DNA of 64,000 nt, taken from positions 152,894,001 to 152,958,000 of the forward strand of contig CM059431.1 in NCBI GenBank assembly GCA_030390025.1, given 5' to 3'. Positions 1 to 64,000 of this stretch are shown in pieces. The notes under the pieces are model-generated. The model made no database searches and was not told where the DNA came from. It was given only the letters and a program-made list of their open reading frames with translations. Origin of the DNA: Squalus acanthias. Lineage: Eukaryota. Positions within the stretch are counted from its first letter, which is position 1; each line of letters begins with the position of its first letter. The translations under genes were made by a program, and so were the position numbers.

Positions 1-1509
1 GGCCCCGGGGATTTTTCAGCCTTCAGTCCCATCAATTTCCCCAATACCTTTTCCCGACTAATAAGGATTTCCCTCAGCTCCTCCCTCTTACCAGATCCTC
101 TGACCCCTTTTATTTCCGGCAGGTTGTGTGTGTCCTCCACAGTAAACACCGAACCAAAGTACTTGTTCAATTGATCAGCCATTTCCGTGTTCCCCATTAC
201 GACTTCCCCTGTTTCCGATTGCAGGGGACCTACGTTTGTTTTTACTAACCTCTTTCTTTTTACATATTTATAGAAGCTTTTGCAGTCCATTTTAATGTTC
301 TCTGCAAGCTTCCTTTCATAGTTTTATTTTCCCTGCCCTAATCAAACACTTCGTCCTCCCCTGCTGAGTTTTGAAGTTCTCCCAGTCCCCGGGTTTGCTG
401 CTACTTCTGGCCAATTTGTATGCAACTTCCTTGGTTTTAATAATATCCCTGATTTCCCTTGTTAGCCATGGTTGAGCCACCTTCCCTTTTTTATTTTTAT
501 GCCAGACCGGGATGTACAATGCTTGTAGTTCATCCATGCGATCTCTAAATGTCTGCCATTGCCCTACCACTGATAGCCCCTTAAATATCGCTTGCTAATT
601 TAACCTCACCAATTCACGCCTCATACCCTCAAAGTTGCCCTTATTTAAGTTCTGGACCATGGTCTCTGAATTAACTCTTTCCTTCTCCATCCTAAATGTA
701 GAACTCCAACATACTATGGTCACTCTTCCCCAGGGGGGCTCGTACCACAATATTGCTGATTAGTCCTTCCTCATTACACAACACCCAGTCCAGGATGGCC
801 TCCCCTCGCGTTGGTTCCTCAACATATTGGTTTAGGAAACCATCCCTTAAACACTCCAGGAAATCCTCTTCCACCGTATTGCTTCCAGTTTGAGTAGCCC
901 AATCTATATGCATATTAAAGTCACCCATGATAACTGCTGCGCCTTTTTTGCACGCACCTCTGATTTCCTGTTTCATACCCTCCCCCACCTCACTACTGCT
1001 GTTTGGAGGTCTGTACACAACTCCCACTAACGTTTTCTGCCCTTTGGTGTTCTGCAGCTCAACCCATATTGATTCCACATCCTCCAAGCTGATGTCCTTC
1101 CTAGCTATTGCATTAATCTCATCTTTAACCAGCAATGCTACCCCACCCCCTTTTCCTTTTATTCTATCCTTCCTGAATGTTGAATACCCCTGGATGTTCA
1201 GTTCCCAGCCTTGATTGTTCTGCAGCCACGTCTCTGTAATCCCAATCACATCGTATCCGTTAGCATCTATTTGCACAGTCAATTCATCCACCGTATTACG
1301 GATACTCCTTGCATTAAGACACAGAGCAGTTAGGCTTGTTTTATTAACATCCTTTGTCCTTTTAGACTTATGATTTAGTATGGCCCTTTGTGTTTCTTGC
1401 CTTTGTTTACTGGGCCTTCCCCTATTGTTTCTCACCCTTCTAACATTTGTTTCTGAATGCATATTACTTCCCCCTGTTTCGCTACATAGATTCCCATTCC
1501 CCTGCCATA
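1..1509 (-). pseudogene. CR1 ORF2 N-terminal part (APE endonuclease + linker), frameshifted near 692
   Basis: ORFs 692-1609 and 316-570 carry APE and linker motifs. An extra T in TAC-ATT-TAG (other copies read TTC-ATT-AGG) breaks the frame. Confidence 0.88.
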
Positions 1510-1526
1510 TTAGTTTAAATCCTCCC

Positions 1527-2890
1527 ATAGATACATAGATACATAGAAGATAGGAGCAGGAGTAGGCCATCCGGCCCTTCGAGCCTGCTCCGCCATTTAA
1601 TGAGATCATGGCTGATCCTCCAATTCAGTATCCCGTCCCCGCCTTCTCTCCGTAACCCTTAACCCCTTTTGCCTGTAGAAATATATCTAATTCCCTCTTA
1701 AATATATTTAATGAGCTGGCGTACACTGCCCTCTGTGGCAATGAGTTCCACAGGTTCACCACCCTCTGAGTGAAGAAATTCCCCCTCATTTCTGTCCTAA
1801 ATGGTTTAGCCCTTATCCTTAAATTATGTCCTCTAGTTCTGTTCTCACCCGCCAAGGGAAACATTCCTTCTGCATCTAGTCTGTCTAGACCTGTCAGAAT
1901 TTTATACACTTCTATGAGGTCCCCTCTCAATCTTCTAAACTCCAGTGTGTACATCCCTAAACTACATAGTCTCTCCTCATAAGTCAATCCCGCCATTCCT
2001 GGTATCAGCCTGGTGAATCGCCGCTGCACCCCCTCCATGGCAAGAACATCTTTCCTCAGATGAGGCGACCAAAACTGTACACAGTACTCGAGGTGTGGTC
2101 TCACCAGTGCCCTGTACAGCTGCAGCAAGGTATCCCTGTTCCTGTATTCCAACCCTTTTGCTATGAAGGCCAGCATACCGTTTGCCTTCTTGACCGCCTG
2201 TTGCACCTGCATGCGCGCCTTCAGTGACTGGTGTACAAGAACACCCAGGTCTCTCTGTACTTCCCCCTCTCCCAATTTATTGCCATTTAAATAATAATTT
2301 GCCCTCCCGTTCCTGCACCCAAGGTGGATAACTTCGCACTTGTCCACATTATAGTGCAACTGCCATTTATCCGCCCAATCACCCAGTCTGTCCAAATCGC
2401 TCTGGAGCTTCCTGGTCACCTCCTCTGAGCCCACCCCCCCTCCTAGTTTAGTGTCGTCTGCAAATTTGGAAATGCTGCATCCGACTCCCTGATCCAGGTC
2501 ATTAATGTAAATTGTGAACAGCTGGGGACCCAGGACAGATCCCTGTGGTACACCACTTGTTACTGCCTGCCATTCAGAGAATGAGCCGTTTATTCCAACT
2601 CTCTGTTTTCTATCTGACAGCCAGTTCTCTATCCACGTCAATACTTTCCCCTTTATCCCATGAGCTTCAATTTTCCATGCTAATCTTTTATGTGGGACCT
2701 TATCGAAGGCCTTTTGGAAGTCCAGGTACACCACATCTACTGGCTCTCCCCCATCTATTTTACCAGTTACTCCCTCAAAAAATTCCAATAGATTAGTCAA
2801 GCACGATTTACCCTTTGTAAATCCATGTTGACTCTGTCCTATCCTGTCCCCATTTGCTAAGTGCTCCGCTATTTCATCCTTAATGATGGA
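1527..2890 (-). mobile_element. 5'-truncated CR1 LINE nested in the end of host ORF1
   Basis: RT motifs [28 protein letters not shown]1 3'UTR ending TCCTGCTCCTATCTTCTATG(TATCTATG)n; flanked by CTCCC at 1522-1526 and 2891-2895. Confidence 0.93.
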
Positions 2891-3823
2891 CTCCCGAACT
2901 GCTTTAGCAAATATTACCCCGAGGACATCGGTTCCAGTCCTGCCCAAGTGCAGACCTTCCCTTTTGTACAGGTCCCACTTCCCCCAGAACTGGTTCCAAT
3001 GCCTCAGGAATTTGAATCCCTCCCTCCTGCACCACTGCTCAAGCCACGTATTCAATCTCACTATCCTGTTCTCTCTATTCTGATTAGCACGTGGCCCTGG
3101 TAGCAATCCAGAGATTACTACCTTAGAGGTCCTACTTTTTAATTTAGCTCCTAGCTCCCTAAATTCTGCTTGTAGGACCTCTTCCCGCTTTTTACCTATA
3201 TCGTTGGTACCTACATGCACCACGACAGCTGGCTGCTCACCCTCCCTCTTCAGAATGTTCTGCAGCCGCTCCGAGACATCCTTGACCCTTGCACCAGGGA
3301 GGCAACATACCATCCTGGAATCTCGGTTGCGGCCACAGAAACTCCTGTCTGTTCCCCTTACAATTGAGTCCGCTATCACTATAGCCCTACCACTCTTTTT
3401 CCCGCCCTGCTGTGCAGCAGAGCCAGCCATGGTGACATGAAACTGGCTGCTTGTGCCTTCACCTGGTAGGCCATCTCCCCCAACCGTATCCAAAGCGGCA
3501 TACCTGTTTTGGAGGGAGATGACCACAGGGGACTCCTGCACTACCTTCCTAATATTGCCCTGCTTCTTGGTCACCCATTCACTGTCTGTCCTAGCCTTTA
3601 CCTGCGGTGTGGACAACTCACTAAATGAGCGATTCACCGAGTTCTCGGCATCGTGCATGCTCCAGAGTGAGTCCACCCGCAGCTCCAGCACCGCCATGCG
3701 GGCTGTCAGGAGCTGCAGCTGGACACACTTCCCGCACACGTAGTTGTCAGGGACACTGGAAGTGTCCCTGGTTTCCCACATGGCACAGGAGGAGCATGAA
3801 ACGGGTCCGAGACTTCCTATCAT
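1625..3823 (-). CDS. Chimeric 732-aa ORF: CR1 ORF1p (zinc finger/leucine zipper + SGNH-like esterase) fused in frame to the C-terminal part of CR1 reverse transcriptase; no endonuclease
   Basis: Uninterrupted ORF in the track. The junction AKAVRE|SIIKDEIAEHL coincides with the nested-insertion boundary at 2890/2891. Expression is unknown. Confidence 0.6.
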   Translation of the reverse strand: MIGSLGPVSCSSCAMWETRDTSSVPDNYVCGKCVQLQLLTARMAVLELRVDSLWSMHDAENSVNRSFSELSTPQVKARTDSEWVTKKQGNIRKVVQESPVVISLQNRYAALDTVGGDGLPGEGTSSQFHVTMAGSAAQQGGKKSGRAIVIADSIVRGTDRSFCGRNRDSRMVCCLPGARVKDVSERLQNILKREGEQPAVVVHVGTNDIGKKREEVLQAEFRELGAKLKSRTSKVVISGLLPGPRANQNRENRIVRLNTWLEQWCRREGFKFLRHWNQFWGKWDLYKREGLHLGRTGTDVLGVIFAKAVRESIIKDEIAEHLANGDRIGQSQHGFTKGKSCLTNLLEFFEGVTGKIDGGEPVDVVYLDFQKAFDKVPHKRLAWKIEAHGIKGKVLTWIENWLSDRKQRVGINGSFSEWQAVTSGVPQGSVLGPQLFTIYINDLDQGVGCSISKFADDTKLGGGVGSEEVTRKLQSDLDRLGDWADKWQLHYNVDKCEVIHLGCRNGRANYYLNGNKLGEGEVQRDLGVLVHQSLKARMQVQQAVKKANGMLAFIAKGLEYRNRDTLLQLYRALVRPHLEYCVQFWSPHLRKDVLAMEGVQRRFTRLIPGMAGLTYEERLCSLGMYTLEFRRLRGDLIEVYKILTGLDRLDAEGMFPLAGENRTRGHNLRIRAKPFRTEMRGNFFTQRVVNLWNSLPQRAVYASSLNIFKRELDIFLQAKGVKGYGEKAGTGY

Positions 3824-3986
3824 GACTTAACCCTTACGTTACTTTATTACTAAAATTTTAACTAATTTATCTTAGGTCCAGGAGTTAAGTCCCTGAAAAC
3901 AAAATCTAAAATCGAACCTACCTTTTAAATTCCCTCTACCCCTAAATGTTAGAGGAGGTGGGAGGGTGTGAGTCAATACTAGTGTA

Positions 3987-4270
3987 CTCTTTTATATGGG
4001 CACTTAAACCAAATAGCTTTAAAATGAATAAAATTTTAAATGAAACTTAACAAATTAAATTAAAATTTGGTAGCCCGGGGTGACGATGCACTCCAGTCCC
4101 CGCGGCGCCCACCGGTCGCGGAAAATCTCAAGCGTGCCGGCGGACACCGCGTGCTCCCACTCCAGGGCCACCCGGGCGTGGACATGGCCGTGGAAGAGAG
4201 GCAGGCAATCGGGCCGAACGACCTCCTCGACCGCCCGCTGCCTGGACCAATTGATGGACTTCTTGGCCAG
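3987..4270 (-). mobile_element. 3' fragment of a Tx1/L1-group non-LTR retrotransposon
   Basis: Minus frame 4270-4055 reads LAKKSINWSRQRAVEEVVRPDCLPLFHGHVHARVALEWEHAVSAGTLEIFRDRWAPRGLECIVTPGYQILI*, resembling Tx1 ORF2 C-termini, followed by a short T-rich 3'UTR. Flanking repeat AGTCA(A/C)TACTAGTGTA at 3971-3986 and 4269-4284. Confidence 0.78.
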
Positions 4271-4427
4271 TCACTACTAGTGTAGTGTCTCGGGTTTAGC
4301 AACCGCTCCACCTATATACGGGTACCAATGAATTGGCGCCGCCCCCTGCCTTTGAAAAAGCCCGCGAAGCTCTTTCCCCGCTGGGGAAATAGGCCACGTA
4401 GGTGAGTTTAATGACTCACCTCAGGCC

Positions 4428-4966
4428 TCCGCCGCTCCAACCAGGTCCGCTCCTCCTTCCCCGCTGCCGACCGCTCTGTGGGAGAGAGAAAGAAAGGCTC
4501 CTCCTCCCACGCTGTCGACGCTGGTCGGAGGCCTACCTGATCCTCGGGCCTCCCTTTATTGACTCGCCGCCGCTCCCGCCGCTCCAACCAGGTCCGCTCC
4601 TCCTTCCCCGCTGCCGACCGCTCTGTGGGAGAGAGAAAGAAAGGCTCCTCCTCCCCCGCTGTCGACGCTGGTCGGAGGCCTACCTGATCCTCGGGCCTCC
4701 CTTTATTGACTCGCCGCCGCTCCCGCCGCTCCAACCAGGTCCGCTCCTCCTTCCCCGCTGCCGACCGCTCTGTGGGAGAAAGAAAGAAAGGCTCCTGCTC
4801 CCCCGCTGTCGACGCTGGTCGGAGGCCTACCTGATCCTCGGGCCTCCCTTTATTGAGTCGCCGCCGCTCCCGCCGCTCCAACCAGGTCCGCTCCTCCTTC
4901 CCCGCTGCCGACCACTCTGTGGGAGAGATAAAGAAAGGCTCCTCCTCTCCCGCTGTCGACGCTGGT
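4428..4966 (-). repeat. 147-bp GC-rich tandem monomers (~3.7 copies) forming the CR1 5'UTR
   Basis: CCAGGTCCGCTCC recurs at 4441, 4588, 4735 and 4882 (period 147). Copies are near-identical and lie upstream of ORF1. Confidence 0.9.
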
Positions 4967-4974
4967 TTCACAAT

Positions 4975-7572
4975 TAGAGACCCCTTTTAAAGAGAGACTC
5001 TCACCATCAGGGACCCCTTTTATTGAGAGAGTCTCTCCATCAGGGACCATTTTAAAGAGAGAGACTTTCCATCAAGGATCACATTTACAGAGCGAATATT
5101 TCCATCACGGAACCCTTTTAAAGAGAATCTTCCTATTAGGGATACATTTTAAAGAGAGAGCCAAAACATCAGGGACCCCTTTTAAAGAGGGAGTGGCTCC
5201 ATCAGGGACACCTTTCAAAGAGGGTGTTTCCCCATCAGGGACCAAATTTAAAGATAGAATCTCACCATCAGTGGCCCCTTTTAAAGAGGGAGTATCCCCG
5301 TTAGGGAGACCTTTTAAAGAGTGAGTGTCTCCACCAGCGACCACTTTTAATGAGCGAGTTTCAACATCAGGCACCCTTTTAAAAGAGGAAGTTTCAGCAT
5401 CATTGACCGATGTTGCAGAGATAGGCCTCCTGATCGGGGACCCCTTTTAAAATGTGTGTCTCACTATCAGGGAGCCCTTTTAAAGAGGGATTCTTTTTAT
5501 CAGGGAGCACTTTTAAAGTGTGATACTCATCATCAGGGATCCCTATTAAAGTGTGAGTCTCAACATCAGGGATCACTTTTAAAGAGGGTGTCTCACCATC
5601 AGGGACCCCTTTTAAAGAGAGAGTCTCCACCATCAGGGACCCCTTTTAAAGAGGGTGTCTCACCATCAGGGTCCCCTTTTAAGGAGACAGTCTCCTCTTC
5701 ACAGTTCCCTTATAAAGAAAGAGTCTCAACGTCAGAGACGTTGTCTCAACATCAGGGATCCCTTTTAAAGTGGAAGTCTTTCTATCAGGGTGCACTTTTA
5801 AAGGGTGAGACTCATCATCAGGGATCACTATTAAAGTGTGAGCCTCACCATCAGAGACCCTTTTAAAAAGTGAGTCTCACAATCAGGGACCCTTTAAAGA
5901 GAGAGTCTCAATATCAGTGATCCCTTTTCAAAAGGGAGTCGTTCTCTTTAGGTTCCCTTTTATAGAGGGAGACTCACCATCAGATACCCTTTTGAAGAGG
6001 GAGCCTTTCTATCAGGGAGCTCTTTTAAAGAGAGTCTTACCGTCAGGGTCCCTTTTCAAAGAGTGAGTTTCACCATCAGGGACCACTTTTAAAGAGGGAG
6101 TCTCACCATCAGGGACCACTTTTAAAGAGAGAGTCTCGTCATCAGGGACCACTTTTAAAGAGAGACTCTCACCAACAGGGACCCCTTTTAACGAGAGAGT
6201 CTCACCATCAGGGACCACTTTTAAAGAGAGAGTCTCACCATCAGGGACCACATTTAAAGAGAGAGTCTAACCATCAGGGAATCCTTTTATAGAGGGAGTC
6301 TCACCATCAGGGAATCCTTTTAAAGACAGAGTCACACCATCAAGGACGCATTTAGTCCCAACATCAGGTATCCCTTTTAAAGTGGGAGTCTCACGATCAG
6401 GGACCCCTTTTAAAGAGTGAGTCTCACTATCAGGAATTCCTTTTAAAGAGGGAGTTTTTCTATTAGGGAGCACTTTTAAAGGGTGAGCCTCATCATCAGG
6501 GATCTCTTTTACAGAGGGAGCCTTTCTATTGGTGACCCCTTTAAATATATAGTCTCCCTATTAGGGTCCCATTTTATAGAGGGAGACTAACCATCAGGGA
6601 CCTTTGTTAAAGAGGGCGTTTAACCATCAGGGATTCCTTTTAAAGAGAGAGTCACAACATCAGGGACGCATTTTAAAGAGGGATTCTCGCCACAGGGGAC
6701 CCATTTGAAAGAGACTGTCTTTCTTTCAAGGTACCCTTTTAAAGAGGGAGGCTTTCTATCAGGGTCCCCAATTAAAGAGAATCTTTCTAGTCGGGACCAC
6801 TTTTAAAGAGGATGTCTCACCATCAGGGACATCTTTTAAAGAGCGAGCCTTCCCATCAGGGACCCCTTTTAAATACGGAGTCTCACCATCAGGGATCCCT
6901 TTTAAAGTGTGATTCTCCCCATTTGGGACCCCTTTAAATAGGGAGTCTCCCCCATCAGTGACCCATTTTAAAGAGAGAATCTCACCATCAGGGCCCCCTT
7001 TTAAAAAGAGAGTCACTCCATCAGGGATCACTTTTAAAGAGGTTGTCTCACCATCAGCGATATCTTTTAAAGAGAGAGTCTCGCCATCAGGGACATCTTT
7101 TAAAGTGGGAGTCTCGCCATCAGGGACACATTTTAAAGGGGGAGTCTTTCTATCAAGGACCCATTTTAAAGAGAGAGTCTCACCATCAGGGAACCCTTTT
7201 AAAGATGTAGTCTCCTCATCAGGGATTGCTTTTAAATAGAGTTTCACCGTCAGAGACCCCATTTAAAGAGAGAATCTCACCATCAGGGATTCCTTTCAAA
7301 GATAGATTCTGATCTACAGAGACCCCTTTTAAAGAGGGCGTTCCATCATCAGGGTCATCGTTTAAAGAGGGAGTCCCACCCTCGGGAATCCATTTTAATG
7401 AGTGAGTCTCTCCATCATTGACCCCATTTAAAGAGGGAGTCTCACCATCAGGGGCCCCTTTTAAAGAGGGAGTCTCACCAATCGGGACCCCTTTTAAAAA
7501 GGGAGTCTCACTATCAGGGACCACTTTTAAAAAGGGAGTGTCACCATCAGGGACACCTTTTGAAGAGGGTGT
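4975..7572 (-). repeat. 33-bp satellite array (reverse orientation)
   Basis: Tandem CCCCTTTTAAAGAGGGAGTCTCACCATCAGGGA-like units, diverged. Confidence 0.95.
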
Positions 7573-8410
7573 CTCTGACGGAGAGACTCTCTCTTTAAAT
7601 GGGATCCCTTATGGAAAGACTCGCTTTTTAAAAGGAATCCCTGATTGTGAGACTCTCTCTTTAAAAGGGATCCCTGATGGTGAGGCTCCCTCTTTAAAAG
7701 GGATCCCTGCTGGTGAGACTCCCTCTTTAAAGGATTCCCTAATGGTGAGACTTTCTCTTTAAAAGGGATCCCTAATAGAAAGACTCTTTCTTTAAAAGGG
7801 TCTCTGTTGAAGAGACTCCCTCTTTAAAAAGGCTCCCTGATAGAAAGACTGCTTCTTAAAAAGGGATCCCTAATGTGGAGTCTCACTCTTTAAAAATGAT
7901 CCCAGATGGTAAGACTCAATCTTTAAAAGTGCTCCCTGATAGAAAGTCTCCCTCTTTAAAAGGGTCTCTGACGGAGTGATTCTCTCTTTAAAAGGGTTCC
8001 CTGATGGTGAGTCTCCCTCGTTAAAAGGGGTCCCTGATGGTGAGACTCCCTCTTTAAAAGGGATCCCGGTTGGCGAGTCTCACTCTTTAAAAAGTATCCC
8101 AGATGGTAAGCAGCACACTTTAAATGGGATCTCTGATGTTGAGATACACACTTTAAAAGGGCTCCCTGATATAAAGACTCCCTCTGTAAAAGGTTCTCTG
8201 ACGAAGAGAGTCCCTCTTTAAAAGGGGTCCCTGATGGTGAGACTCCCTTTAAAAGTTGTACCTGATAGAATGACTCCATATTTAAAAGGGTTTCTGATGG
8301 TAAGACTCACCTTAAAAGGGATCCCTGAAAGAAAGACACATCTTTAAAAGGGTATCTGATGGTGAGAGTCCATCTTTAGAATGACCCCCTGATAGGAAGA
8401 ATCCATTTAA
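7573..8410 (+). repeat. 33-bp satellite, locally inverted block
   Basis: Units read CCCTGATGGTGAGACTCCCTCTTTAAAAGGG between two reverse-oriented blocks. Confidence 0.9.
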
Positions 8411-9771
8411 AGGGTGAGTCTCACCATCAGGGTCTCCTTTTAAAGAGGGAGACTCACCATCAGTGGTCCCTTTTAAAGATGGAGTCTTAATATAAGGACC
8501 CCTTTTAAAGAGAGAGTCTCACCATCAGGGATCACTTTTAAAGAGGGAGTCTCACCAAAAAGATTCTCTTTTGAAAACAGAGTCTCACACTCGGGGACTC
8601 ATCTTAAAGAGATTCTTACCATCAGGGACCCCTTTTAATGAGTGAGTCTCACAATCAGTGATCCATTTTAAACAGAGAGTCTCAAAATCAGGGACCCCTT
8701 TTAAATAGGGTGTCTTTCAATCAGGATCATCATAAAGCGAGAGTCTCCCCATTAGGGACACTTTAAAAGAGGCTCACCATCGGGCATCGCCTTTAAAGAG
8801 GGTGTTTCAGCATCAGAGACCCCCATTTAAAGAGAGAGTCTCTACATTAGGGATCCCTTTTAAAGAGGGAGTCGTTCTGTCAGGGATCCCTTTTAAAGAA
8901 AGTCTAACCATCAGGGACCCCTTTTAAAGAGGGAGACTCGCCATTGGAGACCCTTTTTCACTTTCGATCAAGGACCCCTATTAAAGAGGGAGACTTCCCA
9001 TCAGGGACCCCCGTTTAAAGAGGGTTTCACTGTTAGGGTATCCTTTTAAACAGGGAGTCTCCCCATCAGGGACCCCTTTTATAGAGAGAGTTTCGCCATT
9101 AGGGACACTTTTAAAGAGAGTCTTACCATCACGGACCACGTTTAAAATGTGAGTCTCACCATCAGAGATCCCTTTTAAAGAGGCTGTATCCCCATCAGGG
9201 ACCACTTTTAAAGTGGGAGTCTTAGCATCAGGGACCGCTTTTAAAGAGGGAGTCTCAGCATCAGTGACCACTTTTAGTGTGGAACTCGCCCCCACAGGGA
9301 CCCCTTTTTAAAGAGAGTGTCACCGTCAGGGTCCCCTTTTAAAGAGGGTATCTCACCATCGGCGGCCCCTTTTAAAGATGGAGTCTCACCATCAGGCATC
9401 CCTTTTAAAGGAGGAGTCTTTCTATCAAGGAGCCCATTTAAAGAGGGAATCTTACCATCAGAAACCTTTCAAAGAGGGAGCTTTTTATCACTTTAATAGT
9501 GAGTCTCACCATCAGGGACCCATTTTAAAGAGAGTGTCTTTCTATCAGGGACCCCTTTTAAAGATTGAGTCTTACCCTCGTGGACCCATTTTAAAGAGAG
9601 ATTCTTTCTATCATGGACCTCTTTTAAATAGGGCGTCTTTCCATCAGTGACCCCATAAAGAGAGAGTCTCTCCATTAGGATACATTTTGAAGAGGCATTC
9701 TCACCGTCAGGGACCACTTTTAAAAAGGGTGTCTCACCATCAGTGACCCCTTTTTAAGAGGGAGTGTCACC

Positions 9772-11203
9772 TCTAATGGAATAGCCATATTTCAGAAAAA
9801 TACACCATGCTATGAACAGAATTCTAGTTTTCTTAAGACATAACAAACTGGGGTTAAAAATCTAAAAGCCTCAATGACAAAAGCCGTAAAAATAAAACAA
9901 AGGCTTCTGAGATACGATGAAGTGTTAACACAAAGCTTTAAACACAACGTAAGGTTTTTAAATGTTAAATGGTTATTGACACTGAGACAATGGCCTCATT
10001 CAAACAGTGGGTTGTAGGTTCCAAGGAGTCTGCAGTTTGGAACCAACACAATAGCAATGCCCAAGTAAAGTGTTAAAATATAACACTTCGAACAGGAACA
10101 GAGAATATTAAAGAATACATGTGCCTTTGATAAAAGTAACATCAAATGAAACAGGAAACACAATTATGTATATAACCAACTAAGATGGCTAGGAAAAAAA
10201 CAGCATGGTTGAAGTGGTTTTCATTTACATAGTGTAAAAGATACCTACAGAAGACTTTGAAAATATTACATCAATAGATGTACCAAGCAATCACATTGTT
10301 CATGTGTTGAACTTGGAAGACAAGGAGACGCAAAGTCTGTAATAAAATCAGTTAAGCCAATATTAAGAATTGAATGGGAGACCTTCGTAAGAATGGCATG
10401 ACATAGATACATCAGTAATAACCATATTTTAAGATAACTTTCGAAAACCTAAAGATAGAGACAGAATTGTGCAAGCTAACAGCTGAAGTAACAGTAAGAA
10501 TAGAAAGAAGTCAACAGAGGTATGGCTAGAGATAATTAGCTTACATCAGCAGAAAACTTCAAAGAATATTCCATTAAAAAAGAGAATAAAAATAGAGCTT
10601 TTCAGATAGAACGTGAGAAGTCGCTGGAAAGGCAAGCGATTCTCAACTTCAGAGGAAGGCTCTAAGTTTTTAACACTTTGAGTCTCTGCTAATCAAGGTA
10701 TTTGATTTCCGTGGTTATAATGGATTAAGAATAATTAATAATGTGGAAATGTAACGAAGTAAAGATTTTAGAATAAAAATCTCTGATAAGAAATTTAAGC
10801 AATTTGTATTTTGAACTGTTAAGGTTGCGACTGAATCAACAGGTGTTAGCAGAATGTCGGTTCTTTAATAAATTTATATATTTTTTTTGAATTGACTCAC
10901 AGAATCATTTTGTATGAACCTCGCAAACTCAATTAATGTACACACTTTTGTGAGGATATGCAGAATTCTTCTAGGTTTTCCGGACCCTCATAATGTCAGG
11001 AAGGTTACAGTTTAGTTAACCTTGTTAAAAGTGCTATCCGGAGGATGGTAACATCTTCAGGTCGTTTCTTTCCTTTAGGGAGAGGTAGTCTGACCTTTAG
11101 ACCCAATTAAGCGTCTTATAGGATTCGGCTACCGCTAACTTTAGTTGAAGGTGAACGGTCTGGGGTAGCCTGAAAAGGGCTAGGACTTGTAATTCTCCCT
11201 TCA
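9772..11203 (+). mobile_element. Solo-LTR-like element copy A (~1.43 kb)
   Basis: Degenerate 5' end TCTAATGGAATAGCC, 3' end AATTCTCCCTTCA, AATAAA at 10867, flanks CACC/CATC; homologous to six other copies. Confidence 0.75.
10867..10872 (+). terminator. Polyadenylation signal of LTR-like copy A
   Basis: AATAAA in a conserved TTTAATAAAT(C/T/A)TAT context with a T-rich tract downstream; present at the equivalent site in copies A-F (AACAAA in G). Confidence 0.55.
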
Positions 11204-13983
11204 CATCATCAGGGAACCCTTTCAATGAGAGAGTATCCCGTAATGGAAACCTTTTACAGAAGAATTCGCACCATTAGATAACCTTTTAAAGAGGGAGTCT
11301 TTCAATCAGAGAACCCTTTTAAAATGAGTCTTGCAATCAGGGACCCCTTTTAAAGAGTGAGACTTACCATCAAAGATCCCTTTTAAAGAGGGAGTCTCAC
11401 CGTAAGGGACACATTTTAAAGAGGGAGTCTCACCATCAGGGACCCCTTTTAAACGAGAGAGCTCACCTTTAGGGATCCCTTTTAATGAGGAAGTCTCACC
11501 ATCAGATACCTCTTTTAAAGATAGGGTCTCACCATCAGAGACCCCTTTTAAAGAGGGTGTATCCCATTCAGGGACCCCTTTTAAACGAGAGTGTCTCTCC
11601 ACTAGGGACCCCTTTTAAAGAGGGAGTCTCACCATCAGGGACCCCTTTTAAAGATTGAGACTCACCATCAGGGATCCCTTTATTAGAGAGAGTCTCACAC
11701 AAAGGGACCCGTTTAAAGGGAGTGTCTCACACTCAGGGATTCCTTTTAAAGAGGACATCTCACCATCAGAGGCCCTTTTAAAGAGTGAGTCTTTCTTTCT
11801 TTCAAGGTCCCCTTTTAAAGAGAGAGTCTCCACATTAGGGATCCCTTTTAAATAAGATGTCTCACCATCAGGGATCCCTTTTAAATGTGGAGTCTTTCTA
11901 TCAGGGAGTACATTTTAAAGTGAGTCTTACAATCAATGACCCCTTTTAAAGAGTGAGTCTCACCATCAGAGTCCCCGTTTAAAGAGAGGGTCTCTCCACT
12001 AGGGAACCCTTTTAACGATGGAGTTTCACCATCAGGGACCCCTTTTAAAAAGGGTGACTCACCATTAGGGACCACTTTTTAAGAGGGTGTCTAACCATCA
12101 GGGACCGCTTTTAAAGATGAAGTCTCACCATCAGCGGCCCATTTTAAAGAGAAAATCTTTCTATCAAGGACCCCTTTTAAAAAAGCGTCTTTCTATCAGG
12201 GACCCCAGAAAGAGAAAGTCTCCCCATTAGGGACACTAAGAATCTGTCTCACCTTTTGGTAGCCCTTTTTTAAGAGGAAGTTTCAGCATCAGGTACCCCT
12301 TTTAAAGAGAAAGTCTTTCTATCATAGATTCCTTTTAAAGAGAGAGTCTCCCAATTAGGTACCCCTTTTAAAAATGAGGTTAAGCATCAGAGATCCCTTT
12401 TAAAGAGAGAATTTCATCATCAGGAAGCACTTTTAAAGAGAGCCTTACCATCAGGGTCCCCTTTTACAGAGGTTCTCTCACCATCAGGGTCTCCATTTAA
12501 AGAGGGAGTCTCACCATTAGTGACCCCTTTTAAAGTGGGAGTCTCAAAATGAGAACCCCTTCTAAAGATGGGGTCCTACCATCGGGGAGCCCTTTTAAAG
12601 AGAGCATTACCATCAGGGTCCCCTTTTAAAAAGTGAGTCTCACCATCAGGGCTCCCTTTTAAAGAGGGAGTCTTTCTGTCAGGGAGCCCTGTTAAAGAAT
12701 GTCTTACCATCAGGGACCCCTTTTAAAGAGGGAATCTTACCATCAGGGACCGCTTTTACAGATTGAGTCTCAACATCAGGGACCGTTTTTCAAGAGGGAT
12801 CTTTACTTCAACGACCCCTTTTAAAGAGAGAGTCTCCCCATGAGGGATCCCTTTTAAAGAAGTAGTCTAACCATCAGGGATCCCTTTTAAAGCGGGAGTC
12901 TTTCTATCAAGGAGCCCGTTTAAAGAGGGTGACACCATCAAGAACCCTTTCAAAGAGGGAGCTTGTCTCTCACTTTTAAAATGAGTCTTACCATCAGGGA
13001 CCACTTTTAAAGAGAGCATCTTTCTATCATGTAACCCTTTTAAAGAGTGTGTCTTACCCTCGGGGAACCATTTTAAATATAGTATTTCTATCATGGACCC
13101 CTTTTAAAGAGGGCGTCTTTCTATCATGGACCCCTTTTAAAGAGGGAGTCTCACCATTAGGGACCCCTTTTTAAAGATTAAGTCTCACCATCAGTGATCC
13201 CTTTTAAAGATAAAGTCTCACACTCAGGGAACACTTTTAAAGAGGGAGTCTCACCATCAGGGACCCCTTTTAAAGTGAAACTCTCACCATCAGGGACCGC
13301 TTTTAAAGAGAGAATCTCACCTTCAGAGACACTTTTAAAGAGGGAGTCTTTCTGTCAAGTATATCTTTTAAAGTGAGATTCTCACCATCAGGAAGCCCTT
13401 TGAAAGAGAGAATCATACCGTCATAGACGCTTTTGAAGATGAAGTTTTTCTTGCAGCGAGCCCTTATAAAGGGAGTGTCTCACACTCAGGGCCCACTTTT
13501 AAAGAGGGAGTCTCACCATCAGGGACCACTTTTAAAGAGAGCATCTCACAATCAGAGACCTTTTTAAAGATGGAGTCTTTCTTTCAAGGACCCATTTCAA
13601 GAGAGGGTCTCCCCATTAGGGATCCCTTTTAAAGAAGATGTCTCACCATCAGGGACCTCTGTTAAATTTGGAGTCTTTCTTTCAGGGAGTACATTTAAAG
13701 AGGGAGACTCACCATCAGAGACCCTTTTAAATAGGGAGTCTTTCTATCAGGTGGCCCTTTTAAAGTGAGTCTTACAGTCAGCGGCCCCTTTTATAGAGTG
13801 AGTCTCACCATCAGGGACCAATTTTAAAGTGAGAGTCTTTCTATCAGGGACCCCATTTAAAGAGGACGTCTTTCTATCAGGGACCCCATAGCGAGAGTCT
13901 CCCCATTAGGGAAACATTTTAAAGAGTCAGTCTCACCATCAGGGTCCCCTTTTAAAGAGTGTGTTTCAGCATCAGGGACTCCT

Positions 13984-14514
13984 ATGTTCTGGTATATGTC
14001 TCAGTTGAGAAAGCCCTCAATGAGGGTGGCTAGAGGGGTTTCCCAGGAGGTCACACTGCAGATGTGTGTCAGGCTCCAAATTTCCAGAGCTGTGGTTATG
14101 CCTTCTAAAAGTTCCCCCAGACCTGTTACAACAAAGTCCTGCCACCTGCAATTGATGGCTGATCAAATCTCATATTTAAAGCTTGAGCTGCAGCTGAGAG
14201 TCAGCAATCCACTTGTGCTCCCGCCAGTTTTCACTGGAGTGTTTCCCATCAGGCGTGCTTCACGTGGTAAAAGGGTTAAAGTGCCTAAAATGGTTCAAAA
14301 TGGCATTACTGAGCCTATTTAGGGATAGTTAAGAGCGTTAATGGCCTCTCGCGCCTCATGGAGGCGGGACGGAGTCGAGAATCCCGCCACCCATTTTGTC
14401 AAAATTGCGTGGAGGCGTGGTGGATTCGGGATGGGGTCGGGACCACTGAATCTGCTACTTTAACCCCCCACAGGCCTCCAAACACGACTCCACGGGTCAT
14501 TCAAAATCCAGCCC
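13984..14514 (-). mobile_element. Probable terminal fragment of a Harbinger/PIF-type DNA transposon
   Basis: Non-satellite ~530 bp ending AAAATCCAGCCC (GGGCTGGATTTT on minus, TIR-like) with a GC-rich subterminal region; lies ~440 bp from the Harbinger transposase. Confidence 0.5.
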
Positions 14515-14952
14515 ATAGTCTCCCCATTAAGGACCCCTTTTAAAGAGGCTCACCATCAGGGACCACTTTTAAAAAGGGTGGTTAAGCATCATGGACTCTT
14601 TTTAAAGAGGGTGTCATTCAATCAGGGATCTCTTTTAAAGAGATAGTCTCCCCAATAGGGAAACCTTTTAAAGAGACTCACTATCAGAGACCCTTTTAAA
14701 GAGAGAGACTCACCATCACGGATCCCTTTTAAAGAGAGAGACTCACCGTCACAGACCTTTTAAAGATGGAGTCTTTCTATCAAGGACAACTTTTAAAGAG
14801 GGTGTCTCCCCATTAGGGACCCCTTTTAAATGGGGAGTCTCACTATCAAGGTCTCCTTTTAAAGAGGAAGTCTCACCATCAGTGGCCCCTTTTAAAGAAG
14901 GGAGTGTTAACATAAGGACCTCCTTTAAAGAGGGAGTCGCCCCATCAGGGAC

Positions 14953-15738
14953 CAGCGCATATAATGCCGTCGGCGCAGGAGATACCCCCCAACCAGGGTC
15001 TACAGACAGAGGGTCAGCTTCCTCAACATGTCTGAGCAGCATTGCCAAAGGCGGCTCCGACTTTCGCGAGAGGTAGTGGGTGACATATGCGCAATGCTGA
15101 AACAAGATCTGGAGCCCAGAGGACCAGCTGGACGCCCCTTCCCAGTGGCCATCAAAGTGACCACTGCACTCAACTTTTTTGCCTCAGCCTCATTCCAGGG
15201 ATCAGCGGCATCTACCAGGCGCCGCACACACCTGCATCACGCAGGTAAACGATGCCGACTTTGCCATCGCGCACAATCAGATCTATTTCAACAAGGATTA
15301 AACAAGTGTCACGGCGCGTGTGGTTGGATTAGCTAATCTGGCAGGCTTTCCAAGGGTGCAGGGCCTCTTTGACTGCACACATGTGGCCCGTAAGGCACCC
15401 CATCGCAATCCAGGTATTTTTGTCAATTGCAAGGGCTTCCATTCCCTCAACGTTCAGCTGGTGTGTGACCACAACAAGGAAGTTCTGCATGTCTGTGCCA
15501 AGTACCCTGGCAATTGCCATGACTCCTTCATACTGCGCCAGTCTAGTGTGCCTCCGCTATTCAGTCAGCTGGAACAACTTCACGGATGGCTACTTGGAGA
15601 CAAGGGCCACCCCCTGAGGACGTGGTCAATCTCGCCGTTGAGGAGCTCATCCAACGCAGCGGAGGAGAGCTACAACTCCAGCCACATTTCCACCAGATCC
15701 ATAATCGAGCAAACCATCGGTATGCTGAAGATGCGCTT
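14953..15738 (+). pseudogene. Harbinger/PIF (HARBI1-like, DDE_Tnp_4) transposase, N-terminal/central part, frameshifted
   Basis: [75 protein letters not shown]. Confidence 0.9.
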
Positions 15739-18136
15739 GGAATGAGTGACCATAACAAGGTTGAATTCCAAATCCAATTAGAGGGTGAGAAGGTTGGTTC
15801 TCAAAAAAGCATACTGAGCTTGAATAAAGGAGACTATGATGGCATGAGAGCAGAATTGATTAAAGTGGACTGGGAAAATAGATTAAAGGGTAAGACGGTA
15901 CATGAGCAGTGGTGATTATTCAAGGAGTTATTTTACAACTTTCAAAATAAATATATTCCACTGATGAAAAAAGGGTGTAAAAGAAATGACCGCCATCCAT
16001 TGCTAAATAAAGAAATTAAAGAAAGTATCCAACTAAAAACAAGGACATATAAGGTAGCCAAAGTTAGTGGGAGGATAAAAGATTGGGAAGTCTTCAAAAG
16101 ACAACAAAAAGTAACTAAAGGATTGATTAAGAAAGGGAAAATAGACTATGAAAATAAATTAGCAAAAAATATAAAAACAGAAAGCAAGAGTTTCTATAGT
16201 TATATAAAAAGAAAAAGGGTGGTTAAGGCAAACGTAGGTCCCTTAGAGGATGAGACCGGGAAATTAATGATGGGAAACTTGGAGATGGCAAAAATGCTGA
16301 ACAAATATTTTGTTTCAGTCTTTACGGTAGAGGACACTAAGAATATCCCAACACTGGACAAACAGGGGGCTCTAGTGGGGGAGGAGCTAAATACGATTAA
16401 AATCACTAAGGAATTGGTACTCAGTAAGATAATGGGTCTCAAGGCGGATAAATCCCCTGGACCTGATGGCTTACATCCTAGGGTTTTGAGGGAAGTGGCA
16501 GTAGGAATTGTGGATGCTTTGGTAATAATTTTCCAAAACTCCCTGAACTCAGCAAAGGTCCCGGCAGATTGGAAAACTGTTAATGTAACACTCTTATTTA
16601 AAAAGGGTTGTAGGCAGAATGCTGGAAATTATAGACCAGTTATCCTAACATCTGTGGTGGGTAAAATGTTGGAGTCTTATTAAGGAGACAGTAACGGAAC
16701 ATTTAGATAAACATAATTTAATAAGACAAAGTCAGCATGGCTTTATGAAGGGGAAGTCATGTCTGAAAATTTGCTCGAGATCTTTGAGGACATAACGTAC
16801 AGGGTGGATAAAGGGGAACCAGTGGATGTAGTGTATTTAGACTTCCAGAAGGCATTCGACAAGGTGCCACATAAAAGATTATTACTCAAGATAAAATTCA
16901 CTGGATTGGGGGTTAAATTCTGGCATGGGTGGAGGATTGGTTATCTAACAGGAAGCAGAGAGTTGGGATAAATGGTTCATTCTCGGACTGGCAACCAGTA
17001 GCCAGTGGTGTTCCGCAGGGGTCGGTGCTCGGTCCCCAACTCTTTACAATCTATATTAACGATTTGGAGGAGGGGACCGAGTGTAACATATCAAAGTTTG
17101 CAGATGATACAAAGATGGGAGGGAAAGTAGAGAGTGAAGAGGACATAAAAAACCTACAAGGGGATATAGACAGGCTGGGTGAGTGGTCAGAGATTTGGCA
17201 GATGCAATACAATATTGTAAAATGTGAGGTTATGCACTTTGGCAGGAAAAATCAGAGAGCAAGTTATTATCTTAATGGCGAGAAACTGGAAAGTACTGCA
17301 GTACAAAGGGATCTGGGGGTCTTGGTGCAAGAAAATCAAAAAGTTAGTATGCAGGTGCAGCAGGTGATCAAGAAAGCCAATGGAATGTTGGCTTTTATTG
17401 CTAGGGGGATAGAATATAAAAACAGGGAGGTATTGCTGTAGTTGTATAGGGTATTGGTGAGACCGCACCTGGAATACTGCATACAGTTTTGGTGTCCATA
17501 CTTAAGAAAAGACATACTTGCTCTCGAGGCAGTACAAAGAAGGTTCACTCGGTTAATTCCGGGGATGAGGGGGTGGACATACGAGGAGAGGTTGAGTAGA
17601 TTGGGACTCTACTCATTGGAGTTCAGAAGAATGAGAGGCGATCTTATTGAAACATATAAGATTGTGAAGGGGCTTGATCGGGTGGACGCGGTGAGGATGT
17701 TCCCAATGATGGGTGAAACTAGAACTAGGGGACATAATCTTAGAATAAGGGGCTCCTCTTTCAAAACTGAGATGAGGAGAAACTTTTTCACTCAGAGGGT
17801 AGTGGGTCTGTGGAATTTGCTAGCCCAGGAAGCTGTGGAAGCTACTTCATTAAATAAATTTAAAACAGAAATAGACAGTTTCCTAGAAGTAAAGGGAATC
17901 AGGGGTTACGGGGAGCGGGCTGGAAATTGGACATGAGTTTGAGTTCGGATCGGTCAAGGCCCTCTGGTTGGCGGAGCGGGCCCAGGGGCCGAGTGGCCTG
18001 GTCCTGCTCCAACTTCTTGTGTTCTTTAGAGTTGAGGTTGGATCAGATCAGCCATGATCTCATTGAATGGCGGAGCAGGCTCGAGGGGCCGATTGTTCTA
18101 CTCCTGCTCCTATTTCTTATGTTCTTATGTTCTTAT
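15739..18136 (+). mobile_element. 5'-truncated CR1 LINE (second subfamily) inserted in the Harbinger transposase
   Basis: ORF2 remnants from SDHN through RT (KSPGPDG, LDFQKAFD, GVPQG, FADD) with stops and frameshifts; tail (TTCTTATG)n. Confidence 0.93.
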
Positions 18137-18429
18137 GCTTGGATAGATCAGGTGGAGCCCTGCAATACTCAGCAGCCAGAGACTCCAGAATCGTCGTGGT
18201 TTGCTGTGCTCTTCACAACATGGCACAGTGTCATGGCTTACAGATGCCAGAGGAGCAACTGGCTCCTCACATAGCCTCTTCAGAGGAGGAGGAGGAGACG
18301 CAGGAGAAGGAGGAGGAGGAGAGAGAGAACGGACAAGTTGCAGAGGCCCCTCAACCAGTGGCAGCATTACGCGAGACCATAGCTGTCCGGAATGCAAGGA
18401 ACGCACTCATCTTGGCCAGATTTGCTTAG
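18137..18429 (+). pseudogene. Harbinger transposase C-terminal part
   Basis: CLDRSGGALQYS...IVVVCCALHNMA, acidic tract, ARNALILARFA*; continues LKMR at 15738. AATAAA at ~18648. Confidence 0.88.
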
Positions 18430-18655
18430 CCTAGACAAGAAAGCACTTTTGCCTCGCAGCTTCTTACCAGAGCTACGACGATGGCCCATTCCCAGCGGAT
18501 CCCTAACAATGTGACCACAATACTGACAATTGCAAGTTATCCTAAGGCCTCATTGTGGAAGTCCCATTAGCGAAATGACAGATGCCACAACTGCAGCTGT
18601 AGCCATCAGAGATTTTAATTAAAATTTAGACCTGATGGCTTTTTAACAATAAACA

Positions 18656-18892
18656 TCAAAATACACCCAAGTGTCTACCCTTGTGACTACTTGTGCAGTT
18701 TCTTTCTCTGACGTGTGCTCCTACGTGGTGCTTCCACTGTGGCTTCAGCAGAAGTGAAGGCCCCCTGCTCACGTTGTTGCTGCTCCTGTCTCGACTCCTT
18801 TGGTGGGCGTCCTCTGGGGTTGCGATACTTCGAGGGCTCGGCAACAGTCTGCTGCTCCTGCGGCTGGGCAGGGGTTGAGACGCCAATCTCAC
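18656..18892 (-). pseudogene. Possible C-terminal remnant of the convergent second (DNA-binding) Harbinger ORF
   Basis: Basic, P/S/R-rich frame converging on the transposase. PIF/Harbinger elements carry a second Myb/SANT gene, but no domain motif is visible here. Confidence 0.3.
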
Positions 18893-19725
18893 TTGGGTGC
18901 TCTCTTTAAAATGGACATTGATACTGAAACAGCCTCTTTAAAAGGGGTCCCTGATTCTGACACTCCCTCTTTAAAAGTTACCTCTAATGGTATGACGCAC
19001 TCTTTTAAAGTGGGGAGACTCTCACATTAAAAGGGGTCCCTTATAGAAAGACTCCATCTTTAAAAGGGGTCCCTGATAGAAAGTCTCTCTCTTTAAAAGG
19101 GGCCCCTGATGGTGAGACCCTCTCTTTAAAAGCGGTCGCTGATGCTGAAGCACACTCTTTAAAATGTGTCCCTAATTGTGAGACTACCTTTTAAAAGGGG
19201 TCCCTGATGTCGAGAATCTCACTTTAAAAGAGGTCCCTGATGGTGAGACTCCCTCTTTAAAAGGTCTCCCTGATCGAAGACTCCTATTTTAAAACGGTCT
19301 CTGATGGTGAGACTCCCTCTTTGAAAGGGCTCACTGATAGAAGGACTTCCTCTTTAATAGGGTCTCTGATGGTTAGACACTCTCTTTTACAGGTGACCCT
19401 GATGGTGAGACACACCCTTTAAAAGGGGTTACTGCTGGAGTTATTCTCTCATTAATAGGCATCCCTGACTAGGTTACTCCCTCTTTAAAGTGTTCCCTGA
19501 TGGGGAGACTCCCTCTTTAAAAGATATCGCTGATAGTGAGACTTCCTCCTTAAAAGGGTCCCGGATGGTGAGACTCGCTCTTTAAAAGGTGTCCCTAATG
19601 GAAGACGCTAGCTTTGAAATGGGACCCAGACAGAAGACTCTCTCTTTAAATGGGTCCCCTGAGGGTGAGAGTTCCTCTTTAACTTGAATCATGATGGTAA
19701 GACTCACTCTATTAAAGGGATCCCC

Positions 19726-21175
19726 TGAAGGGATAATTGCCAGTCGTAGCACTTTTCGGGCTAACCCAGATAAGGCGTATTGCCCAGACGTTAACCTTAA
19801 GCTAAAGTTAGAGATAGCCGAATCCTAGAGAGGGTTAATTGTGTCTAAAGGTTCAGACTATCTCTCCCTAAAGGAAATGAATGACTTGAAGATGTTACCA
19901 TCCTCCAGATAGCACTTTTAATATGTTTATCTAGACCGAAACCTTCCGGATATTATGAGGGTCCGGAAAAAACCCCAGAATTCTGCTATTCCTCACAAAA
20001 AAGCGATAAGAAATTGAGTTCTCGAGTTTGATACAGAAGTACTCTGTGAGACAATTCTAAAAATATATAGATTTATTAAACAACCGACATGTACTTAACA
20101 GTTGGTGATTTCAATCGCAACTTAACAGTTCAAAATTCAAATGGCTTACATTTCTTATCAGAGATCCTTATTCTCAAATCTTAACTTCGTTACATTTCCA
20201 AACTTCGTACATATTTATAATCCAGAATATCCATCAAAATCAAATAAAAGTAACTTTTGATCCCCGAGGCTCACAGGGATAAAAAGTTACAGAGCCTGCC
20301 TCTGAAGTTGAGAATCGCTTTGCCCCTTCCAGCGACTTCTGACTTCCTATCTGAAGCTCTATATTTTATACCATTTTTTGCAGTGGTATATTCTTTGAAG
20401 ATTTCTGCTAATATAGCTAATTATCTCCATTCATCTTTCTGTTGACTTCTTTCTATTCTTACTGTCAATTCAGCTGCTAACTTGAAGAATTCTGTCTTAC
20501 CTATAGGTGTTCGAAGTTATCATACAAAATGGTTATGACAGATGTATCAATTTGATGCCATTCTTACGAAGCTCTCCTATTGAATTCTTAAATTACTTTA
20601 ACAGCTTGTATTACAGACTTCGCATCTCCTTGTGTTCCAATTTCAACACATAAACCATGTGATTACTTGATGCATCTATTGATGTAATATTTACCAAGTC
20701 CTCTGTTTTCACCTTTTACAATATGTAAATCAAAAACACTTCAATCGATTACTTGATTGTTTCCCCAGCCATCTAGTTGGTTATATTACAAAATTATGTT
20801 TCCTGTCTTTCATTTGATGTTACATTTACAAAAGCACATGTTTTTTTAATGTTCTGTGTTTCTGTTCGAAGTGTTAGTTTATAACACTTTAAACTGGGTA
20901 TAACTATTGTGTTGTTTCCGAACTGCAGACTTCTTGGAACCTACAATCCTCTGTTTCAATGAGGCCATTGTCTCATTATCAATAACAAATTCATATTTCA
21001 TAAGCTTGTATGATGTTTCCAGGTTTGTGACTCATCTTATCTCAGAAGCCTATATTTACAGCTTTGTGTCATTCAGGCTTTTAGATTTTGAAACCCAGTT
21101 TGTCATATTTTAAGAAAATCAGAATTCTGTTCATAGGATGGTGCATTATTCTGAAATATGTCTCATTCCTTTACA
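19726..21175 (-). mobile_element. Solo-LTR-like element copy B (~1.45 kb)
   Basis: Minus strand starts TGTAAAGGAA and ends AATTATCCCTTCA; TATAAAA at 20370-20364; AATAAA at 20077-20072; flanks CCCC/CACT (monomer CCCT). Confidence 0.78.
20364..20370 (-). promoter_or_regulatory. TATA box of LTR-like copy B
   Basis: GGTATAAAATATAG on minus. Equivalent site is TATAAATA in copy E (35199-35192) and TATAATA in F, ~290 bp upstream of the AATAAA. Confidence 0.55.
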
Positions 21176-24100
21176 CACTGATGGGGATACCCCCACTTTA
21201 AAAGGGGACTCTGATGTTGAAACACCCCCTTTAAAAGGGGTCGCTGATGCAGAGATTTCCTCTTTAAAATGGGTCCCTGGTGGAGAGACCCTGTCATTAA
21301 AAGGGGTCCCTGATGGGGAGAATCCCTCTTTTTAAGGGGTCGCTGATGGTGAGACTTCCTCTTCAATAGGAGTCCCTGATGGTGAGACTGCACATTTAAA
21401 ATGTGTCGCTAATGGGAAGACTCTCACTTTAAAAGGGGTCCCTAACAGAAATACACCCTCTTTAAAATGGGGCACTGATAGTAAGACTCTCTCTTTAAAA
21501 TGCGACCCGAGGGTGAGACTCCATCTTTAAAAGTGGTCGCTAATTGAAAGACTCTCTCTTTGAAAGGGGTCCCTGATGGTGAGACTCCCTCTTTAAAAGG
21601 GGTTCCTGATTGTGAGACTCCCTCTTTAAAAGAGATCCCTGAGGGTGAGATTCTCTCTTTAAAAGGGCTGCCTGATATAAAGACTCCCTCTTCAAAAGGG
21701 TCTCTGATAGTGAGACTCCCTCTTTAAAAGGGCTCCCTGATAGAAAGACTCACTTTAAAATGGTCACTGACGGTGAGACTCTCTCTTTAAAAGTGACCAT
21801 GATGGTTATAATAACTCTTTAAAAGGGCTCCCTGCTGAAAAAACTCCCTCTTTAAAAGGGTCTCTGACGGTTAATTCTCTCTTTAAAAGTAATCCCCGAA
21901 TGCGAGACTCTCTCATTAAAAGCGCTTCCGGACGGGGATACCACCTTTTTAAAAGGGGCCCCAGATGGTGAGACTATCTCTTTAAAAGGGGTCCCTGATG
22001 GGGAGACTCCCTCTTTAAAACGGATCCCTGATGGTCTGTCTCCTTCTTTAAAAGGGGTCACTGACCGTGAGACACTCTCTTTAAACGGGGTCCCAGATAG
22101 TGAGACATCCCCTTTAAAACGGGTCACTGATGCTGAGACACCCTCTTTAAAATGGTTCCCTGTTCGAAGACTCCCTTATTAAAAGGGTCTCTGATGGTGA
22201 GACTCCTTCTTTAAAAGGGGTCACTAATGGTGAGACTTCCTCTTTAAAAGGGGTCACTGATGGTGAGACTCCCTCTCTAAAAGGGGTCACTGATGGTGAG
22301 ACTCCTTCTTTAAAATGGTTCCCTGTTCGAAAGACTTCCTTATTAAAAGGGTCTCTGATGGTGAGACTCTTTCTTTAAAAGGGGTCACTGATGGTGAGAC
22401 TCCCTCTTTAAAATGGATCTCTGATGGTGAGAATTCCTCTTTAAAAGGGCTCCCTGATAGAAAGACTCACTCTTTAAAAGGGATCTCTGATGGTGAGGCT
22501 CTCTGTTTTATAAGTGGTCCCTGATGGTGAGACTGCCTCTTTGAAAGGGATCCCTGATAGAAAGACTCTCTCTTAAAATTGATTCCTGATTGTGAAACTG
22601 TCGTTTTAAAAGGGGTCCCTGATGCTGAAACTTCCTCTTTATAAGGGGTTCCTGATGGTGAGACTCCCTCTTTAAAAGGGCTCCCTGATAGAATGACCAC
22701 CTCTTTATATTAGATCCCTTTTAGTGTGACATTCTTTAAAGGGAACTCTGATAGAAAGACTTACTTTTTAAAAGAGGGCCCTGACGGGGATACTCCCTTT
22801 TTTAAGATGCTCTTGATGGCGAGGCTCTCTATTTCAAAGGTGTCGCTCATGCTGAAACACACTCTTTAAAACGTGGCCCTGAGGTTAGACTCCTTCTTTA
22901 AATTGGTCCCTGATGGCGAGAATTCTCTTTAAAAGGGATCCCTGATGTTGAGACTCCCTCTTTAAAAGGGGTCCCTGAGTGTGAGTCTCTCACTTTAAAA
23001 GGGATATCTGATGGTGAGACTTACGCTTTAAAATGGGTCACTGATGGTAAGAATCTCTTTAAAAGCGTTCCCTGATACAAAGACTCCCGCTTTAAAAGGG
23101 TCTCTGATGGTGAGACTCCCTATTTAAAAGGGGTCCCTGATAGTGAGACTCATTCTTTAAAAGTGCTCCCTGATAGAAAGACAAACTGTTTAAAAGGGTC
23201 ACTGACCGTGAGACGCTCACTTTAAAAGTGATCCATCTTTGTGAGACTCCCTCTTTAAAAGGGATCTCTGATGGTGAGACTCCCTCTTTAAAAGGAGTCC
23301 CTGATGGTTTGACTACCTCTTTTTAAAAGGGGTCCCTGATAGAAAGGCTCTCTCTTTAAAATTCATCCCTGATTGTGAGACTCTCTCTTTAAAAGGGGTC
23401 CCTGATGTTGAAACTTCCTCTTTTTAAGGGGTCCCTGATGGTGAGGCTCCCTCTTTAAAACGTTTCCCTGATACAAAGACACCCCATTTAAAAGGGCCCT
23501 CTAATAGAAAGACTACCTCTTTAAAAGGGATCCCTGATATTGAGACTCATTATTTAAACGGGGTCACTGATAGAAAGACTCTCTTTTTAAATGGGGTCCC
23601 TGACGGGGATACGCCCTCTTTAAAAGGGGCCCCTGATGGTGTGGCGCTCTATTACAAAGGCGTCCCTCATGCTGAAACACCCTCTTTAAAACGAGTCATG
23701 ATGGTGAGACTCCTTCTTTAAAAGGGGTCGCTGATGGCGAGAATCTCTCTTTTAAATTGATCCTTATGTTGAGACTCCCTCTTTAAAAGGGGTCCCTGAG
23801 TGTGAGACTCTCTCTTTAAAAGGGATAACTGATAGTGAGACTTAAGCTTTAAAAGGGATCACTGATGATAAGACTCTTTTTAAAAGCGCTCCCTGATACA
23901 AATACACCCTCTTTAAAAGGGTCTCTGATGGTGAGACTCCCTATTTAAAAGGGCACCCTGATAGAAAGATCACCTCTTTGAAAGGGATCCCTGATAGTGA
24001 GATTCATTCTTTAAAAGTGGTCCCTGATAGAAAGACTCCCTCTTTAAAAGGGGTCCCTGACGGGGTTAATCCCTATTTAAAAGGGGCCCTGATGGTGAGG

Positions 24101-24566
24101 CTCTCTATTTCAGTGTGTTCCATCATGCTGAAACACATTCTTTAAAAGTGGTCCCTGATGGCGAGACTTACGGTTTAAAAGGGGTCACTGATGGTGAGAC
24201 TCTCTTTAAAAACGCTCGCTGATAGAAAGACTCCTTCTTTAAAAGTGTCTCTGATGGTGTGAATCATTCTTTTAAAGGGTTCCCTGATGGTGAGTCTCTT
24301 TCTTTAAAAGTGGTCCCTGGTGGAGAGACTATCTCATTAAATGATGTCCCTGCCGGCATACTCCCTGTTTAAAACAGGTCCCTAATTGAGACACTCCCTC
24401 GTTTAAAGTTTTCCCTGATGGTGAGACTCTCTCTTTATAAGTTGAGCCTAATAGGAAGATTCTCTTTAAAAGATGTCCCTGGTAAAAAGAAGACTCTCTC
24501 TTTAAATGGGGCCCTAGATAGAAAGACTCCCTCTTTAAAAGTTTCTCTATTGTTGATACTCTCTCT

Positions 24567-25658
24567 TTATGAGGTTTCGGTAAACTCCCCCAGAATTCTT
24601 CATCTCCCCACCAAAGGAGCGTACAGAGATTGAGTTTGTGAGTTTTATACAAAAGTAAAATGTGAGACAATTCTAAAAATATATATATTTATTAAAGAAG
24701 CAACATGTAATTACAATAGTTTTTTCGATCGCAACATTTACAGTTTCAAAAGTAGTAAGCTTACAATTCTTATTATCAGATCCTTATTCTCAAATCTTAA
24801 CTTCGCTACAGTTTTCCAGTTCTCAGTCTTTTTCTAGGCTATCCACCAAAATCAAATACAGTACAATACCTTGATCCCCGTGGTACAAAGAGTTGGAGAC
24901 TTAAAGAGCCTGCCTCTGAAGCCTGAGAATCGCTTTGCCCCTTTACAGAGAGACTAACATCCCATTTGAAATTTCAATATTTATTCCAGTTTCCTGTGGT
25001 ATTTCCTTTGAAATTTTCTGCTGATGTAAGCTAATTATCTCTAGTAATTTTTCTGCTGACCCCTGCTATTCTTACAGTCGGATCAGCTGGAAGCATTAAG
25101 AATTATGTCTCTACCCTAGGTGTTAAAGCTCAGCATAAATACGGTGTAACAGCAGGTGTCATCTCACCAAGAACTTTTGCTTGTGTCTCTTTACGAAGTG
25201 TAAATTAGAACACCTCAACCAGGGTGATCTATGCAATTCTTCAGTCACCAAAGCTGGTTGCAATACAGAATTATGTCTCTCCTCCGTAGGTGTTCCAAGT
25301 TTAACATAAAAACGATGTGACGGCAGGTGTTTATTTTACTTGATGTCATTTTTAGGAAGGCATATGCTTCTTAATGTTATGTGTTTCTTTCCGAAGTGTA
25401 TTTAAGAGCACCTTAACAGCGTGCACCATTGACTTTTTTCGAAAGATTCAGAGATCAGGGCCTCCAACCTCATGTTTCAATAAGGTTATTGATTCAGATT
25501 CAACAACTTATCTTATCTCTATTACCAGAATGCTGTAACAGTTTTAGATTGTTGAAGCTTCCAGATTTCCAGACCGAGTTTGTCATGTTTTAATAACGCC
25601 AGCATTTATTTAATAGAATGGTGTATTTTTCTGAACAGGTATGGTTTATTCCTTCACA
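24567..25658 (-). mobile_element. Solo-LTR-like copy C (U5-side truncated)
   Basis: Starts TGTGAAGGAATAA on minus; adjacent AGAC; homologous to B/E. Confidence 0.72.
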
Positions 25659-27088
25659 AGACTCTCTTTAAAAGGGCTCCATGACAGAAAGTCTCCCGCT
25701 TTAAACTGGTCTCTGAGGGGGAGTCTCTCTCTTTAAAAGGGGTCCCTGAGGGGGAGACTCACTCTTTAAAAGGTTTCCCTGATGGTGAGTCTATTTAAAA
25801 TGTATCTCTAATTGGAAGATTCTCTTTAAAAGGGGTCCCTGATAGAAAGACACCCTCTTTGAAAGGGGTCCTTGATAGAACGACTTTCTCTTTAAAAGTG
25901 GTCCCTGATGTTGACTCTCTCTATTTAAAATGGGTCGCTGATGGTGAGACTCCTCGGTTAATTTGAGTCCCTGATGCTGAAACACCCTCTTTAAAAGAGG
26001 TACCTAATGGGGAGACACTCTCTTTAATGGGGTCCCTGATAGAAAGACTCTCTCTTTATATGGGCTCCCTGAAGGGCTGAGACCCTCTTTAAAAGGGGTC
26101 CCTATTGGTGACGCCTTCTCTTTAAAAAGGGGTCCCTGATGGAGAGACACCCTCTTTAAAAGGTGTCCCAGATGGAGAGACTCCATCTTCAAAAGGGATC
26201 CCTGATGGAGACATTCCCTCTTTAAAATGGTCCCTGCTGTTAAGTCTCTATCATTAAAAGTTGCCTCTAATAGGAAGATATCCTTTAAAAGGGGTCCCTG
26301 ATAGAAATACACTCTCTTTAATGGTGTCCCTGATGGAAGACTCCCTCTTTAAAAGGAATCCATGATGGTGAGACTCCCTCTTTAAATCGGACCCCTTATG
26401 GTGAGATTCCCTCTTTGAAAGCGGCCCCTAATGGTGAGACTCCCACTTTAAAATCGGACCCTGACGGTGAAAGACTCCCTCTTTAAAAGGAATACATGAT
26501 GGTGAGACTCCCTCTTTAAATCGGACCCCTTATGGTGAGATTCCCTCTTTAAAATCGGTCCCTAATGCTGAAACACCCACTTTAAAAGTGGTCCCTGATG
26601 GTGAGCTTCTTTAAAAGGATCCCCTAATGGGGAGAATCTCTCTTTATTAGTTGTCCGTGATTGAAAGACTATCTCTTTAATAAGAATCCTCGAGGGTGAG
26701 ACTCGCTCTTTAAATTAGGTCGCTGAATGTGCGACTCTCTTTAAATGGTGTCCCTGATGGGGAGACTCCCTCTTTAAAAGGCGTCCCTGATGTTGAGACT
26801 ATTTAAAAGGTGTCCCTAATCGGAAGATTCTCTTTAAAAGGGGTCCCTGTTAGAAAGACACCCTCTTTAAAAGGGGTCATTGATAGAAAGACACCCTCTT
26901 TAAAATGGGTCCCTGATTTTGAGACTCCCTGATTAATAGGATTCCCTGATGCTGAAACACAATCTTTAAAATGGGTACTAAATGGGGAGACACTCTCTTT
27001 AAAAGGGGTACCTGATAGAAAGACTCTCTCTTTAAATAGGATCCCAGATGGGGAGTGACCCTCTTTAAAAGGGGTCCCTGATGGGGAT

Positions 27089-27994
27089 ACAGTAAAGTGC
27101 TCCCTCAGTACTGCCCCTCCGACAGTGAACCGCTCACTCAGTACAAAAAACTCCGGCAGTGCAGTGCTCCCTCCGTACTGCCCCTCCGACAGTGCAGCGC
27201 TCCCTCCGTACTGCCCCTACGACAGTGCAGCGCTCCCTCAGTACTGCCCCTCCGACAGTGAAGCGCTCTTTAAGTACTGCCCCTCCGACAGTGCAGTGCT
27301 CCCTAAGTACTGCCCCTCCGACAGTACAGTGCTCCCTAAGTACTGCCCCTCCGACAGTAAAGTGCTCCCTCAGTACTGCCCCTCCGACAGTGAAGCGCTC
27401 ACTCAGTACAAAAACCTCCGACAGTGCAGTGCTCCTTCCGTACTGCCTTCCGACAGTGCAGCGCTCCCTCCGTACTGCCCCTCCGACAGTGCAGCGCTCC
27501 CTCAGTACTGCCCCTCCGACAGTGAAGCACTCCGTAAGTACTGCCCCTCCGACAGTGAAGCGCTCTCTCAGTACTGCCCCTCCGACAGTGCAGCGCTCCC
27601 TAAGTACTGCACCTCCGACAGTACAGTGCTCCCTAAGTACTGCCCCTCCGACAGTACAGTGCTCCCTAAGTACTGCCCCTCCGAAAGTACAGTGCTCCCT
27701 AAGTACGGCCCCTCCGACAGTAAAGTGCTCCCTCAGTATTGCCCCTCCGACAGTGAAGCGCTCACTCAGTACAAAAACCTCCGACAGTGCAGTGCTCCCT
27801 CCGTACTGCCCCTCCGACAGTGCAGCGCTCCCTCCGTACTGCCCCTCCGACAGTGTAGCGCTCACTCAGTACTGTCCCTCCGACAGGGCAGCGCTCCCTC
27901 AGTACTGCCCCTCCGACAGTACAGTTCTCCCTAAGTACTGCCCCTCCGACAGTACAGTGCTCCCTAAGTATTCCCCTCCGACATTGCAGCACTC
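27089..27994 (+). repeat. Second 33-bp minisatellite (CAGTACTGCCCCTCCGACAGTGCAGCGCTCCCT)n, ~27 units
   Basis: Direct inspection. Explains the YCPSDS / LSTAPPTVQ / TVGGAVLRE ORFs. Resembles a repeat I recognise as common in shark DNA. Confidence 0.95.
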
Positions 27995-30900
27995 ACTCTT
28001 TCAAAGGGCCCCCTGATAGAAAGTCTCCCTCTTTAAAATGGTCTCTGACGGTGTGACACTTTCTTTAAAAGGGATCACTGATGGTGAGAGTTACGCTTTA
28101 AAATCGGTCTCTGATGGTGAGACTTCCTCTTTAAAAGGGATCCCTAATGGGGAGCCTCTCTCGTTAAAATTGGTACTTAATGGTGAGACTCCCTATTTAA
28201 ATGGGATGCCTGATGAGGAGACTCCCTCTTTAAAAGCGGTCGCTGATGGTGGGACTCTAACTTTAAAAGAGGTCCCTGATAGAAAGATGCCCTCTTTAAC
28301 AGGGGTCCGTCACAGAAAGTTTTGCCTCTTTAAAAGGGGTCCGTGATGGAAAGACTCCCTCTTTAAAAGGGCTCATTGATGTGGAGATTCCATCTTTAAA
28401 AGGTATCCCTGATGCAGAGACTCTCTCTTTAAAAGGTATCTCTGATGGTGAGACTTCCTCTTTAAAAGGGATCCCTAATGGGGAAACTCTCTTGTTAAAG
28501 GAGACCCTGACGATGAGACTCTGTATAAAAAGGATCCCTGATGAGGGGGTTCTCTTTTCAAAATGTGTCCCTAAAAGGAAGATTCTCTTTAAAAGGAGTT
28601 CCTGATAGAAAGATTCCCTCTTTGAAAGGGGACCTTGATAGAAATACTATCTCTTTAAAATGGGGCCCCGAGGGTGAGACTTCCTATTTAAAAGGGCTCC
28701 CTGATAGAAAGACTCCGTCTTTAAAAGGGACTCTAATGGCGAGACTCCCTCCTTAAAAGGAATCGCTAATGGGGAGACTCTCTCTGTAAAAGCGGTCCCT
28801 GATTGTGTGACTCACTCTTTAAAATGTGTCGCTGATGGTGAGACTCTTACTTTACAAGGGGTCCATGATAGAAAGACGCCCTCTTTAAAGGGGGTCCTTG
28901 GTAGAAATACTCTCTCTTTAAAATGTGTCCCTGATAGGGAGACACCATCTTTAAAAGGTGTCCATGATGTATACACTCCCTCTTTAAAAGGGAGTCTGAT
29001 GGCGAGATAACCTTTTTAAAGGAATCCCTAATGGTGAGACTCTCTCTTTAAAAGGGGTCACTGGCAGAAAGACTCTCTCTTTAAAAAGAGTGCCCGATGG
29101 GGAGACTCCCTCTGTAAAAGGGGTCCCTGATGCTGAGACTCCCTGTTTAAAATGTATCCCTGATGGTGAGACATGCTTTTTAAAAGGGAACCCTGATGGT
29201 GATACTCACTCTTTGAATGGGTCCCTGACAGTGAGACTCTCTGTTTATAAGTTGTCCCAGACGGTGAAAAACTCTTTAAAAGGGGTCCCTGATAGAAAGA
29301 CACGCTCTTTTAAAGGCGTCCTGATGGCGAGCTTCTCTCTTTAAAAGAGGTCCCTGATCGAGAGACTCCATCTTTAAAAGAGGCCCCTGATGGTGAGACT
29401 CGCTCTTTAAAAGGGGTCACTGATGGGGAGACACGCTCTTTTAAAGGCGTCCTGATGGAGACAGTCCCTCTTTAAAAGGTGTCCCTGATAGTGAGCCTCT
29501 TTAAAAGGGGTCCCCAATGGGGAAACTCTCACTTTAAACGGGGTCCCTGATAGAAAGGCTCCCGCTTTAAAAGGAGTCCCTGACAGAGGTACTCCCTCTT
29601 TAAATGGTGAGACTCTCTCTTTAAATGGATCCCAAATGGGGAGACTCGCCCTTTAAATGGGGTCCCTGATAGCAAGTCTCTCTCGTTAAATGGGGTTCCT
29701 GATGTTGAGATTCCCACTTTAAAAGGTGCCCCTGATGGTAGGAATCTCTCTTTAAAAGTGGTCCTTGATGGTGAGACTCTCTCTCTTTAAAAGGTGTCCC
29801 TGATTGAGACACTTCAACTTTAAAAGGGGTCCCTGATGGAGACACTCCCTCTTTAAGAGAGGTCCCTGATGCTGAAACAGCCACTTTCAAAGATGTTTAA
29901 CATGTGTCCCCGAGAGTGAGACTCCCTCTTAAAAAGGGGTCCCTGATAGAAAGACTTTCTCTTTAAAATGGGTGCCTGATGGTGAGACTCCCTCTTTAAA
30001 AGGGTTCCCTTATTGAGACACTCCTTTTTTAAAAGGTGTCCCTGATGGAGAGACCATCTCTTTAAAAGCGATCCCTGATGCTAAATCTCCCTCTTTAAAG
30101 GGGACCATGATGGTGACACCCAAATGATAAAACGGTCTCTGATTATGAGACTCCCTCTTTAAAAGTGATCCCTGATGGTGTGGTTCACTATTTAAAAGGG
30201 ATCCCTGATGCTGAGACTCACTCTTTAAAAGGATTCCTGATTGTGAGATTCACTCTTTAAAATGGCTCCCTGATAGAAATTGGTCTTTGACTGCGAGTCA
30301 TCATTTAAAAGGGATCCCTTATATTTAAAAGGGATCCCCAATGTGGAGATTCTCTCATTAAAAAGGGTCCCTGATCGTGAGACCCCATCTTTAAATGGGG
30401 TACCTGATGAAGAGAGTCCCTCTTTAAATGGGGTCTCTTATGAGGATACTTCCTCTTTAAAAGGGATTCCCTGATGGTGAAACTCTCTCTTTAAAAGGTG
30501 TTCCTAATAGGGAGATTCTATATTTCAAAGGGTCCCTGATAGAAAGACGCCCTATTTAAAAGGGGTCCGTGAGAGAATGACTCTCTGTTTAAAATGGGTC
30601 CAATAGGGTGAGACTTCCTCTTTAAAATGGGTCTCATTCTTTAAAATGGTCCTTGATGGTGAGACTCCCTTTTTAAAAGGGGTCCCTGGATACACTCCCT
30701 CTTTAAACGGGGTCCCTGATGGTGGGCCTCGCTCTTTAAAAGATGTCCCTGATGGTGAGACTTCCTGCTGGAAAGGGATCCCTAATGGGGAGTCTCTCTC
30801 TTTAAAAGGGGTCTCTGATGATGAGAATCTCTCTTTAAAAAGGGTCCCTGATGCTGAAACACCCTCTTTAAAAGGAGTCCCTGATTGTGAGACTCCCTCT

Positions 30901-31100
30901 TTAAAAGGAGTACCTGAAGGTGAGACTCTCTCATTAAAATGGGTCCCTGAAGGGTATAATCCCTTATTTAAAAGGTGCCCCTGATGTTGAAACTCTCTCT
31001 TTAAATGGGATCCCTTATGGTGAGACTCCCTCTTTAAAAGGGGTCGCCGATGCTGAAACATCCTTTTTAAAAGGGGTCCCTGATGGGGAGACTCCCTCTT

Positions 31101-32170
31101 TAGTGCTGCCCCGGATCAGGCATATTCCCCAGGCGTTCACCTTCAACTAAAGATTGAGGTATCCAAATACTAAAGACGCTTAATTGGATCTAATGTTCCA
31201 GACTACCTCTCCCTAAAGGAAAGGAACAAACTGAAAAAGTTACCATCCCCCAGATAGCAATTTTAATATGTTTAGCTAGAATGTAACATTCCGGATATTA
31301 TGCGGTTCCGGAAAATTCCCCCAGGATTCTGCAACTCCTCAACAAAAAAGTGTACAGAGCTTGAGTTTGTGCGTTTGATACAGAAGTCCTAAGTGAGACA
31401 ATTCTAAAAACATATAGATTTATTAAAGAACCGACAGGTAATTTACAGTTGATGTGTCGATCGCAGATTAACAGTTCCAAAAAGAGAAAGCTATACAATC
31501 TTATTATCAGAGATCCACTTTCTCAAATCTTAACTTCGCTACAGTTTTACAGTTCTTAAAATTTATTCCGGAGATCCACCAAAATCAAATATAGTACGGT
31601 TTAACCCTGAGGTACAAAGAGTTGTAGACTTACAGAGCCTGCCTCTGAAGTCGAGAATCGTTTTGCCCCTTTAAAGCGATCAATTATTCTATTTGAGAGT
31701 TCAATATTTATGCCCTTTTCCAGTGGTACCTCCTTTAAGGTTTTCTGCTGATGTAAGCTAATTATCTCGTCATTTTTCTGCTGACCCCTTCAATTTTTAG
31801 TCACCTCAGCTGGTAGCAAAGCAGACTCGTGTCTCTCCTCTAGGTGTTCCAAACTTATCATAAAAAACGGTGAAACAGCTGGTGTGTCTCGTTTGATGTC
31901 ATTTTTACGAAGGCCTTCTGTTTGTGCCTCTTTACGAATTGTAAATTAGACACCTTGTACAGGGTGAAACTTTGTTTTGATTCCGAAAGGTTCAGCCTGT
32001 TGATTAAGTGTCAACAACTATCGTATCTCTATAGCCAGAATTATATCACAGCTTTAGATTGCTGAGGCTACCAGATTTCCAAACCCAGTTTGTCATGTTT
32101 TAATAAGGCCAGAATTCTTTCAGAGAATGGTGTATTTTTCTGAACAGGTTATGTGGCTTATTACTTCACA
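31101..32170 (-). mobile_element. Solo-LTR-like copy D (short form, ~30 bp lost at U5 end)
   Basis: Highly similar to copy E; ends TTACTTCACA|AGAC on plus. Confidence 0.75.
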
Positions 32171-34556
32171 AGACTCCCTCTTTAATAGTAGTCACTGATG
32201 GTGAGACACCCTCTTTAAAAGGGATGCCTAATGGGGAGATTCTGTCTTTAAAAGTAATTCCTGATGCTGAGAATCTCTTTAAAAGGAAAACCTGATGGGG
32301 AGAGACCCTCTTTAAAAGGGTCCCAGATGATGAGACTCCCTCTGAAAGAGGAGTCTCTGATGCTGAAACACCCTCTTTAAAATGGGTCCCTGATGGTGTG
32401 AGTCAATCTTTAACAGGGGTCCCTGATGAAGAGACTCCCTCTTTAATAGAAATCCCTCATGCTGAAAGATTCTCTTTAAAAGGGTTTCCTGATGGTGAGA
32501 TTCCCTCTTTAAAAGGTGTCCCTAACAGGAAGATTCTCTTTAAAAGGGGTCCCTGTTAGAAAGACTCCCCTTTTAAAAGGGGTCCATGATGGTGAGACTC
32601 CCTTTTTAAAAGTGCACCCTGATGGGCAAAAACCCTCTTTAAAAGGGGTCCCTGATGGAGAGACTCTCTCAATAAAAGGGGTTCCTGACAGGGAAACTCC
32701 CTCTTTAAAATGGTTCCCTGATGCTGAACCAGCTTCTTTGGAAGGACTTCTTGATGGTGAGACTCACTCTTTAAAAGTGGTACCTGATGGGGAGACTCAT
32801 TCTTTAAATGGGGTCCCTAATTTGCGAAAACTCTCTCTTTAAAGGGGGTCCCTGATGGTGAGTCTTCCTCTTTAAAATTGTCCCTGATGCTAAGACTTGC
32901 TTTTTAAAAGGGATCCCTGATGGTGAGACTCACTCTTTGAATGGGTCCCTGACAGTGAGACTCTCTGTTTAAAAGTTGTCCCAGACGGTGAAAATCTCTT
33001 TAAATGTGGTCCCTGATAGAAAGACACGCTCTTTTAAAGGGGTCCTGATGGAGAGACTCCGTCTTTAAAAGGGGACCCTGATAGAAATACTCCCTCTTTA
33101 AAAGGGGTCCCTGATGGGGAGACTCTCTTTAAAAGTGACCTGATAGAAAGACGCCCTCTTTAAAAGGGTCCCTGATGGTGAGACTCCCTCTTTAAATGGG
33201 GTTCCTGAGGGTGAGACTCTCTCTTTAAAAGGGGAACCTGATAGAAATACGCCCTCTTTAAAAGTGGTCCCTGACAGGGTTACTCCCTTTTTAAAAGGGG
33301 TCCCTGATGGTGAGACTCTATCTTTAAAATGGGTCCAAATGGGGAGACTCCCTCTTAAAAGGGGAACCTGATAGATAGACTCTCTCTTTAAAAGCGATCC
33401 CTGATGCTAAACTACCTCTTCAAAGGGGACAATGACGGTGAGACTCACCTCGATAAAACGGTCTCTGATGATGAGACTACCTCTTTCAAAGTGATCCCTG
33501 ATGGTGTGGCTCACTGTTTAAAAGAGATCCCTGATGCTGAGACTCACTCTTTAAAAGGATTCCTGATTGTGAGACTCACTCTTTAAAAGGGCTCGCTGAT
33601 AGAAATGTGTCTGTGACGGTTAGAGTCTTCATTTAAAAGGGATCCCTTATATTTAAAAGGGATCCCCAATGTGGAGACTCTCTCATTAAAAGGGGTCCCT
33701 GATGAAGAGACTCCCTCTTTAAATGGGGTCTCTTATGAGGATACTTCCTCTTTAAAAGGGATTCCCTGATGATGAAACTCTCTCTTTAAAAGTAGTCCCT
33801 GATGCTGAAAAACCCTCTTTAAAAGGTGTCCCTAATAGGAAGTTTCTGTACTTCAAAGGGGTCTCTGATAGAAAGACGCCCTCTTTAAACGGTGTCCTTG
33901 AGAGAAAGACTCTCTGTTTAAAATGGGTCCACGAGGGTGAGACTTCCTCTTAAAAAGGGATATCATTCATTTAAAAGGGGTCCTTGATGGTGAGACTCCC
34001 TCTTTAAAAGTGGTCCCTGATGGTGGGGCTCGCTCTTTAATAGATGTCCCTGATGGTGAGTCTTCCTCTTTGAAAGGGATCCCTAATGAGGAGTGCCTCT
34101 CTTTAAAAGGAGTCTTTGATAATGAGAATCTCCTTTAAAAAGGGTCCCTGATGCAGAAACACCCACTTTAAAAGGCGTCCCTGACTGTGAGACTCACTCT
34201 TTAAAAGAGGTCCCTGATGGTGAGACTCCCTCTTTAAAAGGGTAACTTATGGTGAGACTCACTCTTTAAAAGGGGTCCCTGGTGTTAAGACTCTATCATT
34301 AAAAGGTGTACCTGAAGGGTATAATCCCTTTTTTAAAAGGTACCCGTGATGTTGAAACTCTCTATTTAAATGGAATCCCTTATGGTGAGACTCCCACTTT
34401 AAAAGGTGTCCCCGAAGCTGAAACACCCTTTTTTAAATGGGTCCCTGATGGGGAGAATCCCTCTTAAAAAGGGGTCGCTGATAGAGAAACTTCCTCTTTA
34501 AATGTGGTCCCTGATGGCGAGACACTCACTTTAAAAGGGATCCCTGATGGTGAGAC

Positions 34557-35657
34557 TGAAGGGATGGTTACTAGTCCTAGCCGTTATAGTGCTGACCCGG
34601 ATCAGGCATATTCCCCAGGCGTTCACCTTCAACTAAAGATTGAGGTATCCGAATACTAAAGACGCTTAATTGGATCTAATGTTCCAGACTATCTCTCCCT
34701 AAAGGAAAGGAACACCCTGAAAATGTTACCGTCCTCCAGATAGAAAGTTTAATAAGTTTAGCTCGAATGTAATGTTCCGGATATTATCCGGGTCCTGAAA
34801 ATTCCCCCAGAATTCTGCAACTCCTCAACAAAAAAGTGTACAGAGATTGAGTTTGTGAGTTTGATACAGAAGTCTTATGTGAGAAAATTCAAACAATATA
34901 TAGATTTATTAAAGAACCGACATGTAATTTACAGTTGATGTGTCAATCGCAGATTAACAGTTCCAAAAAGAGAAAGCTATACAATCTTATTATCAGAGAT
35001 CCATATTCTCAAATCTTAACTTCGCTACAGTTTTACAGTTCTTAAATTTTTTTCAGGATATCCACCAAAATCAAATACAGTACTGTTGATCCCCGAGGTA
35101 CAAAGAGTTATAGACTTACAGAGCCTGCCTCTGAAGTCGAGAATCGCTTTGCCCCTTTAAATCGAGCCAATCATTCTATTTGAGAGTTCAATATTTATAC
35201 ACTTTTCCAGTGGTATCTCCTTTAAGGTTTTCTGCTGATGTAAGCTAATTATCTCGTCATTTTTCTGCTGACCCCTTCAATTTTTAGTCACCTCAGCTGG
35301 TAGCAAAACAGACTCGTGTCTCTCCTCTAGGTGTTCCAAGCTTATCATGAAAAACGATGTAACAGCAGGTGTGTTTCATTTGATGTCATTTTTACGAAGG
35401 CCTTCTGTTTGTGCCTCTTTACGAATTGTAAATTAGACACCTTGTACAGGGTGAAACTTTGTTTTGATTCCGAAAGGTTCAGCCTGTTGATTAAGTGGCA
35501 ACAACTAGCCTATCTCTAAAGCCAGAATTCTATCACAGCTTTAGATTGTTGAGGCTTCCAGATTTCCAAACCCAGTTTGTCATGTTTTAATAAGGCCAGA
35601 ATTCTTTCAGAGAATGGTGTATTTTACTGAATAGGTTATATGGCTTATTCCTTCACA
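34557..35657 (-). mobile_element. Solo-LTR-like copy E (short form, 1.10 kb, complete)
   Basis: AGAC|TGAAGGGAT...TATTCCTTCACA|AGAC: perfect 4-bp TSD, TG...CA ends, TATAAATA and AATAAA on minus. Confidence 0.82.
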
Positions 35658-38600
35658 AGACTCTCTCTTTAATAGTGGTCACTGATGGTGAGACACCCTC
35701 TTTAAAAGGGATGCCTAATGTGGAGATCCAGTTTTTAAAAGGGATTCCTGATGTTGAGACTCTCTTTTTAAAAGGAAAACCTGATTGGGAGATTCTCTCT
35801 TTACAAGGGGTCCCATATGGTGCGACTCCCTCTTTATTATAAATCCCTCATGCTGAAAGATTCTCTTTAAAAGGGTTTCCTGATGGTGAGACTCCCTCTT
35901 TAAAAGGTTTCCCTAACAGTAAGATTCTCTTTAAAATGGGTCCCTGTTAGAAAGACTCCCCTTTTAAAAGGGGTCCATGATGGTGAGACTCCCATTTTAA
36001 AAGTGCACCCTGTTGGGCAAAAACCCTCTTTAAAAGGGGTCCCTGGTGGAGAGACTGTCAATCAAAGGGGTTCCTGACAGGGAAACTCCCTCTTTAAAAG
36101 GGTTCCCTGATGCTGAACCAGCCTCTTTAGAAGGGCTTCTTGATGGTGAGAATCCCTCTTTAAAAGTGGTACCTGATGTGGAGACTCCTTCTTTAAATGG
36201 GGTCCCTAATTTGCGAACACTCTCTCTATAAAGGGGGTCCCTGGTGGTGAAACATCCTCTTTAAAAGGGGTCCCTGATAGAAAGACACTCTCTTTAAAAT
36301 CGACTCTCGAGTTTGAGACTCTCTCTTTAAAAGCGGTCCCTGATGGAGAGACATATACTTTAAAAAGAGGTCCCTGTTGCAGTAACTCCCTCTTTAAAAG
36401 GTATCCCTGATGGAAACACTCCCTCTTTAAACGGGTTCCCTGATGGCGAGACTCTACCTTTAAAATGTGTCCCGAATAGGAAGATTATCATTAAAAGGAG
36501 GTCCTGAAAGAAAGACATCCTCTTTAAAAGGGGTCTCTGATGGTGAGTCCGTCTCTTTAAAAGGGTTCCCTGATGATGAGATTATCTATTTAAAAAGGAT
36601 CCCTGATGCTGAAACACCCTCTTTAAAACGGGACCCTGATAGAAAGTCTCCCTCATTAAAAGGTTCTCTGATGGTGAGACTCCCTCTTTAAATGGGAGCA
36701 CCAATGTGTAGATTCTCTGTTTAAAAATGGTCTCTTATGGTGATTCCCTGTTTAAAAGGGGTCCCTGATTGTAAGACTCCCTCTTTCAAAGTATCTCTAA
36801 CGCCCTCTTTAAGAGTGCTCCCTGATAGAAAGCAACCCTCTATAAAAGGGGTCCCTGAGAAAGACTCTCTCTTTAAAATCGGTTCTCGATGGTGAGAATC
36901 CATCTTTAAAAGATGTCCCTGATAGAAAGACTCTCTCTTTAAAAGTGGTGCAAGTTAGTGATACTCTCTCTTTAAAAGGCGACCATGACGGAGATACTCT
37001 CTCTTTAAAAGCTGTCCCTGATGTAGAGAATATCTCTTTAAAACTGTCCCTGATGCTGAAACTCCCTCTTTAAAAGGTGTCCCAAAAGTGGAGACACCAT
37101 CATTAAAAGTTGTCCCTGATGGAGACACTCAATTCTTCAAAAGGTGTCCCTGATGGAGATACTCCATTTTTAAAAGGGGTCCCTGATGGTGAGACTCCCC
37201 CTTTAATAGGAGTCGCTGATACTGAAAAAAACGTCTTTAATAGGGGTCCCTGATGGTGAGTCTCGGTTATTAAAAGGGGTCCCTGACAGGGATACTCCTC
37301 TTTAAAAGGGGCCTCTGATGGTGAGACTCTCACTTTAAAAAGGGTCCCTGATTCTGAAACACTCTCTTTAAAATGTGTTCTTGATGGTGAGACACCCTCT
37401 TTATAAGTGGTCCCTGATGGTGTGACTCTCTTTTTAACATTGGTCACTGATGGTGAGACTCCTTCTTTCAAAGGGGACCCTGAGTGTGAAACTCCAACAT
37501 TAATAGGGGACCCTGATGACGAGACTCACTCTTTAAAAGGGTTCCCTAATGGCGAGACTCTCTCTTAAAAAAGGAGTCCCTGATTGCGAGACACTCTCTT
37601 TCAAATGTGTCCCTGATGTTGAGACACCCTCTTTAAAAGGGATCCCTGATGGTGAAACTCCCTGTTTAAAAGGGATTGCGAATGGGGAAATTCTCTCTTT
37701 AAGAGGGGTCCTTGATGGTGAAACTCCCTCTTTAAAAGGGGTTCCTGGTGGACAGATTATCTCATAAAAAGGGGTCGCTGACAGGGATACTCCCTCTTTA
37801 AAAGCGGCCACTGATGGTGAGACCCTCTCTTTAAAAGGGGTCCCTGATGCTGGATCAACTTCTTTAAAAAGTGTTTGATGGGGAGACTCCCTCTTAAACG
37901 GGGTCCCCGATGCTGAAACATCCTCTTTAAAAGGAGTCCCTGATGGGGAGTCTCCCTCTTTAAAAGCGGTCCCTAATGGCAAGACTCTATCTTTAAAAGG
38001 GTCCATGATGGTGAGACTCCCTCTTTAAAAAGGATCCCTGATGGTGAGATTCCCTATTTAAATGGGGTCCCTGATGGTGAGACTCTCCCTTTAAAAGGGG
38101 TCCCTGATATCGAGACTCTCTCTTTAAAAGAGTTCCCTGGTAGAGAGAATCTCTCATTAAAAGGGGTCCCTGATGATGAGACTCCCTCTTTAAAAGGGTT
38201 CCCTGGAAGAGAGATTATCTCATTAAAAGGGGTACCTGATGGTGAGACTCTCCCTTTAAAAGGGGTCCCTGACCGCGATAGTCCCTCTTTAAAAGGGACC
38301 CCTGATGCTGAGACTATCTCTTTAAAAGCGGTCCCTGATGCTGAAACACACTCTTTAAAAAGTGTTCTCGATGGTGAGACACCCTTTTTGAAAGTGTTCC
38401 CTGATGGCGAGACTCTCTCTTTAACAGGGGTCAGATGGGTAGACTTTCTCTTCAAAAGGGTCCCGAATGCTGAAACACCATCTTTAAAAGGGGTCACTAA
38501 TGGCGAGACTCTCGCTTAAAAAGTGTTCCCTGATGGTGAGACTCCCTCTTTAAAAGGGGTCCCTGAGTGTGCGATTCTCTCTTTAAAAGGGATCTCAGAT

Positions 38601-39611
38601 GGTCATACTCAGTCTTTAAAAGGGATTCCTGATGGTAAGACTCACTCTTTAAAAGGGCTCCCTGATAGAAAGACTTCCTCTTTAAAAGGGATCGCTGAGG
38701 GTGAGACTCCCTCTTTAAAAGATGCCCCTGATGATGAGACACCCTCTTTAAAAGGCGTCCCTGATGGTGAGACACCCTCTTTAAAAGGCGTCCCTGATGG
38801 TGAGACTCCCTCTTTAAAACGGGTCCCTGATGCTGAAACACCCTCTTTAAAAGGTGTTCTCAATGATGAGACTCACTTTAAAAGGGGTCCCCTGATGGTG
38901 AGACTCTCTCCTTAAAACGGGTCCCTGCTGCTAAAACACCCTCGTTATAAGATGTTCTTGATGGTGAGAGTCCCTCTTTAAAAGTGGTACCAGATGGGGA
39001 GACTCCCTCATTAAAAGGATTCCCTAATGGCGAAATGTCTCTTTAAAAGGGGCCCCTGATAGAAAGACGACCTCTTTAAAAGTGGTCCCAGATAGATAGA
39101 CTCTCTCTTTAAAATAGGTCCACGAGGGTGAGACCCTCTTTAAAAGGGGTCCCTGATGGTGAGACTGCTCTTTAAAAGTTGTCCCTGATGGAGAGACTCC
39201 ATCTTGAAAAGGGGTCCCTGATGAGGAGATACCCTCTTTAAAAGGGGTCCCTGATGGTGAAACTCCCCTTTATAAGGGGTCCCTGTTGGAGAAACTTTCT
39301 ATTTAAAAGCGGCCACTGATAGGGATACTGCCTCTTTAAAAGGGGGCCCTGATGGTGAGACTCTCTATTTAAAAGGGGTGCCTGATTCTGAAACACACTC
39401 TTTAAAACTGGTCCCTGATGGTGAGACTCCCTCTTTAAAGGGGATCCCTGATAAAGATTCCCTCTTCAAAAGTGTCTCCAACGGTGAGACTCTCTCTTTA
39501 AAAGCGATCCCTGATGATGAGACTCTCTCTATAAAAGAGGTCTCTGATGGTGAGACATCCTCTTTAAAAGGAATCCCTGATGTTGAGACTCCCTCTTTAA
39601 AAGGGGTCCCT

Positions 39612-41868
39612 AATAGAAACATAGAAGATAGGAGCAGGAGTAGTCCATTCGGCCCCTCAAGCCTACTCCGCCATTCAATGCGATCATGCTGATAAACCAA
39701 ATTCAGAACCCTGTCCCTGCTTTCTCTCCATATACCTTGATCCCTTTAGCCTTAAGAAATATTTCCATATCCTTCTTGAATATATTTAATGAATTGGCCT
39801 CTACTGCCTCCTGTGGTAGAAAATTCCACAGGTTCACCACTCTCTGGGTGAATAAATTCCTCCTCATTTCTGTCCTAAATGGCTTACCTCTTATCCTTAG
39901 ACTGTGACACCTGGTTACGGACTCCCCGACATCGGGAACATCCTTCCTGCATCTAGTCTGTCCAGTACTGTCAGAATTTTATAAGTTTCAATGAGATCCC
40001 CTCTCATTCTTCTAAACTCCAGCGAGTATAAGCCCAATCGACCCAATCTCTCCTCATACGTCATTCCTGCCATCCCAGGTATCAGCCTGGTGAATCTTCG
40101 CTGAAATCCTTCCATGGCAAGAACCTCCTTCCTCAGATAAGGCGACCAAAGCTGCACACAATACTCAAGATGTGGTCTCACTAAGGCCCTGTACAACTGC
40201 AGCAAGACATCCTTGTTCCTGGACTCAAACCCTCTCGCTACGAAGGCCAACATACCATTTGCCTTCTTAACCGCCTGCTGCACCTGCATGCTTAACTTCA
40301 GCGACTGGTGCACAAGGACACCCAGGTCTCCTTGCACTTCCCCTTTCTCCCAATCTATTGGCATTCAGATAATAATCTGCCTTCCTGTTTTTGACACCAA
40401 AGTGGATAACCTCGCATTTATCCACGTTATATTCCATTTGCCATGCTTCTGCCCAATCAACCAACCTGTCTAAATCATCTTGCATTTTCACGGCATCCTC
40501 CTCACAGCACACACGCCCACCCAGCTTTGTGTCGTCTGCAATCTTGGAGATATTACATCCAGTTCCCTTGTCTAGATCATTAATATATATTGTGAATAGC
40601 TGGGGTCCAAGGACCGATCCCTGCGGTACCCCACTAGGGGTACTCGGAAAAAGATCTGTTTATTCCAACTCTTTGCTTTCTGTCTGCCAACCAGTTCTCT
40701 ATCCAAGTCAATACCTTGCCCCCAATCCCATGTGCCTTAACTTTACAAGGTAATCTCTTATGCGGGACCTTATGGAAAGCCTTTTGGAAGTCCAAATACA
40801 CCACATGCACTGGTTCTCCCTTATCTATTTTACCAGTTGCATCCTCAAAAAATTCCAGTAGATTAGTCAAGCAGGATTTACCTTTTGTAAATCCATGTTG
40901 ACTTTGTCCGATCCTGTCACTGTTTTCCAATTGCTCAGCTATTACATCTTTTATAATGAACTCTAGCATTTTCCCCACTACCGATGTCAGGCTTACCGAT
41001 CTGTAATTCCCGTTTTCTGTCTACCACCTTTTTTGAATAGTGGGGTAACATTAGCCACCCTCCAATCCATGGGTATTGTTCCAGATGCCATCGAATGTTG
41101 GAAGATGATCAGCAATGCATCTACTATTTCTAGGGCCACTTCCTTAAGTACCCTAGGATGTAGATTATCAGGCCTGGGGGATTTATCGGCCTTCAATGCC
41201 GTCAATTTCCCTAACACCATTGCACTGCAAATACTGATTTCTTTCAGTTCCTCGCTTTCATCAGACCCTATGTTCCTCGACATCTCTGGGAGGTTATTTG
41301 TGTCCTCCTTTATGAAGACAGAACCAAAATATGTATTTAATTGGTCTGCCATTTCTTTGTTCCCCATTATAAGTTCCCCTGATTCTGACTGCAAGGGACC
41401 TACGCTTGACTTCACCAATCTTTTTCTCTTCGAATATCTGTAAAAACTTTTTCACTCAGTTTTTATGATCCCTGCAAGCTTACTCTCATATTCCATTCTC
41501 CCCTTCTTAATTAATCCCTATGTCCTCCTTTGTTGACTCCTGAACTATTCCCAATCCTCAGGTTTTCTGCTTTTTCTGGCCAATTTATATGTCCTCTCCT
41601 TGGTCCTTATGCTATCCCTAATTTCCCTTGTTAGCCACGGTTGAGTCACCTTTTTTGTTTTATTCTTATGCCAGACTGGGATGAACAAATTCTGTAGTTC
41701 ATCCATGCGGTCATTGAAAATTTGTCATTGCCTATTCACCGTCAACCCTTTGAGTGACATTCCCCAATCAATCCTACCCAACTCGTGCCTCATACCATCG
41801 TAGTTTCATTTATTTATATTCAGGACTCTAGTCTCTGAATCTACTACTTCACTCTCAATCTTAATGAT
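39612..41868 (-). mobile_element. 5'-truncated degenerate CR1 LINE
   Basis: RT remnants (ORFs 39915-41418) and CR1 3' tail at 39612-39700. Confidence 0.93.
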
Positions 41869-44800
41869 AAAAAGACTCTCTTTAAATGGGATCCTTGATG
41901 GTGAGACACCCTCTTTAAAAGGGGTACCCTGGTGGAGCGACTCTCTCAATTTAAGGGGTCCCTGAAGGGGATACACCATCTTTACAAGGGATCCCTGATG
42001 GTGAGACACCCTCTTTAAAATGGGTCGCTGATGGAGTGACCCCCTCTATAAAGGTTGCTCCTGATGGTGAGACTCCCTCTTTAAAATGGGACCCTGATGG
42101 TGAGACTCTCATTTAACGGGGTCCCTGATGGCGAGATTCTCTCTTTAAAAGGGGTCCCTGATGATGGGACACCGTCTTAAAAAGGGTCCCTGATGGAGAG
42201 ACACCATCTTTAAAAGGGGAACCCTGATGCTGAAACACCCTCTTTAAAAGGGGTTCCTGATGGTGAGACTCCCTATTTAAAAAGGGTCCCTGATGTTGAG
42301 ACACACTCTTTAGAAGGGATCGCTGATGGTGAGACTTCCTCTTTAAAGAGAGAGACACACTCTTTAAAAGGGATCCTTGATGGTGCGTCTCATTCTTTAA
42401 ACGTGATTCCTGATGTTAAGACTCTGTCTTTAATGGGATCCCTGATGTTGAGACCCAATCTTTAAAAGGGATCCCTGATGGTGAGACCCACTCTTTAAAG
42501 GGATCCCTGATGGTGAAACTCTCCCTTTAAAAGTGCTCTCTGATGGAATGACTGCCTCTTTAAAAGTTCTTTGAAGGCGAGATTTTCTCTTTCCGAGGGA
42601 TCCCTGATGAAGAGACTCTCTCGATAAAAGGGGTCTCTGATTTTGAGACTCCCACTTTAAAAGGGTTCCCTGATGCCGAGATTCTCTCTTTAAAAGATGT
42701 CCTTGATGATCAGGCACACTCTTTAAAAGGGGTCCCTGGTAAAGAGACACTCTCATTAAAAGGGGTCCCTGATGGAGAGAATCCCGCTTTAAAAGGGGCC
42801 CCTGATTCTGAAACTCCCTCTTTGAAATGGGTCCCTGATGGAAAGACTCTCTCTTTAAAAGGGTTACCTGATAGAAAGACTCTCTCTTTAAAATGTGTCC
42901 CCGAGGGTTAGATTCCCTCTTTAAAAGGGGTCACTGAGAGAAAGGGTTCACTGATAGGGAAACTGCCTCTTTAAAATGTGGTCCCTAATGGTGAAACTCC
43001 CTCTTTAAAAGGGGTCCCTGATGGTGAGACTCCCTCTTTAAAATGGTCCCTGATGGGGAGACACCCTCTTTCAAATGTGTTCCTGATGGAGACTCTCCCT
43101 CTTTAAAAGGGTTTCCTGATGGAGGATCTCTCTTTAAAAGTTGTCCTTAAAAGGAAGATTCTCTTTAAAAGGTGTCCCTGATAGGATGACTCCCTCTTTA
43201 AAAGGGGACCTGGATAGAAAGACTCTCTCTTTAAAATGGGCCCCCAAGGCTGAGATTCCCTATTTAAAAGCGGTCCCTGATAGAAAGACTCCCTCTTCAA
43301 AAGGGTCTCTGATTGCGAGACTCCCTCTTTAAAAGGAATCCCTAATGGGGAGACATCCCTTTAAAAGTGACCCCTGTTGGTGAGAGTCTCTTAAAAAGTG
43401 GTCCCTGATGCTGAAACACCCTCTTTATAAGGGATTCCTGATGGTGAGACTCTCTCTTTCAAATGGATCCCTGATGTATAGATGCCCTATTTAAAAGGGG
43501 TCCCTGATCGAAAAACTCTCTCTTTAAAACGGGTCCCTAATGTAGAGACACCCCCATTAAAAGGTATCCCTGATGCTGAGAATCTCTCTTTAAAAGGGGT
43601 CTCCTTAATTGTGAGATCCCCTCTTTAAAAGGGGTCCCTGATGGTGAGACTAACTGTTTAAAAGGGGACCCTGATGTTGAGATTCTCTCTTTAAAAGGGA
43701 TCACTGATAGTGAGAGTCATTCTCTAAAAGGTGTCCCTGATGGTGTGACATCCTCTTTAAAAGCGGGCCCTGATGGCGAGATCTCTCTTTAAAATGGGTC
43801 CCTGATGTAGAGACTATCTCTTCAAAAACTGTCCCTGATGCTTAAACTCCCTCTTTAAAAGTGGTCCCTGATGGCGAGACGCCCTCTTTAAAATTGTCCC
43901 TGATGCGGAGAAACCCTCTTTAAAAGATGTCCCTGATGGTGAGACTCTCGCTTTAACAGGTGTGCCTAATAGGAAGATTCTCTTTAAAAGGGAAACTGAC
44001 TTTTTAAATGGGGTCACTGATGGTGAGACTCCCTCTTTAAAAGGGGTCCCTGATGGGGAGACACCCTCTTTAAAAGGTGTCCCACATTGAGCCACACCCT
44101 CTTTCAAAGTGGTCCCTAATAGACTCTCCCTTTAAAAGGGGACCTTGATAGAAAGACTCTCTCTTTGAAATGGGTCCCAAAGGGAGAGACTCCCTAATTA
44201 AGCGAGCTACCTGACAGAAATACGCCCTCTTTAAATGCGTCTCTGATGCCGAGACTCCCTCTTTAAAAGCGTTCCCTAATGGTGATACTCTCTCTTTAAA
44301 AGGGGTCCCTGATAGAGAGACAGCTCACTTTAAAATAGGTCCCTGATGCTGAAACAACCTGTTTAAAAGGGGTCGCAGATGGTGGGACTCCCTCTTTAAA
44401 TAGGGTCCCTAATAGGGAGACTCTCACTTTTAAATGGTTCCCTGATAGAAAGACTCCCTATTTAAAATGGGTCCCTGATGATGAAACACCTCTTTAAAAC
44501 GGGTCCCTGATGGTTAGTCTCCCACTATAAAAAGGGGTCCCTGTTGGCGAGACTCCCTGTTTAAAATGGGTCTCTTTAAAAGTTCTCCCAGATGGAGACA
44601 CCCCCTCTTTAAAACGTGCCCCTGATGGTGAGACCCTCTCTTTAAATGGTGTGCCTACTAGGAGAATTCTCTTTAAAAGGGGTCCCTGCTAAAATGGCCC
44701 TTGATATAAAAAAATCACGCTTTCAAATGGGTTCTCGAGGGTGACTCTCTCTTTAAAAGAGATACCTGATGGCGAGATTCTCTCTTTAAAACATGCCCCT

Positions 44801-46265
44801 GATGCTGAGACACCCTCTTTAAAAGGGGTCCTAATGGTGAGATTCTCTCTTTAAACGGGTTCCTGATGGAGAGACTATCTCTTTAAAAGCGGTCCCTGAT
44901 TCTGAAACTCCCTCTGTAAAAGGGGTCCCTGGTGGAGAGACACTTTCATTTAAATGGGTCGCTGACAGGTAAAGTCCCTCCTAAAAGGTGCCACTGATGG
45001 TGATACTATCTCTTTAAAAGGGGTCCTTGATGGCGAGACTCTCTTTAAAAGAGATCCCTGATAGAAAGAGGCCCTCTTTAAAAGGTGTCTGTGATAGAAA
45101 GACTCCCTGTTTCAAAGGGGTCCCTGATGTGGACACTCCCTGTTAAAAAGGGATCCCTGATAGCCAGATTCACTCTATAAAAGGGGACCCTGATGGTGAG
45201 ACTATCTCTTTAAAATGTGTTCCTAATGCTGAAACACCCTCCTTAAAATTATTCCCTATTATGGAAACTCTCACTTTTAAAAGGTTCCTGATAGAAAGAC
45301 TCCCTCTTTAAAAGGGCTCCCTGATGGTGAGACACTCTCTTTAAAAGATGTCCCTGATATAGAGACAAACTCTTTAAAAGCGGTCCCTGATGTTGAAACT
45401 CCCTGTGTAAAAGGGGTCCCGGATGGTGTGACTCCCTCTTTAAAAGGGGTCCCTGGTGGATAGACTCTTTCATTAAAATGGGTCTCTGATGCTGGAACAC
45501 CTTCTTTAAAATGGATTCCTTATGGGGAGACTCCCTCTTTAAAAGGGGTCCTTGATGGCGAGACTCTCTCTTTAAAATTCTCCGTGATAGAATGACACCA
45601 TCTTGAAAAGTTGTCCCTGATGGAGACACTCCCTCTTTAAAAGGTGCTCCTGATGGTGCGACTCTCTCTTTAAATGGTGTGCCTAATAGGAAGATTCTCT
45701 ATAAAAGTTGCCCCTAATAAAAAGAACTCTCTCTTTAAAAATGGCGTGATAGAAAGACTCTCTCTTTAAAATGGGTCCTCGAGGGTGACTCACTCTTTAA
45801 AAGGGTTCCCGGATAGTAAGAATTCCGCTTTAAAAGGGGGCCCTAATGGTGACTCTCTCTTTAAAAGTGATCCCTGTTGGTGAGACTCGCTCTTTAAAAC
45901 GTGTCCTTAAAAGGGAGAATCTCACTTTTAAGGGTTCCTAACAGAAAGACTTCCTTTAAAAGGCGTCCCTAATAGTGAGATTATCTCTATAAACGGATTC
46001 ATGATGTTGAGACTATCTCTTTAAAAGTGCTCCGTGATGCTGAACCTTCCTCTGTAAAAGGGGTCCCTGATGCTGAAACAACTTCTTTAAAATGGTTTCC
46101 TGATGGTGAGCCTCCCTCTTTAAAATGGGTTATTGATGGCGACACACTCGCTTTAGAATTGCTCCCTGATAGAAAGACACCCTCTTTAAAAGGGTTCCGT
46201 GATAGAAAGACGGCCTCTTTAAAAGGGGTGCTGATAGAAACACTATCTTTAAAAGGGGACCCTGA
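41869..46265 (+). repeat. 33-bp satellite array
   Basis: Same monomer. Confidence 0.95.
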
Positions 46266-49200
46266 TTGAATCATAGAAACATAGAAGATAGGAGCAGGAG
46301 TAGGCCATTCAGCCGCTCGAGCCTGCTCCGCCTTTGAATGAGATCATGGCTGATCATACAAATTCAGTACCCTCTCCCTGCTTTCTCTCCATATCCCTTG
46401 ATCCTTTCAGCTTTGATAAATATATCTAACTCCTTCTTGAATATATTTAATTAATTGGCCTCTACTGCCTTCTGTGGTACAGAATTCCACAGGTTCACCG
46501 CTCTCTGGGTGAATAAATTCCTCCTCATCTCAGTCCTAAATGGATTACCCCATATCCTTAGAGTGTGACCCCTTGCTCTGGACACGCCGGCTATCAGGAA
46601 CATCCTTCCTGTAACTAATCTGTCTAGTTCTGTTAGAATGTTATATTTTCAATTAGATCCCCTCTCATTCTTCTAAACTCCAGCGAGTATAAGCCCAATC
46701 GACCCAATCTCTCCTCATACGTCATTCCTGCCATAGCAGGTATCAGCCTGCTGAATCTTCGCTGCACTCCCTCCATGGCAAGAACATCCTTCCTCTGATA
46801 AGGCGACCAAAACTGCACACAATACTCAAGATGTGGTATCACCAAGGCCCTGTACAACTGCAACAAGACATCCCTCTTCCTGTACTCGAACCCTTTCGCT
46901 ACGACGGCCAACATACTTTTGCCTTCTTAACCGTCTGCTGCACCTGCATGTTTACCTTCAGCGACTGGTGCACAAGAACACCCAGGTCTCGTTGGACTGG
47001 CCCTTCTCCCAATCTATTGCTAGTCAGATAATAATCTGCCTTCCTGTTTTTGACAACAAAGTGGATAACCTCGCATTTATTCACATTATATTGCATCTGC
47101 CATGATTCTGCCCAATCACCCAACCTGTCCAAATCATACTGGAGTTTCTCGGCATCCTCCTAACGCCACACACACCCACCCAGATTTGTGTCGTCTGCAA
47201 ACTTGGAGATATTACATCCAATTCCCTCGTCTAGATCATCAATATATATTCTGAATAGCTGGGGTCCTAGGACCGATCCCTGCGGTACTCACTAGTCACT
47301 GCCTGCCACTTTGAAAAAGACCCGTTTATTTCAACTCTTTGCTTTCTGTCTGCCAACCAGTTCTCTATCCAAGTCAATACCAGAGTCTATCGAATTTTGG
47401 AAGATGACCAGCAATGCATCTACTGTTTCTCGGTCCACTTCCTTAAGTACCCTAGGATGTAGATTATCAGGCCCTGGGGAGTTATCGGCCTTCAATCCTG
47501 TCAATTTCCCGAACACTATTTCCATACAAATACTGATTTATTTCAGTTTCTCCCACTCATTAGATCCTATTTTCCCCGACATCTCTGGGAATTTGTTTCT
47601 GTCCTACTTTGTGAAGACAGAACTAAAGTATGTATTTAATTGGTCTGCCATTTCTTTGTTCCCCATTATAAGTTTCTCTGATTCTGACTGCAAGGTACCT
47701 ATGCTTGACTTCACCAATCTTTTTCTCTTCACATATCTATAAAAGCTTTTACAGTCTGTTTTTATGTTCCTCGCAAGATTACTCTCATACTCTATTTTCC
47801 CCCTCTTAATTAAACCCTTTGTCATTCTTTGCTGAATCATATTCTGCTCCCAATCCTCAGGATTTCTGCTTTTTCTGGACAATTCATATGTCCTCTCCTT
47901 GGACCTTATGTTATCCCTAATTTCCCTTGTTAGCCACGGTTGAGTCACCTTTTTTGTTTTATTCTGATGCCAAACTGGGATGAACAAATTCTATGCGGTC
48001 ATTGAAAATTTGTCATTTCCTATTCACCGCCTATATATTCCCCTTACAATAGAATTCCCTATCACTGTAGCTCTACCCATCTTTTTCCTCCCGTCCTGTG
48101 CAGTAGAACCACCCCTGGTGCCAGGAAGTTGGCTGCTGCTGCCTTCCCCCGATAAGCCATCCCCCTCAACAGTATCTAAAGCGGTATATCTGTTTGAGAT
48201 GGGGATGTCCACAGGGGACTCCTGCACTACCTGGCTGCACCTACTACTCTGCCTGGTGTTCACCCATTCAGTTTCTTCCTGTGCAACCTTTACCTGCGGT
48301 GTGACCAACTGGTTAAATGTGCTATCCACGAGGTCATCAGAATCGCGAATGCTCCAGTATGCATTAATTCGCAGCTCCAGCGCCGCAATGCGGTCTGCCA
48401 GTAGCAGTAGCTGGATACACTTCCTGGACATATGGTCCTCAGGGACACAGGAAGTGTCCCCGATTTTCCACATAGTGCAGGAGGAGCATATCACGGCGCC
48501 GAGCTGTGTTGCCATGACTTACCCTTTAATTAATTGAACTTAAATTTAATCAAGTCAATCCCGTCAATTAAACTATAATTAAATGATGTAGGGCCCTTGC
48601 TTACCAACTGTCTCCGCTACACCACAAAGACCCTTTGTGGGCCTACCTGGTCGCTGCCGCCTTATACTGCCGCCGCCTCGCCGCTGTTGCTACACCCAGG
48701 TCCGTCGACTTTGTGGGCCTACCTGGTCGCTGCCGCCTTATACTGCCACCGCATCGCCACTGTTGCTCCACCCAGGTCCGCCGCCTCTATTGGCATACCT
48801 GGTCTGTGCCGCCTTATACTGCCGCCGCCTCGCCGCTGTTGCTCCACCCAGGTCCGTCGCCTCTGTGGGCCTACCTGGTCTGTGCCAACTTATACTGCCG
48901 CCGCCTCGCCGCTGTTGCTCCACCCAGGTCCGCCGCCTCTGTGGGCCTACCTGGTCTGTGCCGCCTTATACTGTCGCCACCTCGCCGCTGTTGCTCCACC
49001 CAGGTCCGCCGCCTTTGTGGGCCTACCTGGTCGGTGCCACCTTATACTGCCGCCGCCTCGCCGCTGTTGCTCCACCCAGGTCCGCCGCCTCTGTGGGCCT
49101 ACCTGGTCGCTGCCGCCTTATACAGCCGCCGCCTCGCCACTGTTGCTCCACCCAGGCCCGCCGCCTTTGTGGACTACCTGGTCGCTGCCGCCTTTTACTG

Positions 49201-49291
49201 CCACCGCCTCGCCGCTGTCGCTCCACACAGGTCCGCCGCCTTTGAGTCAGCTAGTGCCAAACTCGCAGTTTAACACTCTGTTCCGATCTGC
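46266..49291 (-). mobile_element. Internally deleted CR1 LINE retaining 5'UTR, ORF1 N-terminus and 3' tail
   Basis: 76-bp 5' monomers; ORF1 remnant 48515-48024 (CSSCTMW...GNSIVRG); deletions near 48025 (esterase + APE) and ~47378 (RT N-part); tail at 46266-46360. Confidence 0.92.
48632..49243 (-). repeat. 76-bp GC-rich tandem monomers (~8 copies) in the CR1 5'UTR
   Basis: GCCTACCTGGTC-type motif at 48641, 48717, 48793... (period 76). Confidence 0.9.
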
Positions 49292-50252
49292 ACTCTCTTT
49301 TTAAAATGTGTCCCCGATGGTTAGATTCCCTCTTTAATAGGGGTCCCTGATGGTGAGACTCTGTCTTTAAAAGGGGTTCCTGATGGTGGGACTATCTCTT
49401 TAAAATGGGTCCCTGATGGTGAGACTCCCTGTTTAAAAGGGGTCAATGATGGCGAGACTCTGTCTTTAAAAGGGGTCCCTGATTGTGAGAATCTCTCTTT
49501 AAACGGTCCGTCATGTTGAGATGCTCATTAAAAGGGGTCCCAGATAGAAATGCTCCCTCTTTAAAAGGGGTCCCTAATGGTTAGAGTCTCTCTTTAAAAG
49601 GGGACCCTAAGTGAAAGACTCTCTTTGAAAAATGTGTCCCCGATGGTTAGAATCCCTCTTTAAAAAGGGCCCCAGATAGAATGACTCCATCTTTAAAAGT
49701 GGCTCCTGATGGTGAGATTGCATCTTTAAAATAGGTCACTAATGGTGAGACTGCCTGTTTAAAAGGGGTCCCTGATGGCGAGACACTCTCTTTAAAAGGT
49801 GTCCCTGATTGTAAGACTCTCTCTTTAAAAGGTGTCACTGATGGAGAGACACCATCTTTAAAAGTGTCGCTCATAGTGACATTCTAATTAAAGGGGTCTC
49901 TGATGGTAAGACACTCTATTTAAAAGGGCTCCCTGATAGAACGACGCCCTCTTTAAAAGGGGTCCCTCATAGAAATATTCCCTCTTTAAAAGGGGTCCCT
50001 AATGGGAAGAGTCTCTCTATAAAAGAGGTCCTATAGAAATACTCCCTCTTTAAAAGGTGTTCCTGACGGTGAGACTCTCTCTTTAAATGTGGTCCCTGAT
50101 GCTGAAACACCATCTTTAAAACGGATCCCTGATGGTGAGACTCCTTCTTTAGCAGGTTTCCAAAATGGGGAGACTCTCTCATTAAATGAGGTCCCAGATG
50201 GTAATACTCTCTCTTTAAAAGGGGTCCCTGATGGTGAGACTCCCTCTTTAAA
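49292..50252 (+). repeat. 33-bp satellite array
   Basis: Same monomer. Confidence 0.93.
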
Positions 50253-50564
50253 GCAAGAGTGGCGAGGGAACAGAGGCGGCGATGAGCGATACTTAAGCTG
50301 AGCCCCGAGGCGGCTTACAAATCCAGGTTCCGGGAGAAGGAAGCAAAAAATATTCGTAGTGTGACGTCACCAAAGCGCAGGTAAGTGATTGGTTGGTGAG
50401 TGTTTTCATTCTCAATTTTTCTAAACTAAATTGTTGTGTTTTCTACGGTCTCTATGTGCAGCGGGGACTCCTGTTAAGTAAGGGCTCTTGAGTATATACT
50501 TAATTCCAGTGCAATTGCTGGGATCCATTGCATTTTAATTAATTAATTAATTAAAGGGTAGTTC

Positions 50565-51515
50565 ATGGTAGAACTGCTCGGTGCTGTGACATGCTCTTCC
50601 TGCACTATGTGGGAAATCAGGGTCACTTCCTTTGTCCCTGACAACCATGTGTGCGGGGGGTGTATCAAGCTGCAGCTAATGACAGACCGCATTGCGGCGC
50701 TGGAGCTGCGGATGGATGCATACTGGAGCATTCGCGATGCTGAGGACATCGTGGATAGCACGTTGAGGGATTTGGTCACACCGCAGGTAAAGGGTGTACA
50801 GGCAGGAAGTGAATGGGTGACCACCAGGCAGAGTAATAGACTCAGGAAGGTTGTGCATGGGTCCCCTGTGGCCATCCCCCTCTCAAACAGATATACCGCT
50901 TTTGATATTCTTGCGGGAGATGGCTTATCAGGGGACGACAGCAGCAGCCAACTTCCTAGCACCTTAGTTGGTTCTGCTGCTCAGGATGGGAGGAAAAAGA
51001 GTGGGAGTGCTATCATGATAGGGGATTCTATTGTAAGGGGAATAGATAGGCGTTTCTGCGGCAGCAAACGAGACTCCAGGATGGTATGTTGCCTCCCTGA
51101 TGCAAGGGTCAAGGATGTCTCAGAGAGCCTACAGAGCATTTTGGAAGGGGATGGTGAACAGACAGTTGTCGTGGTGCATATAGGTACAAACGATATAGGT
51201 AAAAAACGGGATGAGGTCCTAAAAGCAGAATATAGGGAGTTAGGAGGTAAATTAAAATATAGGACCTCAAAGGTGGTAATCTCAGGATTGCTACCAGTGC
51301 CACGTGCTAGTCCGAGTAGAAATAGAAGGATATTTCAAATGAATACGTGGCTAGAGGAATGGTGCAAGGGAGAGGGATTCAAATTCCTGGGGCATTGGAA
51401 CCGGTTCTGGGGGAGCTGGGACCAGTACAAACTGGACGGTCTACACCTGGGCAGGGCCGGGACCAATGTCCTAGGGGGAGTGTTTGCTAGTGCTCTGGGG
51501 GAGGGTTTAAACTAA
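50565..51515 (+). CDS. CR1 ORF1p (zinc finger/leucine zipper + SGNH/GDSL-like esterase), open frame 316 aa
   Basis: CSSC...CGGC, IAALELRM coil, GDSIVRG, HIGTND, DGLH. Confidence 0.85.
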   Translation: MVELLGAVTCSSCTMWEIRVTSFVPDNHVCGGCIKLQLMTDRIAALELRMDAYWSIRDAEDIVDSTLRDLVTPQVKGVQAGSEWVTTRQSNRLRKVVHGSPVAIPLSNRYTAFDILAGDGLSGDDSSSQLPSTLVGSAAQDGRKKSGSAIMIGDSIVRGIDRRFCGSKRDSRMVCCLPDARVKDVSESLQSILEGDGEQTVVVVHIGTNDIGKKRDEVLKAEYRELGGKLKYRTSKVVISGLLPVPRASPSRNRRIFQMNTWLEEWCKGEGFKFLGHWNRFWGSWDQYKLDGLHLGRAGTNVLGGVFASALGEGLN

Positions 51516-54496
51516 AATGGCAGTGGGTTGGGAACCTGAGCAGGGAGACAGAGGAAAGGGAAACAAGGATAAAAGCAAAAGATAGGAAGGCGAAAAACAA
51601 AAGTTGCAGTCAGAGAAAACAACGGTTTAATCAAACATGGCCACAGTAAATAGTAATTCTAATAGTTCTAAGAGCGTTAAAAAAACAAGCCTGAAGGCTT
51701 TGTGTCTTAATGCAAGGAGCATTCGGAAAAGTTGGACGAATTAGCTGCGTAAATAGAGGAAAACGAACAGGATTTGATTGGGATTACCAAAACGTGGCTC
51801 CAGGGTGTCCAAGGCTGGGAACATAATATCCAGGGGTACTCAATATTCAGGAAAGATAGGCAAAAAGGAAAGGGAGGTGGGGTAGCATTGCTGGTTAAAG
51901 AGGGGATTAACACAATTTAAAGGAATGTTATTAGCTCTGATGATGTGGAATCTGTGTGGGTTGAACTGAGAATTAACAAGGGGCAGAAAACTTTAGTAGG
52001 AGTGATATATAGACCACCAAACAGTAATGCGGAGATTCGGGATGGCATTAAAAGGGAAATTAGAGAAGCGTGCAATAAGGGCACAGCAGTCATCATGGGT
52101 GACTTTAATCTACATAGAGATTCGGCTAGCCAAATTAGTAACAATACTATGGAGGAGGAATTCCTGGAGTGTTTACGGGATGGTTTCCTGGACTAATATG
52201 TCGAGAAACCAAACAGAGATCAGTCCATCTTAGACTGGGTTATATGCAATGAGAAGGGATTAATTAGCAATCTTGTTGTGCGAGGCCCCTTGGGTCGGAG
52301 CGATCATAATATGATAGAATTCTTCATTAGGATGGAGAGTGAAGTATTTGACTCAGAGACTAGGGTCCTGAATTTAAATAAAGGAAACCACGATGGTATG
52401 AGGTGCGAGTTGGGGAGGACTGATTGGGGAATGTCACTCAAAGGGTTGACGGTGGATAGGCAATGGCAAACATTCAAAGACCGCATGGACGAACTACAGA
52501 ATTTGTTCATCCCAGTTTGGCATAAGAATAAAACAAAAAGGGGGACTCAACCATGGCTAACAAGGGAAATTAGGGATAACATAAGATCCAAGGAGAGGGC
52601 ATATAAATTGGCCAGAAAAGTAGTAACCCTGTGGATTGGGAGCAGTTTAAGATTCAACAAAGGAGGACAAAGGGATTAATTAAGAAGGGGAAAATAGAAA
52701 ACGAGAGTGAGCTTGCAGGGAACATAAAAACTGACTGTAAAAGCTTTTATACATATATGTGAAGAGAAAAAGATTAGTGAAATCAAGCATAGGTCCGTTG
52801 CAGTCAGAATCAGGGGAACTTATAATGGGGAACAAATAAATGTCAGAACAATTAAATACATATTTTGGTTCTGTCTTCACAACGGAGGACACAAATAATC
52901 TCCCAGAGATGTCGAGGAACATAGGGCCTGATGAAAGGGAGAAACTGAAAGAAATCAGTATTTGTAGGGAAATGGTGTTCGGGAAACTGAAGGGATCAAA
53001 GGCCGATAAATCCCCAGGGCCTGATAATCTACATCCTAAGCTACTTAAGGAAGTGGCCCTAGAAATAGTAGATGCATTTCTGATCATCTTCCAACATTCG
53101 ATGAAATCTAGAACAGTACCCATGGATTGGAGGGTAGCTAATGTTTCCCCACTATTCAAAAAGGGTGGTAGAGAGAAAACGAGGAATTACAGACCGGTAA
53201 GCCTGACATCGGTAGTGGGGAAAATGCTAGAGTCCGTTATAAAAGATGTAATAGCTGAGCACTTGAAAAACAGTGACAGGATCGGACAAAGTCAACATGG
53301 ATTTACAAAAGGTAAATCATGCTTGAATAATCTACTGGAATTTTTTGAGGATGTAACTGGCAAAATAGATAAGGGAGAACCAGTGGATGTGTTGTATTTG
53401 GACTTTCAAAAGGCTTTTGATAAGGTCCCGCATAAGAGATTAGCGTGTAAATTTAAGGCACATCGGATTGGGGGCAATGTATTGACTTGGATAGAGAACT
53501 GGTTGGCAGACAGAAAGCAAAGAGTTGCAATAAACGGGTCTTTTTGCGAGTGGCAGGCAGTGACTAGTGGGGTACCGCAGTGATTGGTCCTTGGACCCAG
53601 CTATTCACAATATATATTAATGATCTCGACAAGGGAACGAGATGTAATATCTCCAAGTTTGCAGATGACACAAAACTGGGTGGGCGTGTGTGCTGCGAGG
53701 AGGATGCCGAGAAACTCCAGGATGATTTGGACAGGTTGGGTGATTGGGCAGAAGCGTGGCAGATGCAATATAACGTCGATAAATGCGAGGTTATCCACTT
53801 TGGTGTCAAAAACAGATTGCAGATTATTATATGAATGGCAATAGATTGGGAGAAGGGGAAGTGCAACGAGACCTGGGTGTCCTTGTGCACCAGTCGCTGA
53901 AGGTAAGCATGCAGGTGCAGCAGGCGGTTAAGAAGGCAAATGGTATGTTGGCCTTCATAGCGAGAGGGTTTGAGTACAGGAACAAGGATGTCTCGCTGCA
54001 GTTGTACAGGGCCTTGGTGAGACCACACCTTGAGAACTGTGTGCAGTTTTGGTCGCCTTATCTGAGGAAGGATGTTCTTACCGTGGAAGGAGTTCAGCGA
54101 AGATTCACTAGGCTGATACCTGGGATGGCAGGAATGACGTATGAAGAGAGATTGGGTCGATTGTGCTTATACTCGCTCGAGTTTAGAAGAATGAGATGGG
54201 ATTTCATTGAAACTTATAAATTTCTGACAGGACAGGACAAACTAGATGCAGGAAGGATGTTCCCGATGATCGGGGAGTCCAGAAACAGGGGTCAGAGTCT
54301 AAGGATAAGGGGTAAGCCAATTAGGACAGAAATGAGGAGGAATTTCGTCACCCAGAAAGTGGTGAACCGGTGGAATTCTCTGCCACAGAAGGCAGTAGAG
54401 GCCAATTCATTAAATAGATTCAAGAAGGAGTTGGATATATTTCTTAAGGCTAAAGGGATCAAGGGATATGGGGAGAAAGCAGGGACAGGGTACTGA
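51516..54496 (+). pseudogene. CR1 ORF2 (APE endonuclease + reverse transcriptase), multiple stops and frameshifts
   Basis: Fragments 51945-52196, 52278-52679, 52840-53583, 53580-53834, 53783-54496. Confidence 0.92.
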
Positions 54497-55894
54497 ATTT
54501 GGATGATCAGCCATGATCGCATTGAATGGCGGAGCAGGCTAGAGAGGCCGAATGGCCTACTCCTGCTCCTATCTTCTATGATTCTATGATTCTATAAAAG
54601 GGATCCCTGATGTTGAGACGCCCTCTTTAAATGGGGTCCCTGATGGTGAGACTCTCTCCATAAAAGCTGTCCCTAATAGGAAGATTATCTTTCAAAGGTT
54701 TCCCTGAGAAAAGACTCCATCTTGAAAATGTGTTCCTGACGGGTATACTCCCTCTTCAAAAGAGGCCACTGAAGGTGAGACTATGTTTAAAAAGGGTCTC
54801 TGATGCTGAAACTCCTACTGTAAAAGGAGTCCCTGTTGGTGAGAATCCCTTCTTAAAGGGGTCCTTGATGGCGTGACTCTCTCTTTAAAAGGGCTCCCTG
54901 ATAGAAAGACGCCCTCTTTAAAAGGGGTCCCTGATAGAATGACTCTCTGTTTTAAAGCGGTCCTTGTTAGAAAGACTCTCTCTTTAAAAGGGGTGCCTGA
55001 TGATGAAACTGCCTCTTTAAAAGGGATCTCTAAAGGTGAGACTCCCTCTTTAAAAGTGTCCCTGATGGTGAGGCTCCCTCTTTAAAAGGGTTCCCTGATG
55101 GTGAGGCTCCCTCTTTAAAAGGGTTCCCTGATGGTGAGACTCTCTCGTTAAAAGGGGTCCCCGATGGAAAGCCTATGTCTTTAAAAAGGATCCCTGATGC
55201 TGAAACTCCCTCTGTAAAAGGTGTCCCTGATGTTCTGACACCCTATTTAAAAGGGTCCCTGATGATGAGACTCTCTCATTAAAATTGGTGCCTGATAGAA
55301 AAACTCCCTCTTTAAAAGTGGTCCTTGATAGACAGACTTTCTCTTTAAAAGGGGTTCCTGATAGAAAGATTCTCTCATTTAAAGGTGTCGTGGAGGGTGA
55401 GATTTCCTCTTTAAAAGTGCTCCCTGATAGAAAAACTCCATCTTTATTAAGGGTCCCTGACGGGTATACACCCACTTAAAAAGTGGCCCCTGATGGTCAG
55501 ACTCTCTCTTTAAAAAGGATCCCTGATGCTGAAACTGTCTTTGTAAAAGGGGTCCCTGATGATGAGACTCCCTCCTTAAAGGGGTCCTTGATGTCGTGAC
55601 TCTCTCTTTAAAAGAACCCCCTGATAGAAAGACTCCCTCTTTAAAAGGGTCTCTGATGAAGAGACACCTTCTTTAAAAGGACTCCCTGATATAAAAGCTC
55701 CCTCTTTAAAATGGATCCCAGATGGTAAGACTCACTATTTAAATGGGAACCCTGATGGTGAGACTCACTCTTTAAATGGGCTCCATGATAGAAAGACTCC
55801 CTCTTAAAAAGGGTCTCTGACGGTGTACTCTCTCTTTAAAAGCAATCCCTGATGGTGTGACACTCTATATAAAATGGGTCTCTGATGGTGAGAC

Positions 55895-58800
55895 TGAAGG
55901 GATAATTACTAGTCCTAGCCCTTTTCGGGATACCCCAGATCAGGCGTATTCCTCAGACGTTCACCTTCAAATAAAGTTAGATATAGCCGAATCCTAGTGA
56001 TGCTTAATTGGGTCTGAAGGTCCAGACTATCTCTCCCTAAAGGAAAGGAGAGACCTGAAGATGTTACCGATTCAGGATTGCACTTTTAATAAGTTTAACT
56101 AGATTGTAACTTTCCGGAAATTATGAGGGTCCGGAAAATCCCCAGAATTCTGCAACACCTCAATGAAGAATGTGCCCAGAAATTGAGCGCGAGTTGGATA
56201 CAGAAGTACTCTGAGACAATTCTAAAAATATATAGATTTATTAAAGAACCGACATGTAGTTAACAGCTTATGAGTCAATCGCAACTTTAAAAATACAAAT
56301 AGCTTACATTTCTTATCAGAGATCCTTATTCTCAAAACTTAACTTCGTGCAATAAGGGCACAGCAGCTTCCATGTGTGACTTTAATCTACATATAGATTG
56401 GGCTAACCAAATTAGTAACAATACTGTGGAGGAGGAATTCCTAGAGTGTATACGGGATGGTTTCCTGGGACAATATGTCGTGGAACCAACTAGAGATCAG
56501 GCCATCTTAGACTGGGTATTATGTAATGAGAAAGGATTAATTAGCAATCTAGTTGTGCGAGGCCACTTGGGGAGGAGCGATCATAATATGATAAAATTCT
56601 TCATTAAAATGAAGATTGAAGTAGTTGACTCAGAGACTAGGGTCCTGAATTTAAATAAATTAAACTACGATGGTATGAGGCACGAGTTGGCTAGGATGGC
56701 TTGGGTAACCTTACTTAACGTGTTGACGGTGGATAGGCAATGGCAAACATTTAAAGATCGCATGGATGAACTACAGAATTTGCTTCATCGCTGTTTGGCA
56801 TAAAAACAAAACAAAAAATGTGACTCAACCATGGCTAACAAGGGAAATTAAGGATAGCATAAGATCGAAGGAGAGGACATATAATTTGGCCAGAAAAAGC
56901 AGAAAACCTGAGGATTGGGAGCAGTTTAGGATTCAGCAAAGGAGGACAAAGGGATAAATTGAGAGTGGGAAAATAGATTATGAGAGTAAACTTGCAGGGA
57001 ACATAAAAAAAGAGTGCAAAAGCATCGATAGATATGTGAAGAGAACAAGATTGGTGAAGTCAAGCGTAGGTCCCTTGCAGTCAGAATCAGGGGAATTTAT
57101 AATGGGGAACAAAGAAATGGCAGACCAATTAAATACATACTCTGATTCTGTCTTCAAAAAGGAGTACACAAATAACCTCCCAGAGATTTCGGGAAACATA
57201 GGTTCTAAAAAGAGGGAGGAATTGAATGAAATCAGTATTTGCAGAAATGGTGTTAGGGAAATTGATGGGACTGAAGGCCTATAAATCCCCAGGGCCTGAT
57301 AATCTTTATCCTAGGGTACTTAAGGAAGTGGCCCTAGAAATAGTGGATGCATTGCTGGTCATCTTCCAAAAATTTATAGACTCTGGAACAGTTCCCATGA
57401 ATTGGAGGATAGCTAAAGGTGGTAGCGTGAAAACGGGGAATTATAGACCGGTAAGTCTGACATCGGTATTGGGGAAAATGCTAGACTGCTTTATAAAAGA
57501 TGGAATAGCAGAGCACTTGGAAAACAGAGACAGGATCGGAAAAAGTCAACATGGATTTACAAAAGATAAATCATGCTTGACTAATCTACTGGAATTTTTT
57601 GAGGATGTTACTGGTAGAATAGATAAGGGAGAAACAGTGGATGTGGTGTCTTTGGACTTTCAGAAGGCTTTTGATAAGGTCCCGCATAATAGATTAGCGT
57701 GCAAAGTTAAAGCACACGGGATTGGGGGGTAAGGTACTGTCTTGGATAGAGAACTGGTTGGCAGACAGGAAGCAAAGACTTGGAATAAACAAGTATTTTT
57801 CTGAGTGGCAGGCAGTGTCTAGTGGGGAACCGCAGGGATCGTTGCTAGGACCCCAGCTATTCACAATATATATAAATGATCTAGACGAGGGAACTAGATG
57901 TAATATCTCCAAGTCTGCAGACGACACAAAGCTGGGTGGGCGTGCGTGATGTGAGGAGGATGCAGAGAAACTCCAGTATGATTTTGACAGGTTGGGTGAT
58001 TCGGCAGCTGCATGGCAAATGCAGGATAATGTGGATAAATGCGAGGTTATCCACTTCGGTGGCAAAAACAGGAAGGCAGATTATTATCTGAACGGAAATA
58101 GATTGGGAAAAGGGAATGTGCAACGAGACCTGGGTGTCCTTTTGCACCAGTCGCTGAAGGTAAGCATGCAAGTGCAGCAGGCGTTTAAGAAGGCAAATGG
58201 TATTTTGGCCTTCATAGCGAGAGGATTCGAGTACAGGAGCAAGGATGTCTTGCTGCAGTTGTACAGGGCCTTGGTGAGACAACACCTTGAGTATTGTGTG
58301 CAGTTTTGTTCAACTTATCTGATGAAGGATGTTCTTGCCATGGAGAGAGTGCAGCGAAGATTCACCAGACTGATACCTGGGTTGGCAGGAATGACGTATG
58401 AGGAGAGATTGGGTCGATTAGGCTTATATCGCTAGAGTTTAAATATATTCAAGAAGGAGTTAGATATATTTCTTAAGGCTAAAGGGATCAAGGGCTATGG
58501 GGAGACAGCAGGGACAGAGTACTGAATTTGAATGATCAGCCATGATCTTATTAAATGGCGGAACAGGCTCGAGGGGCCGAATGGCCTACTCCTTCTCCTA
58601 TCTTCTATGTTTCCATGTTTCTACATTTCCACTCTTCTACTTATTCTTAATCCAGAATATCCACCAAAATCAAATAAAAGTACCTTTTGATTCCCGAGAC
58701 TCAAAGAGTTAAAAACTTACAGAGCCTACCTCTGAAGTTGAGAATCGCTTTGCCCCTTCCAGCGACTTCTAACTTTCTATCTGAAAGCTCTATGTATTAT

Positions 58801-59607
58801 ACTCTTTTTGCAGTGGACTATTATTTGATGATTCCTGCTGATGTAAGCTAATTATCTTCAGTCTTATCTCTGTTGACTTCTTTCAATTCTTACTGTTAGT
58901 TCAGCTGTTAACTTGCAGAATTCTGTCTCTACCTTTAGGTGTTCATGTCTTATCATAAAATGTTTTGACAGTAGTTTTTTAATTTGATGCCATTCTTGCG
59001 AAGGTCCTATTGAATTCTTAAATTACTTTAACTGCTTGTATTACAGACTTCTCGTCTCCTTGTGTTCCAAGTTCAACACATAAACAATGTGATTGCTTGG
59101 TAGATCTATTGATGTAATATTTACAAAGTCCACTGTTTGTACCTTTTACTATATGTAAACCAAAAATACTTCAACCGAGCACATAATTATTTCCCCAGCC
59201 ATCTTAGTTGGTTGTTTTACAAACTTATTTTTCCTGTCTTTCATTTGATGTTACTTTTACAAAGACACGTGTTTTTTTAATTGTCTGTGTTTCTGTTCGA
59301 ACTGTTGGTTTTTAAAACTTTAAACTGGGTATAGCTATTGTGATGGTTCCAAAGTGCAGTCTCCTTGAAACCTACAACCCTCTGTTTCAATGAAACCATT
59401 GTCTCAGTGTTTACACCCAATTTCCATTTCAAAAGCTTGTATGGTGTTTACAGCTTTGTGTGCTCATCTTATCTCAGAAGACTGTATTTACAGCTGTCTC
59501 TCGTTGAGGGTTTTAGATTTTTAAACACAGTTTGTCATATTTCAATAAAGGCTGAATTCTGTTCATAGGATGGTGTATTTTTCTGAAATAAGGCTCTTTC
59601 CTTTAGA
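55895..59607 (-). mobile_element. Solo-LTR-like copy F (~1.44 kb net) split by a CR1 insertion
   Basis: AGAC|TGAAGGGATAATT at 55895; element sequence stops at 56348 and resumes at 58622; ends TTCCTTTAGA|AGAC. Confidence 0.8.
56349..58621 (+). mobile_element. 5'-truncated degenerate CR1 LINE nested in LTR-like copy F
   Basis: ORF2 remnants from late APE to RT, internal deletion at ~58440, CR1 tail. Confidence 0.93.
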
Positions 59608-60383
59608 AGACTTCCTCTTTAAAAGGGATCCCTAATAGGGAGACTCTCTTGTTAAAAGGGATCCCTGATGGTTAGTCTTCCTCTTTAAAAAGTTTCTGAC
59701 GTTGAGACTCTCTCTTTAAGAGCGATCCCTGATGGTGTGACTTTCTCTTTAAAGGATGTCCCTGATAGTGAGAATCCCTCTTTAAAAGTGGTCCCTGATG
59801 GTGAGACTCACTCTTTAAAAGGGGTAATCATGGTGTGACTCGCTCTTTAAAAGGGGTCCCTGGTGGAGAGATTCTCTGAATAAAAGGGGTCCCTGAAGGG
59901 GATACACCCTCTTCAAAAGGGGTCCCTGAAGGGGATACACCCTCTTCAAAAGGGGCCCCTGATGGCGAGACCCTCTCTTCAAAAGGGGCACCTGATGGCG
60001 AGACCACCTCTTTAAAAGGGGTCCCTGATGGTGAGCCTCTTCAAAAGGAGTCTCTAATGGGGAGACTCTCTCTTTAAAAGGGGTCCCTGATAGAAAGGCG
60101 CCCTCTTTAAATGGGGTCCCTGATAGAAAGACTGTCTTTAAAAAGAGGCCCCGAGAGTAAGACGCCCTCTTTAAAATGTGTCTCTTATAGAAAGACCCCC
60201 TGTTTAAAAGAGGTCCCTGATTGTGAGACTCCCTCTTTAAAGGGGTCCCTGATGGTGAGACTCCTTCTTTTAAAGTGGTCCCTGATGCTGAGACTTCCTC
60301 TTTAAAAGGGGCCCCTGATGGTGAGACACATTCTTTAAAAGGGATCCCTGATAGAAAGACTCTCTCTTTAAAAGGGGTCACTG

Positions 60384-61915
60384 TGTGAAGGAAATAGCCA
60401 TATTTCAAGAAATATATCATCCTATAAACAGATGTGATAATATTAAAACATGACAAACTGGGGTTAAAAATCTAAAAGCCTCAACGACACAAGCCGTAAA
60501 ACAGAAAGACATGCTTCTGAGATAAAGATCAGTTGTTAAAAAAGTTTTAAACATCACAAGCTTTGAAATGGGAAATGTTTGTAAATACAAGACATGGCCC
60601 TGTTGAAACAGCAGGCTGGAGGTTCCTCTGTGTCTGAACATTGAACCAATACAATGGAATGACCCAAGTAAAGTGTAAAAATCCAACACTTCGAAGAAGT
60701 GCACAGAACATTAAAAAACCAAGTGCCTTTGAAAAAATGACATCAATTAAAATAAATACCTGCCATAAAATAGTTTTATGTTAAACTTAGAAACAGGAGT
60801 CATAGTTCTTAATATAACCAATTGAAGTAAATAAGAAATGCAAAGGCACCCTAGATGAAGTGTTTTTGAATTACAAATTGTAAAATGTACCTACAGAGAG
60901 ACTTTGTAGATGTTACATCAATAGATGACATCAAGCAATTGCATTGTTTATGTGTTAAACTTAGAACATAAGGAGACAGGAGTCTGTGTTTCTAACAGCA
61001 GAGGTGATTTAGAAATTCAATAGAAAGACTTCCTAAGAATGGCATCAAATAGATAAATCGATAATAATCAGTTAGAGTAGTGTTAGAATTGAATGGAGAA
61101 CCTTCGATAAGAATCACATCAAATAAATACGACTGTCACATTGTTATTTTATGATGGTTTTTGGAACACCTAACGTTAGAGACACAAGGCTGGTTGCAAC
61201 AGTTGCAACGACAGTAAGAATAGAAAACAATTCAATAGAGTATCACTAGAGACAATTAGCTTACATCAGCAGAATACTTCAAAGAAAATACCACTAAGAG
61301 CTTTTCAGATGAAAAGTCTGAATTCGCTGGAAGGGCAAGCGTTTGTCAACTTCACAGGCAGGCTCTGTAAGTTTACAACTCTGAGTCTCGGGTAATCAAA
61401 GTATTTGATTTTGGTGGATATTCTGGATTAAGAAATAAGTAGAAGTGTGGAAATGTAACAAAGTTATGATTTGAGAATAAGAATCTCTGATAAGAAATGT
61501 AAGCTATTTGTATTTTGAACGTTTAAAGTTGCAATTGCCATAACAGATGTTAACTAAATGTCAGTTTCTTTAACAAATCTATATATTTTTAGAATTGTCA
61601 CGCAGAGCTTTTCTGTATAAACTCGAAAACTAAATTTCTGTACACTCAAAGGTTTTGCAGAATTCTGGTAGGGATTCCGGAACCTCATAAGATGAGAAAG
61701 GTTACAGCCTAGTTCAACTTGGTAAAAGTGCTTTCCAGAAGACAGTAACATCTGCACGTCGTCCCTTTCCTTTAGGGAAAGATAGTCTGACCTTTAGACC
61801 CAATTAAGCGTCTTATAGAATTCGGCTCTTTAACTTTAGTTGAAGGTGAACGTCTGGGGAATACGCCTGATCTGGGGTAGTCCGAAAAGGGCAAGGACTT
61901 GTAATTATCTCTTTA
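60384..61915 (+). mobile_element. Solo-LTR-like copy G (~1.53 kb), opposite orientation relative to the satellite
   Basis: ACTG|TGTGAAGGAAATAGCC...AATTATCTCTTTA|CCTG: 4-bp TSD with one mismatch. Confidence 0.78.
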
Positions 61916-64000
61916 CCTGCTGCAGAGTCTTTCTCATTAAAATGGGTCCCTGAAGGTGATAAACCCTCTTGAAAAGGGGTCCCTGATGGTGAGACTCTCT
62001 CTTTAAAAGGGGCCCCTGATGGGGAGACTTCCTCTTTAAACGGGGTTTCTGATGTTGAGACTCGCTCATTAAAGGGGTCCCTTATTGTGCGACTTCCTCT
62101 TTAAAAGGTGTCCCTGATGTTGAGATTTCCTCTTTAATCGGATTACCAGATGTTGAAACATTCTCTTCAAAAGGGGTCCCTGATGGTGAGACTGCCTTTT
62201 TAAAAGGGGCCCCTGATGGTGAGACTCCATATTTAAAGGGGTACCTAGTGCAGAGTCTCTCTCATTATAAGGGGGCCATGAAGGGGATACTCCCTCTTCA
62301 ATAGGGGTCCCTGATAGTGAGAGCCTCTCTTTAAAATGGATCTCTGATGGTGAGCCTTCCTCTTTAATAGATGTCCCTGATGATGAAACAACCTCTTTAA
62401 ATGGGTTCCCTGATGTTTAGACTGCCTCTTTAAAATGTATCCCTAATGGGGAGACTCTCTCTCTATGGTGTCCCTGATAGAAAGATGGCCTCTTTAAAAG
62501 GGATCAGTGATAGAAAGACTCTCTCTTTAAAATGGGTCCCCGAGGGGGAGACTCCCGCTTTAAAAGGGGTCCTTGACAGAAAGACTCTCTCTTTAAAAGA
62601 GATCCCTTATGATGAGACTCCCTCTTTAAAATGTTTCCATGAAGGAACCACTCCATCTTAAAAAGTGGTCACTGATAGAAAGATTCCCTCTTTAAAATGG
62701 GTCCTTGATAGTCAGACTTTCTCTTTAAAAGGGGTACCTGATGGTGAGAGTCTCTTTATAAGGGTCCCTGATGGTGAGAATCCCTCTTTTAACGGAGTCC
62801 TTGATGGTGTGACTCACTCTTTAAAAGGGTTCCTTGATGGTAAGACTCTTTCAAAGGGGATCCTGATGATGAGACTCACTTTTAAAAGGGTTCCCTGATG
62901 GTAAGACTCTTACAAAGGGGATCCTGATGATGGGACTCCCTCTTTGAAAGCGGTCCTAGATGGGGAGACAACCTCTTTAAAATGTGTCCCTGATTGAGAC
63001 GCTCATTCTTTAAACGGTGTACATAATAGGAAGATTCTCTTTAAAAGGGATCCCTGCTGGAAAGTCTCAATCTTTAAAATGGGTCGCCAAGGGTGAGACT
63101 CAATATTTAAACGGGCTCCCTGATAGAAAGACTCCCTCTTTAAAAGGGTTTTCTGATGTTGAGACTCCCTCATTAAAGGGGTCCTTTTTGGTGAGAAACC
63201 TTCTTTAAAATGGGCCCCTGATGGTGAGACTCCCTCTTTAAATGGGGTCCCTGATGTTGAGACTCCCTCTTTAAAATTAGACCCTGACGGTGAGATTCTC
63301 TTTAAAAGCGGTTCCTGATGGCGAGACTCCCTCTTTAAAGGGGTCCTTATGGTGAGACACCTTCTTTAAAATGGGCCCCAGAGGGTGGGGCTCCCTCTTT
63401 AAAAGAGGTACCTGATGTTGAGAATCACTCTTTAAAAGGGGCCCCTGATGTTGAGACTCTCTCTTTAAAAGGGATCGCTGATGGGGAAACACTCTCTTTA
63501 AAATGGGTCCCTGATGGGGAGACTCCCTCTTTAAAAGGGGTCGTTTAAAGTGAGACACCCTTTTTAAAAGGGCCCACAGATGGTGAGATGCAATTTAAAA
63601 GGGGCTCCTGATGGAGAGAATCTCTTTGAAAGATTTCCTGATGGTGAGACTCGCTCTGTAAAAGGGTTCCCTAATGTTCACTCTCCCACTTTAAAAGCGG
63701 CGTTTGATGGTGAGACTCTCTCTTTAAAATTGGTCCCTCATGTTGAGTCTCCCTCTTTAAAAGTTATCCCTGATAGAAAGACTCTCTCATTAAAAGCTGT
63801 CCCTGATGTTGAGACTCTCTTTTTAAAAGGGGTCCCTGATGGGGAGACTCGCTCTTTAAAAGCGGACCCTGATGCTGAAACTCCCTCTTTAAAAGGGGTC
63901 CCTGATGATGAGACTGCCTCTTTAAAAGGGGCCCCTGATGGTGAGACTCGCTCTTTAAAAGCGGACCCTGATGCTGAAACTCCCTCTTTAAAAGGGGTCC

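What the first reader, a model, noticed from the sequence alone, without database searches (positions are those of the whole stretch)
9772..61915. Unannotated solo-LTR-like family (7 copies) repeatedly inserted into the 33-bp satellite
Seen: seven homologous AT-rich non-coding blocks (9772-11203, 19726-21175, 24567-25658, 31101-32170, 34557-35657, 55895-59607 split, 60384-61915). Consensus ends are TGTGAAGGA... and ...ATCCCTTCA. Flanks are 4-bp duplications: perfect AGAC/AGAC in E and F, and mismatched CACC/CATC, CCCC/CACT and ACTG/CCTG. A TATA box precedes a conserved AATAAA by ~290 bp, and the end follows ~340 bp later. Known: TG...CA ends, short TSDs and U3-R-U5 order define LTRs; solo LTRs arise by LTR-LTR recombination. 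Inference: an LTR retroelement or endogenous retrovirus colonised this satellite in at least four independent events (four TSD positions, both orientations). No gag/pol or PBS is present here.
Basis: partly seen in the sequence, partly recalled or inferred. Interest (0 to 1): 0.8.

Follow-up and report, generated by a model that had tools for sequence, protein, structure and literature searches.

The report
Old solo LTRs in a satellite
Seven related 1.1-1.5 kb non-coding inserts in a 33-base satellite are likely the leftover end-repeats (solo LTRs) of a probably foamy-virus-like endogenous retrovirus; this is an ordinary kind of repeat, and its one oddity is that three likely separate insertions hit the same base of the satellite unit.

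Summary
Confirmed: seven homologous non-coding blocks lie in a 33-bp satellite. All 5 copies that keep both ends have a 4-bp duplication fixed by the satellite register. The layout is that of an LTR: length varies only upstream of the TATA box (U3 interior 338-802 bp), while R (276-286) and U5 (312-331) stay constant. A GTAAGT donor lies about +50, before AATAAA (intact in 4 of 7), and the ends are asymmetric; both features are foamy-like. There are no real TIRs, so a Ginger or Sola element is unlikely. D and E are one insertion duplicated. That leaves probably six insertions, three (C, D/E, F) at one base and orientation (P about 0.005-0.009, post hoc; 0.15-0.20 if C is not independent). Satellite targeting is not shown: six CR1 copies and a Harbinger also sit here, and the family is abundant and diverse in sequencing runs. 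No genome was held and no PBS, PPT or pol was found, so the family assignment is inferred. The scan already noted a foamy-like hot spot in a 33-bp satellite 474 kb away in this genome (e1-7939369, unchecked).

The parts
9772..11203 (+). Copy A, full-length solo-LTR-like element (1432 bp); TSD CACC/CATC at unit positions 6-9; starts TC, ends CA
19726..21175 (-). Copy B, full-length (1450 bp); TG...CA; TSD CCCC/CACT at unit positions 32-2; TATA 20370, AATAAA 20077
24567..25658 (-). Copy C (1092 bp), U5 end deleted, internal U3 duplication; remaining junction at unit position 10 (AGAC)
31101..32170 (-). Copy D (1070 bp), about 30 bp of U5 end lost; tandem duplicate of E (94% identical, shared flanks)
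34557..35657 (-). Copy E, full-length (1101 bp); TG...CA; TSD AGAC/AGAC at unit positions 10-13; TATA 35199, GTAAGT 35119, AATAAA 34910
58622..59607 (-). Copy F, U3/R-side piece; AGAC junction at unit position 10; starts TC
55895..56348 (-). Copy F, R/U5-side piece; ends CA; AGAC TSD
56349..58621 (+). 5'-truncated CR1-type LINE piece inserted into copy F
   Evidence: RVT_1 hit; tblastn
60384..61915 (+). Copy G, full-length (1532 bp), opposite orientation to the satellite compared with the other copies; TSD ACTG/CCTG at unit positions 33-3; TATA region deleted; ends TA
4968..64000 (.). Host 33-bp satellite, about 32.9 kb in several arrays with strand flips; monomers 82% identical to the TRF unit on average
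29200..36300 (.). Approximate span of the tandem duplication (offset 3.3-3.7 kb) that produced D and E
   Evidence: borders approximate

Best explanation
These are seven related non-coding inserts with 4-bp target duplications that are likely old solo LTRs of an abundant, probably foamy-like endogenous retrovirus, left by probably six separate integrations into a satellite array that collects many kinds of mobile DNA. Shown: seven copies, 4-bp duplications, the U3-R-U5 layout and one later tandem duplication (D/E). Inferred: (1) a DDE integrase with 4-bp stagger inserted full proviruses; (2) LTR-LTR recombination removed the internal genes; (3) deletions (C, D), a CR1 insertion (F) and point decay followed; (4) the reuse of the AGAC position by C, D/E and F most likely comes from ordinary local integrase preference (target sequence and perhaps nucleosome phasing) meeting hundreds of near-identical units, not from homing to the satellite.
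For: Register overlap is exactly 4 bp in 5 of 5 two-ended copies. Length varies only upstream of TATA: U3 interior 338-802 bp; R 276-286 bp in 6 unsplit copies; U5 312-331 bp in 5 intact copies. Mean identity is 0.70 in the U3 interior against 0.81 in R and 0.79 in U5. In E the order is TATA, GTAAGT 80 nt later (about +50 if transcription starts about 30 nt after TATA; that start is my inference), then AATAAA. This order arises in 0.44% of 5000 shuffles of E. The donor is intact in D, E, F and G. A donor inside R upstream of the poly(A) signal is described as unique to foamy viruses (PMC3694450, passages). 4-nt TSDs and long LTRs mark fish foamy-like ERVs (PMC5210030, passages); published LTRs are 960-974 and 1498 nt (PMC5512871 supplement passages). 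Ends are asymmetric: a short inverted repeat with two extra bases at the U3 end. In foamy viruses only the U5 end is processed (PMC2615609 section 3). All 4 distinct sites obey PFV's avoidance of T at 0 and A at +3 (PMC2615609 section 13; chance 0.09). The tree separates C/D/E (support 100) from A/B/F/G, so F and D/E cannot be one insertion. C and F flanks share 1-6 of 47-61 variant letters with D/E on the right, against a background of 6%, whereas D/E share 19 of 46. The family is large and diverse: 7271 contigs laid in run X1 (including satellite-flank contigs), most under 95% alike. Other mobile elements are in the same array.
Against: No paired LTR, PBS, PPT or pol was found anywhere: no genome, empty metagenome, viral and prokaryote scans, and no informative loose end shown (723 rows hidden). 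The full TATA-donor-AATAAA pattern holds in 1 of 6 unsplit copies by strict regex, and the donor was spotted post hoc (a donor anywhere in R occurs in 7.7% of shuffles). The predicted R (about 280 nt) is longer than PFV's 193. PFV favours a central YR step (PMC4005685 passages), but 0 of 4 sites have one on the satellite unit. Gammaretroviruses also give 4-bp TSDs. A and F both start TC rather than TG. A triple hit at P 0.005-0.009 is more than the simple sequence rule that I modelled explains.
Confidence: 0.62

Rival explanations
1. Solo LTRs of another LTR element with 4-bp TSDs (class I gamma/epsilon-like ERV or a Gypsy clade); the foamy-like details are chance.
For: 4-bp TSDs are also made by gammaretroviruses. 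There is no pol to place the family. Central YR is absent at 4 of 4 sites. Earlier scan notes list Gypsy and class I families in this genome (unchecked).
Against: The donor lies in R before AATAAA, intact in 4 of 7 copies, which PMC3694450 calls unique to foamy viruses. Ends are asymmetric. The size matches foamy-like ERV LTRs.
Confidence: 0.2
2. The element homes to this satellite: an integrase or Gag tether brings it to the array, and a fixed position in the unit is used.
For: LTRs make up 9117 of 64000 bases. About six insertions lie in 32.9 kb of satellite. Three share one base and orientation (P 0.0045 uniform, 0.0087 under the PFV rule). All six fall within 12 of 33 start positions (P 0.03).
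Against: Four different positions and both orientations are used. Six CR1 copies and a Harbinger also lie here. The window was chosen for this pattern. If C is an old duplicate of D/E, the coincidence drops to P 0.15-0.20. The family is abundant in whole-genome runs, and nothing shows it confined to the satellite.
Confidence: 0.1
3. Non-autonomous DNA transposon (Ginger-, Sola- or piggyBac-like) with 4-bp TSDs.
For: 4-bp TSDs, a short inverted terminal motif, no coding capacity, and no internal body found.
Against: Terminal complementarity covers only about 9 bases, with a 2-base offset, and falls to background beyond that (8-17 of 40 matches at any offset). TSDs are GC-containing and variable, whereas Sola1 MITEs use AWWT/AWDT and Ginger2 prefers TATA (PMC3845634 passages). 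The polarised U3-R-U5 layout has no counterpart in a MITE (established knowledge, recalled).
Confidence: 0.05
4. All copies stem from one or two insertions amplified with the satellite as a higher-order unit.
For: D/E is such a duplication; C, D/E and F share a junction.
Against: Four distinct TSD positions and two orientations; F is closer to B (86%) than to E (70-82%) although it shares E's site; flanks of C and F are at background.
Confidence: 0.03

Closest known systems
Foamy-like endogenous retroviruses (FLERVs) of fish, amphibians and sharks (PMC5210030: passages; PMC5512871: passages and supplement passages)
   Same: 4-bp TSDs, long LTRs (960-1498 nt published; 1101-1532 for intact copies here), TG start, solo LTRs, copies multiplied by segmental duplication.
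   Different: No pol, PBS or PPT here to prove membership. 'Satellite' does not occur in the main text of PMC5210030. Two 11-nt motifs of this family were absent from the two PMC5512871 supplement files held as text.
Prototype foamy virus LTR and integrase (PMC3694450 passages; PMC2615609 passages and sections 3 and 13; PMC4005685 passages; PMC6744463 passages)
   Same: Donor in R upstream of the poly(A) signal, asymmetric ends, 4-bp duplication, no T at 0 and no A at +3 of the target.
   Different: Predicted R is about 280 nt, not 193; no central YR at the 4 sites; no sequence comparison with PFV was made.
ERV-Spuma.0-Sca of the small-spotted catshark (PMC10699275: passages and supplement table rows)
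   Same: A spuma-like ERV of a cartilaginous fish with long LTRs.
   Different: Its annotated LTRs are 866-869 nt. Four 11-nt motifs (two motifs, both strands) had 0 hits in the two supplement files; I did not see whether its sequence is held there as searchable text, so this neither links nor separates the two.
Ginger2 and Sola1 non-autonomous elements (PMC3845634 passages)
   Same: 4-bp TSD, no coding capacity.
   Different: They have TIRs (28-36 bp for Sola1_NA in the table seen) and AT-rich targets; neither is present here.

Membership tests
Solo LTR of an LTR retroelement | TG...CA termini | tested here: met
   TG start in 5 of 7, CA end in 4 of 5 retained ends, both in B and E
Solo LTR of an LTR retroelement | Short fixed-length TSD around a single repeat | tested here: met
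   4-bp register overlap in 5 of 5 two-ended copies
Solo LTR of an LTR retroelement | U3-R-U5 order (TATA before poly(A) signal), variable U3 | tested here: met
   motifs by sequence only, canonical TATA intact in 2 of 7
Solo LTR of an LTR retroelement | The same repeat occurs in pairs around PBS-gag-pol-PPT elsewhere | not testable with these tools
   No genome; collection scans gave nothing homologous; laid contigs showed no such junction
Foamy-like ERV (FLERV) | RT/Pol groups with spumaviruses | not testable with these tools
   No internal sequence linked to these repeats
Foamy-like ERV (FLERV) | 4-nt TSD and long LTR | tested here: met
   not exclusive to the family
Foamy-like ERV (FLERV) | Major splice donor inside R, upstream of the poly(A) signal | tested here: met
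   GTAAGT intact in D, E, F, G and altered in A, B, C; sequence only, use as a donor not shown; feature
Foamy-like ERV (FLERV) | Asymmetric end processing; GGGTG at the PPT:LTR border | tested here: inconclusive
   Two extra bases outside the inverted motif at the U3 end fit; the PPT side is absent in solo LTRs
Foamy-like ERV (FLERV) | tRNA-Lys/Asn/Thr PBS | not testable with these tools
   Satellite follows every intact U5 end
Foamy-like ERV (FLERV) | PFV-type local target bias (a tendency, not a defining rule) | tested here: inconclusive
   No T at 0 and no A at +3 in 4 of 4 sites (chance 0.09); central YR in 0 of 4
Non-autonomous Ginger2/Sola1 DNA transposon | Terminal inverted repeats | tested here: not met
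   About 9 offset bases only
Non-autonomous Ginger2/Sola1 DNA transposon | AT-rich 4-bp target (TATA, AWWT) | tested here: not met
   Targets GGTG, CCCT, CCTG, AGAC
Satellite-targeting retroelement | Genome-wide enrichment in one satellite | not testable with these tools
   No genome; contig depth is no copy number
Satellite-targeting retroelement | Fixed insertion position in the unit | tested here: inconclusive
   3 of 6 probable events at position 10; three others elsewhere

The most novel reading that the evidence does not exclude
A foamy-like retrovirus lineage was repeatedly steered into this 33-bp satellite and to one base of its unit, because the phased A/T tracts of the repeat set nucleosomes in one rotational frame that the integrase reads (PFV intasomes strongly prefer SHL 3.5 of a nucleosome, PMC6744463 passages), or because a viral protein tethers to the satellite's chromatin. 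This would be a vertebrate retrovirus with a satellite safe harbour, read out as a natural footprint of nucleosome phasing.
Probability: 0.12. Interest if true: 0.65.

Novelty: new member of a known kind. Interest (0 to 1): 0.3.

Why it matters
As it stands, little: solo LTRs piled up in gene-poor repeat arrays are ordinary. Two points have modest value. First, the R region keeps a splice donor ahead of the poly(A) signal. If the family is foamy-like, the U1-type poly(A) control described for mammalian foamy viruses may be very old. Second, hundreds of near-identical 33-bp units make a natural assay of integrase target choice, and three probable independent hits at one base can be tested against the genome-wide target logo. 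True satellite homing by a vertebrate retrovirus would interest specialists, but it is not shown here.

Tried and rejected
No genome was held, so no search of relatives was possible. Collection scans: viral contigs gave 4 loci for an 18-mer, rejected as chance because only 17-40-nt matches around the seed aligned; a second viral scan gave 0; metagenome contigs gave 0 and 0; genome contigs gave 0. Rfam 0, ARAGORN 0. Laying 4 runs showed no PBS or PPT. The loose ends shown at both junctions are uninterrupted satellite, 723 rows were hidden, and the joints that skip the element are most simply satellite-only contigs, so I do not read them as empty alleles. One contig of organism B crosses the satellite-LTR junction with only 27 aligned letters on the satellite side, below the tool's 31-letter rule, and is not counted. 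Run X16 is only guessed to be RNA, so no expression claim is made. Depth was not turned into a copy number. Earlier-finding look-ups by sequence, near (11), words (37) and relatives (63) were empty. Paper searches with no paper holding all terms: elasmobranch + tandem repeat + satellite + 33 bp; retrotransposon + satellite monomer + insertion site + same position + integrase. Searches listed no shark satellite-LTR paper (listings only); most subscription journals are not in the library. The satellite as a hidden 11-codon protein repeat was rejected: variation by position mod 3 is flat (0.177, 0.187, 0.180). The ESM Atlas did not place the host: a CR1 RT piece gave only Eukaryota, with few members labelled. 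'Cartilaginous fish' rests on earlier scan notes and my recall of shark CR1 sequences.
Full report
Setting. The window is eukaryotic repeat DNA. About 32.9 kb is a 33-bp satellite in several arrays with strand flips. It is interrupted by six CR1-type LINE copies (esterase ORF1, endonuclease, RT), a Harbinger-type DDE_Tnp_4 piece, three GC-rich minisatellites and the seven blocks of the finding. No genome was held. That the host is a cartilaginous fish comes from earlier scan notes on the same genome (unchecked) and from my recall of shark CR1; the Atlas did not confirm it.

Observation. All seven blocks exist as stated and are homologous: 66-87% pairwise, D/E 94%. Two motifs each occur in 6 of 7 copies and never in 100 shuffles. 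No other fragment lies in the window. Aligning the flanks to the satellite unit fixes the duplication independently of sequence match: the register overlaps by exactly 4 bp in A, B, E, F and G, the 5 copies with both ends. The targets on the unit are GGTG (position 6, A), CCCT (32, B), CCTG (33, G, opposite orientation) and AGAC (10, E and F; also the surviving junction of C and D). Four of 20 TSD positions differ between sides, so the insertions are old. C and D lost U5 ends by deletion, and F is split cleanly by a CR1 piece. TG starts 5 of 7 copies and CA ends 4 of 5; A and F both start TC, which I cannot explain. No piece has a stop-free frame above 97 aa.

What the element is. The layout is polar. 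Using E's coordinates as a frame, the first 120 bases are conserved (0.79) and the U3 interior is variable in sequence (0.70) and length (338-802 bp, with an internal duplication in C). The stretch from the inferred start to just past AATAAA is 276-286 bp in 6 unsplit copies (0.81), and the remainder is 312-331 bp in 5 intact copies (0.79). This is how LTRs vary (established knowledge). With GC-containing, variable TSDs this rules against Ginger2 or Sola1 elements as described in PMC3845634 (passages).

Why foamy-like. (a) A GTAAGT donor lies 80 nt after the TATA in E, about +50, and upstream of AATAAA; it is intact in D, E, F and G and altered in A, B and C. PMC3694450 (passages) describes a donor in R upstream of the poly(A) signal as unique to foamy viruses. 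The ordered triple arises in 0.44% of 5000 shuffles of E and a donor anywhere in R in 7.7%. I noticed the donor post hoc, and only E passes the strict pattern (1 of 6 unsplit copies). (b) Foamy viruses process only the U5 end (PMC2615609 section 3; PMC5210030 passages), which would fit the two-base asymmetry; this step is inference. (c) Fish foamy-like ERVs have 4-nt TSDs and long LTRs, but gammaretroviruses share the TSD length. (d) All 4 sites obey PFV's avoidance of T at 0 and A at +3 (chance 0.09), but none has the central YR step that PFV favours. The predicted R is longer than PFV's 193 nt. I put LTR at about 0.92 and foamy-like, given LTR, at about 0.75. Membership is not proven because no internal sequence could be linked: collection scans were empty or chance, and the laid contigs showed no PBS or PPT.

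Number of events. D and E are a tandem duplication: their right flanks share 19 of 46 variant letters against a background of 6% (138 random pairs, maximum 21%), and matching continues at an offset of 3.3-3.7 kb. Trees of natural pieces put C, D and E together (support 100 on 556 columns; 84 on 215), apart from A, B, F and G. F shares E's site but is closer to B, so F and D/E are independent. C's right flank shares 1-2 of 55-59 variants with D/E and its U3 differs in structure, so C is probably independent. At 23% divergence an old duplication with turned-over flanks cannot be excluded, and C has only one junction. Hence at least five events, probably six.

Position bias. With six events, three at one position and orientation has P 0.0045 under uniform use of 66 cells and 0.0087 under the PFV T/A rule. 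With five events, two coinciding has P 0.15-0.20. All sites start within 12 of 33 positions, away from the A/T tract (P 0.03 for six, 0.075 for five). These tests are post hoc on a selected window. I could not check that it is the same family, satellite or position; it is a lead, and it shaped my wording. A possible extra cause is nucleosome phasing: the unit is about 3.1 helical turns with one A/T tract, and PFV intasomes prefer SHL 3.5 (PMC6744463 passages). That is untested.

Enrichment. LTR DNA is 9117 of 64000 bases, which is dense, but six CR1 copies, a Harbinger and a second repeat sit in the same array, so it behaves as a sink. In public runs the family is large and diverse. In X1, 7271 contigs laid on copy E plus 47-48 bases of flank on each side (satellite contigs included): 916 at 99% or more, 1550 at 95-99, 2514 at 90-95 and 2291 under 90. 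It is also present in X5, X6 (a second organism label) and X16 (4 of 21 listed runs laid). At the 40 best-supported positions shown, most of the depth carries a letter other than E's, so E is an old or minor variant. Depth is not a copy number, so no enrichment figure is given.

Literature. Searches were seen as listings; two returned nothing. I saw passages of PMC5210030, PMC5512871, PMC3694450, PMC4005685, PMC11054761 (nothing used), PMC10699275, PMC3845634 and PMC6744463; sections 3 and 13 and passages of PMC2615609; and supplement hits of PMC5512871 and PMC10699275. I found no description of this satellite or this LTR, but Dfam, Repbase, subscription journals and bioRxiv supplements could not be searched, and unread supplement parts of PMC10699275 may bear on family identity.

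Verdict. A real, old family of solo LTRs, probably foamy-like: a new member of a known kind. What remains is a modest same-base hot spot, of a kind the scan already noted nearby. Interest 0.3.

Noticed in passing
window 9772 and 59607: Copies A and F, independent insertions, both start TC rather than TG at the U3 end (TCTAA), while B starts TGTAA; either parallel decay or a variant terminus in the source population, odd because integrase needs the terminal CA.
   Followed up: no
   Followed up: no
window 1625-3826 (-): A CR1 copy is rearranged so that esterase ORF1 runs in frame into the RT half of ORF2 (733-aa stop-free frame), with the endonuclease segment displaced to 692-1624.
   Followed up: partly
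window 13984-18900: Harbinger-type pieces (DDE_Tnp_4 at 15302-15745) split by satellite and by a CR1; the satellite changes strand across this block; further strand flips at about 7572 and 8402.
   Followed up: partly
window 27087-27990: A second, unrelated 33-bp GC-rich tandem repeat (27 copies, 86% matches) is inserted in the satellite at unit positions 9-12, the same zone as the AGAC hot spot.
   Followed up: partly
window 39613, 46268, 54592: CR1 3' tails join the satellite with apparent microhomology; two of three join near unit positions 2-9, one near 20.
   Followed up: partly
satellite unit, positions 12-32: The unit holds an imperfect palindrome centred on TTTAAA; positions 20-25 are the most conserved (4-9% variation, against up to 46% elsewhere).
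   Followed up: partly
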